Origin: Chiloscyllium plagiosum
Lineage: Eukaryota
DNA: 64,000 bases
Direction: 5' to 3'
Assembly (NCBI RefSeq): GCF_004010195.1
Contig: NC_057760.1
Location: 1,506,963 to 1,570,962 of the forward strand
Below, piece by piece: positions 1-64,000 of the stretch. The notes below the pieces were generated by a model, which searched no databases, was not told the origin of the DNA, and saw nothing but the letters and a program-made list of their open reading frames with translations. Position numbers and translations under genes: made by a program. Positions within the stretch are counted from its first letter, which is position 1. Each line of letters begins with the position of its first letter.

Positions 1-390
1 TTATAGTCCAACAGGTTTAATTTGAAGCACACTAGCTTTCGGAGCGACGCTCCTTCATCAGGTGGTAGTGGAGGGCTCGATCGTAACACGGAATTCATAG
101 CAAAAATTTACAGTGTGATGTAACTGAAATTATACATTGAAACATTGATTGTCTGTTAAGCCTTTCATCTGTTAGAATACAGTGATAGTTTCATTTCTTT
201 CATGTGTAAATCACAAAACCTTTTCTTTAAAGTTGCATTCTCGGATTAGCTGTTAACAATGGTGATAGCTAGACAATAGGTTGAAGGTGTTAGCCCCCTG
301 TGTTCTAATTAAACCTGTTGGACTATAACCTGGTGTTGTATGATTTTTAACTTTGTACACCCCCAGTCCAACACCAGCATCTCCAAATCA
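1..390. mobile_element. Penelope-like terminal-repeat remnant (family 'B'), fold-back arrangement, cut by window edge
   Basis: 1-20 TTATAGTCCAACAGGTTTAA is the reverse complement of 309-328. It has a hammerhead motif on the minus strand, and the same sequence family recurs at 31870, 44880 and 56755. Confidence 0.75.
30..64 (-). ncRNA. Minimal type I hammerhead ribozyme motif (PLE-associated)
   Basis: Minus strand reads CAC-CUGAUGA-A-GGAGC/GUC/GCUCC-GAAA-GCUA-GUG: intact core, 5-bp helix II, palindromic AGCU in place of helix III, and CAC/GUG helix I. Confidence 0.75.
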
Positions 391-540
391 TGACTCCCTC
401 AGCACAGCTGTAATGCTATCCCTTATCAAAAATGCCACTCCCCCTCCTCTTTTGCCTCCCTTTCTATCCTTCCTGTAGCATTTGTTTCCTGGAACATTCA
501 GCTGCCAGTCCTGCCCCTCCCTGAGCCATGTGGCCACATG
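391..540 (-). mobile_element. CR1 LINE fragment (ORF2 N-terminal region)
   Basis: Resembles the endonuclease-region DNA of CR1-type elements; degenerate. Confidence 0.45.
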
Positions 541-554
541 CATGCTCTTCTTGT

Positions 555-945
555 TGGTGGAGGCCTGTGGCCAGTGGCGTGTGACAAGGATCGGTGCTGG
601 GCCCTCTACCTTTTGTCATTTACATAAATGAGTGCTAAATTGCCCGTAGTGTTAGGTAAGAGGTAAATGTAGGGGTACGGGTGGGTTGCGCTTCGGCGGG
701 CCGGTGTGGACTTGTTGGGCCGAAGGGCCTGTTTCCACACTGTAATCTAATCTAATCTAATCTAATTTGGGTGTGAACATAAGAGGTGCAGTTAGTAAGT
801 TTGCAGATGACACCAAAATTGGAGGTGTAGTGGACAGCGAAGAGGGTTACCTCAGATTACAACAGGATCTTGACCAGATGGGCCGAGAAGTGGCAGATGG
901 AGTTTAATTCAGATAAATGCGAGGTGCTGCATTTTGGGGAAAGTA
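555..945 (+). mobile_element. CR1/HER1-like LINE RT fragment interrupted by a SINE
   Basis: Encodes [30 protein letters not shown]; near-identical to 10490-10645 and 40040-40290. Confidence 0.9.
633..766 (+). mobile_element. 5'-truncated HE1-like SINE
   Basis: GCTAAATTGCCCGTAGTG...GGGCCGAAGGGCCTGTTTCCACACTG followed by a (TAATC)n tail. Confidence 0.85.
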
Positions 946-1503
946 TTTACGCAAATAAGAAAATTCAGGAACTCTATGAGTTGCCATGTCCTTCTCAAGG
1001 GGGCAACTAGGGACAGGCAACAAATGCTGGAGATGCCCAAATGCCACAGATAGTCTACTCTGCCTCTAGTTACAGACTTGCCTGCTTCCCACCCTGTTAC
1101 ATTGTCCACTTGAAAGTTTTGGGGATGAGGTGCCTGCCCCTTTAAGAGTTACTGGCTCCGCCCACTCCCAGGTAGGGGGCGTGGCACAACGCGACACCGC
1201 CCACTGAGGCCCGACCAATGGGAGACCGCTCCCGCTCACACGTGACTGAACGCTTCCACCGTTGGAGCCGGTCGCAAAATTGGTTTATTTTTTTTTAAAT
1301 AAAAGAAGCGAAGAAAGTGATCTTAAATCGACCCGAGACATTTCCCAAGGCGAGATAAACAGCCATCCGATACCTTTTAGGCGGGTCGCGGCCTTTATTT
1401 AAGAATTGAATAGAGAGCCGGTGTTTACCTGCCGCGGGGTGGGGCGGGGTTTCCGACCTTAGAGGGGGGTGGGGCGAACCCTACAGCGTGACCGGGATTC
1501 ACA

Positions 1504-2294
1504 CCAATCAGGAAAGGGTATGGGCGGGGCTGCGCCTGACGGACATACGGTTTGACCAGTCGGACGTCGGGGTAGCGTTGACGGCCGGACGCATCATGAT
1601 CGACGGTAATACCAACCAATAGCGTCGGGTGGGCCGGTGACGTGTCCGATGACGGACGGCCGTTCTCACCGATAGGAGCGGAGGAAACGCCCACACGCTT
1701 TGCGAATCCCGCTATGTGACCAATCAGAGGAGGTGTCACCGCCCCAACGTGTAATAACACCACCTACCGGGTGTCGTATGACCAATGGGAGTTCGGGGGC
1801 CTAGATGATGTATAATCACGTTGCGTGTGTCGGGGATGCACCTGATGGATCAATGGCATGCGAGGGTTGGAGCAGGTTGGATGGACAGTTCCCTGGACCA
1901 ATAAGATGTGGGTGACTGGGAGGGTCTTCAGCTATTTTGACAGACCAATGGGGACGAGTTGGATGGACAGCCCCGTGGACTTAATCAATTCAACCGTGGG
2001 CGGAGAATCAGGTAATGGACGTTTCCCTGAGCCAATGCAATAGACAGAGGCGTGTAGTGGGCGGCAACATGAGTGACGGACGTCCCTCTATCCAATGGGT
2101 GACCGGGGGCGGGCAGACACTGGTTTGGAACCCGCCTTTCCTCCAATGGGAGTGACTGGGGGCGGGCATGGGCGGGGAGTATGTCGAGACGGACGGCGGG
2201 AGCGTCCAATGGGACGTCGGGGCGCGCCGACGGACGGCCCCATGACCCAATGGGAGGAGGGAGCCGGGGCGGGCGTGGACTGTGCTGGGCCAAT
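1504..2294 (+). promoter_or_regulatory. Array of co-oriented CCAAT (NF-Y) boxes interleaved with GC boxes
   Basis: CCAAT at 1504, 1616, 1720, 1782, 1898, 1945, 2032, 2092, 2143, 2206, 2247 and 2290 (also 1215), mostly in a CCAAT(G/C)(A/G)G context. Confidence 0.85.
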
Positions 2295-2399
2295 GGCGCC
2301 GAGGGGCGCGTGGCGGGCGGGATCTCCGCCGGCGGCTGTTCGTCGCCCGTCGACGGTGGAGGAACCGAAGGGGGCGGGGAGGCGGCAATTAAAAAAGAA

Positions 2400-2564
2400 A
2401 ATAAAGAGGCGGAAAAATAAAAATAAAAGATTGGCGAAAGACCATCGGACCTTTGCACTCCCTGGCAGTTTCCTCTTCGGCGGTTGTCAGTCACGATCGG
2501 GCTGGAAAAGACTTAGTTTTACCTCAGAAAATCACTCGGCAGCAGGAAAGTGCCCAAGCCCCAG
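2400..2564 (+). other. Probable non-coding first exon of an unidentified gene (start approximate)
   Basis: Lies directly downstream of the CCAAT array and ends at CCCCAG|GTAAGA (GT at 2565); no ATG in 2400-2564. Confidence 0.65.
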
Positions 2565-2989
2565 GTAAGAGAAGGGCAAGGGGTTTGTGTTTTCTCACCT
2601 GCCTGCCCTGCATTCAGCAGTGAAACCGGTTTGCTGCCCTCCTGCCCGTCCCATCTTGACATTTCAAGGTCAAGGGTCAAAGGTCAGGGTGCATTGCCCC
2701 CTTTGAGGGGCTGTAATGGGGTAGGAGGTGTCTTGGAGGGGTACGGGATGGGGGCGGTACCCTCGGCGTTGCCCGCCTGGCGGGTGTTGGGGGGTCGGAG
2801 GCAGCGTGGGAGGTAGAGGGGTTGGCATGTTTCCCCCCCCCCCCCCGGGGGCCCACTGGAGTGGGCGTCCGTCTCTCCCTCTCTCTCTCCGCGTCTGCCC
2901 CTGGGGGTTGGGGACGATGGAAATAGCTGAGTGGGCGCTCGAGGGCAGGCCACCAGGTTTTCGGGCGGACCTGACCGGATCGATTCCTG

Positions 2990-3110
2990 GGGTGGCAGGT
3001 ATAACGCACCGGCTGGTCAGTATCGCTGCCTCACGGCGCCGGGGACCCGGGTTCGATTCCACCCTCGGGGCGACTCTCTGTGTGGAGTTTGCGCATTCTT
3101 TCCCCCCCCC
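2990..3110 (+). mobile_element. HE1-like SINE head (tRNA-derived), runs into gap
   Basis: GCTGCCTCACGGCGCCGGGGACCCGGGTTCGATTCC (B-box) followed by TGTGTGGAGTTTGC. Confidence 0.75.
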
Positions 3111-3115
3111 CCCCC

Positions 3116-3595
3116 NNNNNNNNNNNNNNNNNNNNNNNNNNNNNNNNNNNNNNNNNNNNNNNNNNNNNNNNNNNNNNNNNNNNNNNNNNNNNNNNNNNNN
3201 NNNNNNNNNNNNNNNNNNNNNNNNNNNNNNNNNNNNNNNNNNNNNNNNNNNNNNNNNNNNNNNNNNNNNNNNNNNNNNNNNNNNNNNNNNNNNNNNNNNN
3301 NNNNNNNNNNNNNNNNNNNNNNNNNNNNNNNNNNNNNNNNNNNNNNNNNNNNNNNNNNNNNNNNNNNNNNNNNNNNNNNNNNNNNNNNNNNNNNNNNNNN
3401 NNNNNNNNNNNNNNNNNNNNNNNNNNNNNNNNNNNNNNNNNNNNNNNNNNNNNNNNNNNNNNNNNNNNNNNNNNNNNNNNNNNNNNNNNNNNNNNNNNNN
3501 NNNNNNNNNNNNNNNNNNNNNNNNNNNNNNNNNNNNNNNNNNNNNNNNNNNNNNNNNNNNNNNNNNNNNNNNNNNNNNNNNNNNNNNNNNNNNNN
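3116..3595. other. Assembly gap (other gaps at 10646-10690, 40348-40976, 46460-46506, 60058-60081)
   Basis: Runs of N. Confidence 1.
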
Positions 3596-3754
3596 TGTGA
3601 GAAACAAAGCTCACTCACTTCAATAATTTCAGTCCGAGACAAAAATCTGAAGCAGTAGTGTCATTTATTTGTACACTTGCAAGTCACAAGGAAGGGACAA
3701 AACACACACCGAATTCGACAAACGCTCGATATTTATATAATTTGGCTTCTTTTG

Positions 3755-4130
3755 TTCTTCAGGAATGAGGAAAGTTTGTCTAGCAGGCTAAGATAAAAGG
3801 TAGGGAGGTGGGACTTGGGGGAGGGGCGTCGGAAATGTGATAGGTGGAAAGAGGTCAAGGTGAGGGTGATAGGTCAGACTGGGGTGGGGGCGGAGAGGTC
3901 GGGAAGAAGATTGCAGGTTCGGAAGGCGGTGCTGAATTCGATGGATTTGACTGAGACAAGGTGGGGGGAGGGGGAATGAGGAAACTGGTGAAATCCGAGT
4001 TCATCCCTTGTGGTTGGAGGGTTCCTAGGCGGAAGATGAGGTGTTCTTCCTCCAGCTGTCGTTTATTGTGGTCTGGCGATGGAGGAGTCCAAAGACCTGC
4101 ATATCCTTGGTGGAGTGGGAGGGGGAGTCG
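3755..4130 (-). mobile_element. Penelope-like element 3' fragment (end of GIY-YIG endonuclease plus start of terminal repeat)
   Basis: Minus strand encodes QLEEEHLIFRLGTLQPQGMNSDF, like 53850-53915; ends at CATTCCTGAAGAA, the start of the hammerhead core. Confidence 0.8.
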
Positions 4131-4709
4131 GCCGTGCTAGATTTCCTCTGTATCCAGATATGTACACAGGATGCCGTCGGCTGGTTCACTTATTTCACTG
4201 TCAGAGTTTGTTGGGGCAATGCCTTACTGCGGGGACTTCCAAAACAGCACAAAGCCGTAGCTTGACCGGTGGGTGAGAAGGGTCCATCCCAATCCTTTGG
4301 CACACCCAGCGCCTCAATCCCTCCATAAGCCAGCCTTCGAGTTGGGAAGAGATCACCATAAAGCTCCTTGCAGAATGTACATTTGCATCGCTGATCTAGT
4401 GAGAGAGACCGAGACAGACAGACACAGCGGGTACGACGGCAGACTCTGATCTCCACAGACTGCCCCCAAACCCGTGGATCGAGACAAACATCAACTCGGT
4501 TGCTCAAATTCCCTGCTGGTCTTCTGGAGCAGGGAACCGTTGGGTTCCAAGGCTACATCCCAACTTCCAGCACTACATGATGATGGATGCAGTAAAGCTG
4601 GGAGGCAGCTCTCCTAGAGGCACCCTGGGGCAAAGGATGCTCTGTCTACAACCCTCCTGTCAGCATGCACAGAGGGCCTGGTAACCCTACAGGCTGGGCA
4701 TTTGACATA

Positions 4710-4935
4710 AAAATCTAGAATTAATGATGACCGTGATTCCATTTGTTGATTGTTTGGAAAAAGCCCATCTGGTTCACTCGTGTCCTTTAGGGAAGGAAAC
4801 TGCCATCCTTACCTACCCTGGCCTACACGTGATTCCAGACGCCACAGCAATGTGGTTGACTCTTAAACTGCCCTCTGGGCATTTCGGCCTGGGCAGTAAA
4901 TGCCAGCAATGCCCACATCCCATGAATGAATTTTA
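4710..4935 (+). mobile_element. tRNA-type SINE, second family (unnamed here)
   Basis: CCCATCTGGTTCACT...CCAGACGCCACAGCAATGTGGTTGACTCTTAA...ATGAATGAA. Further copies near 5830-6145, 6475-6930, 25020, 27070, 32320-32600, 35480-35690, 39150-39590, 44555-44750, 50440-50800, 58560-58940 and 63780-63860. Confidence 0.75.
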
Positions 4936-5559
4936 AAAAGATGATTATTTTTACAAATATAACCTGTCACTGTATGTATAGTGAGTAATCCCAGATGTCA
5001 CAGATTGTATTTGCAAAAACTGATTGATTGTTTTGGCAGTTTTAGAGTTGTAGAGCATGGGAACAGACCCTTTGGTCCAACCCGTCCATGCCGACCAGAT
5101 GACCCAATCTGACCGACTCCCATATGCCAGCATCCCTCTCAACCCTTCCTATTCATGTGCCCATCCAGATGAATTTTAAAGGCTATTCTCTCTTGCTAAG
5201 TTTGATCAGCTGTGTGGTGTACCTTACAGGTTTTGTGACTAAAGAATGAATTTGGAAATTCAGGTTTGATTGGTAGGGTGCCAGGAAACAGTCACAGTGC
5301 TTTTAATCCCCACATTATGACAAGTCCACACCTGCCCTCGCCCTCCATTTTGTGCGAGACAGTCCCTGCCAGGTTGGATGCAAATGAAATGTATGTCACT
5401 CGCATTTGCAAAGTGTAGGAGGACTGACACATCTTGTTTTCTCTCATTTTAATAATGCACGGCCCGTTTTGCAATTGTTATCACATCTGAATTAAGCCAT
5501 TCAGCGAGCTTTCTATCCTTTTTGAAAAAGCAATGAATTTAAACAGCCTAAGTCAAGTC

Positions 5560-5660
5560 CTCAAAAACAGAAATTGCTGGAAAAGCTCAGCGGGTCTGGC
5601 AGCATCTGTGGAGAGAAATCAGAGTTACTTTTTCAGGGCCAGTGACCCTACCTCAGAATG
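5560..5660 (-). mobile_element. PLE terminal-repeat fragment (family 'C') with degenerate hammerhead
   Basis: AAATTGCTGGAAAAGCTCAGC...TCTGGCAGCATCTGTGGAGAGAAA is shared with 8051, 25581, 53235, 58785 and 62530. Confidence 0.65.
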
Positions 5661-6239
5661 TGTCTTTTCTTAGATAATTGGTCCGGTCTTGCAGACTGCC
5701 ACTGTACCTGGCCACCTCCCTGCTGACAGAGGGATTGCAGACGGCATTAATATGAGATGATCTGAAAATGGCAGCCTACCCCTTAAAATTGTGCTCCATT
5801 ATTCCTTTCCTGAGATGTGGGTGACACTAGGGAGGCGTTAGTCTGCTGCTATAATCACTGGACTGTAAATGCAGATTCTCACGGTGATGTTCTGGGGTTC
5901 AAATCCAGCCACAGCGGATGGTGGAATTTGAATTCAAATAAATCTGGAGTTAAGTGTCTAATGATGACCGTGAATCCATTGTTGGAAAAACCCATCTGGT
6001 TCACTGCCCTCCTTACGTGGTCTGGCCTATGTGTGAATCCAGACCCACAGCAATGCGGTTGACTCTTAAACCTCCCTCTGGGCAATTAGGGATGGACAAT
6101 AAACACTGATCTAGTCAGCAACACCCTCATCTGATGAATGAATTTTAATGCAGGCATTTATTGAACTGAGTTTGTTTCAGTACATGGTTGAAGAGCTTCA
6201 GGGCAGAGGGTTGCAGTGAGAGACAGACTCATTGAGATT

Positions 6240-6438
6240 CCTGTGGAGAGAGGAGGACTACTTCTTCGCGGTAGGCATCCTTGCAAGAGGATTCGCAGTG
6301 AGATTAAAATCAACTAGGCAAAAGTGAGGACTGCAGATGGTGGAAACCAAAGTCTAGCTCAGAATGGGTGCTGGTAAAGCACAGCAGGTCAGGCAGCATC
6401 CGAGGAGCAGGAAAATCGACGTTTCGGGCAAAAGCCCC
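6240..6438 (-). mobile_element. PLE terminal-repeat fragment (family 'A')
   Basis: Minus strand reads GGGCTTTTGCCCGAAACGTCGATTTTCCTGCTCCTCGGATGCTGCCTGACCTGCTGTGC; the hammerhead lacks its CUGANGA box. Confidence 0.75.
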
Positions 6439-7732
6439 TGTTGCTTATATTGGAGGGTGGTAATGAATCGGCCCCCTTGCTGTAGGGTCTGGAGTCACGT
6501 GTAGGCCCAGACTGGGTAAGGATGGCAAATTACTCCCCCACCCCAAATTAGTGACCCCCCGATGGGGATTTTTAACCACAATCGATGACAGTCATCACAG
6601 TCACCTGCCCAAAGACCATCTTCTGATTCCAGGTTTTATTCATTGAATGTAAATTCCACACGGAACAAACCCCTGCATTATCCTGGGGGCCTCTGGATTA
6701 TTTGCTCAGTCACATTCCCATTCCGTGCTGGAAATCTAACTTTCTGTTAGTTTACCTGGCTGGGTTTTCTTATTATTTATTCATAGGACTTGGGTCAGCA
6801 TTTATTATTCATCTCTCTAATTGTCCAGAGGGCAGTCGAAAGCCAACCCTGTTGCTGTAGGCCTGAACTCTCATGCAGGCCAGACAGGGTAAGGATGGTT
6901 GTCACCATCCCAAAAGGACATTTGTGAATTCAGTCGACTTAAGAATTAGGAGTGGAGCAAGCAATTTAACCTTTTGAGCCAGCTCCACCATTTAACATGA
7001 TCAAGGTTGATCTTATCCTGGTCTCAACTCCACTCTCCTGCCTGCTGCCCATAGCCCTTAATCATACTTTTCATCAGAAATGTATCTATTGTTGTACATG
7101 GTCATCATTAGGCTCTTAGTTCTTCTTAGACTCTTGATTCCAGATTTTTATTAAGTTCAAGTTCTACCATCTGGGTGTCCCAGTCGAAGTAGGAAACTAG
7201 GGGCGTTGTCCACTGAATGCCAAGCTGTTTCGTCCAGCTGTGTTTTTGTTTTGCTGTGTATGATTTGGAGCTGCAGCTGCTGCCATGTGGAGGAGATGTA
7301 TCAAGCATGCACCGAGAGGGTCTCCTCCATCGCATGCCCTGTGGTGGCAGTGCAGTTGCTGCAGAGCTGGGGTGGTGGTCACTGGACTGCGAGGCCAAGT
7401 CCAGTTGAGGGTTTCCTGCGGTTGGAGAATTTCCTCTGGGGCTCTCCGCCAGCTGAACTAGGGTTGGAGAACAGAAAGCGATGGTAGGGACAGAACAGGC
7501 CGAGTTTCATCATCTGTTGGGTCTCTTCTTAGGCCAGAGGAAAACCAAGCACAATGTCTTAATCTGCACCAAGGAGGCACACAGGGACCTGTGCTGCGGC
7601 TAAAGACGGAGGTTGGATTATTGCCAGTAATCCTCAGCCAAGACTTAAAAACTGGTCAGTACAGTTTTTTTTTTCCAGAATTAAAATGCTCCCCCTTTTT
7701 TTGTTCTCTCTGCTTTTTTATACTCTGCCCAG

Positions 7733-7984
7733 ATGCAAGCTTGTAGAATAAATTCTGCACCTTTCAAGGAAGGCTGTGTCCTTCAGCTCCTGCTTTCCCT
7801 TCCCTCCCTCTATCTAGCAATGCAAGGTAGTAGTGGAGGCAATATCAATTAGCCTGTCGTGGCTGTCCTGCCATGCAATGAGGTCACGTTGATCTGCAGC
7901 CGAGCTCCAGGCAGCAACCCATCCTTCTCGCCTCCCCTGCACTTTTCGGTGAAGAAAGATTTAGCAATCCCAGGAATTGGTCAG
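7733..7984 (+). other. Candidate non-coding (5'UTR) exon
   Basis: ~40-nt polypyrimidine tract plus CCCAG at 7690-7732, and CAG|GTAAAC at 7985; not obviously repeat-derived; its ATGs hit stops inside the exon. Confidence 0.45.
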
Positions 7985-8050
7985 GTAAACCTTTTTGTTG
8001 CACTCCCTGAAAGTACTGAAGAGCTGGTTCATGATTGAATTGTGCTCATC

Positions 8051-8315
8051 AAAGCAGAGCTTGCTGGAGAAACTCAGCAGATACCGCAGCGTCTGTGGAG
8101 AGAGAAACCAAGGGTTAATGTTTCGAGTTTAGTGACACTTCTTCAGAAATTTTCTGACCTACTCTGAAGAAGGGTCACACTGCAGAGGACTGAAACTTTC
8201 TGAAGATACATCACTGGGCTTGAAACGTTAAATCTTGTTTTCTCACTCCGTGGATGTTGCCAGACTTGCTGAGTTTCTCCAGTAGGTTCTATTTCTGTGT
8301 CTTTCAGATCTCCAG
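8051..8315. mobile_element. PLE family 'C' fold-back remnant
   Basis: Imperfect inverted arms ~8051-8148 and ~8197-8296, each starting at TTCTGAAGA and containing GAAAC(A/G)TTAA. Confidence 0.7.
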
Positions 8316-8669
8316 CATTGATAGTTATTTTCAGGATGGTGTGGCTATTTTGTGGGAGCTCGCAGTGTATAAATTGCTGCCTCACAATGATGACTGCCCT
8401 CCCTCAGAAATTTTCTTGAAGCACTTTGGAGAGTCCCAAGCTTGTGCGGGTGTTTCCTATTAATGTCATGATCACGTACTGTACAAAGAAAGGTCCAGAA
8501 CGATTGGAGATGGGGATGGAGAGTGTGGGAATACATCACTTCCTCTGCAGAAGTGAAGCTTTGTCCTTCATACTGACACAGGGCACTGGAAATTTTATTT
8601 TTATGTGTAAGTGGAGGGTTAGTGTCTCTTCTGCTGCACAGCAGCACATTAGAATCTGGTGTCTTGCGC

Positions 8670-8965
8670 ACGCCTGTCAAAGTGGTTAGCACTGCTGCCT
8701 CACAGCACCAGCATCCCAGGTTCGATTCCAGCCTCTGGTAACTGCAAACTCCACACAGACATTCTCCCCGTGTCTGCTTGGGTTTCCTCCGGGTGCTCCG
8801 GTTTCCTCCCACAGTCCAAAAATGTGCGGGTCAGGTGAATTGGCCACGCTAAATTGCCCGTAGTGTTAGGTGCATCAGTCAGAGGGAAATGGGTCTGGAT
8901 GGGTTACTCTTCGGAGGGTCGGTGTGGGCTGGAGGGCCTCTTTCCACACTGTAGGGAATCTAATC
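8670..8965 (+). mobile_element. HE1-like SINE, near full length
   Basis: GTGGTTAGCACTGCTGCCTCACAGC...GGTTCGATTCC...GGTTTCCTCCCACAGTCCAAA...TTTCCACACTGTAGGGA. Confidence 0.9.
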
Positions 8966-9974
8966 AAACCAGGTATATTGACCACCTGAATTGTTTGAGC
9001 AAGTTGGCCTCCCCCATCTCCCATTATAAGGTCACTGTTCATTTCCGTAGTGGCCACTTCCTCTCGCAACCCGACTTTCCAGAGAAGTCATCTGTGAAGC
9101 CTTGTTACTAAGCAGATAAATGTAGATCACCCTTCCCCTCACCGGCTGCCCATGATGCTGGTCAGAACAGGAGGAAGAAAGCAGATGAGATGGCAAGTTG
9201 GTTGCGTGAAATCAAAATTTTTGAGCAGAGGTGGAGGAGTCCAGGGACTTGGGTTAAATAGATTGAGAGGGTAGTGTCTAGTCTGAGACCCTAACTTTAT
9301 TTACCCACCTCCTTTTAGGGGTTGGCGAAGCAAAGCGGATTTTCCAGAGATGAAACACTGTTTTCATTTCTTCCTGCCTCTTTCCATTCTGCTTGACACA
9401 CGAGAGAGAGCTTGTCAGAACATGTTTCCATCCTCCTGTACCAAAGCTTGCCGGTCTCTACATAGCACTGTGCACTCTTGCAAAAAAAAAAGTCCCAGAA
9501 ATTTGGAAACGCTGAGTAATATTTTACCCAACTCGTCCCAATGGTGTGGGGGTGTGAGCAAACTGAGGTGAAAATTATCCTGAGTTTGATGCTTTCTCTT
9601 TTTTGAGGCCTGCGCTACATCCATCCCTGACTGCCAAACAAAAATTAGTGATGCTTCTTCACGACATTGTATTTGCAAATGCACCACCAGTTAGGAGCGG
9701 AAGTGGGGGCATATTTAGCCCCTCAAGGCCTGCTCTACTGTTCAATAAGATTGAGAGTTTTTGGGACTTATTCCTTGAAAAGACAGCGGAAATTAATTGA
9801 ATTAGGTTATTGTCACGTGTGCCCTCATGAATACAGTGAAAAGTTTACAAATCGCCACTTTATGGCATCATTGTAGGTACAAGGTTATACCGAGGGACAG
9901 AATCTTAGGTACACAGCAGAAAAATAAGGAAACCAAAGTTAACGGTAAATCATTACTGTGCTTCTTTCTTAGGT

Positions 9975-11250
9975 GTTGGAAGGTCGTGTTGCGGCTGTAC
10001 AGGGCATCGGTTAGGCCACTTTTGGAATATTGTGTGCAATTCTAGTCTCCTTCCTATAGGAAGGATGTCGTAAAACTTGAAAGGGTTCAGAAAAGGTTTA
10101 CAAGGATGTTGGAGGATTTGAGCAACAGGGAGAGGCTGAATAGGCAGGGGATATTTACCCTGGTGTGTCGGAGGCTGAGGGGATGTCCTTATAGAGGTTT
10201 ATAAAGTCATGAGGGGCATGGATAGGGTGAATAGACAAGGTCTTTTCTCTGGGGTGGGGGAGTCCAGAACTAGAGGGGCATAGGTTTGGGATGAGAGAGG
10301 AAAGATTTAACAAAGAGGATTGATGAGGGCAGAGCAGTAGAGCTATATGGACTTCATTAAGGCGTTCGACAAGTTTCCCCGTGGGAGACTGATTAGCAAG
10401 GTTAGATCTCATGGAATATAAGGAGAACTAGCCATTTGGATACAGAACTGACTCAAAGGTAGAAGACAGAGGGTGATGGTGGAGGGTTGTTTTTCAGACT
10501 GGAGGCCTGTGACCAGTGGAGTGCCACAAGGATCGGTGCTGGGCCCTCCACTTTTTGTCATTTACATAAATGATTTGGATGCGAGCATAAGAGGCACAGT
10601 TAGTAAGTTTGCAGATGACACCAAATTTGGAGGTGTAGTGGACAGNNNNNNNNNNNNNNNNNNNNNNNNNNNNNNNNNNNNNNNNNNNNNTGGTAAGGCC
10701 ACTGTTGGAATATTGCATGCAATTCTGGTCTCCTTCCTATTGGAAAGATGATGTGAAACTTGAAAGGGTTCAGAAAGGATTTACAAGAATGTTGCCAGGG
10801 TTGGAGGGTTTGAGCTACAGGGAGAGACTGAACAGGCTGGGGCTGTTTTCCCTGGAGCGTCGGAGGCTGAGGGGTGACCTTATAGAGGTTTATAAAACCA
10901 TGAGGGGCATGGATAGGATAAATAGACAAGGTCTTTTCCCTGGGGTGGAAGAGTCCAGAACTAGAGGGGCATAGGTTTAGAGTGAGAGGGGAAAGATAGG
11001 AAAGAGACCTAAGGGGCAACACTTTCACACGGAGGGTGGTGTGTGTATGGAATGAGCTGCCAGAGGAAGTGGTGGAGGCTGGTACAATTGTAACATTTAA
11101 AAGCATCTGGATAGTTACATGAATAGGAAGGGTTTAGAGTGAAATGGGCCAAGTTCTGGCAAATGGGACGAGATTAGGTTAGGATATCTGGGTCAGCATG
11201 GACGCGTTGGACTGAAGGATATGTTTCCATGCTGTACAGATCTATGACTA
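9975..11250 (+). mobile_element. CR1/HER1-like LINE: 3' fragment followed by RT-to-3'-end fragment
   Basis: ORFs contain [31 protein letters not shown] and EYCMQFWSPSY..LERVQKGFTRMLPGLEGLSYRERL. Confidence 0.92.
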
Positions 11251-12649
11251 TAAGTAGAAAAACAAAGAAACACAGTTAACAGTTCAAAACCACAATTCAT
11301 AAGTGTCTAGTCATGTTGGGCTCGCACTCCTCACAATGGCTGTACCTCTCTTGCTGCCTGCTCCCAGTCTTGCTCTCACCCCCACCCTATGCTGCCTGCT
11401 TCCGTTATCACTGCTGGCCGCACAGGGCTGCCTTCTCCTCCTCCCGCCCTCACCCCTGCCCTGAGCTGCCTACACCTCTGGCCCCTGCCCTCCCCAGGCT
11501 ACCTGCTCCCAATCTTGCTGTTCCTGCCGCTGCGCTGGCCTGCCTACCCGTGTCCTTGAATGCTTTTAAGGCAGAGTTGGATAGGCTCTTGTTAAACAAG
11601 GCAGTGAAAGATTGTCGAGGTTGGCGAGAATGCTAATTTAAGCTTGCATGTTGTTCATTGAATGGCAGAGTATGGTCAAGGGGGTGAAGGCCTAACCCTG
11701 CTATTATATATATTTGCATATATGGCAGATTTGTTTGTGTTCCGACTTCCACATTCCTGTCATTTCTCGCAAACTCTTGTTTACCCCTTCACCCCCCCCT
11801 CCACCTAACAATAATCTTTAAAATCTTTAAAAATATTCAATGACCTCACCTACACTGCCTTCTGAGGCAGAGAATTCCAAAGGAACAGAACCCACTCCCA
11901 CTGAGGGAGGAAAAAATTCTCTATCCTGTAAGGGTGACCACGCATTTCACAACAGCACCTCGTAATTCTAGAACGGCTCCACCTTGTCATGACCATTAGC
12001 GATCTTGAAAATCAATTTTTCTCGCATGTTTGGCAGTGGATCTGGTGTGCTAAGCTGTTTGTGAGGGTGTGCCACGCGGTGAGAGACAGGTGGAGGGCAC
12101 GGGCCGGGCTGACTGGCAGTTTCCTTTCCCCGAAGGACGTCAAAACAGGTTTTTCTTTTTTTTTTGTTTGTTTATGGGGCAGTCTGTCAGCCGTGATCTT
12201 CTTGAACGTCAGAGCAGCCGAACAGTCTACCTGTGCCTGTTTCGTGTGTTCATACGTTAGCCTTACCTGTTTTCCAATTTATATTTTGTTTGCCCTGTGT
12301 GTTCTGCCAGCCCATGATCTTTCTGAATGCCGTGCCACACTTTGACTGGGATTGTTCAAGCAATGCCAGTGCCTGCAATACCGTCGCAGGGGACTTACCC
12401 TGCTGTGTTGTGCAACATCAAATGTGAATCTCTTGACACTCTACACCTGTGACATTCCCTGCAGGTCTTGTTTACTGAGTGCTTGATTCCAGAGGCTGAA
12501 GCTCTGGAATTCCGTCCTTCAACCCAGCTACCTCTCCACACCTCTGTTCCCCTTGCTGTTGAAGGTACTTCTTCAACCTGACCTGAGTTGTGCCAAGAAG
12601 GCGAGCAAGCTGCCAAAGCTGGAGTGATCAGGATGAACGCAAGAATATT

Positions 12650-13750
12650 AAATTTCTCACAATTGAGTTACAAAGAAAGGCTGGGATGTTTTTTGACTAG
12701 ACAATGGGAGTTGAGAGTCGACTAAATAGAAGTATATAAAATAATGAGAGATATAGATTGAGTTAATGGTAGTTAAGACCATTCGGCCCATTGAGTTAGC
12801 TCCGCCATTCGATCGTGGCTGATAAGTTTATCGACCCCATTTTCCTGCTTTCTCCCCATAGCCTTTGATCCCCTTGGCAATCAAGAAGTTATCTATCTCT
12901 GTCTTAAATATATTCAATGACCTGGCCTCCACAGCCTTCTGTGGTAATGAATTCCCCAGGTTCACCATTCTCTAGCTAAAGAGCTTTCTCCTTATCTCCG
13001 TTGTCAAGAGGCTTCCCTTTACTCTAAGGCTGTGCCCTCAGGTCCTCATCTCAAGTTGTCTTTCATCTAGGACGAGGGGTTTCAAGACTCGGGGGCACAT
13101 TTTTAAGGTGAGGAGAGAGAGAGATTTTAAAAAGACACGAGGGGCAAATCTTTTACGCAGAGAGTGGTTCACGTTTGGAATGAACTTACTGAGGAAGAGG
13201 TAGATGTGGGTACAATTACAACTTTCAACAGACATTTGGATAAATACATGAATAGGAAAGGTTAGCAAGATCCGGGAGATCAAAACCATTACGAAAATTG
13301 AACGTGCAAGGATGTTTTTGTCTTGAAAAATAAGTCAGAGGGGATGAACTGATCAAGGCCATTAACGTATTGAGGGGGGTTCAATAGTATAGCTGTAGAG
13401 AAAATATTTTCACTTGCTAGGGTTGGGGGAGACCAGAGCTAGGGATGTCTATATAAACCAGCCAATAATGAATCAGGAATTCAGGATAAATGTCCTCAGC
13501 CAGACAGTCGGGGAGAACTGGAGACTTGCTCCCACAGGGAATGGGGAGCTCGCACCCGTCAGGAGTGATTGATGCGAATAGCTGATATGTTGAAGGAAGT
13601 ATCTGGATCAACGCATGAGAGAAAGGAGTGGAAAAGTGTGGTAGTGTGGTACCGTGGTTGGAGGGGAGACATGAGGAGGGCAGTGGGAGCAATCTTGTGT
13701 GAATCAGAAATGCTAGCACTGAGCAGAGGTGCTGAATGGCCTTGTGCTGT
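12650..13750 (+). mobile_element. Cluster of old CR1 3' fragments with an antisense CR1 tail nested at ~12775-13045
   Basis: CR1 3' end motifs (GGGGCAAATCTTTTACGCAGAGAGTGG); reverse tail CCATTCGGCCCATTGAG...CCTCCACAGCC. Confidence 0.7.
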
Positions 13751-14629
13751 GCCATGCTGTCTATGTGACCTGGTGCATCGAGGCCGGCTTTGAGGGACCC
13801 TATGGGCTTATGCAGGAGCACTGAGCCCTGTGATGTGCTGTCTGTCAGTGCACTCTGTCCAGAAGTATCGCTGGCTATTTCTGATCCAGTCATTCAGAAC
13901 TCTGTGTGACCATGAGTAAAAGATCCCATGGCCACTATAAGAAGTGAAAGCGAGGGTTTCAAGGCAGCTTTGCTTTGTGTTCAGTGAGCAACTCGGGTGA
14001 AATGGCCAAGGCTGCACCTTAGTACAAGACCTCTCTTTCTGACAGATGTGTTAGAGAGATGGCCAGGGAGACTGGGGGGAGGGAGGAGTGCGCTTGTTAA
14101 AGAAGCAGGGGGAGGTGGCTGCGTCGGCACAGGAAAAAATTTCCAGCTTCTTCCCATCATTCACTGATACCCAGTGGAACATGTGCTCTTGGCCTCTTTC
14201 CCACCAGGGTCTTGAATTTTGTGACAGATAAAGGGCAGGCAGCTCAGTTAGAGTCTAATACAGCTTTGCGTTTATTGTAAGTACGTAATCAAAGCATTAT
14301 ATAACTGGAATCTAGGTACTACGTGTACGTGGTGACCAGGCCAGTTTAGTTCCGATGAGGCTATTCTCTGAGTTTTTGAAGGTAGGTGTAGCGCATCTGC
14401 TTGGGGTGCCTCGTGTCCAACATGTGGATGACATGCCCAACCCTTTGCAGCCAATCAAGGGTGGTCAGTGCGTCGATGCTGGGGATGTTGGCCTGGTTGA
14501 AGGCACTGATGTTGGTGTGTTCTGGTTCCCAGCGGGTTTGCAGGATCTAGCGCGGGCAGCATTGGTGGTGTCTGCTGTAGATAGTTCACATCTCAGAGCC
14601 ATGTAGAAGGGCGGGAACCCCCACAGCCC

Positions 14630-14968
14630 CAGGTGGACAGAGAAAGCTCTTCAGTGAAACTCTCAAGGCCTCACTGACAAAGTGTAGCTTTCCAACAGAT
14701 TCCAGGGAATCTTCTGACCCAAGACTATCCAAAGTGCATTCTCAAGCACCTCAAGACGTGCTGTGAGGAAGGTGTGGAAGGCAAACGAAAACACAGTAAG
14801 GACAGCCTTGCTGCACCAATGCCCCATTCCACCCACCCTCTCCCTTGACCATTACCTGCCCCAAGTGTAACAGAGCCTTTGGTAGCTGTATCAGTCTGTA
14901 CAGCCACTTGCAGACTCATCCTGAGAATGAAAGGGAGTTGTCTTCGTCAGTGAGGGACCACTGATGAA
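14630..14968 (+). mobile_element. RTE-type LINE 3' end
   Basis: Encodes QRKLFSETLKASLTKC and the terminal zinc finger CPKCNRAFGSCISLYSHLQTH, then a short 3' UTR ending CTGATGA. Confidence 0.7.
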
Positions 14969-16137
14969 TGATTCTCTGAGTTCAGTGTGTTCTCTTTGCG
15001 ATGGTTGATCTCGAGTTAGCACTATCATTGCCTCTGAGCTGCCGACGTTTAAATGTTTTGCTCCTTGTCTTCCAGACTGTTTGATGCAATGCGCAGCTTG
15101 CACAAGACCCTCATAATTCTGAGCTCATTTGTCCAAGGGTCGTGTAAACAGGAGACATCTGTTTCCATTGTTAGCACCACCAGGCATTTGGTCTGGTCAG
15201 CAGTCAAGCTTCACTTCCCTTCCTTTTTTACAGCTGTCTCCCTGTCTTTAGCTCAAGTTGCCATCATGCTTGTTGAGTTTCAAGTGTTAGCCATGGGGCT
15301 GCAGTTGCCCAGAAGATCAGGGTGTTGAACTAAGGTTGTGGTTCTCCTGTGGCTGTGCTGCAAGCGCAAAGGGCCCTTTTTGACGTTTTTGTGGATTGTG
15401 GGGAGCCCCGCACTTCACAGGATGAATCAAAACTCCCTGGAGTCAGGGAGCGGGGAGTCGGGGGCTGCGGTCTTGTAAGCTGCTGGTAAAGTCAGTGTTG
15501 TACGTGCCTGTAGAAAGATGACAGTGTGCTGAAAGCTGCTGTTGACCTAGATAAGGAGAGCCAGCTCACAACCATCACCACTGCTCAAGTCAAATAATCT
15601 GCTAGTTCAGTCAGGTTTTGTGCTGTCACTGACAATTTCTGAGGTTAATTGGAGGGCTGGTGCCGAGGGAGCTCCGCATTATTGTGGAGGGGGGTGCTGG
15701 GGGACTGGAATCTAGGAAATGCTGCATTGTTGGGGGCTGGTGGTCGGTGCTAAGGGATCATCCCGCTGCCCTTAACATTGCGGGGGGGGGGGGGGGCGCA
15801 GTGGAGCACCAAACTGTCTGGGAGCAGGGTGGCTCACTTCAAGCGAGCTCTGCACTGATTTTTTTTTTGGGGGGTGCATCCTAATGAAGCGCCGCACTGT
15901 CGCAGGGTCAGCACTGAGGGAACAAAGCACTGTGCGAGTTGCCATCATTCTGATAAGCCGTCAGCCGTTGCATGTCAGCTTCCCTGGGTAGGTGAGAAAT
16001 CCCACAGCCACTACTGGAAGAAGGACTGTGGAGATGTTCACCTGATGTCCTTGACTTGATATTTATCCTTCAACCCGTGTGAGTAATATTACAGTTTGTG
16101 GTATCCTGATGTGGATAATCTGGCTGTCATATTTCCT

Positions 16138-16352
16138 AGGGGAGAAAGTGAGGTCTGCAGATGCTGGAGATCAAAGTTGAAACTTTATTGCTGGAACAGC
16201 ACAGCAGGTCAGGCAGCATCCAGGGAACAGGAGATTCGACGTTTCGGGCACAGGCCCTTCTTCCTGAAGAAGGGCCTGTGCCCGAAACGTCGAATCTCCT
16301 GTTCCCTGGATGCTGCCTGACCTGCTGTGCTGTTCCAGCAATAAAGTTTCAA
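16138..16352. mobile_element. Young non-autonomous PLE family 'A' fold-back insert with 14-bp TSD
   Basis: TSD CTGTCATATTTCCT at 16124-16137 and 16353-16366; perfect inverted repeat 16175-16263 / 16266-16354. Confidence 0.9.
16261..16294 (+). ncRNA. Minimal type I hammerhead ribozyme motif
   Basis: UUC-CUGAAGA-A-GGGC/CUGU/GCCC-GAAA-CGUC-GAA: intact core, GUC cleavage triplet, palindromic ACGU. Confidence 0.8.
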
Positions 16353-16729
16353 CTGTCATATTTCCTGCATCACAACAGTGACTGCATCTCAAATTTATTT
16401 CAATATCTGTGAAACGCTTTAGGAGACCATAAAAGACACTACAGAAATGCACGTTCTTCTTTATCTGCCTGTACCACTTGACCCTTCCCACTAACTGAAT
16501 TTACACTGACCATGTAGTCACTCCACCCCTGGATTTGATCCCCACCCCCCCTCCGACTCAGTGCCAGGAACTTTGTCGAACTTCCATTTTCTGTGGAGAT
16601 GGGGCTTTTGACTGAAAATATTCATTCCAAGCTGTCCCCTTTCCTCATTGTCCTCTCATTTCCCCTTGAGACCTGTCTCCAGCTCTGAAGAATAAATCGG
16701 GCTGAGGTGCGACAGACATGTACAGGATT

Positions 16730-17025
16730 AGATATGAGGCAGTTCAAAACTAGAGGACTTAGTTTAAGGTGAGAGGAGAAAGGGACCCGAGAGGCAACTT
16801 TTTTACGCAGAGAGTAGTGCGTAGAAGAGCTGCCAGAGGAAGTGGTGGAGGCTGGAACAATTACAACATTTAAAAGGCATCTGAATGAGGACATGAATAG
16901 GAAGGGTTAAGAAGCTTAGAGGCCAAATGCTGGCAAATGGGATTAAATTTATTTAGGATATCTGGTCAGAATGGATGAGTTGGACCAAAGGATCTGTTTT
17001 CATGCTGTACAGTTCTGTGACTGTA
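16730..17025 (+). mobile_element. CR1 LINE 3' end
   Basis: GAGCTGCCAGAGGAAGTGGTGGAGGCTGG...ATGAATAGGAAGGGTT, matching 11050-11250. Confidence 0.85.
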
Positions 17026-18239
17026 ACTGGAAACTGAACTGAAGAAATGGTACAGACTTGATTGGTCGAAGGACCTCTTCCATACTGTATGATTCTAGGT
17101 TTGAAAAATGTTACTTACTGTGCCGTTGAGTGTCCTATTTCTCTCTTGTCTGTCTTTCTCTCAAGCTCTGTCGATTCAATCTCTTCTCAGTCTCTCTATG
17201 CCTGTCGCCCCTTTCTGTTTGTGTCTGTATCTCTCTCGCTGTCTCTGCCCATCCCTGTCTATAGTTAGTCTTGGCAGAAATATGTCATAAGAAACCTGAA
17301 CACCCTTTCCTGGTGACTGACTTAACTTCAACTCTAAATTACAAAGGTCGAACAAAGCCTGTGGAGCTTGGGTTGTATCAGAAGCTACAGGTGAAAGTTG
17401 AGTGAGGATTATTTTCTTAATCTGAGTCTAGATATGCCCTTTGATTTACTGAGAGGAGCCCCAGTGCATAAATTCCACCTGGAACTGCTGGTAGAGCTGT
17501 GAACTTTGCAGTTATACTTGATTAGTGTGTGGCGTCATGTTTGCAGAGATAACATCGGTGGCAGGAGTGGTTCTGTCCCTGGAACATCCTTGTTAGGTGT
17601 GGAGAATATTGAAAATAGCTCTAATTTGCATAGCCCTGACATCTTATCTGCCAAACTTCCCGAGCAGAAACTAAATTGCTTAGGGCTTCAAGTGCAATAT
17701 CGTTATTTGGGCAACTGTTTCAGAGAGGGAGAAGCTGACCAGGGGCTTGGGAAAAGCCCTCTTGGGTCTCGGTGTGTTGTGGGGAATGGGATGGCCTCCG
17801 TAAGCCAGCTCTTCTGCAGCACAGAGCTCTTGCAACCCGCCCTCTGTCTCGCACTGACATCTCATGCCTAAACTATGGGTCACATCCTGAAACCAACTGA
17901 CTCACAGGAGGCAGTGAAGCTGACGTTACTAGTTCATGTGTGGGGAGACTGCCAGTAGAAATAAAGATTTCTCTTGTAACTCAAAGCAATTTCAACTGGG
18001 TTTAGAGTCACTACATGCAAATACCACTCATGTCCAACAGTAAACTCTATACAGGCAGTAGAGGGAGTATATGGCCAGCTGATGTAAAGTCTTTTCACGA
18101 GAACATTGCAGCTATGTTTCATTTGGATGGCACTGTGTTGGAATGTTGTGGGTTTGAGCCCCTGGTCCAGAGATCTGAGCCCCATAATCCAGGATGACAC
18201 TCAGATTACGGGTAGGTTAGCGCCGCGGGAGCGTGGCAT

Positions 18240-18560
18240 AGTCAGAGGGCCGATGCTGTGGGAGCGGGCACTATTAGATAGTTGGCGTCTATGGTGTGGG
18301 CTCTGTCGGAGGGCCAGCGCCACAGGAGTGCTGCTCTGTGGGAGGGTCGGTGCTGCCAGAGCGCGGTACTGTCGGAGGGTCAGTGCCGAGGGAGCAGGCG
18401 CTGTCGGAGGGTCGGCGCTGAGGGAGTGGGCGCTGTCTGAGGGCCAGCAACACAGGAGAGCTGCTCTGTTGGAGGGCCAGTGCTGAGGGAGCGTTGCTGT
18501 ATTGGAGGGCCAGCACTGAGGGAGCACTGCACTCTTGGAGGGTTGGTGCACAGGGAGTAC
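18240..18560 (+). repeat. ~33-bp degenerate minisatellite inside a Deu-type SINE
   Basis: About 10 copies of CTGTCGGAGGG(T/C)CAG(T/C)GCTGAGGGAG-like units. Confidence 0.8.
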
Positions 18561-20393
18561 CATGCCATATTCCCTTTCAGACTTGTAAACCCTGCCTGTC
18601 CTCTCAAGTGGGCAAACTGTATAGATGGATGTGAGGGGAGTTCTTCCTGATGTCCTGTGACCTCTCTTAAAATTGACAATCTATCTCAGTTAGTCAGACT
18701 TTCATTTGTGGAGTATTGCTATGTACGTATTTGCAGCTGCATTTCCTACATTACAACAGTGACACCGCCTCCAAAGCAGAAAGGTGCTCCATCACTTTAC
18801 TGGTTGTAAAGTGCTCTAGGAGATTCCCTTGGGTTGTGGATGGTGTTACGCAAATGCCAGCCATTTTCTTTCTCCCGAAGCAGCCATGGAGCAATATCCT
18901 GTTGCTCTGACCAAGCCTCCAGACTGGTAACTGGTGAACAATTTTTCACCAGATGATTCCCGTCTGTGGCAACGACAGTCTGCGGTCAGTCCTGTTCCAC
19001 CACTGGCCTTGTCGGCTCATTACCACGCTGGCTTTAAATCTGTCAGCCGAGGGCATGCTGTGGTTATTTTAAAAAAGCTTCATTGCAGGAAGGAACTGGG
19101 TCAAAGAGCTGCATGGTAAGCCATCAGCACACTGGCTCCTGACTTCTCAAAGTACACAATTTTGTGATGTTGAGTGCCATAATTATGATGAATAGCTGCA
19201 AATGTTTGTAGCGGGGCTGTAGCTACCTACAGCTTTTTGTTTTCATTTTAGGGAGTTTTATTTCCCTGTTTTCCTCCCCAAGTTGTTAACTTATTTTTTT
19301 CATTCATTCATGAGACGGGAGTGTCACAGGCTGAGTCAACCTTTATTGTCTGTCCCTACTCGTCCTTTTAGAAGATGATAGTGTGCAGCCATCTTGAATC
19401 ACTGCAGCCTCATTGGGACAGGTAAATCCTGTAGGGAATCTTAGCTGAGATACCTTTCTGAAAAAAAACTGCCAACTCTCTAGCTGATAGGGAAAAACAT
19501 GACCGTATCTTCCCCCAATTAGTCACCACAGCCACAACTTGTATCTCAATAGTGTCCTGGATGTCATAAAATGTCCACTTATCACCTGTGACTCAGTGGG
19601 TAGCACACATGCCTCCAGTTCACAGGGTCCTGGGTTCAAATCCTATTGCAGGGGCTTGAGCTGGCTGATTAGTCCATGCAGCGCTGCACTGTTGAGGTTA
19701 CTGTCATTTGAATGAGATATGAAATACTTTCTCCTTTTGCCCCCTGAAAGAATAAATTGGAGTCTCTCAAAAGAGAGATGTTCCCAATGTTTATCCTCAG
19801 TCAGCATCTTGAAACACAGATGGTTGCACTGCTATCTGTGGGACACTGCATATTACCTTTTGGCTGCTCCGTTTGCTATATCCAAGGATGAGGAATTCCC
19901 ACCATTTGGTAAAATTCTCACTTTGGCATTATGAAAATCCTCGATGTTAATGTCTTTCTGATCCCTGCCTCAGCAGTGGTGTGTTTGAAGTATATTATGT
20001 TTTAAACATTTTAAAATCAGCGCAGTGCAACTCTGAGCAAAACAACAGAAAATAAGCTCTGATCCTGGCAGATATGAGGGTGTGATCATGTAATGCAGTG
20101 TAGGTATACACCTGTGGTTTGGGGCGCTTGACTGCCTTTTTCCCCCACACTCTGCAGCCTTCCTTCATGCAGCCATTCATGGCCCCTGTCCAGGCCCCAG
20201 CCTTGGTCTTGCAGCTCCTGCTGACCTTTAACCTGTATAGCACAGGAACGGGCTGTTCGGCCCGTGATGAGCATTTACAATGTTAAGATTACATAAGTTG
20301 CAAATTTTCTGACCCCTTTATCTTTGACCACTCTCCTCCCTATATGTAAAAAAGGAAAGTATTTTAACGGCCAAATGTTTGATTTTGAAAAGT

Positions 20394-20764
20394 AGAGGAA
20401 CCTTGATTATACAAAAATCAGATTACCCGGCAAGATCGCAAGATGCTTGGTTAAACTATGTTATCTGGAGTTTGCACATTCTCCCTGTGTCTGCGTGGGT
20501 TTCCTCTGGGTGCTCCGGTTTCCTCCCATAGTCCAAAAATGTGCAGGTTCGGTGAATTGGCCATGCTAAATTGCCCGTAGTGTTAGGTGAAGGGGTAAAT
20601 GTAGGGGAATGGGTCTGGGTGGGTTTCGCTTCGGCAAGTTGGTGTGGACTTGTTGGGTAAGTAATCTAATCTAATCTAAAAATCTGGTATTTGATTATCC
20701 AGAATTCGATTATCCTAACGAAATACTCCCCGCCCGTGTCCTTTGGGTAATTGAGGTTCCTCTG
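20394..20764. mobile_element. Tc1/mariner-pogo-type MITE with nested HE1-like SINE (20466-20678)
   Basis: TIRs AGAGGAACCTTGATTAT / GTAATTGAGGTTCCTCTG followed by TA; internal GATTATCC repeats; the SINE is flanked by ATCTGG. Confidence 0.75.
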
Positions 20765-20819
20765 TAAATGTAAGTCTTTCAAGTGAGATAAGTGAGATGC
20801 TTCAGGGGAGCATCAAATA

Positions 20820-21200
20820 AAACAAAATTAGACATCAGGCCACAGAATATTGTGTGAGAGCGGTGTTGTCACAGAGGTTAGTGGTAAGGACCCTCTTGAA
20901 GGCGGAGAGCGAGTCAGAGAGGTTAAGGGAGGCATTTCTGTGGTTCAGGGTCCGGGCAGCTGAAGGCATGGTATGTAGGCAATGCGATAGTGATTGGAAT
21001 TGAGAAGGCTTAAGAGGCCGGGAATGGAGGAGCATGGAGATCTCAGAGCAGCAGAGGAGGCAGCAGAGATGTGCGAGGTCGGGAAGGGATTTGAACACTG
21101 ATGAGGATCCTACAGTCGGAGCGTTGCCTGACCAGGAGCGAATGCAGGTCAGCCAACACACGGATGCTGGGTGGGACAGGCTTGGCGTCAAACACTCACG
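20820..21200 (-). mobile_element. L2-type LINE 3' fragment
   Basis: Reverse-strand resemblance to 60180-60480 (CCTTCAGCTGCC...CCCT...CCTCCCTTAACCTCTC). Confidence 0.55.
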
Positions 21201-21429
21201 GAAAAACAATCGAGGGTGTGATGAATGAGCCGAGAGTGGATTGCTGTGATGTGGTTATTGCTAGTTTAATCTGTTGAAAGACTTCTGAAATGGTTGCACC
21301 CTGATAGATATGGAATTGAGGGCTGCAAAACCAGTCCCCAAAAACACCAACAGTGCAAAGGCCAAAAAACCCAGAATGGAACAAACAGAAGGAAAGATGT
21401 ACAGGTTATTTCTTAAATGCACAAAAGAG

Positions 21430-22720
21430 ATTAGAATGTAGACGTGCAAAAGGGCCTGGGTGTCTTTGATAACTTAGTGAATGTTAACGTGCTGTTGCAG
21501 CAAACTGTTAGGAAGGTTAAAGGTGTATTAGCCTTTATCGCTAGAGGATTTGACTACACAAATAGTGTATTCTTGCTTTAATTGTGCACAAACTTGGTTA
21601 GTGTCTGTACTTGGGAGTACCACTTGCAACTCTCGTTCCCTTAGCTTAGGAAAACATTATTGCATTGAGAGAGTCCAATGAAGGTTAACCAGACTTGTTT
21701 CTGGAATGGCAGGACTCTCCTGCCAAGAGAGATTGGGATGGGCAAGCTTGGGCTGATGTTCTCCACTGTTTCAAAGAACAAGAGGCAAAGAAATCTACAG
21801 CACAAAGAGGTTTGAGGGTCCTTGTGCATGAATTGTACAATACCAGCATACAAATGTAGGAAGGAAGGCAAAGGGAATGGAGTGTAAAAATAGGGAGGTC
21901 TCGCTCAAACTGTACAAGCCACTGGTTAGACCACAACTAGAACACTGTGAACAGTTTTGCTCCCTTACATGAGGAAAGATATAGGAGGCAGTCCAGAGAA
22001 GGTTCATTAGGTTAATACTGAGGTCTGGAGGGGCTGCCTTATGAGGAGAGTTTGCCTGGATTGGACCTGTACTCATTGGAGTTTAGAAGAGTGAGAGATT
22101 ACCTTGTGGAAACATACAAGATTCTTAGAGAGGGACTTGACAGGGAAGGTGTTGATCGCCTCTCCCACAACAGGAAACAACCTAAGACCGGAGGGTGTCA
22201 TCTCAGAATAAGGGGTCCTTCATTTAAGACAGAGGTGAGAAGGAATTTCTTCTCTGTGGATGATGAATCTGCGGGATTCTTTTCCTGCAGAGGGCTTAGA
22301 AGCTGGGACGTTAAATATATTCTCGGCTGTCAGACACAGATCTCCTTCCTCACGAAAAATCTGTAAGGGGCAAAATGTAGGGAAGTGGGTTTGAGGATAA
22401 CCAGATCTCTTTCAGTGACGGAGCAGACTTGATATGCTGGGTGGTCTACTTCTGCTCCTATGTCTTATGGTCTGATCTCTTTGAAACCTGCAAATACTTA
22501 AAGGAGCAGGCAGTTTTGATGCAGGTTAAATGTTTCCCCTGATTTAGGGGTCTAGAATTTCCTGCCCCAGTGGTCTGTGGGTGCTCACTCTATTTAAAAT
22601 TGACGCCGGTACCTAGAAGTATGCCAGTGACACATGGATGTGGGGAAAAAGAGAATGATCAGCCTTGGTCAGATGGAATAGTGGAGCACGCTTGATGAGC
22701 TGAAAAGCTTCCTCCCGTGG
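21430..22720 (+). mobile_element. Old CR1 LINE 3' fragments (2-3 pieces)
   Basis: LYKPLVRPQLEHC; LYSLEFRRVRDYLVETYKILR; FKTEVRRNFFS. Confidence 0.8.
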
Positions 22721-23564
22721 TTCGTAAGTGTGACAATTTTTTTTTTTTTTTTGCAACAGCTTGCATCCAGCAATCGACAAGGTCAGATACGAGGAACAGA
22801 AATATGTGTCAGTGGAAGAGATTTGGTGTGGGCGGTGTCTCGCAAGGGGGTTTTCAAGCTGTGGAACATGCTGGTGGTTGCAGAAATCACGCAAACATTT
22901 CCGTTTTTGGGTTAGATCGGTCATCAAAAGGATGAAGGGACAGTAGGGCAGGCCCATGGGCTAACAAGCGAGCCGCCTCAGCATCCAGGCGGCACAAATC
23001 TCCAAAACGTAAATTCTTCATCCAGCGGTCGTGCTTCCTGAATTTGACAGCACGCTCCTATCTGCCACAACTTTGGTGGCAGGAATTTATCACATCAGGG
23101 AGGATGTGTGAAAAATGTTGCATTTTGACTTTAAAGTAAAATATAATGAAGTTGTTGTACTGAGAGTAAAGAAAAGGGCCGAGTGCAGTCCGTTAAAGTG
23201 GTGTGTAGGTTTTTATTTTAAAACCGGTCGTGCCTCCACTTTCAAATCTCAGTCCCAGGCAATGTTTAGCCAGAAACATCCCTCTTCCGTCCAGCCCGAC
23301 CCCTCTCAGCGCTCGAACCTTGTTATTTTCTCCCTCGTGTGCTTTTCAGACGTTCTGTAAAATTAAAAACTCCCTCTTCGGTGTTTTAGATTTTCAGATA
23401 ATTTATTATTTCACTTTAATTGCTATTTTTGAATGAAAAGTTTCTGAGCAACGTAATCTTTTGAAGCTCAGGTGAAACTCTGGATAAGTGGTCTGTGAGC
23501 CAGCCATTATTTTGTTGCAGTCAAGCTGTTAGAACTCTCCTCTGGGACATGTGCCACTTTTTAA

Positions 23565-23910
23565 TAGAGTCATAGAATCCTAACAGTGTGGAAACAGGCC
23601 CTTCAGCCCAACAAGTCCACACCAACTCTATGAAGGGTAACCCACCCAGACCCATTCTCCTACTGTATTACTCTGACCAATGCACCTAACCTACGCATCC
23701 CTGAACACTGTGGGCAATTTAGCATGGCCAATCCACCCTAACCTGCACATCTTTGGACTGTGGGAGGAAACCGGAGCACCCGGAGGAAACCCACGCAGAC
23801 ACTGGGAGAACGTGCAAACTCCACATAGACAGTCACCCCAAGGCTGGAATCAAACCTGGGTCTCTGGTGCCGTGAGGCAACAGTGCTAACCACTGAGCCA
23901 CTGCGCCACT
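23565..23910 (-). mobile_element. HE1-like SINE
   Basis: Reverse complement of the full HE1-like head, body and tail. Confidence 0.9.
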
Positions 23911-25172
23911 TGAACCAGGACCTTCTGGCCTGCTGCCATTGCACCACAAGAGTCCTTAGTACTTAAGTGCCCAACTTATTAGTTCTTATTACACTGCCGT
24001 CACATGCCTGGTGAAGGATAGTAGGGCAGCCTGACCAACCAAGTGCATCGAGGGAGCAAGTGATGCATGTGTTAATGGAGGGTAATTTCGTGAGGACGTG
24101 ACTGGGTGTGTCTGGTGCGGTGGCAGTGTCCCTGCCTCTGGGCCAGGAGGCTCTGATTCCAGTTCCACCTGCTCCAGAGATGTGTTGTAAAATGCCTGAA
24201 CATGTTGGTCAGAAACTATCTGCAGGGTAACAAAACAGTCAGTGGTGTGCAGGTTGATGGCGTGAGAGTTGGAATTAAATTCTGACCAGAATAGCATATG
24301 CCTGCGTTCTGCCTGACTGATATTTAACCTCGCATGCTGTCTGATGCAGTCACTGCAGAATGCAAGGGTCAACCTGACATCAGGGCCCTCTTACAGGTTG
24401 TGAAAAGCATGTCATGGCTCCCTGTTCACAAGCAGTCGAGTGCTGACAAGTGATCTCTGGACACAGCGGTGGAGCCATGTTTCATGAAAGCAGGCTGTCG
24501 TGCTAAAAAGAATAGATAAAAAATCTCTTGTTTTTATTTATTGGCACTGGGATGCGGCGAGAGGACTGTCTCTGATTCTGCATGATTTGGTGGCGCAAGA
24601 AAAGGTTTCCTCTCGCTTCATAGCTCCTTCTCTGACCTCAGGATGACATACGGAGCACCTTGTGACTAGCAGACGACTAGTTGAGTTTGTATAGCACCTT
24701 TTTAACATAGAGCAAACTAGGTGACAGCACTGGAGCAGATACACAAACAATATTTGACGGTGAGAGACTTTTATGACTGGTCACTGAAAGCTCAGTCAGT
24801 CGGTTGGTCGAGGAAGTGGGTACATTTTGAAGTCTTTGACGTTATGTAGATAGAGATTAAGGTCAACATGTGCACAAGAAGATCCTGCAAACAGCGGTGC
24901 GACTCTGACCCCTGGCATCAGTAAATTCTTATTTCCCCCACCCCAGCGCTTTGAGGAACAGGAGGGAGGCCGCTCTGCCTCTTGAGACTGCACTACCATT
25001 TCGAGTAAACTCTGGGACTGGAGATTAATCTCGGTGATGATGATTGTGATAGTGATCATTGCTTGTTGTAAAAACCCATCTGGTTCACTCACGGTGAAGA
25101 TAATCTGCTGTCCTTACCTGGTCTGGGCTTACATGTGTCTCCAGATCCACAGCGAAATGGAGTTGACTCTTA

Positions 25173-25351
25173 CCTCTCCACAAATGCTCTCAGCTACCAT
25201 TCTCCCCTGCGCTTCCCCCCACACCCCTCTCCCATTTATCTCTCCACCCCAAGGCTCCCAGCCTCATTCCTGATGAAGGGCTCCAGCCCGAAACCTCAAT
25301 TTTTCCTGCTCCTGGGATGCTGCCTAACCTGCTGTGCTTTTCCAGCAACTC
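25173..25351 (+). mobile_element. PLE family 'A' terminal-repeat insert with 10-bp TSD and hammerhead motif
   Basis: TSD TTGACTCTTA at 25163-25172 and 25352-25361; CTGATGAAGGGCTCCAGCCCGAAACCTC at 25270-25297. Confidence 0.8.
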
Positions 25352-25580
25352 TTGACTCTTAACTGACCTCTGACCTCTGAAACGCTCTGAGCCAGACACA
25401 CTATTCAAGGGTGATTAGGGGTGGGTCTTTTGTTTACTTATTTTCAATGCTGTCCATTGAATGATAGCCATTACACCCAGGACACCAGCTCAGAGTTGAG
25501 AAATTCTAGTGGCAGTGCCCTACCTCTGGGCCAGAACACCTTGGGATCACATGGTTGTTCGAACAACAAAGATGCAGGAT

Positions 25581-26060
25581 GAGAAACATAAATTGCTGGA
25601 AAAGTTCAGCAGGTCTGGCAGCATTTGTGGAGGGAAATCACAGTTGACATTTTGGGTCCAGTGCCCTTTCTTAGAACTGATGGTAGCTAGGCAAACATTG
25701 TTTTTTTTTATTGCAGAAGATAGGGTGGATGGAGGGAGTAAGGAGTAAATGATATGTGAAGACAGAGCCCAGAGAGAGAGAATAGTTGGACTGACAAAGG
25801 AATGCATAACAATAGGCCTGGGAGAATAAATAGTTGCTAATGGGCACTATTAGTGTCTAACAATGGGTTGTGTGTAATAGCAGGCCATGTAATTAAAGGC
25901 CTCGTGTGGGGGGTGTTGGGGTAAGGACAAGTCCTAAAATTGTTGAACTCCATATTGAGTCCAGAAGGCTGTAGAATCCCAAGCGGAAAATGAGGAGCTG
26001 TTCTTCCAGCTTGTGCTGAGCTGCACTGGAGCACTGCAGCAAGTCTGAGGCAGAGATGTT
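25581..26060 (-). mobile_element. Penelope-like element 3' end (family 'C')
   Basis: Minus strand encodes FPLGILQPSGLNMEFNNF (GIY-YIG C-terminus), then the family C terminal repeat. Confidence 0.75.
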
Positions 26061-26554
26061 GGCCAAGGAGCAAGGTGGTGTGCTTGAAGTGTTGAGGAGA
26101 GGCAGGATCGTTGCTTTCAGTCATGGGAGGGAACTCCCCTTCCATCTTGCTCCAGTGAGACCAAGGCATTTCCCATCCAATTTATTTCCCATTCAACGAT
26201 CCTGTCTTCACACGAGCAGCCGTGAGTCAAAGGAGAGTGTGACCTTGATGACCTGAAGCTCGCTGGATCCACTGAGTGGCAGTTGTTCTCGGGGGTTTGT
26301 GGAATTATGTAGACTGTTCGCACAGTATGCAAAGCAGGTGCCTGGGAGGGGTTCTCCCTAAGTTTTTTGTCTGAGAGATTTTGCACGAGAAAGTATCTTC
26401 TGAAAAGGTCACTGGTGTGTTTTTTTTTTAATCTTGTTTGACTTTGTCAGAAAAGGATGAATGTTGGGGCGTTTGCGTTGTAGCTGATGTGCGGAAACCA
26501 CTCTCTAGGTAAAGACATTTTCCCTCATCTCAGTCCTGAACAACTTCGCCTGTA

Positions 26555-26970
26555 TCATAAAGATGTGCAGCACGGAAACAGACCCTTCGGTCCAACTCAT
26601 CAATGACGACCAGATATCCTAAATTAATCTAGTTCCATTTGTCAACATTTGGTCCATATCCATCAAAACCCTTCCTATTCATGTACCCATTGAGATGCCC
26701 TTTAAATGTTATCACTGTGGCAGCCTCTATCACCACGTCTGGCAGTTCATTCCATACACGCACCATCCTCTGCATGAAAACGTTGCCCCTTAGGTCCCTT
26801 TCCTCTCTCACCTGAAACCTATGCCCCTCTAGTTTTGGATTCCCCTGCCCTGGGAAAAAGACCTTGTCTATTCACCCTAATCATGCCCCTCATGATTTTA
26901 TAAACCTCCTTTATAAAGTCACTCCCTCAGTCTCCCATGCTCCAGGGAAACTAGTCCCAGCCTCTCCTTA
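26555..26970 (-). mobile_element. CR1 LINE 3' end
   Basis: ORF RDLRGNVFMQRMVRVWNELP..FKGHLNGYMNRKG. Confidence 0.9.
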
Positions 26971-28069
26971 GACTGTGACCCCTGGTGTCTGGAACCTCTT
27001 ATTTCCCCCAGTAGGGCTTTGAGGAACAATCCTGCCTCTTGACACTGCACCACCGTATGGAGTAAGATCTGGAGTTGGAGACTAATCTCGGTAATGGTGA
27101 CTGTGATAGTGAACATTGCTTGTCTGGTTCACTGATGGGGAAGGAAATCTGTTACCCTTAACCAGTCTGAGTGTACACGTGACTCCTGACCCATAGTGAT
27201 CGAGTTGACTCTTAACTGCCCTCTGAAATGCCCTGAGCCAGACACTGTGTGGTCAAGGGGTAATTGGGGATGTGCAACATATTTCAGTGAAGCCCACAGC
27301 CTGTGAACGGTTAAGAAATGGAAAGTGAGGACAGACTGAACTTGATATAAATATCCAGATTTGTTTTTCTTTCCCTCTCTTTCTGCCTCCTGCCACTCTC
27401 AATGAAACCGTGTCACCACCCTCATGTGAGGGCTGGTTAGCAACACAGTGACATTGCCTATTCACTTGTAGCCTGGAGCCCATGGGATTCAATTCTCAGC
27501 TTGTGGTTATGAATTCAATGGCTCTCAAAACCCAGCTGCTTCAGTATAGACCATCAGCAAAAGGCCTAACACATCCCTACCCGCTGTAGCACTTTGTACA
27601 GTTGATTCGCAACACCGAACAAGCCACTCATAGTCTCTTGTGCACTTCTGACTTCCATGATTCAGTTCTAGTGCTCTTTCAACATTCAGTAAAACGGTTC
27701 CGATCCCATTCCAGGGCTGGAGTATAAATATCCAGGCTGCCACTCCCAGCGCAAAAGGAGCACTGCACTGAGAAGGGCAGCGCTGAGGGAGCTCCACACT
27801 GTTAGAGGGTCAGTAGTAAGTGAACGCTGCTCTATTGAGAATTTGAGGTCATGGAAGACCCTAAATGTATAGCAATCATTGCACTTGTCTTTTGTGGATC
27901 CTAACTGAGGGAGGAATGGTGACCCCAGGGCTGTCAAATCTTCTTTTTCTTTCATCCCGGTGGCTGGATTATTTGTGTTCATTGAACATCCCTTCTCTAT
28001 CTTAGTACACTGACTAATCCAAATGACATCATTCCTGAACACGCAACCCTCCGAACAGGATTCACTGGG

Positions 28070-28937
28070 ACCATTAGGAGTCTGGAGAGAGGGTCTTCAA
28101 TGTGAGGGTCTTCAATGGGAGGGTTAGGGTCTAGCGGGAGGGTTGGGTAGGGTTTGGGGTCTAGAGGGAGGGTCTTTGAGAGAATTACGGTTTAGAGGGA
28201 GGATGTTTGGGTAGGGTGAGGGTCTTTGGGTCGTGCTAGGAATTTAGAGAAAGGGTCTTCGATGAGAGAGTTACAGTTTAGAGTGAGGGTCTTTGTGAGG
28301 GGTCTAGAGAGAGGATCTTCACTGTGGTTAGGGGACTAGAGGGATGGTCTTTGGGAGGGTTAGGGGTCTGGGGGAGGGTCTTCAATGAGAGTTAGTGTTT
28401 GATGGAGGGCCTTTCGGTAGGGTTAGGGTCAAGAAGGAAGATCTTCCAGTGATGATGAGGGTCATTGAGAGGGTCTTCGATGGGTGGGTCTTTGGGGAGG
28501 GTAAGGAGGTCTAGATGGAGGGTCTGGAGGAAGGGTCTTTGGAGAGGCTTAGGGTCTGGAGGGAGGCTTAGGGACTGGAGGGAGGGTTAGGGTCTGGAGG
28601 AAAGGTCTTCGATGGGATTGTTGGGGTCTAGAGAAAGGGTCTTCGATGGGATTATTAGGGTCTGGAGGGAGGGTCTTCGGTGGGATTGTTAGGGTCTAGA
28701 GGAAGGGTCTCGATGGGATTGTTAGGGTCTGGAGGAAGGGTCTTCGATGGGATTGTTAGGGTCTGGAGGAAGGGTTTTCGATGGGATGGTTAGGGTCTGG
28801 AGGAAGGGTCTTCGATGGGATTGTTAGGGTCTGGAGGAAGGGTTTTCGATGAGATTAAGGTCTTCGATGGGATGCTTAGGGTCTGGAGGAAGGGTCTTCG
28901 ATGGGATTGTTAGGGTCTTCAATGGGAGGGTTAGGGT
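28070..28937 (+). repeat. G-rich ~34-bp minisatellite containing TTAGGG
   Basis: Unit GGGTCTTCGATGGGATTGTTAGGGTCTGGAGGAA; roughly 25 copies, most regular at 28600-28920. Confidence 0.9.
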
Positions 28938-30319
28938 AACAGATTGTCTTTTGATGTGCTATGTGGCTTGTTCTTTGCTTGCCTTTCTCTGCAAGAATTG
29001 ATTATATTTTTAAGAAGAAACTTTTCATGAAAAGCACAAAGTGCCTCCCATTATGTTGCAAAGTGGCTACGTAAGCTGTGAGGGCCAGGCTGTCCCGCTT
29101 CCATCCTGTCACTGTCCGATCGCTGGACCACGATCAGGAGCAGGCTGACTGTCATCCGGGATCACCTGAGGCCAACTGCCGAGCCTGTGCTGCAGCAAAC
29201 GAACTTGTCAATCACTTGCCAGTGTGAGCGAGGGAGGGTGCGATTTGGATTCTGACGGGACCTGAGAGATTGCAGGTTGCTGAAACTGGAGCTGGTGTTT
29301 AAGTGGGTGGGTACGTGCGTGCTAACAGGGGATAGGCCGGTTGGAGGAAGAGAATGGATGTTTACGAGTCTTGGCTGCAAGTCTGGATGGGCACAGCATA
29401 ACCAGGTATGGCGTGTTTAATGAGCCAGCGGGTGCATTCATGGACGGGGTGTGCTGGAAGTGAAACAAAAGAATGAGTTGAACTGTGTGGTTTTCTCATG
29501 ATATAATCGTTTGTTGAGATGGCAAATTTAAGGATGGAACAATCAAATACAAACCTCAATAATTGCAGTGCTTTGATGGACTAAATAATCAGTCTGTCCG
29601 GTTGTGTTTGGCCCTTTCGTTTTTCTGTTCCTGAGTTTTAACTGTCGTTTTTTTTTTAAACAAATATCTGCTTTGGGGCAAGGCGTTTTGTGGTTACAAG
29701 CCTGTGTTGTGTTGTCAGTTTGACACTGTGCAGTGCTCTGGGTAAGTGAGGGAGTGGCGCTAGCTCAGGGAATGAGGGACTGACTGCTGTGTGTGGGTGG
29801 GTGTGTGTCCCTCACCCAGACTTGCCAGTTTTACTGGAGACCAGAGGAAGATGGCATGTCAGAACTTGATGCAAGCACCTGCCACGCCCGCTCACAGGCC
29901 GCCCAAAGCCGTAGTTATTGGAGGCCAAGGTCAGCATTCTGAACTGTGCAGTGAATGGGTTTTGTGTGCAGAGGTGATGGGGTCTTGGGGGGTGTGCAGA
30001 GTCAAAGTGGGGAAGTGGGATGAAGATGAGGATCAGCTGCAATCTGATGTAGTGGCTCAAGGGGCTGAAGAATCACACGGCACAGGAGGAGATGATATCG
30101 AAAGGGATCATCACACAAGTGGTTGCCTAGTTGCTCCTTCTTTCCAGACACCGATGACCTTGAAGCTGTAGAGCTTCTGCCCTGTCATCTGAGCCAGAAG
30201 CTTGAGGCTTCACATCCTTTACCAGAGATCAGAGCCGAGAAATCCGCGATGACACCTCCACTGAGGGAAGACAGAATTTGCAGAGGCCAGGCAGTGTTTA
30301 ATACTGCTCTTTAAGTATT

Positions 30320-30850
30320 ATAACTTATAGGATTTGAGTTCAGAAGTATGGCTGTCTAATGGCAGTTATACTGAGCCTTGGTGAGACCACACCTGGAATA
30401 TTGCATGCAGTTTTGGTCTCCCTACTTGCCACAGAGGAAGTGCAGTGAGGTGCCATTAGGCTGATAGCAGGAATGGCAGGATGTCCTACAAGATTCGACT
30501 GGATCTGTATTCACTAGATTTTAGAAGAATGAGTGGGGATCTGATTGAAACACGTAAAATTCTAACATGGCTGGACAGATTAGCTGAAGGGAGGATATTT
30601 TCCCCGGTTGAGGAGTCTAGAATCAGGGGTCACAGTCTCAGGATGCAAGATAGAATTGGGATGAGGAAACATTTCTTCACTAAAGCTGGTCTCTACCAAG
30701 GAAGGCTGGGGAGGCTGGTTTATTAAATGTATTAGAGAAAAGGATCAATTTTTTTTTTATATTTGACAATACGGAAGGCCTCAGTGTATGGAGAAAAAGC
30801 GGGAATATGGCATTGAGGTAGAGGATCAGCCATAATCAGATTGAATGGTG
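30320..30850 (+). mobile_element. Old CR1 LINE 3' fragment
   Basis: LVRPHLEYCMQFWSPY; LYSLDFRRMSGDLIETRKIL. Confidence 0.85.
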
Positions 30851-31865
30851 GGGATAGGGGTGTAGGGGCTGGAGGAAGTGATAGGGAGAGGGTGGGTGAG
30901 GATATGGAGGGATTTTAAAACTCTTAAGTGGCCCAATTAATTTATCTCAATGGCCTCGGTTGAGGGATGCCTGCCAGGCAGGACACTAAGAGAACTAGTC
31001 CTGCCCTATTTTAAATGGTAACATGGTGTCATCAGAACTGGGTGTGGTTTGAGGTGGGTACCTACAGCGCCAATCTAATGTTGGTCTGTGTTGGCATGGG
31101 CCTGATTGCAGGGAGAACCCTTGCATTGTGCTGAGACCCCCCACCTCCTCTGCAGCGTTCGGCGGTGCTGATGCAAATTGCAACTTGCTGGGAATAATAC
31201 AGGCACAGAGGAAAGTCCCTCACACCCCCTGCCTGATTTGTGCCTGTGCCAGCTCTTTTGAAAGAGCTCTCCAATTGCTCCCACCTCACCCTGTTATTTC
31301 CCCCTTGAGTATTTGAAGCTCGCTTCAAGTGTCTCTCCAAGATCCCTTTTGAAACTTAGTGTTGACTCTGTTTCCACAGCCCTTTTCAGGCAGCACATCC
31401 CAGATCATAACTCCCTCGCTCTATCAAAAAAAAACAAATTCCCCTCTCCCCTTCTAATTGACCGATACGTTTTTGTGACCGATAGCTGGTGGAGAAGCTC
31501 TATTTTTGACATTTGTTGCTGAAGTTAAAGACAGTTTTAGAGCATTGCTTCCTATTTCTGTTGGTCAGTCCACGGTCACTTCCTACACTGTGAGAGACAG
31601 ACGCAGCAATGATTCCCATTCTCTCTTTCAATTCCTGTCATGAACGATGGGAGGTTAAAAGCACACATTCGCAGCTTGAGGCTGCAAACCCATACAGGGG
31701 CAGAGCAGAGATGCGTGGACTGTTTGCCCCTGATCAGCCCTCGGGGACTACTCTGTGGTCACAGCAGGTGCTATGTAAATGCTGCCCTGTATCCCTTTTG
31801 AAATTTCAGCTCATCGCTCAGCTCTGGTGGGAATTTAAATGCAATAAATCAAATCTGGAATTGAA

Positions 31866-32311
31866 TTGATTTGGAGATGCCGGTGTTGGACTGGGGTGTA
31901 CAAAGTTTAACAATCTCACAACAGCTTATAGTCAGGTGGTGATGAAGGAGCAAGACTCCGAAAGCTAGTGCTTCCAGTTAAACCTTTTGGACTATAACCT
32001 GGTGTTAGGTAAAAACAATGACTGCAGATGCTGGAAACCAGAGTCTCCACCCTTCAGGCTCTCTGCCTCTATTCCTGATGAAGGGCTTTTGTCCGAAACG
32101 TTGATTTTTACTGCTCCTCGGATGCTGCCTGAGCTGCTGTGCTTTTCCCAGCACCACTCTAATCTAGACTCTGGTTTCCAGCATCTGCAGTCATTGTTTT
32201 TACCTAACAACAGGTTATAGTGCAACAGGTTTAATTGGAAGCACTAGCTTTTGGAGAGTTGCTCCTTCATCACCACCTGACTCTAACCTGGTGTGTGTGA
32301 TTTTTAACCTT
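31866..32311. mobile_element. Composite PLE palindrome (family B arms around a family A core) with 10-bp TSD
   Basis: TSD TGGAATTGAA at 31856-31865 and 32312-32321; inverted arms 31926-32046 / 32166-32286; hammerhead-like motifs at ~31938 (+), 32072 (+) and ~32243-32275 (-). Confidence 0.85.
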
Positions 32312-33229
32312 TGGAATTGAAAGTTAGTCTCAACGACAATGACTGTGACAACCATCATCGATTGTTGTACAAACCCTTCTGATTCACCTAAGAGGCAGGA
32401 AGCCTGCCATCCTTAGCCAGTCTGGATCTGCACGTGACTCCGGACTCCACAGAGGCAGGGTCAACCTTTGACTGGCCCTCTGAGTGAGGTTCTTGGTTCC
32501 GGGGCAATAAATGCCCGCAATGCCTATGTCCCATGAAAGAAGCATCTTCTCTCGGGTAAAGATGAACAATAAATACTGGCCAGCCAATGATACCCATGTC
32601 CCACAAATGGAAAAGAAATAAAGAAAAGACTATGTTTCAGCAGCAAGGTTCCCTCATGCCTCAGGGCTCACTCTCTGACAGCCCTGCGAGCAATATGAGG
32701 GGTAATGGTGTTTCGGGAGAGTGGTTCACCATAGGCCCGAGTTCCCGGGCATATCTGGTCAAATGAGTAAATTTCTGTCTCTGTCTCTCCCTGAGACCTT
32801 AACTTCCAATATACGTGTTGTCATAGAGACATAAAGTAATACAGTATGGGAACCGGTCCTTCAGCGCGTTCCAATTGGTCCATATCCCCCTCAGCCCTTC
32901 CCATCCACATCCCTATCCAAATGTTTTTTAAATGTTGCTATTGTACCTGCCTCAACCACATTCTCTGGCAGCCCATTTCATCTGCATGCCACTGTCTGTG
33001 TGAAGAGGTTGCCCCTCAGGTCCTTGTCCTGTCATGTGTCCTTGATTGTAATTGTTACAACAAGCTTGTCTGATGTGACCTCTGGGTGCAGAAGACTAGC
33101 ATTCCACTGGTGGTCCCCATTGTCTCCTCCACCTCACACGTAACACCTGATGCACAGTCACTTGTTACATAGGCAGTTGTGAGTGCCATGGTATGTGTAG
33201 CAAGCTTCCACAAGCCATGATGCAACAGA

Positions 33230-34115
33230 GGTTCACCTGCATCTCCACCGGTGCTCCTGACACAGTCTTCTGTACATTGGTGAGACCTAGCGTAGGCTAG
33301 GTGACTGTTTTGCCATGCATCCTTGCCAGGCCATGCCTAAAAAAGTCAGCCTGACCTCCTGGTCACCACCCATTTCAATTCTCCCTCCCATTCCCCCTCC
33401 GATATAGAGTCATAGAGTATGATGTACAGCACGGAAACAGACCCTTTGGTCCAACTTGTCCACGCTGACCAGATATCCCAACCCAATCTAGTCCCACCTG
33501 CCAGCACCCGGCCCATATCCCTCCAAACTCTTCCTATTCATATACCCATCCAAATGCCTTTTAAATGTTGTCATTGTACCAGCCTCCACCACTTGCTCTG
33601 GCAACTCATTCCATACACGTACCACCCTCTGTGTGAAAAAGTTGCCCCTTTATGTCTCTTTTATATCTTTCCCCTCTCACCCTAAACTTATGCCCTCGAG
33701 TTCGCCATGGTGAATCGGACTACAAATTGGAGGAATGACATCTTATCTTCCACCTGGGCAGCCTCCAGCCCAGAGGACTTAACGTTGAATTCTCCAATTT
33801 CAAATGAACTTGCTAACCATCCCGCAACTCCCTTTCCAGCCTCACTTCCTCCCTTCAATTCCACCTATCGACCCTTCCAGCTACCAACCAGTTTCATCCT
33901 TCCTATCGACCAACCAGGTCACACCCACTATCTGTGTTCACCTATTGGCACTTCGCCATTCCGCTAACCCCTCTTCCCCCAAAATCTGTGGCTTTCCCCT
34001 ACCCCCACATCCTGAAGAAGGGTTATACCTTAAACATTTGACTTCACCACTTCGCTATCTGGCTTGCTATGCTCTTCCAGCCTCCTGATGGTCAACTTTG
34101 GATTCCAGCAGCTGC
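33230..34115 (+). mobile_element. Penelope-like element 3' part, interrupted by an antisense CR1 tail (33405-33700)
   Basis: LYIGET*RRLGDCFA (YIG motif), HLIFHLGSLQPRGLNVEFSNF, and a degenerate hammerhead CTGAAGAAGGGTTATACCTTAAAC at 34012. Confidence 0.8.
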
Positions 34116-34409
34116 CGTTGACTTTTCTGTATGAGTGCACAAATGGCCTGCCCTGTTTTTGACAGGCTTATCGAGCCTGCACCCTTGTTCAGAAAGCCAA
34201 ATCAGCTTCACAATCTGCAGGTGTGCTTCTCGAACAGACTGGGCCCAGTTGGTGGAACTCTCACCTCAGAGTTAGGAGGCTGAATGGTTGAGTTCAGAAT
34301 CCAGAGGCTTGAACATGTAAATCTAGGCTGACACTCTGGGTGCAGAGAGGCTCTGTCTGCTGCCTTGGGTATGGACACCCTAGCCATGATTCTGTCAGTG
34401 GAACTGTCT

Positions 34410-34670
34410 CGGGGCCAACCCTCCGACAGTGTGGTGCTCTCTTAATACCGACCCTCCGACAATGTGGTGCCCCCTTGGCACTGAGCCTCCGACAATGCGA
34501 CATCCCCTTGTTGCTCAGTCTCCGACAGTGTTGTGCCCCCCTCAGCACTGACCCTCTGACAGTGAGGTGTCCCCTTGGAGCTGAATTTCCAACAGCGTAG
34601 GGCTCTCTCATTGCTGACCCTCCAATAGTGCGATGCCTCCTCTGTGCTAAACCTCTGATCGTCCAGCAAA
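34410..34670 (-). repeat. ~33-bp minisatellite of the Deu-SINE core
   Basis: Repeats of ACCCTCCGACAGTG...CCCC. Confidence 0.75.
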
Positions 34671-35724
34671 GCTTATCTGAACTGTCTCCAATGCAGTTCC
34701 ATCCTTGTAAAGTGCTTCATGTAAGCTCTGAGATTGTGGGAATTTCTACAGAAATGGGAATCTACTTGCTGTTCATAGATGGGAGAGTGAATTGAGAAGG
34801 AGGAAGGGTAAGTAGACTTATGATAGGGCCAACGTAACACATTGATATCTGCCTTACACTTACTTAATGGCTCGAAGTCATTGAATGTATTAAAGACAGA
34901 ATCGACAGGTTCTTATTAGTAAGTGGATCAAAGTTTACAGGGAGAAGGCAGGAGAATGGGTTTGCAAATTGCATTAGCCACAAATGAATGGCAGAACTGA
35001 CTTGCTGGGCTGAATGGCCAAATTCTATTCTCTGCATTTGCTTACTCATAAATCACATAAGTTGACACTTTTCATTAAACCTCAGCCTATGTGACAGTGA
35101 TAAATCAAAACTCTCTCGCTCCATGGATGAAGAATTCCTTCAAAGAGAAACAGGTACTACGCGATGGTGCAGGATATGCATCTTGCTGGAAAACGAGACG
35201 TGACGTTGAAGGTTTCCGTCTGAGACTCCTCAGGATAGAATCGCAAGAATGCCAAATCTCAAAGGAAGCAACCATTTCCGCTGCATGAGAAACGTGGTGC
35301 TGATTGGCTGGCAAGCTATCTCTGGTCAGTCGTAGAATGCATCAGGGAACCACTCTATTAGACTGTACAAATTGTTGCTGCCTTTGAAAGTTTGAATTCT
35401 TGTGTCTGTCCTGATGAATGCAAAGCTATGCTGACATGTCCCTAAATGGAAAAAATTCACTGTTGATCCTTATGCTCAAATCCTATCATGGCATCTGGGT
35501 GAACTTAACTTCAGCTAAGTAAGTAAATCTGGATTAAAGAGCCGGTCTTGCTGATGGTGACAAAAGCCCAACTGGCTCATTGATGTCTTTCAGCGAAGGG
35601 AATCTGCCCAGTCTGAGCTTACATGTGACTCCAGACCCATACTGACATGGTTGACTTTTAAATTAACTTTTGAAACAGCCCAACTGTGCCACTTCAAACT
35701 ATGAACTGCAAAGGGATATACCCC

Positions 35725-36000
35725 GGTGCTGACCCTGCAGCAGCGCGGTGCTCCCTCGGTGCTGGCTGTCCGGCGGCGCGGTGCCCCCCTCGGCGCTCCC
35801 CGTCCGGCGGCGCGGTGCCCCCCTCGGCGCTCCCTGTCCGGCGGCGAGGTGCCCCCCTTGCGCTCGCCTTCCGGCGGCGCGGTGCCACCCTCGCGTTCGC
35901 CCTCTGGCAGTGTCGTGCTCCCTTGGCGACCACCCTGTGGCACCCCCTCAGCGCTCACCCTCAGTCAGCATTGCGCCCCCTCAGTGCTCGCCCTCTGATG
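35725..36000 (-). repeat. GC/CpG-rich ~33-bp minisatellite of the Deu-SINE core
   Basis: Repeats of TCCGGCGGCGCGGTGCCCCCCTCGGCGCTCCC. Confidence 0.8.
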
Positions 36001-37573
36001 TCACCTATTTGGATACAGCTGAACTGTATAGTGAAATGTTTGCCCCTCTCAGTGTGGTGCTGGACTTTAATGGATTGGCTTGATGCCTTGGTTTCACCCA
36101 TCATGGTCAGTTCGAGAGTAGCTACCCCTCCACTTCTGCATCTCGGCTGTGATATATCAGCCTCAGGCTGGGTGTGGCGCAGATTCATAGGAGAGGCCTT
36201 GGGGACGAAAGGGTTAAATATCACGGCTCAATTACACAGGTTGGGCTTGTATTCCCTTAAATTTGGATTATCGTTTCTATAATTTTGCATGCAAGTGATT
36301 TGATCTGTTTAATCTGTTGAGAGCAGAACCTTCAAACCGAAGCTGAGGTATTCAACGCTAACGTCAGTAAGCACTTCCTCAGAAATCCGGAGCCCCCCAC
36401 CCAACCTCCGAAATGAATGCTGTTGGGGCTAGGGGTGGGTGGGGTTCAATTGAAATTATAAAATCTGAGGTTTTAGTGGGTCTGGGGCCTGGGAAATGAA
36501 TTGAATTTTGTACGGTTATCGTACTAAGGGATATGGAGTGAAGCCCATAGTTGAGTTCCAGATTGGCATGTCCTCGGGGTGAATGGTCTGACACTTGATT
36601 CATGTAGCTCAATGGTTTCCTCCTGTTCCTGCCAGCCCTTTGGCTTGTCCTGGCTTGCTAGTTCTTTGTGCCAAATGGCCAATGCGCACAGCAATACCTA
36701 TCAAACTGCTTTTTGTGTGTGTGTGTGTACGCACGAGCGCGCAGCCCCCAACCTTTAGAGACCTCAGAAGGGTGCAGAAATGCTCCTGTATTTGGTGTCT
36801 TTTTTTTCCAATCCAGAAGGTCTCTTGGAATCCAGATTTAAAGTGTGAGGGGCGCAGCGGAGGTGGAGGGTGGTGATGGTGGGAAGCTGGGCTCCTTGAG
36901 CTGGTTATTAAGGTTAACTTAAAATGGCTGACTCACCAACCACATATATCTGGCCGGGGCTGTTCAGGGACAAACGGAACCTTAAAGTAGGCTCCCAGTA
37001 TAATCTGAAGCAAAACCACGGGATTTTGATAATTACTAGGTGGAAAGTCAGCTGGCGATGTCTGTCTCCAAATGTATGCTTTCCTGTGAAGGGTTGGGCA
37101 GTATCTTTAGACAGAGGGGGCCCTGTGAAACTCTGTATATGTGTGTGACTGTGTATTTTCCCTTCCTTTTATCAGTTAGAAATTTTTTTTTTCAAACTCC
37201 CCGATGGAAGAAGCTGAACAGGCTATTTGCTGGTCCTTGCGTAGTTTTTTTTTCCCTCTAAGCTTCCTCTGTACTTGCAAGTTATTGCTGTGTTGGTGCA
37301 TGACGCAACCCATTATAATACTCCTCATCGTATGAGGAAGTGGTGTTAAGCTTAATGCACTGATCGATCACCTTAACCATTTGTATAGCAAATAACATCG
37401 CTGTTGTTAAAAAAAAAAGGAAGTGAGTTTGAATTTCATCAACATGTATAATCCTTCTAAACGGAGAGAGCCAATTTGGATCTATCCAGCTCCTCTCAAC
37501 GTGGCAAAGCGAGTTATAGCCAGTGAAATACTTGAAGGATAATCACTGTTGTCATGTTGCACTGATTTGAATA

Positions 37574-37796
37574 CAGGTTGTTCTGCTATAATGCGCGTTT
37601 CGTTAATGCAAATTCGCTATAACATAATTGGCAAATTGAGGACGCTGTTTCTGAAGCGCAAAGTTTTAATGCGTGTATTGGTTATGAGGTGATTCCGGCC
37701 CCATTAGTTTAAATGGTGCTGCTATTAGGTGATTTTTTTTTCTATGACGCGGGATTGCACGAGAATGGGACTACTGAGTTATAGCAGAACTGACTA
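37574..37796. mobile_element. Tc1/mariner-pogo (Tigger-like) MITE
   Basis: TA|CAGGTTGTTCTGCTATAA ... TTATAGCAGAACTGACTA|TA: imperfect TIRs with TA TSD. Confidence 0.75.
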
Positions 37797-37949
37797 TACC
37801 ATTCTCCTGCTGGCAAAAAATGCTAAGAAGGATCGGCCAGGCTTGAGGTGCTACCATTGTGCTGTCCCTCTTGCTTGAGGGACTTTGATGACGAGGTCCC
37901 CAGTTAGTCGAGGCTGGCTGTGCACAAAGAGCAACGGTGGATATATAAT

Positions 37950-38420
37950 CTGAGAATCCCGCCAGTGCGGGAAAGAGGCCCTTTGGCCCTTCAAGTCTGC
38001 ACCTACCCTCCGAAGAACATCTCAGGCAGACACAGTGCCAGTCCCCCAACCTATCTCCGTAACCCTGCATTTCCCATGGCTAATCCACCTAGCCCGCACA
38101 TCCCCTGGACACTATGGGACAATTTAGCATGGTCCATCTGTCTATCCTGCATGTCCCGGGACACTGAGACAATTTACCATGGTTAATCCACCTAAACTAC
38201 ACATCCCTGCACACTACAGGGGAATTTAGCATGGGCAGTCCACCCTAACCTGCACATCTTTGGACTGTGGAAGGAAACCAGAGCATCCGAAGGAAACCTA
38301 TGCCGATATTGGGAAAACCTGTAAACTCCGTACAGGCAGTTGCTCAAGGCTAGGAAGTGATCCTGGCTCTCTAGTGCTGTGAGGCAGCAGTGCTAACCAC
38401 TGAGCCACTGTGCCGCCCCA
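37950..38420 (-). mobile_element. HE1-like SINE with internal ~52-bp tandem expansion
   Basis: CATGG..AATCCACCTA..C.CACATCCCTG.ACACTA..G..AATTTAG repeated 3-4 times at 38075-38260. Confidence 0.85.
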
Positions 38421-39649
38421 ATGCATTTGCGTTTCCATTTCCCATGGACACTGGCTGAATTCCTCACAGTCCTTCACAACCAGTGGAGACCTTTTACAGT
38501 GGCAGTAGCCTCTTAATGCAGGAAAATGGGGAGCCAGTTTGTGCACAGCACGCTCCTGCAAGCAGCAATATATGATCCATCACTGTGATGTGGCATGTGA
38601 ATATCGGACCCAGGCCGCTGATGATGGGACAGAGGCTCCTCTGGCAATGCAGCACTCCCACAGTGCTGGCGCTCGGGGGTTGTTCTTGATGCTTGGTTCT
38701 CTAGAGTCAGGACTCAAACCCAGAATCTTGTGCCGCAGAAATGTGCAATACTGCTCATGGCCAAGAACCATGGGATTACAGCATGGCTGGGGAATCCGGT
38801 ATGCCTGATTCACTCTCCCAGTCGAGCTGAATTCTGTTACTGGCTAATTCCAGCACTAAGGCTCAAACTTTCAACTTAACTGGTGTTCCTGGTCAGTGAC
38901 TGGGAGCAGGGTATCTGGTAGTACCACGATTGATCTCAGCACCTTCTTTAACCTCCAATGCGCCTACAGCAGCCTTCATCTCCTGTCCCACTTTGTCTTT
39001 GCAGCTTCCTGTTTTGCTGAGAGTCTCAGTCTCACCAAGCCGGCACAACAGGGAGATGGTTTGATTAATTTGCGTTTCCGACCCTCCATTTGCTAAGCAG
39101 CCACCCCTTTTGCAATCTGACAGTCCCAAATGAACATTCTGTTCTTCCATGGGATGTGGGCAGCGCTGGCAAGGCCATTTGCTGACCATCTTGAAGGTGA
39201 TGGTGATCTGCTTTCTTGAGCTCCTTTGGCCCAGGCGTTGTCAGTAAGCCCCTGGGACTGGTGGCCCCCTCTGGTTGTCCTCCAATTTAGACCTTTGGCA
39301 TGACGGAATAGCTCAATCGGGCCACTTCAGAGGAGTCAATAATGTCGTTTATGGGCCTGGAGTCAGACCCCATGAGGACGGCATATTTCATTCCCCATTA
39401 GTGAACCCAGCGGGCTTTTACGACAATCTGATGGTTGTCATGGTCACCGTCACCAAGACTAATTTCCAATTCCAGATTTTATTCATCGAATTTAACTTCC
39501 ACCAGGGGACGGTGACAGGGTTTGAACCCACGTCCTTTAGAGCATTAGCCTGGGATTCCTAATTACTAGGCCAGTAGCATTACCACAACACCACTCTTTA
39601 TCCACAATATCCCCTGCTCCTTTCCTCCAGGGCAGGGGAGTTTTGCACA

Positions 39650-41440
39650 TTCATGCCAGGGAACGATAGACCAGTGAGCCTGATGTCGGTGGTGGGACAG
39701 TTGTTCGAGGGAATTCTGAGGATGTACATGTATTTGGATGTACATGTATTTGGAAAGGCAGGGACTGATTAGGGCTAGTCAACATGGCTTTGTGTGTGGG
39801 AAATCATGTCTCTCAAACTTAATTTGAGTTTTTTGAAGAAGTAACAAAGAGGATTGATGAGGGCAGAGCAGTAGATGTGATCTATATGGACTTCAGTAAG
39901 GTATTCGACAAGGTTCCCCATCGGAGACTGGTGAGCAAGGTTAGATCTCATGGAATACAGGCAGAACTAGCCATTTGGATACAGAACTGGCTCAAAGGTA
40001 GAATAAAGAGGATGGTGGTGGAGGGTTGTTTTACTGACTGGAGGCCTGTGACCAGCGGAGTGCCACAAGGATCGGTGCTGGATCTACTTTTCGTCATTTA
40101 TATAAATGATTTGGATATGAGCATAAGAGGCATAGTTAGTGAGTTTGCAGATGACACCAAACTTGGAGGTGTAGTGGACAGTAAAGAAGGTTACCTCAGA
40201 TTACAACAGGATCTGGACCAGATGGGCCAATGGGCTGAGAAGTGGCAGATGGAGTTTAATTCAGATAAATGCGAGCTGCTGCATTTTGGAAAAGCAAATC
40301 AGGGCAGGATTTATACACTTAATGGTAAGGTCCTAGGGAGTGTTGCTNNNNNNNNNNNNNNNNNNNNNNNNNNNNNNNNNNNNNNNNNNNNNNNNNNNNN
40401 NNNNNNNNNNNNNNNNNNNNNNNNNNNNNNNNNNNNNNNNNNNNNNNNNNNNNNNNNNNNNNNNNNNNNNNNNNNNNNNNNNNNNNNNNNNNNNNNNNNN
40501 NNNNNNNNNNNNNNNNNNNNNNNNNNNNNNNNNNNNNNNNNNNNNNNNNNNNNNNNNNNNNNNNNNNNNNNNNNNNNNNNNNNNNNNNNNNNNNNNNNNN
40601 NNNNNNNNNNNNNNNNNNNNNNNNNNNNNNNNNNNNNNNNNNNNNNNNNNNNNNNNNNNNNNNNNNNNNNNNNNNNNNNNNNNNNNNNNNNNNNNNNNNN
40701 NNNNNNNNNNNNNNNNNNNNNNNNNNNNNNNNNNNNNNNNNNNNNNNNNNNNNNNNNNNNNNNNNNNNNNNNNNNNNNNNNNNNNNNNNNNNNNNNNNNN
40801 NNNNNNNNNNNNNNNNNNNNNNNNNNNNNNNNNNNNNNNNNNNNNNNNNNNNNNNNNNNNNNNNNNNNNNNNNNNNNNNNNNNNNNNNNNNNNNNNNNNN
40901 NNNNNNNNNNNNNNNNNNNNNNNNNNNNNNNNNNNNNNNNNNNNNNNNNNNNNNNNNNNNNNNNNNNNNNNNNNNNTTGCCAGGATTGGAGGGTTTGAGC
41001 TACAGGGAGAGGCTGAACAGGCTGGGGCTGTTTTCCCTGGAGCGTCGGAGGCTGAGGGGTGACCTTCTAGAGGTTTATAAAATCATGAGGGGCATGGATA
41101 GGGTAAATAGACAAAGTCCTTTTCCTGGGTTGGGGGAGTCCAGAACTAGTGGGGGCATAGGTTTAGAGTGAGAGAGGAAAGATAGGAAAGAGACCTAAGG
41201 GGCAACTTTTTCACACGGAGGGTGGTACGTGTATGGAATGAACTGCCAGAGGATGTGGTGGAGGCTGGTGCAATGACAGCATTTAAAAGGCATCTCAATA
41301 GGTATATGAATAGGAAGGGTTTGGAGGGATATGGGCCGGGTGCTGGCAGGTGGGACTAGAGTGGGTTGGGATATCTGCTCGGCGTGGACGGGTTGGACCG
41401 AAGGGTTTGTTTCTGTGCTGTACGTCTCTATGACTCTATG
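39650..41440 (+). mobile_element. Young CR1/HER1-like LINE, 5'-truncated (RT domain to 3' end; gap inside)
   Basis: YMDFSKVFDKVPH...SGVPQGSVL...YINDLD...FADDTK RT motifs; intact tail ending TCTATGACTCTATG. Confidence 0.95.
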
Positions 41441-41829
41441 TAGTCTCTTCTTTCTTGGCATGTGCTGCTGTTCACTGATGACAGGGTCCGGATGCTTGAT
41501 TGTGCTCTGTTCCGTTGTGTTGGTGAAACAGACCCAGAGGCCCAGGAGCTCCGGATAGGGACTCAAAACTAATTAGTGGACGTGACATTGAGGTTCCAGC
41601 TGTGTATTTTATTTCTCCAATATTCTCTCCCCGCCTCTTCCTCTTACACCGTGAATCAAGAAGCACAAATCAGGATCTTGATCAGTTCAGAGAGCGGGAG
41701 AGGAAATGGATCTGGGAAAGAATAAATCCTCAAAGGGCCACTCTTGCAACATTTAAAGTTTATTTTTGTACTGTAGACCTCGCAATGGTTTAAAGTTCAG
41801 ATCAAGCCAAGTCGCTTTTATAATGCCTT

Positions 41830-42870
41830 CTCCTGGGACTGTTTGGCAATAGTTTCGGTCCCCTTATCTGAGGAAGGTATACCAGCATTGGAGGTAGTCC
41901 AGAGAAGGTTTAGTCATTGAGTCGTACAGAACAGAAACAGATCTTTGGCCCCAACTTGTTCATGCTGATCAAATTTCCCAAAGTAAATCCAGTCCTGCTT
42001 GGCCCATATCCCTCTAAATCTTTCCTATCCACGTACCTGTCCAAACATCTTTTAAATGTTGCAACTGTACCTGAATTTACCATTTCCTCTGGCAGTTAAT
42101 TCCATACACTCACCACCCTCTGCATGAAAAGGTTGCCCCCTGAACTCCCTTTTTAAATCTTTCTCCTCTCACCTTATAAATATGCTCTCTAGTCTTGAAA
42201 TCCCCTATCCTCCGGAAAAGATCTTTGCTCTGCAATTGATCTGTGCCCCTCATGATTTCACAAACCTCCGTAAGGTCACCCTGCAACCTCATACGCTCCA
42301 ATGACAAATATCCCACCCTATCCAGCCTCTCCTTATAACTCAAACCCTCCGTTCCTGGCAACATCCTGATAAGTCTTTTCTGAACCCTCTCCAGTTTAAA
42401 AATATTCTTCCGATAGGAGATCAGAACTGTACATAATATTCCAAAAATGGCCTCACCAGCATGTACAACCACAAATGATGTCTCAACACTTGTACTCAAC
42501 GGTTAAGCTATTGAAACAAGTTGGATCCTTAAGGGAGTTGAAAAGGTAGATGCAGAGCGATTATTTCCCGTGGTGGGAGAGAGGAGGGCATAATCTCAGA
42601 ATAAGGGTCACAAATGTAAGACAGAGATGAGGAATTTCTTCACTCAGGGTGAGGAATGTGTTGGCTCACTACCTGCAGAGGGTTTTCCAAGGCTGGGTTG
42701 TTAAGTATATTCAAGGCTGAGGTTGACAGACTTGAAATCGGGAAAGGAATCCGAGATTACCGCAACAAAACAGGGAAGTTAAGTTGAGGGTGATCACGTC
42801 AGCTATGATCTCATTGAATGACAGAGCAGACTTGATGGGCCGAATGATCTAATTCTGCTCCTACATCTTG
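41830..42870. mobile_element. Old + strand CR1 with a - strand CR1 3' fragment nested at ~41912-42500
   Basis: Minus ORF KLERVQKRLIRMLPGTEGLSYKERL; the flanks continue a + strand CR1 3' end. Confidence 0.8.
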
Positions 42871-43049
42871 TCTTGTTTGATAGATATCCAATTAGATATT
42901 ATTGCCCGTGTAAGCACTTTATTTAATTATGTAGAAGTGGGTCTAGGAGGTAGGAAGTTAGGGCAGAGATCAGCTGCCAGTCAGGCTCTGGTCACTCTCA
43001 TCTCTGCATCAGAGTTACAAAATTTGAGCACCAATTTAAGCTGATATTA

Positions 43050-43290
43050 GGAGGGTCAGCGCCGAGGGAGCGCGGTGCTGTCGGAGGGGCGGCGCCGAGG
43101 GAGGCACGGCGCTGTCGGAGGGTCGGCGCCGAGGGAGCGCGGCGCTGTCGGAGGGTCGGCGCGAGGGAGCGCGGCGCTGTCGGAGGTTCGGCGCCGAGGG
43201 AGGGCCGGCGCTGTCGGAGGGTCGGCGCCGAGGGAGGGCGGGCGCTGTCGGGAGGGCAGCGCTGTCGGAGGGTCGGCGCGTGAGAGGGTG
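43050..43290 (+). repeat. CpG-rich ~33-bp minisatellite inside a Deu-type SINE
   Basis: About 7 copies of GAGGGAGCGCGGCGCTGTCGGAGGGTCGGCGCC. Confidence 0.9.
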
Positions 43291-44054
43291 CTGCACTTTT
43301 GAAGTTGCTGTCTTCCAGATGAGATATTTATTTTCTAAAGCTGTTGAGCAAGATCCCACAGCTGCTGTCGGAAGAAGAGTGGGAGTGTAAGGAGCCTCCT
43401 GGGTTTCCTGGTATCAATGTTTATCTCACAAGCAACATCTCTGAAACAAGTCCTCTGATTATTATCATGTTGCAATCATTCCCACTATAAGAATATGGTC
43501 GTTGAGGGGTGGCAAGTCAGTAGGCAATGCTACAGAAATACAAGTTCCTCCTTGTGTGGAGAGTTTTAGCAGCGTTCTGCCATTTTCCTTTTACTGTCTC
43601 TTCACCCTGCTGCTGTGTCAGAGCTTTCTGTCCCTGGGCACCTCTGCCATTAGTTCCACTTGCCTGAATCTAGTCAGTGCTTTTGCTGATTCCTGCTTAC
43701 ACATAAGGGACCCTGAGCTGCTCCCCAACCGATGGATTGGACACGCCGTCTGTCAGGAAACTCGAGACCCTATTGGGAAGGGGTCAACGGTCCTTGCATG
43801 GGACATGGGCGTTGCTAGCAAGGACCTGTCCCTAGTTGCCCTTTGAACTGAGTATCCTGCTCGGGTCTATTTTAAAGGGAGATTAGGAGTCGACATCAAT
43901 CAGTCAGGGATAGCAATAACTCCCTCACATCCCATTGCAAGAATGAAGCAGAGAATAAGGAAAGGGAGAATGGATCTGATTTGAAGTCGTTCCATGTAAT
44001 GTATGGAAGGATTTTTTTTCTTTATAAAATTTAGACTCAGCTTTTTTCGTTACT

Positions 44055-44552
44055 GGAGTGATACAGCATGGAAACAGATCCATTGGTGCAACCAGTCCAT
44101 GTCGATCACAGTCCCAAATTAAACTAGTCCCACCTGCCTGCACTTGGTCTATGTCCCTCCAAACATTTCTTATTCATGTACTTATCCGAATGTCTTTTTG
44201 AACATTTAACTGTACCCACATCCACCACTTCCTCTGGAAGTTCAATCCACACTCAAGCCACCCTGTGTAAAACAAAAAAATTGTCCTCATGTCTTTTTAA
44301 AGTCTTACTCCTCTCACTTTAAATATATGCCCCCAGTCTTGAAATCCCCCATCCTAGGGGAAAGGCAATTGCCATTCCCCTTATCAATGCCCCTCATGAT
44401 TTTATAAACCTCTATAAGGTCACCCCCTCAACCATCTCCAGTCCAATGGAAAATGTCCCAGCCTGTTCAACCTGTCCTTGTAACTTAAACCTTCCATTCC
44501 TGGCAACATCCTGGTAAATCTCTTCTGAACCCTCTCCAGCTTAATAATATTC
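44055..44552 (-). mobile_element. CR1 LINE 3' end
   Basis: Reverse complement of the CR1 3' region, like 41912-42410 and 63217-63495. Confidence 0.85.
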
Positions 44553-44873
44553 TGTTGTGGCACTGCTGGTGAGGCTGACATTTGTTGCCCGTCACTAGTT
44601 GCTCTCGAGCTGAGCGACTTGAGGCAATTCAGAGGGCATTCAGAGTTATTGTTGCGTGCCTGGAGTCACATGTGGGCCCAGAGCGAATATGGACAGCCGA
44701 TTTCCTTTCCCCAAAAGTGACAATCAATGACGGTTGTCACTGTGACCTTGAAATTACGTAGTTGTGCCTGCACCATCCAGTCCTAGGGCAAAAGTCCATG
44801 TTTGGTACATAAGGAAGAGATTGCATGTGTGCGTGCTGGGGAGGGGACTGGATGAGTGGGGCTTGGCGATTGT

Positions 44874-45015
44874 TATGGTTTGGAGACGCCGGTGTCGGAC
44901 TGGGGTGGACAAAGTTTAAAAATCACCCAACACCAGGTTATAGTCCAACAGGTTTACTTGGAAGCACTAGCTTTCGGAGCGACGCTGCTTCATCAGGTGG
45001 TTGTGATTTTTAACT
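44874..45015 (-). mobile_element. PLE family 'B' short insert with 11-bp TSD and hammerhead motif
   Basis: TSD TTGGCGATTGT at 44863-44873 and 45016-45026; minus-strand CAC-CUGAUGA-A-GCAGC/GUC/GCUCC-GAAA-GCUA-GUG at 44965-44999; short inverted tail at 45001-45017. Confidence 0.85.
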
Positions 45016-45379
45016 TTGGCGATTGTGTGAGCTTGAAGGAAGGGGGCCAGGTTTTGGTGGATGGGCTTGCAGTTGGCATGGCAAGAACTGGAGAAAATTG
45101 GACAGACCATAGAGCCAAGTCAGTGGACGAGCGGTGGTGAAAATCTAATAAACAATACATTCTACCTGGGACCCTGACAATCCAAGGCTTGAGAGCGAAA
45201 GCTTGACTTGTCACTGCCTGCAGCGAATGTTGTCAAACCTGCAACTCCCCTCCACCCACAATCGGCTCAGTCTGTGCTCTATCAGTTTCGACTTCTGCAA
45301 TTATTGTGTCCACAATTTCAGCTACGACTTCCTCATCATTATTGGTATCAAAACCTCTATTAAAAGTTTGGATATAAAT

Positions 45380-45750
45380 AGGTCACTGAGTAGGCGGGGA
45401 GCTGAGTTGTAAGTCGCAACTGCCTGCTATAGCAACCCGACTCTTCCGAATTAAAGAGGAAAGGAATATATCGTTTTAATGTTGGGTTTTTTATGCCAGT
45501 GGGAGAAATGCTGCCCTGGTTACCCGTAGGGAGCCCGCAGAGGGTTAAAAGCACTTCTCTGAGCTTTATGGACGCGACCCTGAGGCGTGGGTGTAGCAGT
45601 CATACTTTCAGAGGTGGGGAACTGGTCTAGTCAAATTACTTAGAGAACTGCCAGGACAGAGTCGAAAGAGAGGGAGGAAAATACGAGTAGATTCCTTGGT
45701 AGATCTGTTGGCATTTGAAGAAGTCCATTCTTCAAGCTTTGAAGAGGAAG
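45380..45750 (+). promoter_or_regulatory. Candidate internal promoter or alternative exon
   Basis: Repeat-free and CpG-enriched; GGCGGGG box, RFX-like CCTGCTATAGCAAC (45423-45436), strong donor AAG|GTAAGA at 45751. Confidence 0.45.
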
Positions 45751-46435
45751 GTAAGAAAAGGTGCCAGTAATTCCGGCCCCTGCAATTGCATGTTTTAAAC
45801 ATGGGGAAGTGGTGAGCCAGCGAGTTCAGTGCTGCCAGCGAGGGAACTTTATATACCAGCTCCTGGATCGAGGCGCTGAAGGGTGTATTTGCAGAGCCAT
45901 TTTGGAAGGTGTGTGTGCGTGTGCGGCACTGCGTCGTACTGTTAACCTGTCTGCAGTGTCGGCAGGTTTGTACTAGCTGAGCCGGAGCAAATGAATGTCG
46001 TAGCGTTTGAAAGGCAAAAAAAAAACTATTCAGCTTGTGTGTTCGGTGTCCGAGACAGGTTTGGAGTCATGACCATTTGCTTCCTTTTGCAAATATAATT
46101 GCCAAGGACAAACTACTGAGCGCTAAAGTGTTCGTTAATAAAACTGTGAAAGGCCGAGCTCTGGACCCTTCACTGGGTGGTTTTGTAACCTTAAAAAAAA
46201 AACAATTGGAATTTGGGTCATTGCCATTTTGACTGTTCTAGATTATAGCTGCTGTGTCTGGGCCATATGAAGTAGGAACCTGCATCACATTACAAATAAA
46301 AATTGCTCTCGGGTAGCAAATTCGTTTTTAAAACATGTGTCCCTCTAATCTCTCAGACCTTGACTTGTAGAGCCTTTAATTGCTGTGTGTGTCTGTACCA
46401 TGTATCTGTGTCTGACTTCTCTGCATGCATGTATG

Positions 46436-46580
46436 TATCTCTCTCTCTCTCTCTCTCTCNNNNNNNNNNNNNNNNNNNNNNNNNNNNNNNNNNNNNNNNN
46501 NNNNNNCACTCTCTCTCTCACACTCTCTCTCCCACACTCTCTCTCTCGCTCTCTGTCTGTCTGTCTGTCTGTCTGTCTTC
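46436..46580. repeat. (CT)n / (CTGT)n microsatellite with gap
   Basis: Directly visible. Confidence 0.95.
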
Positions 46581-46896
46581 TTCCCCCGCCCCCGTCTTTG
46601 TTTGTGCCTCCCAGCTTGTGTTTCTGTATTAATATCTATGCCTATGTACAGGTGTGGTCTCTGTCTCTGGCTACCTGTGTGTTTTTGTGTATGTACACGC
46701 TCACACCTCAGGTCAGAATGAGGGTCTCGGCTATCTTCTCTCTCTCTCTCTCTGGGGAGTTCTCCGGGTCATCTACCTCTGCTTCTGTTGTATACCAGTT
46801 GAGAAAGATTGATTGCTTTGAGTGGTCAGCAACTATTTTTGCCTTGTATCAGGCCATTGACAGAATGGCGGAAGGCAAGCTCAATGGAGCTGATTG

Positions 46897-47218
46897 ATTA
46901 GATTATATTCCCTACAGTATGGAAACAAGCCATTCGGCTCAATAAGTCCACACTGACCCTCCGAAGAGCAACCCACCCAGACCCATTCCCCTACTGACTA
47001 ATGCACCTAACACTATGGGCAATTTAGCATGACCAATTCACCTGACCTGCGTTTCTTTTGGACTGTGGGAGGAAACCTGAGCACCTGGAGGAAACCCACG
47101 CGGACACGGGGGGGAGAATGTGCAAACTCCACACAGACAGTCGCCCGAGGTGGGAATCCTACCCGGGTCTCTGGTGCTGTGAGGCAGCAGTGCTAACCAC
47201 TGAGCCACCGCGCCGCCC
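46897..47218 (-). mobile_element. HE1-like SINE
   Basis: Full reverse copy with TTAGA tail; another degenerate copy at 47993-48275. Confidence 0.9.
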
Positions 47219-47449
47219 TAAAGACATTGTAGTGATGTCATGGAGATTGGTTACAGACATTTATCTTGAGAAATGAAAGTGGGTTTGAGGCCTGTATGAT
47301 GTTTCGTCCAAGAAGTTGGCTTCCTTTAAATGCTGGCTACGCCATCAGTTTGTGTTAAGCGAATGGATGAAATGCATAGCACAAAAGAAATACTAACGCT
47401 TTTAATACACAAAAACAGATTGTTACCTTAAGCAGCAGTGAATTGTAAG

Positions 47450-47850
47450 TATCCTCCTCCCTTTGCGTAAAGAAATGGCACCTCATCCGGGTCCTAAGCA
47501 GCCTGTTTGTTATCTTGTGTTTGGACCCTTGATGTGTCTCATCTCTCCCAGCCAGGAGGAACCATCTTTCTTGCATCTACCCTGTGTCGAGCCCTGTCAG
47601 AATTTTGTCTGCTTCAGTGAAATCACTGATAAACTCTGGAGAATACAGGGCCAATCTCCTTAAACTCTCCTCCAAAACCATGCCGCCATCCCAGGGATTG
47701 AACTGGTGAATTTTAGCTGCATGCCCTCTGTTATGAATATATCCTCCCTTAGGTAAGGCCAAATTGTGCACCATACTACAGGTCCCACTGAGAGCAAATA
47801 CAATTGCGGTAAAACATCCTTACTTGTGTACACAAATCCTCACACGGCAG
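47450..47850 (-). mobile_element. Old CR1 LINE fragment
   Basis: LRRLALYSPEF..DFTEADKILTGLD on the minus strand. Confidence 0.75.
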
Positions 47851-49188
47851 TGATCATGGCTGGGGCTAGGAAGTGTGCCGGTCTGTATAGAATTGGTCAG
47901 TGTTCCCACTCCGTATCGGTGTGGAATGCTTCGAGGTCTGCTTTGCAGCCGCACGCTAAGGAGGAGTTGAGTACTTGGGGCAACTGGGAGTTTATAGAAT
48001 CTCTACAGTGTGAAAACAGGAGATTCAGCCCTTCAAGTCCACGTTGATCCTCCGAAGAGCATCCCACCCAGACCCAAACCTTTATCTTATCCCTGTAACC
48101 CTGCATTCCTGAGGGCTAACCCACCTAACCTACACACCTTTGGACCGTGGGGATGAACCAGAACACCAGGGACATGGGGTGAATGTGCAAACACAAGCAG
48201 TCACCTGAGGCTGGAATCGACCCCCGTGTCCCTGGCGCTGATCAGTGCTAACCACTGAGGTACTGTGCTAACCCAAGTCACACGGTGCAGGCCAAAGACC
48301 AGCAAGAGTATGTCCTTTCATAGGCCAGGACGGCAGGGATGATGTTTGGAGAGGGCAAGAGGAGATCAGCACTGTTCAAAGGTTTATAAAACAATTGAGT
48401 GCCGTGCGCATGTGGAACATTGGCATAAATATGGAGCTCACACTTCACTATGAAGAATAGGCTGATGTCTCTGGTTGACTCTGGGCTTTTCCTTTAAAAC
48501 TCCAAACCTTCCTCTAAGAATTAAAATAATATTTTATTCCCTCCACTGAAATGTAAGGAAGTGTGCCGTCCTTATTTTCATTATCTGTTTGACCAAGCTG
48601 TCTGAGTCAGGGGTGTAAGGAGCTCTGTGCATTCTCAAGTTGGGCATGTTTGTGTGTGAGTGGTTCAGTCACTTGGAAACCATACTGATAGTTTTGAGCT
48701 GAGATGAGTCACGAGGCCTGAAGTTGAGGTTTGGACAGAGTGTTGAGGCATCAGTCGCTGTATGAGAGGCAGTAATTTGCACGTGCCCCATTTTGGTGCA
48801 CTCTTGTTGTTGATGGCATGCTTCTGGACTTGAGTCTGTAACCTAGGCTGGTGTTCCAGCTGGTATTGAGGCGCTGACTGTCAGCTGTATCAGGTATTCA
48901 GGCAAACATCAAAGTGAGACCCTCGCTGCGTCGCCTGTGGACTGCAGCCCACAGTGTGACCTTTGAGATTGGAGAGCGCTGTCAGTGACTGAAAAATTGA
49001 ACGATCCCTCTTCGCATGTGCGATGTCTCGTTGCCCACAATGATGGTTGTATGTGCCTATCTAAGTTGCAGAAAACAAGGGGTTATCTGTAAACTTCATT
49101 TTTGATAAACCCAATACCCTCTCTGACAGTGCAGCACTGATCTTCTGACGGTGCAGCGCTCCCTGAATGCTGACCCTCTGATGCAACT

Positions 49189-49405
49189 CTGACCCTCTGA
49201 TAGCGCGGCCCACCCAGACCGCTGACCCTCTGATAGCGCGGCCCACCCAGACCGCTGACCCTCCGATAGCGCGGCCCTCTCAGACCGCTGACCCTCTGAT
49301 AGCGAGGCCCACCAGACCGCTGACCCTCCGATAGCGCAGCCCTCCCGGACTGCTGACCCTCCGATAGCGCGGCCCACCAGACCACTGACCCTCCGATAGC
49401 GCGAC
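49189..49405 (-). repeat. 33-bp minisatellite inside a Deu-type SINE
   Basis: About 6.5 copies of CTGACCCTC(T/C)GATAGCGCGGCCCACCCAGACCG. Confidence 0.9.
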
Positions 49406-52400
49406 CCGTTCCCTTGGTATATCTACTGGGAGTATCAGCCTGGATCCTTGTGATCGGATTCAGGAATGGGACTTGAACATGTTGACTGAGGAGTGTGAGC
49501 TACACTCATTGAGCACTGGATGACACAGTTGATCCTGCTCTTGTCTTGATACTTTAATATTTCAGTGAATACTGTAGTGGTCTTGATCTCTTCCGCTTGC
49601 TTAGGTATGCCCTTAGCCGATGACTTTGCAGACTCATGCTTTTACCGTGGTCTTGAAAGGGACTTTTAAAGCCTCAAGGCTATTTAATCTATGGGCCAAA
49701 GAAAATCCAGTGTTGCTGTGACCTCTGATAGCTTTGGTCACCACCCACTGGGTTGAGAGTGACCTAGTTTTGTTTTCTGGGGATGGTGAGTGTGTTGTAT
49801 CACATGCAGCACCATTTGGAGCAGCCTAATTAATCCCCCCGGCGTCACTGGAATATCAACTGATTGCTTGTCAATCTGGGGCAGGAAGTGCAGTGTCAGC
49901 ACAGACTAGCAATTGATGCCAATTCAGTAAGCAATGCAAGATTTCCATAAACTAGCTGTGGGCCTTTGAGGTTTCAGCTTCCCAAAAAAAATAAGAAGGC
50001 ATTGTGGTTTGATGGCTGTAATTGGTCCCTGGCCTCCGATTAAGTTGGAGCCCTGATCGCTCCAAGGTCTTTTTTTTTAAAAAAAGTAAAGTAAAAGCAC
50101 ACGGTGTCAACTTCTCAGAGGCGAGCACTTTGGGTAGAAGATTGCTAGCCCTTCCGGGAAATTGCTCCTTCCACCTGGAGCGGGGTAACAGACAGCTGTT
50201 TGTACCTGTGCTAGATGTTGTTGGGGCAGCACTGTGGAGCTGTGTGCGTGCATCATATGCCACAGGGCAGAGCCTGTCCCCTTGACGCAAGAGACACCGT
50301 GGTAGGGAATAGCGAGGGTGGTCCCAGCTGGCAGGATGGGTGGTCTTATCTTTAGTGAGCCAGGCACTCTTCGCCCTCCACATCTCGCATTTTTGGACGT
50401 TTACAAAGCACTTGCTTAGCTGTGCACTTTCACTCTCCCTTTTATTCTGTGGATGGATGCAGCTGTCGCTGACTAGGTTGCCCAGTCCCTAATTGCCCCT
50501 CAGTGTCCTGCTCAGCCCATTTCAGAGGGCAGCTAAGAGTTGACCCCTTTGCTGTGGGGTCTGGAGTCACATGCAGGACTGGACCGGGTCAGGACTGCAG
50601 ATTTCCGTCCCTGTTACTGAATCCCCATGTGGGTTTTTACCACAATCGACAATGGTTGTCATGATCACCATCCCTGCGGCTTTCAATTTCAGACTTTATT
50701 CATTAAGTTTAAACTGCTCCAGGTGCCGTGGTAGCATTTGGACCTGTGTCCCTCAAAACATTAGGCCAGGTCTCTGGGATACCGGTACCAGTAATGTCAC
50801 CACAACGTCAAAATCCCTTCTCTCTTGCAATCAGACAGGCCTCAGATTCCAAGTTACAGGAGAATACTTGGGGACGGATACCAGGTTTGGTGAGGGAGTT
50901 GCATAGCAGAATTGCCTGGAAAGGATGGGTGAGGCTAATTTTACAAAGGCTGCTGTGGGCAAAGCTAACATCAAATGGGCTGAGTCGTCACCTTTGCACA
51001 AATGGATTTCTTCTGAAGTGCCAGACTAATAGAGTCAGTGTGATAAGAGTAGGGGCGATTGGTGCTGAATTGATTGGCCTCTGTGAGGGATAATATGCGC
51101 ATGACACCACAAAGTTAAAGCACGGAGGAGATGAGAGAAATCAGAAACCATTGATGATGTGCTTGGTGATGTGATGATGTGCAAAATCAGCAGTTTTGTG
51201 ATTTTAAAATCCTGCCGATTGCGACTGGGAGAAGGAGACTGAGAGAGCAGGAGGTTGTAAGTCATGAGGAGATTCTGAGCACAGGGGCGAGGCATCCTTT
51301 ACGTCTGTATTGTAGGGAAGGTTGATGCATTTGGGGAATCATTGAGAAACGAAGTGTTGCTTAGAAATAAAAGATCACAGAGAGGAAGCAACGGGAGCTG
51401 AGTGTAAAGACTACAGGGGAGAGGGTGATCTTTATCCAATGAATAGGATTTGACCTGTCCAGTTCCACTGTAATCAGATGGGTCAGATTGGGCAGATGTA
51501 CAAATCCTATCATGCGGTTGGATGGGGGAGCTTAAATGCTAATAAATTTTGCTTGCTTTCCTGGGAGTAGTGTCTCAAAACTGCTCTCATTACAGTGTTA
51601 AAATAATTTATAGATATTGGGAAAAGTGAAGAAATCCTTTACTATTGCTGGCGTGTACTTTAATCTTTGGATAAGTATGATAGAAATGACCTTTCTCTCT
51701 TGTAGTCTCCCTTGCCTGGGCTCTCTTGCCCATGCTCGCCAACTCTCGCACTCACCCTCTCCCTTTCATATCTTATTCCCTCATTCTCTCTTTCTCTCTC
51801 ACCCTTGCATTCTCTCATTCTCTATATTCTACTCAGGTTTTCTCTGTCTTTCACTCTCTCACTCACTCTTGCCCCTGTAACGCCTGGCTCCCCCGACTCT
51901 CCAGCATCCCTGTCTCCAGGCCCCCCCACCCCCTTCTCCAGCCTCCTCCTCACTTTCCAGTATGATCCCTCTCCCGTTGCTTTGGTTATGTAATTTCCTG
52001 ATTTATATTTGTGGTTAATCACTCCTGTGATTTCTCTCTCAATATGTCTTGTTCCACCGCATGTTGTAGGGATATGACTGAACACCTCAGAAAGCTGAAC
52101 TGCATGCAGAATGCCTCAACCTATTTTCTTAGAATGACTTGAAACTTGAAATCCAGTAACTATTTGAGATGTCTGCCTGACAACATAACTATCAGATTAA
52201 AATGGGGAGTTGGACATCACTTGCTGTAGGTTGGCAATTTACGACCATCCACTATCATCAACCAAATAAAGCAAAATGTCAAGGTTAGTTGAAGTGTAGA
52301 GTTTGATGGCTGAATCACGCAAGGAAATCAGACAAGTGGTCTGAGCCTAGGTCAAAGACGTTGGTTTTAAGGAGTGTTTTAAAGGAGGAGAAAGAGAGAG

Positions 52401-52713
52401 AGAGAGGCGGAGAGGTCTCAGGAGGGAATGTCAGAAACTGGTCCTCAAGCAGCTGGATGCACAGCTGTCAATGGCGAAACAGAATGGCAGGGTTATGGTG
52501 GACGGGTGGGTGAGTGGAGGCGAGTCCACAAAGAGATCAGCCATGATCTGAATGAATGGCGAAGCAAGCTCAAGGGGCCAGATGGCCTAATCCTGCTCCA
52601 GCTTTTCAAGTTCTTATGATTGGAATCGAGGGATGCTCAAGAACCATAGATATAACTGAATCCCAAGCTCCAACAAAGCATTTTTGTGTATTTGTACTTC
52701 TCGTTTCACTATC

Positions 52714-52807
52714 CTGATGAAGGGCTTATGCCCAAAATGTCGACTCTCCTGCTTCTCGGATACTGTCTGACCCGCTGTGCTTTTCCAGCACCACACTTTT
52801 CTACTCT
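52714..52807 (+). mobile_element. 94-bp PLE family 'A' insert with 11-bp TSD, starting at the hammerhead core
   Basis: TSD GTTTCACTATC at 52703-52713 and 52808-52818; the insert begins CTGATGAAGGGCTTATGCCCAAAATGTC. Confidence 0.85.
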
Positions 52808-53234
52808 GTTTCACTATCTGCTCAATCTTCAGGACATGCTACATTGAGAAATTGAAAGCATTGTGTATCCTCACAATCTTTGCCAAATTTCCTTTGAGTG
52901 ATTTGAGGATATTGAATGTTGTACTTTTTCAGCTTGGTTAACGGATACCAATGTCTGCTACATGTTGTGTCTGTGCTGTCTCTTCCCCAGTGCAATCTAA
53001 AACTGGTAAGAGCCCTGCTCACTCACCTCTGAGCCCTATACCTTCGACAACCTCTAATTGTTTGAATAGCCCTCACTCCCATGTACACCGATGTCAAAAT
53101 GTCTCATACTCCTAATAATTCAGTTAAATTTACCTCATCATCGGCTTGGTACCTTCCAAATTAATGTTTCCTCACCACTGCTCATCAAAACCTTTTTCTC
53201 CTGCTATTTCACCTTGTGGAACCTTGATCAAATC

Positions 53235-54530
53235 TGAAATAAAAGCAGAGTGCGCAGGTCTGGCACTATCTATGGAGAGAGAAACAAAGTTAACGTTTTG
53301 AATCCAGTATGACTATTCTTGCTGTGAAGATGAGCCATATCATATGTCAACAAGATAGAATCCACGCCGCCCCCCGCCCCCCCCCCCCACCGGTCCTCAT
53401 CTTCCACCCCATCAATCTCCAGATACAACATATCATCTTCTGCCATTTCTGCTACATACAGTCAGACCCCACTACCAGAGATCTATTTCCCTCCCCACCC
53501 ATATCAGCATTCTGCAGAGACCATTCCCTCCATGGCTCCCTTGTTAGATCCACACCCCCACTCCCAAATCAGCCTTCACTCCCGGCACCTTCCCTTGCCA
53601 CCGCAAGAGGTGTAAAAACCTGTGCTCACCCCCATCCAAGGCCCCAAAGGATCCTTCCACGTCCGGCAGAGATTTTCCTGCATGTCCAAACACCTCATCT
53701 ACTATGTTCATTGCTCTCGATGTGGTCTCCTCTACATCGGAGAGACAGGACACCAACTCACCAATCCCACCGCCCTATGGCCTCTCCCACACCGTCCAGG
53801 ACATGCAAGAACTGGGCTGCCTCCACCATCCAATCCTAGTCCCCAAATGCCTGGAGGAAGAATGCCTCATCTTCCGCCTTGGGACCCTCCAACCACACAG
53901 CATCAACATTGATTTCGCCAGTTGCCTCATGTCCCCTCCCCCAACCTCATCGCAGATCCAACTCTCCAACTCAGCACCACCAAGCATCAAAACATTTGTT
54001 TATAAAATCATTGAAACCCTAGTGTGGGAGCATGCTATTCAGGCCATCATGTCCACAACAACCCTCTGAACAGCATCCCACCCAGACCATTCCCTACCCC
54101 ATCCCTGTAACCCTGCATTTCCCCTGGCTAATCCAACCAGCCTGCATATTCCTGCAAGCTATGGGCAATTTAGCATGGCCAATCCACCTAAGCTGCACAT
54201 CTTTGAATTGTGGGAGGAAATCGGAGGACCCAAAGGAAACACACGCAGACATGGGGAGAATATGCAAAATCCACACAGACAGTCTAAGGATAGAATCGAA
54301 TCACTGTTCCTGAGCCTATGAGAAACTACGCACTCCTCCTGCCTGGCATCACCATCTCCCCCCCCCCCCCCCCCCGCTCCCTATTTATCGCTCAGCCCTC
54401 TTCCTGCCACATTCCTGATGAAGGGCTTATGCCTGAAATGTTGACTGTCCTGCTCCTCGGATGCTGCCTGACCTGCTGTGCTTTTCTCGCGCCACACTTT
54501 TTGACTCTGATCTCCAGCATCTGCAGTCCT
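53235..54530 (+). mobile_element. Penelope-like element remnant (GIY-YIG endonuclease) with an inverted terminal piece at the 5' end and an HE1-like SINE nested at ~54010-54310
   Basis: HLIYYVHCSRCGLLYIGETG (GIY-YIG) and LEEECLIFRLGTLQPHSINIDF; hammerhead-like CTGATGAAGGGCTTATGCCTGAAATGTT at 54415. Confidence 0.85.
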
Positions 54531-54534
54531 CGTG

Positions 54535-56670
54535 TGGACTTTCTCCATGTGGATGCTCCTATAAGGGGCATGGCAGTGCAGGATCTAATTCTGGGAAATG
54601 AAGCCAGTCAGGTGTTCGAGGTGACAGTGGCAGGTGCATTTTAGTGATTTTTAAGTACAGTTTAGATTTGTTTTGGAAAATGAGAAAGGTGGCCTGTTTT
54701 TAAAAAAACAAAATGGCTTTGCCGTTGTGTAAAGCAGCTGAAAAATGTGTTGCTGGAAAAGTGCAGCAGGTCAGGCAGTGTCCAAGGAGCAGGAGAATCG
54801 ACGTTTCGGGCATAAGCCCTTCTTTGGACTTTATTAAAATAAGTCGGGATTGGGCCAAAATGGGAACAGCTATTTGAGGATAAATCCACAGCACAACAGT
54901 GGGAGGCATTCAAAAAGGTACTGGGGGAGAAGTACAAGCCATGCATTGTTCCCTTTATGATGAAATGTAGGATCAACAAGCCCAGAGGACCATAGATGTC
55001 CAGGAAAGGGGCATCGGAGTGTGGCAACATATTACACTTTTCACCGTGTTTATTTGTTGAATACAAGTGACAATAAATTAGTCAATTCAATTCGATTAAA
55101 TGCAGATACAGAATTTGAGAAAATGGACTCTTGAGCGGATTGATGTAAGGAACAAGGAGGCTTTGGTGAATTTTAAAATGGACAAATCCCCAGATTCGGT
55201 TGAGTTGTATCCTAGATTTCTGCGGTGGGGGGGGGGGGGGCTAAGGAGGAAATTACAGGGGCCCCCAGCCAAATGTTTTAATTGTCTCTGGCCGCAGCGG
55301 TGGTGCCAATTTGCAAGAAGGTTGGTCGACGTAGACAAGGCCAGCGAGTCTTAACATCGGTGGTATGGAAGCTATTGTAGAAAGTAGTTCAGGAGAAAAT
55401 TAATCTCCAGTTAGGGAGGTTAAGGTTCAGTCAGGAATAGTCTGTGTGGCAAGATCAGAGAAAGATCATACCTAAAACAAAAAATCTAGTGGAATCTTTT
55501 TGAGGAGGTGATCAAGTGTTTACTGAAGGTAGCGCAGGTCTTATTGCTTATATGGATTTTAGCAAGGCCTTTGACAAGGTCCCACATCGGAAACCGATTT
55601 TAAAAATGTCAACGGTCCTGGCCAGTTGGATCCAGGATTGGCTTAGCGGTAGGAGGTGGTTGTAGTAGGCTGTTTGTGTGACTGGAGCCCAGTGTGCAAT
55701 GGTGTGCCACAGGCTGCGTTCCTTATTGTTGTGATATTTGCAAATGATAAAGCTGAGAGTGTGGGGGAGATGAGAAGCAAGTTTGTGAATGACCCAAAGG
55801 TAGCAGTAAGGAGGAACCTGTCAGTTTACAGGATGATATAACCGGATTGGTCAGATCAATGGCAAATGGAATTAAACCCCAGTAAATATGAAGTGATACA
55901 TTTTGGAAGAAGGAACAAGGTAAGGGATTACTCATCGAAAGGCAATTTACCAGGAAACACTGAAAAACGTAGGGACTTTGGGGTGCTAGTCCACAGATCC
56001 CTGAAGGTGACAGGACTGTCTAATAGGGTAAGTTAAAGCTAAAAAGGACACTTGCCTTCATCAGTTGTGACAGATTATAAGAGCAGGGAGCTCATGCTGG
56101 AACTGTGCAGAACTTTGGTTAGGCCACAGCTGGAATGCCGTGTGCAGTTTGGGTCACCACACTATGGGAAGGAAATTATTGCGCTGGGCAGGGTGCAAAG
56201 GTGATTCACCAGGATGTTGCTCAGAACAGAGGCTGGATAAACTCAGGTTGTTTTCTTTGGAGCAGAGAAGGCTGGGGAGGGGACCCGATAGAGAGGTCGA
56301 AGATTATGAGGGGTGTGGACAAGCCGAATAGAAAGCAGCTGTTTCCCTCAGTCGAAGAGGGCAATAACAAAGGGGCTTAATTTTAAAGTGAAAGGCAGGA
56401 AGTTTAGAGACAGTTGGAGGAAAATCTTTTTCACCCAAGCGGCGGAAGGGGAGGGGAGCGGTCCTGGAATGCAGGGCCTGGGAGGGTAGTTGAGGCTGGA
56501 AACCTCACAACCATTTCTTAAAAAAAAGTACTTGGATGAGCACATGAAGTATCATAACATTCAAGGCTATGGATTTTGTGCGGGGAAGTGGGACCAGTGT
56601 CGGTAGTCATATATTTTTTGGCAGCACAAACTCAATAGGCTGAGATGCCTCTCCTGCACTGTATTATTCC
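54535..56670 (+). mobile_element. Old CR1 LINE ORF2 remnant with a PLE family A fragment (54735-54824, -) nested
   Basis: MDKSPDS.ELYPR, YMDFSKAFDKVPH, NGVPQ and LVRPQLEC motifs, heavily frameshifted. Confidence 0.85.
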
Positions 56671-56755
56671 ATGGGAGTGGTTGGTGGTGTGTGTGAGATT
56701 TCATGGATGTGTGGAATACAATTTAACCCCCTATTGCATTGCTTGAAAATCATAA

Positions 56756-57281
56756 ATCACACAACACCAGGTTATAGTCCAACAGGTTTAGATTAGATTA
56801 GATTAGATTACATTACATTACAGTGTGGAAACAGGCCCTTCGGCCCAACAAGTCCACACCGACCCGCCGAAGCGCAACCCACCCCATACCCCTACATTTA
56901 CCCTTTACGTAACGCTACGGGCAACTTAGCATGGCCAATTCACCTGACCTACACATCTTTGGACTGCGGGAGGAAACCAGAGCAGCCGGAGGAAACCCAC
57001 GCAGACACGGGGAGAACGTGCAAACTCCACACAGTCAGTTGCCTGAGGCGGGAATTGAACCCGGGTCTCTGGCGCTGTGAGGCAGCAGTGCTAACCACTG
57101 TGCCACTGTGCTGCCCACAAGTGGAGGCACTAGCTTTTAGAGCGCTGCTCCTTCATCAGGTGGATGGTGAAGGAGCAGCATTCCAAAAGCTACTGCTTCC
57201 AAATAAACCTGTTGGACTATGACCTGGTGTTGTGCAATTTTTAATTTTGTACACCCCAGGCCAACACCAGTACCTCCAAAT
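56756..57281. mobile_element. PLE family 'B' fold-back insert carrying a full-length HE1-like SINE (56788-57116, -)
   Basis: Inverted arms resume across the SINE; back-to-back degenerate hammerheads at 57128-57195; imperfect TSD CTTGAAAATCATAA / CTTGAAAGTTATAA. Confidence 0.85.
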
Positions 57282-57997
57282 CTTGAAAGTTATAATATTC
57301 CTATATAAGTGGAGCATTGATATGTCTCCAATGCTCTCATTCCTGACAGTAGCATTCCCCCTCCTCCGCTGCCAACCTCCCCTCCCTTATTGATTTTGTT
57401 TTCTTTTTGTGTATTGTTGTTAATGAGATGAATATCTCCCGAAACCTCCTGATGCATTCTTTTTAGTTAACCACACTCTCTCTAGATGACTTTTCATTGC
57501 AAAACAGGTTTCTGCGCTTTATTGCAAAACTGAAAAGGCAGTGGGGGGTGGGGGGAGGTGGTGTCAGTGTTGGGAGTGGAGTGGTGGAGGAAGGAGGTGA
57601 ACGAGAACCAGCCATGTTCTGTGCCAACCCTCGCTAATCTCCCCGGAGCCCCGGCTTCTCAGCTCATCGGCTATCCCTGGTATTGTGAAGAATTATGGAC
57701 TGAAGAAAGGGGTAAAGGGAGAGACGGGAATAACCGGGGACCTTCCGAAGTTCAAGGCAAGCAGGTATTGCACAAGCTGAGCTGGCATTGCATGTCTGTA
57801 TAATCTACTTAAGTCAGATGGAGCTTTTGTGACTGTGCTGTTTCAACGTTGCTTGTGGTAACAAGTGTCGGTCTTCTAGCATCTAGCATGGTGCTCCTAA
57901 AACAGGTCCAAGTCCCCACCTCAATATTACCCTGGTTTAAAATTTATTGGACTTGCACTGAAATGGGATAGGTCTGATGTCAGTAAAATTTTTCAAG

Positions 57998-57999
<2 letters not shown>

Positions 58000-58057
<58 letters not shown>

Positions 58058-58064
58058 GTGTCTC

Positions 58065-58102
<38 letters not shown>
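58000..58102. repeat. (CT)n microsatellite
   Basis: Directly visible. Confidence 0.95.
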
Positions 58103-58103
<1 letters not shown>

Positions 58104-59939
58104 TGTTTTTCTCTCTGGCTTCTTGAGGGCACTGGGAACTTCAGTCAAGTGCCTGGGGGGTGCCCGCAAGTGAGGCTTGCCAAGGCAGCTGGATTAGGGT
58201 GGTAGTATACTGTCGAAATCAGATGTCTGTGGACACAGTGAGACTGTCAGCTTGTGAATGTTCTGAGTCTACTTGCCCCACTCCCAAAACGGTGCATTTC
58301 CCAATCCTTTTCTGTTCAGGAAAAAGAGGTCAACCCTCCCCCTGAACCATTTCAGCTGGGCCATGACTGCTTTAGATCCTCACCGGTCTGTTTGTAGTTA
58401 GAAAAAGGAACAGCCATCATTCCAAACCCTTGAGCCTGCTCCACTGTTCGTGGCTGATCTGATTATTCCACATTCTCATCTTCTCCCAGTAACCTTTCAC
58501 CTCCTTGCTTATCAAAAATCGATCTATTGCTGCCTTAAAAATATTTGAAGATGTTTTTTTCCTCTTTATTCTTTCACAGGGTTGGAGGGTTGCCCATTTG
58601 TTGCCCCCCCCATCCCTATTTTCCCCCTGAACTGAGTGGGCTGTTCCCGAGGACCGTTAAAAGTCAATCCCATCGCTGTGGATCTGGAGTCACACGTAAA
58701 CCCGGATCAGTTAAGGATGCCAGATTTTCTTCCGTAAAAGGCAGTGGGGTATTTTTTTAAAAGGGCGATTTATGACGGTTGCAAGAACAGAAATTGCTGG
58801 GAAAGCTCAGCAGGTCAGGCAGCATCTGTGGAGAGAAAGCAGAGACAAAGTTTCAGCTCCCGGGACTAGCTTTCAATTCCGATTTTATTCGTTGAATTAC
58901 ACAGGACCTGTGGTGGGATTTGAACCTGTGTCGCAGAGGGTGACACCACCACCCTCCCTGCTTCCACTGCCTTCTGAGGAATTCTAAAGACTCATGACTC
59001 TCTGAGATGAAGTATCCCTGCCATCTCTGTCTTTAAATGGGCAGCCCGTTGTTGTTAATCAGTGATGTCCAGTTCTAGAGTCTGTCCCCTCCAGATCCAT
59101 CCTTTCAGCATCTCTCACACTTCAGTCAAATTGCTCCTCACTTTTCCAAATTCGAGAAACCATAAGTTTAGCCTATCCAAACATCCTGCCTGGGGCAACC
59201 AGTCCATTCCTTAGCCTGGTGAAACTGTATTGAACTTCCTTCCTTAAATAATGAGATCAGTGCTGGACATGGTGGTCCAGATGTGGTTCCATTTAATGCC
59301 CAGAATAACTGAAGTATAATCTTCCTTGGCGGAGCAGACTTACTTATTTCTATTTGCTGTCTTTAATTTATCTGTTATATTTAACTACATGCCCAAACAA
59401 GCTAATGAACCTGTTGGGTGATTGCAAAAGATGAGGCTTGTGTACTTTTGCCCATTGGATCTCCTTACGTGCCTCACTAGCACTGTCACATCGTCCTGAA
59501 CCTGACTGTTGAGCAGGTTGGATGACCATGTTCTAAGGGGTGTTACTGCCCCCAGTATGAAGCATCCAGGGCAACCTTCGTCTCTCCCTGACTTGTTGCG
59601 GTGACTGAAGATCAACCTCCAGCTCATAAACTCTGAGCTAAAGCTACTAGAACCACAAATACTGCAGATGCGTTTGTCCTGAATTTTCACTGACATTGAG
59701 GGCTCCCACAAGCTGCAGCTGTGACACATCCCCATGTCTGCCACCCTGAACATATTTGATTCAAATAATTTTAATAATTGAATCATTTTCACTTTTAAGT
59801 ATTGTATTACCTCAAAGCACCACTGTTTTGAATCTTTCGAATAGTATAGATGCTCAGCACTTACCATTAAACGATTAGCCTCTTTCTCTGTAGTGGAGTA
59901 TGAGCTAATCCTACAAGGTGAAAATGTTAGAAAAGGCAA

Positions 59940-60490
59940 AATCGAAGGAACACCCAAGTCCCTTACTCTGGCAACTGCCAGCACTCTCACCCTCAGTATC
60001 CACTTCCATGTCCTACACCTCCTTATCTCTGTCACCACCTTACATCCACCCCATCTCNNNNNNNNNNNNNNNNNNNNNNNNCTGTAAAGCCTTCTCCAGC
60101 TCCTATACCCCCCCCATCCCTATTTCTATAATTTCCTCCAGCCCATACACTCCTCCCTATCTCTATAACATCTTCATGGCCCTGCACCTCTCCCCATTTC
60201 AGTAGATTTCTGCAGTTGTCCACTTTCAGCTCCTTGTGATACCTGATATCCAGTGTTCCACTGTGCGCGGCTGTACTTTCAGCTGAGTTGGGCCCTAAGC
60301 CTTAGAATTCCCTCCCTAAACCTCCCCGTCTCTCTGTCTCTCCTGCTTTAAGATGCTCCTTAAAACTGACCTGTTTTATCTAGTTTTGGATGCCTGTCTG
60401 TTCTAATTGATGCACTCTGTTTTTGAAGTGCCTTGGAGCCTTTTATTACATTAATTGCACTGTGTAAATGTAAGACAACAAAGTTGTTAT
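59940..60490 (+). mobile_element. L2-type LINE 3' end
   Basis: CTTCATGGCCCTGCACCTC...GGCCCTAAGC...AATTCCCTCCCTAAACCTC...TTTAAGATGCTCCTTAAAAC...TGTAAATGTAAG tail. Confidence 0.6.
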
Positions 60491-61234
60491 CTGAGAGAGG
60501 AGCCCAAGGCCTTGACCTTTAGGGTCAAGGGCAAAAAGGCACAGAGATGTCTCAGGCTGTGCAAGAACCCCATGCACGTGTTCCAGTGTGGAAATGCCAG
60601 GCGACTATGGAAACCATTGCGTCTGAGAGCGGGCCTCCAGCAAAGCCTGGTACGCAGCCCTGTGCTGGGATCACACCTACCTCCCAGAGCAAACGGGGTG
60701 TTTTTTCACAACTGCACGCAAAAGCAGATCGTAAAGTTGACACGTTCAGAGGCTAATATGTGTTAGATCATATCTGAACAGGAAGAGGCCATTCGTCTCC
60801 TGCATCCTGTTCCCAGACTCCATCTACCCGCCCTTGCCCCATGTCCCTTAATACTTTGATGAGCAATTATCTATCAATCTCAAATTTAAAATCTTGCAAA
60901 AGGGTACCAAGTTTCTCTCACCCATTGAAATGTTCTCTCATTCCACTTCTGACGTGTTGTGCTCTAATTTCTTTTAACTCTATTCCTTAGTCCTGGACTC
61001 CCCAGCTTGCGGTATTAGCTTCTTTGCAGCTGTTCTATCAATTCCACTTCATCAACACCTTTACTCTTCTAAATTCCAGGGAATACCATTGAAGACCAGG
61101 TGACATTCTAGGTAATCTACACTGCAGCGACTCAAAGCCTGTCGGTCATGCCCAAGGTGCTAGAGACATTTTTTTGGAGGGCAGAGGTTTGGCGAGAGGG
61201 GAAGGAGGAAGATCTGTCCATCTGGAGCTTGGAG

Positions 61235-61770
61235 AGTCATAGAGCTGTAGAGCATGGAAATAGAACCTTCGGCCCAAATCATCCTTGCCGGCCAGATATC
61301 CTAAATTAATCTAGTCCCATTTACTAGCATTTGGCCTATATTCCGCTGAACCTTTCCTATTCATATACCCATCCGGATGCCTTTTAAATGTTACAGTTGT
61401 ACCCGCCTCCACCACTGCCTCTGGCAGCTCATTCCTTACATGCATCACCCTCTGCATGAAGCATTTGCCCATCAAGTCCCTTTTATATCTTTCCCCTCTC
61501 ACCTTAAACCTATGGCCTCTAGTTTTGGACTCCCCTACCCTGGGGAAAAGACTTTAGCTATTCACCCTACCCATGCCCCTGATGATTTCATAAACCTCTA
61601 AAAGGTCACCTCAGTCTCCAATGCTCCAGGGAAAACAGCCCCAGCCTATTCAACCTCTCCTTTTCATTCAAACCTTCCAACTCCAGCAATACCCTTGTAA
61701 ATCTTCTCTGCGTCCTTTCAAGTTTAACATCTTTCCTATAGAAGGGAGCAGCTGTGTTGTACAGTACATA
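61235..61770 (-). mobile_element. CR1 LINE 3' end
   Basis: RKDVKLERTQRRFTRVLLELEGL..RLNRLGLFSLEHWRLR. Confidence 0.9.
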
Positions 61771-62529
61771 CCAGACCTGGTTCTTTACCATGCCTCTCCT
61801 GTGCACTCTCTGTCCCCTGTTCTGCTCCCAGTTGAACCTCTCTCAGTTAGTGGGGAGCTCCGCACTCATCTCCATGGATCATGTTGAAGGGTTCAATGCT
61901 CTGTTCCTGTTCTAATGTCAAACCTGATGGCATGAACCTGCCCCTCTTCCTGCTCAAAGGAGGAATTCTGTTCGGCTTGTGTCCCTGTCCTTCCAAGTTT
62001 GTGTTAATCTGGCTTTGTCAGGTGTAGTCTGTAAAGTTTAGGATGAGTCAGGAATGATATGTTGTGTGTGATAGTTGTTCACAACTTAAAGGTCCTTTTA
62101 TTTTTGGTGAGTGACTACGCCTTCAGTTGCCTCAACGTTAAACTCTGGAATTTGCTTAGTTACAACCAAGTGAGGAGGGTTGAATCAGCTCCTTTGTTTT
62201 TTCACCGCTCTCATTCAGTTGTAATAAATATTGAAAATACTTTTTAATATTCAGCTGTCTCATGTCAATTAAAATGTAGTAGTGGTGAAAATGAAGGGAC
62301 AAGTTTTGCTTGAGTGGGATAAAGAGGAATTACTAACTCCAAGATAACTAATAAACTACAACATCAAATACACATTTAAAGTGGGAGTGTCTAAAAGAAA
62401 GATAAGGATTGTAAAATTTTAAAAGTTCTAAAATAGTCATTAAGTGTTAGAGTTGAACCTGAGACCACAGCTTTTTGGCTGATTCTCTGCAGGACCACGT
62501 TTGCAGAATCCTTGAGTTCTCGCTCAACA

Positions 62530-62730
62530 AAGACAAAATACTGTGGATGCTGGAAATCTGAAACAAAAGCAAAGAATGTGGGAGAAACTCAGTAAGTCTG
62601 GTGCCATCTATAGAGAGAGAAACGGAAGTTAACTTTTCTAAAGAAGAACCATATCAGAGTCAAAGCATTAACTTATGTTTCTCTCTCCACTGATGCTGTC
62701 AGACCTCCTGAATTTCTCCGCATTCTCTAT
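62530..62730. mobile_element. Old PLE family 'C' fold-back remnant
   Basis: Imperfect inverted arms turning at ~62635 (TTCTAAAGAAG). Confidence 0.6.
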
Positions 62731-62976
62731 GATGGTTCATTGGTTGTTGCTAACTTTTTGACAGATTGAGAAAGAAATGTGGTGTTGAGAGAGAGAGAGT
62801 TTTTCAGTCTTCGCTGTTACCCAATCCATGTTCTCTTGCCCAAAAGCTGTTTACATGAAATCTAATTTACTTGTGCATCTCCAGGTCTCTCCCAGCTGTG
62901 TTATCCCTAGACGTCTCTCACCCTAGTATATGGAACTTCCAGAAGGGTGTTGTTCGGATGTCAGGAACTGGAGCGC

Positions 62977-63029
62977 TGTGTCTGTGTCTGTGTCTGTGTC
63001 TGTGTCTGTGTCTGTGTCTGTGTCTGTGT
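62977..63029. repeat. (GTGTCT)n microsatellite
   Basis: Directly visible. Confidence 0.95.
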
Positions 63030-63216
63030 GGTGGGGGTGATTAGGTTTCAGTGCCTTTTGACAAATTGTTAATTTTAGCTCAGACTATGCCACTGGTTTC
63101 GTGAGCTTGGTTCAACCTGGTCAGGAGATCATGGTGCCCATCTTAAGTCCCTGCTTCTTCCTTTGTGAAGCCATTTTCGTTCATGATGACCTTGGAACAT
63201 TAAAATCAGACTAGAT

Positions 63217-63495
63217 TCATAGAGTCCCTTTGGAAACAGACCCTTCGGCCCAACCAGTCCATGCTGAACATAATTCCAAACCAAACTAGTCCCACACCTG
63301 CCTGGTCCCAGCCCATATCCCTCCACACCCTTCCCATTCATGTACTTACCTAAGTGTCTGTTAAATGTTGCAACTGTGCCTGCATTCCTCAGGATGTTCA
63401 TTTCACAAGTGAACCACCCTCTATGTAAAAGATTTGCCCCTCATGTCTTTTTAAAATCTCTCTCCTCTCACCTTAAAAATATGCCCCCTAGTCTC
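63217..63495 (-). mobile_element. CR1 LINE 3' end
   Basis: TFNRHLGKYMNGKGVEGYG on the minus strand. Confidence 0.85.
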
Positions 63496-64000
63496 GACAA
63501 TGGAAGTTGAATGCTGGTAGTCCACCCGTTGTGACAGCTCAATAAACCGCTCTACCTCTCCCTCTCCTTTTAAAATTGCCCTGAGTTTCTGGTTACCAAA
63601 CCCTAACATCTCCTTGCATGATCAAACCTTATCAATGTGCAACTGAAGCCCTTAAAGAGGCTCACGATGTCAAAGGTGCTCTATAAATGTAAGTTGCTGT
63701 TGTGTGGGGCGCTTGTTTTTTTTTCAGCTGGAGTGTGCTTGTGCCCACTTCTTGATATAAAATAAACGTTATTTTTAAAGCTTCATTCTTTTTGGATACG
63801 GGTGTCGCTGGCAAGGCCAGCATTTGTTGCCGATCCCCGATAGAGAAGGTGGTGATGAAAAGTGAAAAATGACATTCTGTGCCCGCTCTTGGCAACTTGT
63901 GATATAGGGTCTTCCCAGTCAAGTTGCAGATACTTTTTAGTATTAGATTTTATTGTCAAGTGCACACAAGTAGAGGAATACAGACTGGAGTGCAGTGAAA

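Follow-up and report, generated by a model that had tools for sequence, protein, structure and literature searches.

Why does one 64-kb stretch of the Chiloscyllium plagiosum genome (the whole of it hereafter the window) hold so many short inserts with a hammerhead ribozyme motif, and are these families in their own right or copies of something larger? The first-pass annotation had read them as SINE/MITE-like elements derived from Penelope-like elements (PLEs). Our analysis indicates that they are very probably dead-on-arrival, 5′-truncated copies of at least four endonuclease-bearing (Neptune/Nematis-type) PLE families in this elasmobranch genome.

Hammerhead copies in the window

Inspection of the window, with locus limits set by eye, reveals 19 insertion loci with about 29 terminal-repeat (pLTR) arms that carry the PLE minimal type I hammerhead; the census covers this one window and one RNA-read mapping. 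The arms belong to families A (10), B (10) and C (8), with family D represented at 34012. The annotation's PLE origin, minimal type I hammerheads and high abundance are therefore upheld, as is its count of more than 15 remnants, though most of these are decayed. Its three families correspond to A, B and C, and D is a fourth that it had not named. Loci are listed below by position, strand and content.

1–392, minus: family B copy; 3′UTR 62–300, intact minimal hammerhead 33–61, predicted cut between 33 and 32, ATTAAA 15–20, poly(A) site near 4; inverted tail arm 303–392 on plus
3760–4147, minus: PLE ORF end (after GIY-YIG) and 3′UTR, ending as a family A core stub; the pLTR is broken off past the first core box
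5562–5660, minus: family C pLTR, decayed hammerhead; begins about 2 nt above the core
6315–6437, minus: family A pLTR with tail; begins at helix II
8050–8331, no single strand: family C fold-back; decayed cores 8146 (minus), 8164 (plus) and 8200 (plus)
16138–16352, no single strand: young family A fold-back; 94-bp arms, 98% complementary, 14-bp TSD; arm on minus tailed, arm on plus tail-less with intact minimal hammerhead 16264–16291
25176–25351, plus: family A copy; 94 nt of 3′UTR and hammerhead, helix III broken, tail-less; TSD 12/13
25582–26105, minus: family C copy; ORF end 25977–26105, 3′UTR, decayed hammerhead at 25674
31866–32311, no single strand: composite; 10-bp TSD around a family B fold-back, inside which lie a family A copy 32004–32207 (hammerhead 32075) and the B arm duplicated in inverse orientation
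33225–34120, plus: family D copy; GIY-YIG/ORF end (33225–33406 and 33646–33804, split by a SINE), 3′UTR, decayed hammerhead at 34012
44874–45015, minus: family B copy with tail and a short inverted arm; 11-bp TSD; hammerhead 44996, helix II with a single mismatch
52714–52807, plus: family A 94-bp insert; begins at the core, G12 lost, tail-less, 11-bp TSD
53228–53980: inverted family C pLTR 53228–53318 (minus) abutting a frameshifted linker and GIY-YIG ORF end 53430–53930 (plus)
54330–54531, plus: family A 3′UTR and pLTR; hammerhead 54415, tetramer non-palindromic
54741–54824, minus: family A pLTR; begins inside the core, tail-less
56756–57281, no single strand: family B fold-back; junction 57158–57165, TSD 12/14
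58786–58864, minus: family C pLTR; begins in helix II
62521–62729, no single strand: decayed family C fold-back; junction at the hammerhead, 62632–62668

The loose pattern CTGAWGA-N8..36-GAAA matches 13 times, compared with 4.3 ± 2.2 in 100 shuffles, so that about four matches are expected by chance from this pattern alone, and an Rfam scan of the window at the gathering threshold gave no match. Both results lend something to a reading in which the motifs are chance look-alikes of a short motif within unrelated repeats. We give that reading practically no credence, as it is refuted by the structured descriptors, the compensatory pairs and the ORF ends. A descriptor joining the core, GAAA and a helix II of 4 bp or more has 5 matches where 200 shuffles average 0.065, and two sequences fit the full descriptor against 0 by shuffling; paired bases change in a compensatory manner across families, and the motif holds a fixed position relative to the tail and the ORF end. 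The full descriptor is passed only by the copies at 37–61 and 16264–16291, exactly the two that had been proposed for assay (as 30–64 and 16261–16294). Most copies are decayed, with broken cores: both core boxes are kept in 8 of 19 tabulated window arms, including the two that pass (one row of this table is offset by 1 nt and is without the 5′ core regardless).

As in other PLE minimal hammerheads, conserved CUGANGA and GAAA boxes flank helix II, with one extra base ahead and a G10.1-C11.1 pair. The palindromic 15.1-16.1 tetramer is ACGT in A and C, and AGCT in B (6 of 6 tabulated arms) and in L002, a marine-metagenome element; the NUH cut triplets are GUC (A), CUA (B) and GUU (C and some A). 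Consistent with the annotation's remark that helix sequences differ among families, compensatory changes are present in helix I (I.1 CG/TA, I.2 TA/AT), helix II (II.3 GC/AT, II.4 CG/GC/TA) and helix III (CG/GC). These pairs were counted on hand-anchored rows, since MAFFT placed family B one column off, and the covariation is at the between-family level.

Insert ends and their link to GIY-YIG elements

The known form of PLE insertions comprises an inverted pLTR, a 30-40 bp tail, 5′ truncation and TSDs of 8-10 bp (described in PMC8557442 and PMC3846280). An inverted second arm, typical of PLEs, is present at 9 of 19 loci, and the window holds the inverted 5′ pLTR, the optional 30-40 bp tail and the TSD. 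Exact TSDs measure 14 bp (16124/16353), 10 bp (31856/32312), 11 bp (44863/45016) and 11 bp (52703/52808), and imperfect ones 12/13 (25163/25352) and 12/14 (56742/57282); exact repeats of at least 9 nt occur in 1 of 400 random window pairs. TSDs had been noted at six inserts (16138, 25173, 31866, 44874, 52714 and 56756), of which five check out and 56756 is imperfect; none of the six has a tblastn match to PLE proteins, in agreement with their description as non-coding. Within the 526-bp insert at 56756, a nested unrelated SINE (56788–57120) makes up about 335 bp. The 3′ ends occupy two positions separated by about 35 nt, a spacing that equals the PLE tail: from C3, they lie at +81..93 or +127..132 in A and at about +85 or +119..122 in B. 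Among DNA contigs, places 351/354 show loose ends whose flanks are AT-rich and unrelated (236 + 339 contigs in X1; 390 in X19).

The 5′ ends range from about -790 to +20, with the hammerhead core as the breakpoint at 11 of 19 loci. None of the 19 primary copies begins at or below the cut site; helix II is included and often the core too. Junctions in the contigs differ at the nucleotide level (62, 64, 66, 69, 70, 73 up to 303-361). This concentration of 5′ ends at the ribozyme is something real behind the SINE/MITE idea, and we found no published report of it. A strong 5′-end concentration is equally expected from short master copies. A splice acceptor just above the core was considered as the cause and is unsupported, as family C copies share no exon-like upstream sequence. 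A two-fold drop in RNA depth at 73-90 was rejected as support for 5′ truncation because the first mate, past barcode and oligo-dT, ends about there and because subfamily divergence gives loose ends at 73 and 142 too. Summed contig depth (X1: ~3 million over the ribozyme versus 0.4-1.5 million upstream) is not a valid measure of copy number.

Coding remnants tie these ends to a PLE. A 49-aa piece from the window retrieved 370 proteins as a query; GIY-YIG matched in 8 of 9 scanned homologues (4 above the Pfam cut-off), and 4 of 9 also matched RVT_1. Searching back with tblastn placed ORF ends at four loci with terminal repeats of types A, C and D, whose hammerhead ends sit below the GIY-YIG ORF ends and whose pLTRs cross-match one another. 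A position of the hammerhead in the pLTR downstream of the PLE ORF is present in the window for A, C and D, and for B only through L002, where a GIY-YIG ORF end is followed about 750 nt downstream by a B-type hammerhead (33/35 nt). As no ORF stands beside B in the window, the family B link would follow from this motif match in another organism. The flanks of L002 and family B are unalignable. A CX4CxxC linker near 53590, read across the frameshift, recurs in P0064 and P0107; judged by its CX2-5CxxC linker and C-terminal GIY-YIG, the element appears to be an EN+ PLE of Neptune/Nematis type, the two not being separated. The ORF piece at 53430–53930 may derive from family A or C. The 64-kb window holds no RT domain and no full-length element, a Pfam scan of five window ORF fragments gave 0 families, and two word-seeded homologue searches using short fragments gave no match.

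RNA evidence and host setting

Family B supplies a working poly(A) signal. Its RNAs receive their poly(A) tail about 30 nt downstream of the predicted cut and above both 3′ ends, with the AATAAA reading taken from the loose-end consensus at place 30; the plus arm of the fold-back at 56756 retains AATAAA and a GU-rich element. No published report of family B-type polyadenylation at this position was found. RNA reads run uncut across the family B ribozyme at a depth of about 1250. Folding in context gives a helix II probability of at most 0.02 for the copies at 16264, 32075, 44996 and 57159, and 0 for 16264, an intact copy that is buried in a 94-bp fold-back duplex. In cofolding, the minimum free energy favours other pairings over a double hammerhead, a prediction that is not decisive for cleavage as a dimer.

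A CpG island and a donor at 2563 make an intronic position of the inserts plausible on predicted signals. Among the sequencing runs listed for the promoter stretch, none was of RNA. No convincing coding exon of a host gene was found in the window; a candidate at 45612–45750 was rejected, having no Atlas or PDB match. The proposal that the inserts seed introns with self-cleaving motifs is overstated, given that most cores are broken, that 16264 is unable to form helix II in context, that the other intact copy, at 37–61, lies upstream of the promoter, and that such minimal motifs are described as requiring a partner copy and cleaving poorly in vitro (PMC4209133).

Origin of the inserts and comparison with known systems

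Two further readings bear on the origin of the inserts. Dedicated non-autonomous families, whether SINE/MITE-like or monomer derivatives of non-LTR retrozymes, would spread from short pLTR-only masters mobilised in trans by PLE protein. Eleven of 19 loci begin at the ribozyme, the fold-back junctions of two B loci (31934–31940 and 57158–57165) resemble each other, the composite at 31866 is bounded by a single TSD pair and may have transposed whole, pLTRs are described as sufficient for trans mobilisation in a rotifer (PMC3846280), and retrozymes are reported as non-autonomous PLE derivatives in one chondrichthyan (10.64898/2026.07.22.740005). We nonetheless consider this origin improbable: junctions differ at the nucleotide level within and between families, in the window and in contigs, and the same ends lead into GIY-YIG ORF ends at four loci. 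The annotation's separate SINE/MITE-like families are not borne out, because 5′ ends vary and the combination of inverted arm, tail and TSD is what PLE insertions usually show. We found no fixed shared termini from a short master free of coding remnants, although a sub-lineage with a fixed junction is possible; nor did we find two or more consecutive units with complete hammerheads, the doubled core at 8164/8200 being decayed and a head-to-tail array of intact hammerheads being absent among 31 TRF rows. Still less probable, to the point of being hard to credit, is a joint reading built on ribozyme activity: self-cleavage of the element RNA would set the end of the template, each insert would be a copy of the downstream (3′) product, and copies in sense orientation would cut host pre-mRNA. 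In its favour, the core and helices persist in diverged families and in L002, where the flanks do not, and PLE hammerheads are known to be active as dimers or when assisted by protein (PMC4209133, PMC11167929). Against cleavage stand the absence of any primary copy beginning at or below the cut, the low helix II probabilities in context, and the lack of a read begin or end pile-up at the predicted cut in 3094 RNA reads, a weak test in a poly(A)-primed library.

The favoured origin, 5′-truncated PLE copies, can be described in steps. PLE protein nicks AT-rich DNA, and reverse transcription of the uncleaved RNA starts internally, from two sites some 120 nt downstream of the hammerhead (PMC11167929). 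Most copies would then stop at the hammerhead core, where the RNA 5′ end or an RT stall may lie; run-off at the RNA end and a structural stall are tentative causes of equal standing, each a little short of an even chance. Stopped copies would be closed via a fold-back or direct joining, so that the autonomous element itself may produce 90-220 bp "mini-inserts". The ribozyme would be a passenger that requires a second copy for helix III; mutated or duplex-locked at most loci, it probably has no effect on host RNA. Breakpoints at the core, together with polyadenylation above both 3′ ends, fit run-off cDNAs of the 5′ repeat whose template jump failed. A bolder version, which we hold to be doubtful, has the pLTR act like a retroviral R-U5: RNA would start at the hammerhead, the 3′ copy would end at the canonical poly(A) site some 30 nt downstream of the cut, leaving both RT start sites only in the 5′ copy, and mini-inserts would be "strong-stop"-like cDNAs that never made the jump to the 3′ end. 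Palindromic helix III may then pair the two ends for the jump rather than for cutting, and very many family B copies would give shark genes working poly(A) sites. Were family B sites used inside host genes, this would be a likelier host effect than self-cleavage. The mechanism could matter for the role of PLE hammerheads and for how internally primed cDNA is extended beyond unit length, and very many young copies, breakpoints piled at the ribozyme and a mappable RNA 3′ end make it testable by counting.

Hammerheads of this class, and their place in PLEs, were described in 2014 (Cervera 2014); what the window adds is the host lineage and the families. Minimal hammerheads of metazoan PLE pLTRs (Cervera and de la Peña 2014, PMC4209133) are described with the same CUGANGA/GAAA boxes, extra nucleotide, G10.1-C11.1 pair and palindromic ACGU/AGCU helix III, in genomes that each hold several covarying families, mainly as solitary truncated copies, with opposite-strand pairs. 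In the window, helix II is 4-5 bp long and helix I just 3-4 bp, a difference from that account, whose main text names fish, coelacanth, Xenopus and reptiles and does not name sharks. In PAc (Poseidon of Anolis; Frangieh 2024, PMC11167929), two 3′ ends likewise bound a 30-40 nt tail, flanks are AT-rich and no RNA ends occur at the cut site; the distal end lies about 120 nt below C3 in the window and 111-118 nt from stem II in PAc. A word search of that text returned no mention of polyadenylation or template switching, and PAc is a Poseidon element, whereas the window ORF pieces carry the Neptune/Nematis CX4CxxC linker. Neptune/Nematis EN+ PLEs share a C-terminal GIY-YIG, a Zn-finger-like linker and 5′ truncation with the window, and canonical PLE insertions share the inverted 5′ pLTR, optional tail and TSD, in the descriptions of PMC8557442 and PMC3846280; the window differs in being without a full-length copy or RT, and its TSDs are 10-14 bp versus 8-10 bp in the rotifer examples given there. 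Non-LTR retrozymes, as reported in 10.64898/2026.07.22.740005, resemble the inserts in being non-coding, PLE-derived, dispersed monomers with a type I hammerhead, whereas the window is without tandem complete-hammerhead units and has PLE tails, inverted arms and four ORF ends.

Hammerhead families and their host setting

The loose hammerhead motif matched 13 times in the window versus 4.3 expected; with helix II required there were 5 matches versus 0.065 expected (200 shuffles), and the full descriptor gave 2 matches versus 0 in 200 shuffles. These two are exactly the copies that the first-pass annotation had singled out:

37-61, - strand: full-descriptor hammerhead (structured motif search)
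16264-16291, + strand: full-descriptor hammerhead (structured motif search)

An Rfam scan of the window returned no match. Searches with blastn and nhmmer, delimited by eye, revealed 19 loci and ~29 arms, bearing out the dense population of more than 15 remnants described earlier in these 64 kb. The three families proposed there (A, B and C) were recovered, and a fourth, D, is present too. Families A, C and D match each other in searches, while B stands apart. Across 19 tabulated window arms, both core boxes are kept in 8 and G12 is lost in 6, losses that look like CpG decay.

Covariation in helices I and II, on which the earlier assignment depended, is seen between families as paired changes in helix II (GC/AT and CG/GC/TA) and helix I (CG/TA and TA/AT), and in helix III as well (ACGT/AGCT). 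Among the 40 of 93 family B variants listed, three lie in loop II and two in helix II, both of the latter CpG transitions, and none falls in the core boxes or the tetramer; youth of the family alone could suffice for this pattern, without selection. The predicted probability of helix II in context is 0 for 16264, inside a 94-bp fold-back, <=0.02 for 32075, 44996 and 57159, <=0.07 for 54415, 0.77 for 25270 (helix III broken) and 0.93 for 37-61. At 8164-8234 (+), two decayed family C cores stand head-to-tail, 36 nt apart, as a short partial tandem.

The host setting is given by a promoter and donor:

1150-2560 (to 2563 including the donor), + strand: CpG-island promoter, GC 0.58, CpG o/e 1.02, 15 CCAAT boxes
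2563, + strand: GTAAGA donor, end of a probable first exon, up to which the CpG island runs

The CCAAT boxes occupy 1.4 kb of island, versus a window mean of ~2 per kb. Because the island ends in the donor at 2563 (+), most Penelope-like element (PLE) inserts are probably intronic; no nameable host coding exon was found in the window. A possible second promoter or exon lies at 45410-45750 (+), with a palindrome near 45416 that we take to be X-box-like and a 139-nt stretch bounded by AG and GTAAGA, open in one frame and lacking Atlas or PDB matches. The remaining repeats are presumably HE1-type SINEs and CR1-like LINEs. Two LINE 3' ends (40977-41435 and 41912-42361) are inverted to each other and 72-77% complementary. 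A GC-rich 33-34 bp minisatellite family is dispersed on both strands (18296-18542, 34418-34578, 35724-35893, 43050-43284, 49189-49407), and a separate, unlike 34-bp array occupies 28586-28856.

Coding links and insertion ends

A 49-residue window piece (53616-53762) returned 370 protein matches, both named ones from the stingray Hypanus sabinus. Inspection of nine proteins picked from 150 listed identified GIY-YIG in eight (four above cut-off) and also RVT_1 in four (two above cut-off). With matching proteins under 1000 aa as queries, tblastn located PLE ORF ends:

3957-4147: continues via 3'UTR to a family A core stub
25977-26105: continues via 3'UTR to a family C terminal repeat (pLTR)
33225-33804: continues via 3'UTR to a family D pLTR
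53430-53930: between an inverted family C arm and a family A copy

The proposed tie to GIY-YIG elements therefore holds for A, C and D, whose ends are reached from ORF ends; no family B ORF was found within the window. Read over a frameshift, the 53430-53930 end carries a CX4CxxC linker, a type that marks Neptune/Nematis PLEs in the available text of PMC8557442. At 3760-3770 (-), the ORF-bearing family A copy is broken directly past the first core box, so this 3'-side break is also at the ribozyme.

A marine-metagenome scan returned two loci, L001 (1-1050) and L002 (1-1470), the latter a PLE whose hammerhead equals that of family B at 33/35 nt, with a GIY-YIG ORF end ~750 nt upstream, a 3'UTR of ~770 nt, and AATAAA 18 nt downstream of the predicted cut. 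In L001 the same PLE end adjoins an inverted RT piece, forming an inverted-pLTR junction. Flanks of neither locus align to the window, and the sequence likeness would reflect either convergence or strong constraint.

Target-site duplications of 10-14 bp had been claimed for six inserts; four are exact (14, 10, 11 and 11 bp), and those at 25173 (12/13) and 56756 (12/14) are imperfect. Only 1/400 random pairs reached 9 nt. Counted from core nucleotide C3, 3' ends lie at +81..93 or +127..132 in family A and at ~+85 or +119..122 in family B, and the sequence between the two classes is the PLE tail. Among DNA contigs matched to 1-540, where a family B copy lies (48,081 records in X1; 56,805 in X19), the tail-less end shows up as matches that stop at 351/354 and give way to unrelated, AT-rich flanking sequence. 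The main 5' breakpoint falls from -13 to +20 of C3 in 11/19 loci, at -28 in one and farther upstream in seven, and none of the 19 lies downstream of the cut site. Under uniform stopping, 11/11 would have p near 1e-5, for an interval picked post hoc and copies that are possibly non-independent. Among 15 of 323 joints listed, 11 go from 62-73, just upstream of the core, to varied inverted-tail points.

The family B fold-back at 31866-32311 encloses a family A copy. Its B arm is duplicated in inverted orientation over 130 nt, and a direct repeat (14/15) lies at 31990/32279; the arrangement arose either in a single composite event or by nesting of one insertion in another, with the target duplicated in inverted orientation. 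SINEs that we take to be HE1-type sit inside three PLE copies (56788-57120, 33410-33645, ~54000-54320), whose insertions therefore predate the SINE events.

Family B RNA and its poly(A) site

X21, a poly(A) single-cell RNA library sampled at ~2 in 100, gave 3094 matched reads at 88% likeness, which derive from many copies in the genome. First-mate depth over the family B ribozyme is 1256 on + versus 88 on -, so the RNA runs in the element's sense. In 342 reads the match to 1-540 breaks off into oligo-dT at place 4; in a second class of 177, a T run stands where the DNA contigs (X1, X19) have ordinary sequence, and the A tail is thus non-genomic. The poly(A) site lies 13-15 nt downstream of a hexamer, AATAAA in those reads, and a GU-rich stretch follows; the window's arms carry ATTAAA, AATAAA, AGTAAA or GTTAAA. 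The loci behind these reads could be few. No pile-up of read begins or ends is listed at the predicted cut site in X21, a weak test. Run X22 gave no matched reads. The family B arm at 57165-57281 (+), probably on the host sense strand, retains an intact AATAAA and GU-rich element and is a candidate for cryptic polyadenylation within an intron, near 57220.

Proposed mechanism and known PLEs

What was observed directly is the anatomy, the ends, the link of families A, C and D to ORFs, and polyadenylation at the family B site. In the available text of PMC11167929, PLE protein nicks DNA and primes internally, and PAc (Poseidon of Anolis) begins reverse transcription on RNA that is uncleaved, at a distance of 111-118 nt from stem II. 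PLE hammerhead cleavage is described as weak and dimer-dependent in the accessible parts of PMC4209133 and PMC6765202. Because the poly(A) site lies upstream of both 3' ends, priming of polyadenylated family B RNA would be confined to the 5' pLTR or to a read-through tandem. cDNA that runs off or stalls at the ribozyme and is then closed, directly or by fold-back, may yield the mini-inserts; cDNA extending past it may yield copies with 3'UTR and ORF ends. The RNA may begin at the core; its D. virilis counterpart begins farther upstream, by 46 nt plus a 75-nt intron (available text of PMC2377424 and PMC4209133).

The literature accessible on Penelope and hammerheads in sharks or elasmobranchs offered no account of these families, which the supplements of PMC4209133 and a 2026 preprint may include; mostly in titles and abstract starts, nothing on point appeared for PLE strong-stop cDNA or a PLE polyadenylation signal or site. 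Breakpoint clustering and the family B poly(A) site are the parts meriting wider genome-scale attention. The hammerhead-bearing PLE ends themselves are real, of an already-known kind and mostly inert. Within the text available for each, a whale shark paper mentions Penelope, and the 2026 preprint (10.64898/2026.07.22.740005) describes PLE-derived retrozymes in one chondrichthyan. The inverted arm, present at 9/19 loci, is common to the window copies and the PLEs described in the accessible part of PMC3846280.
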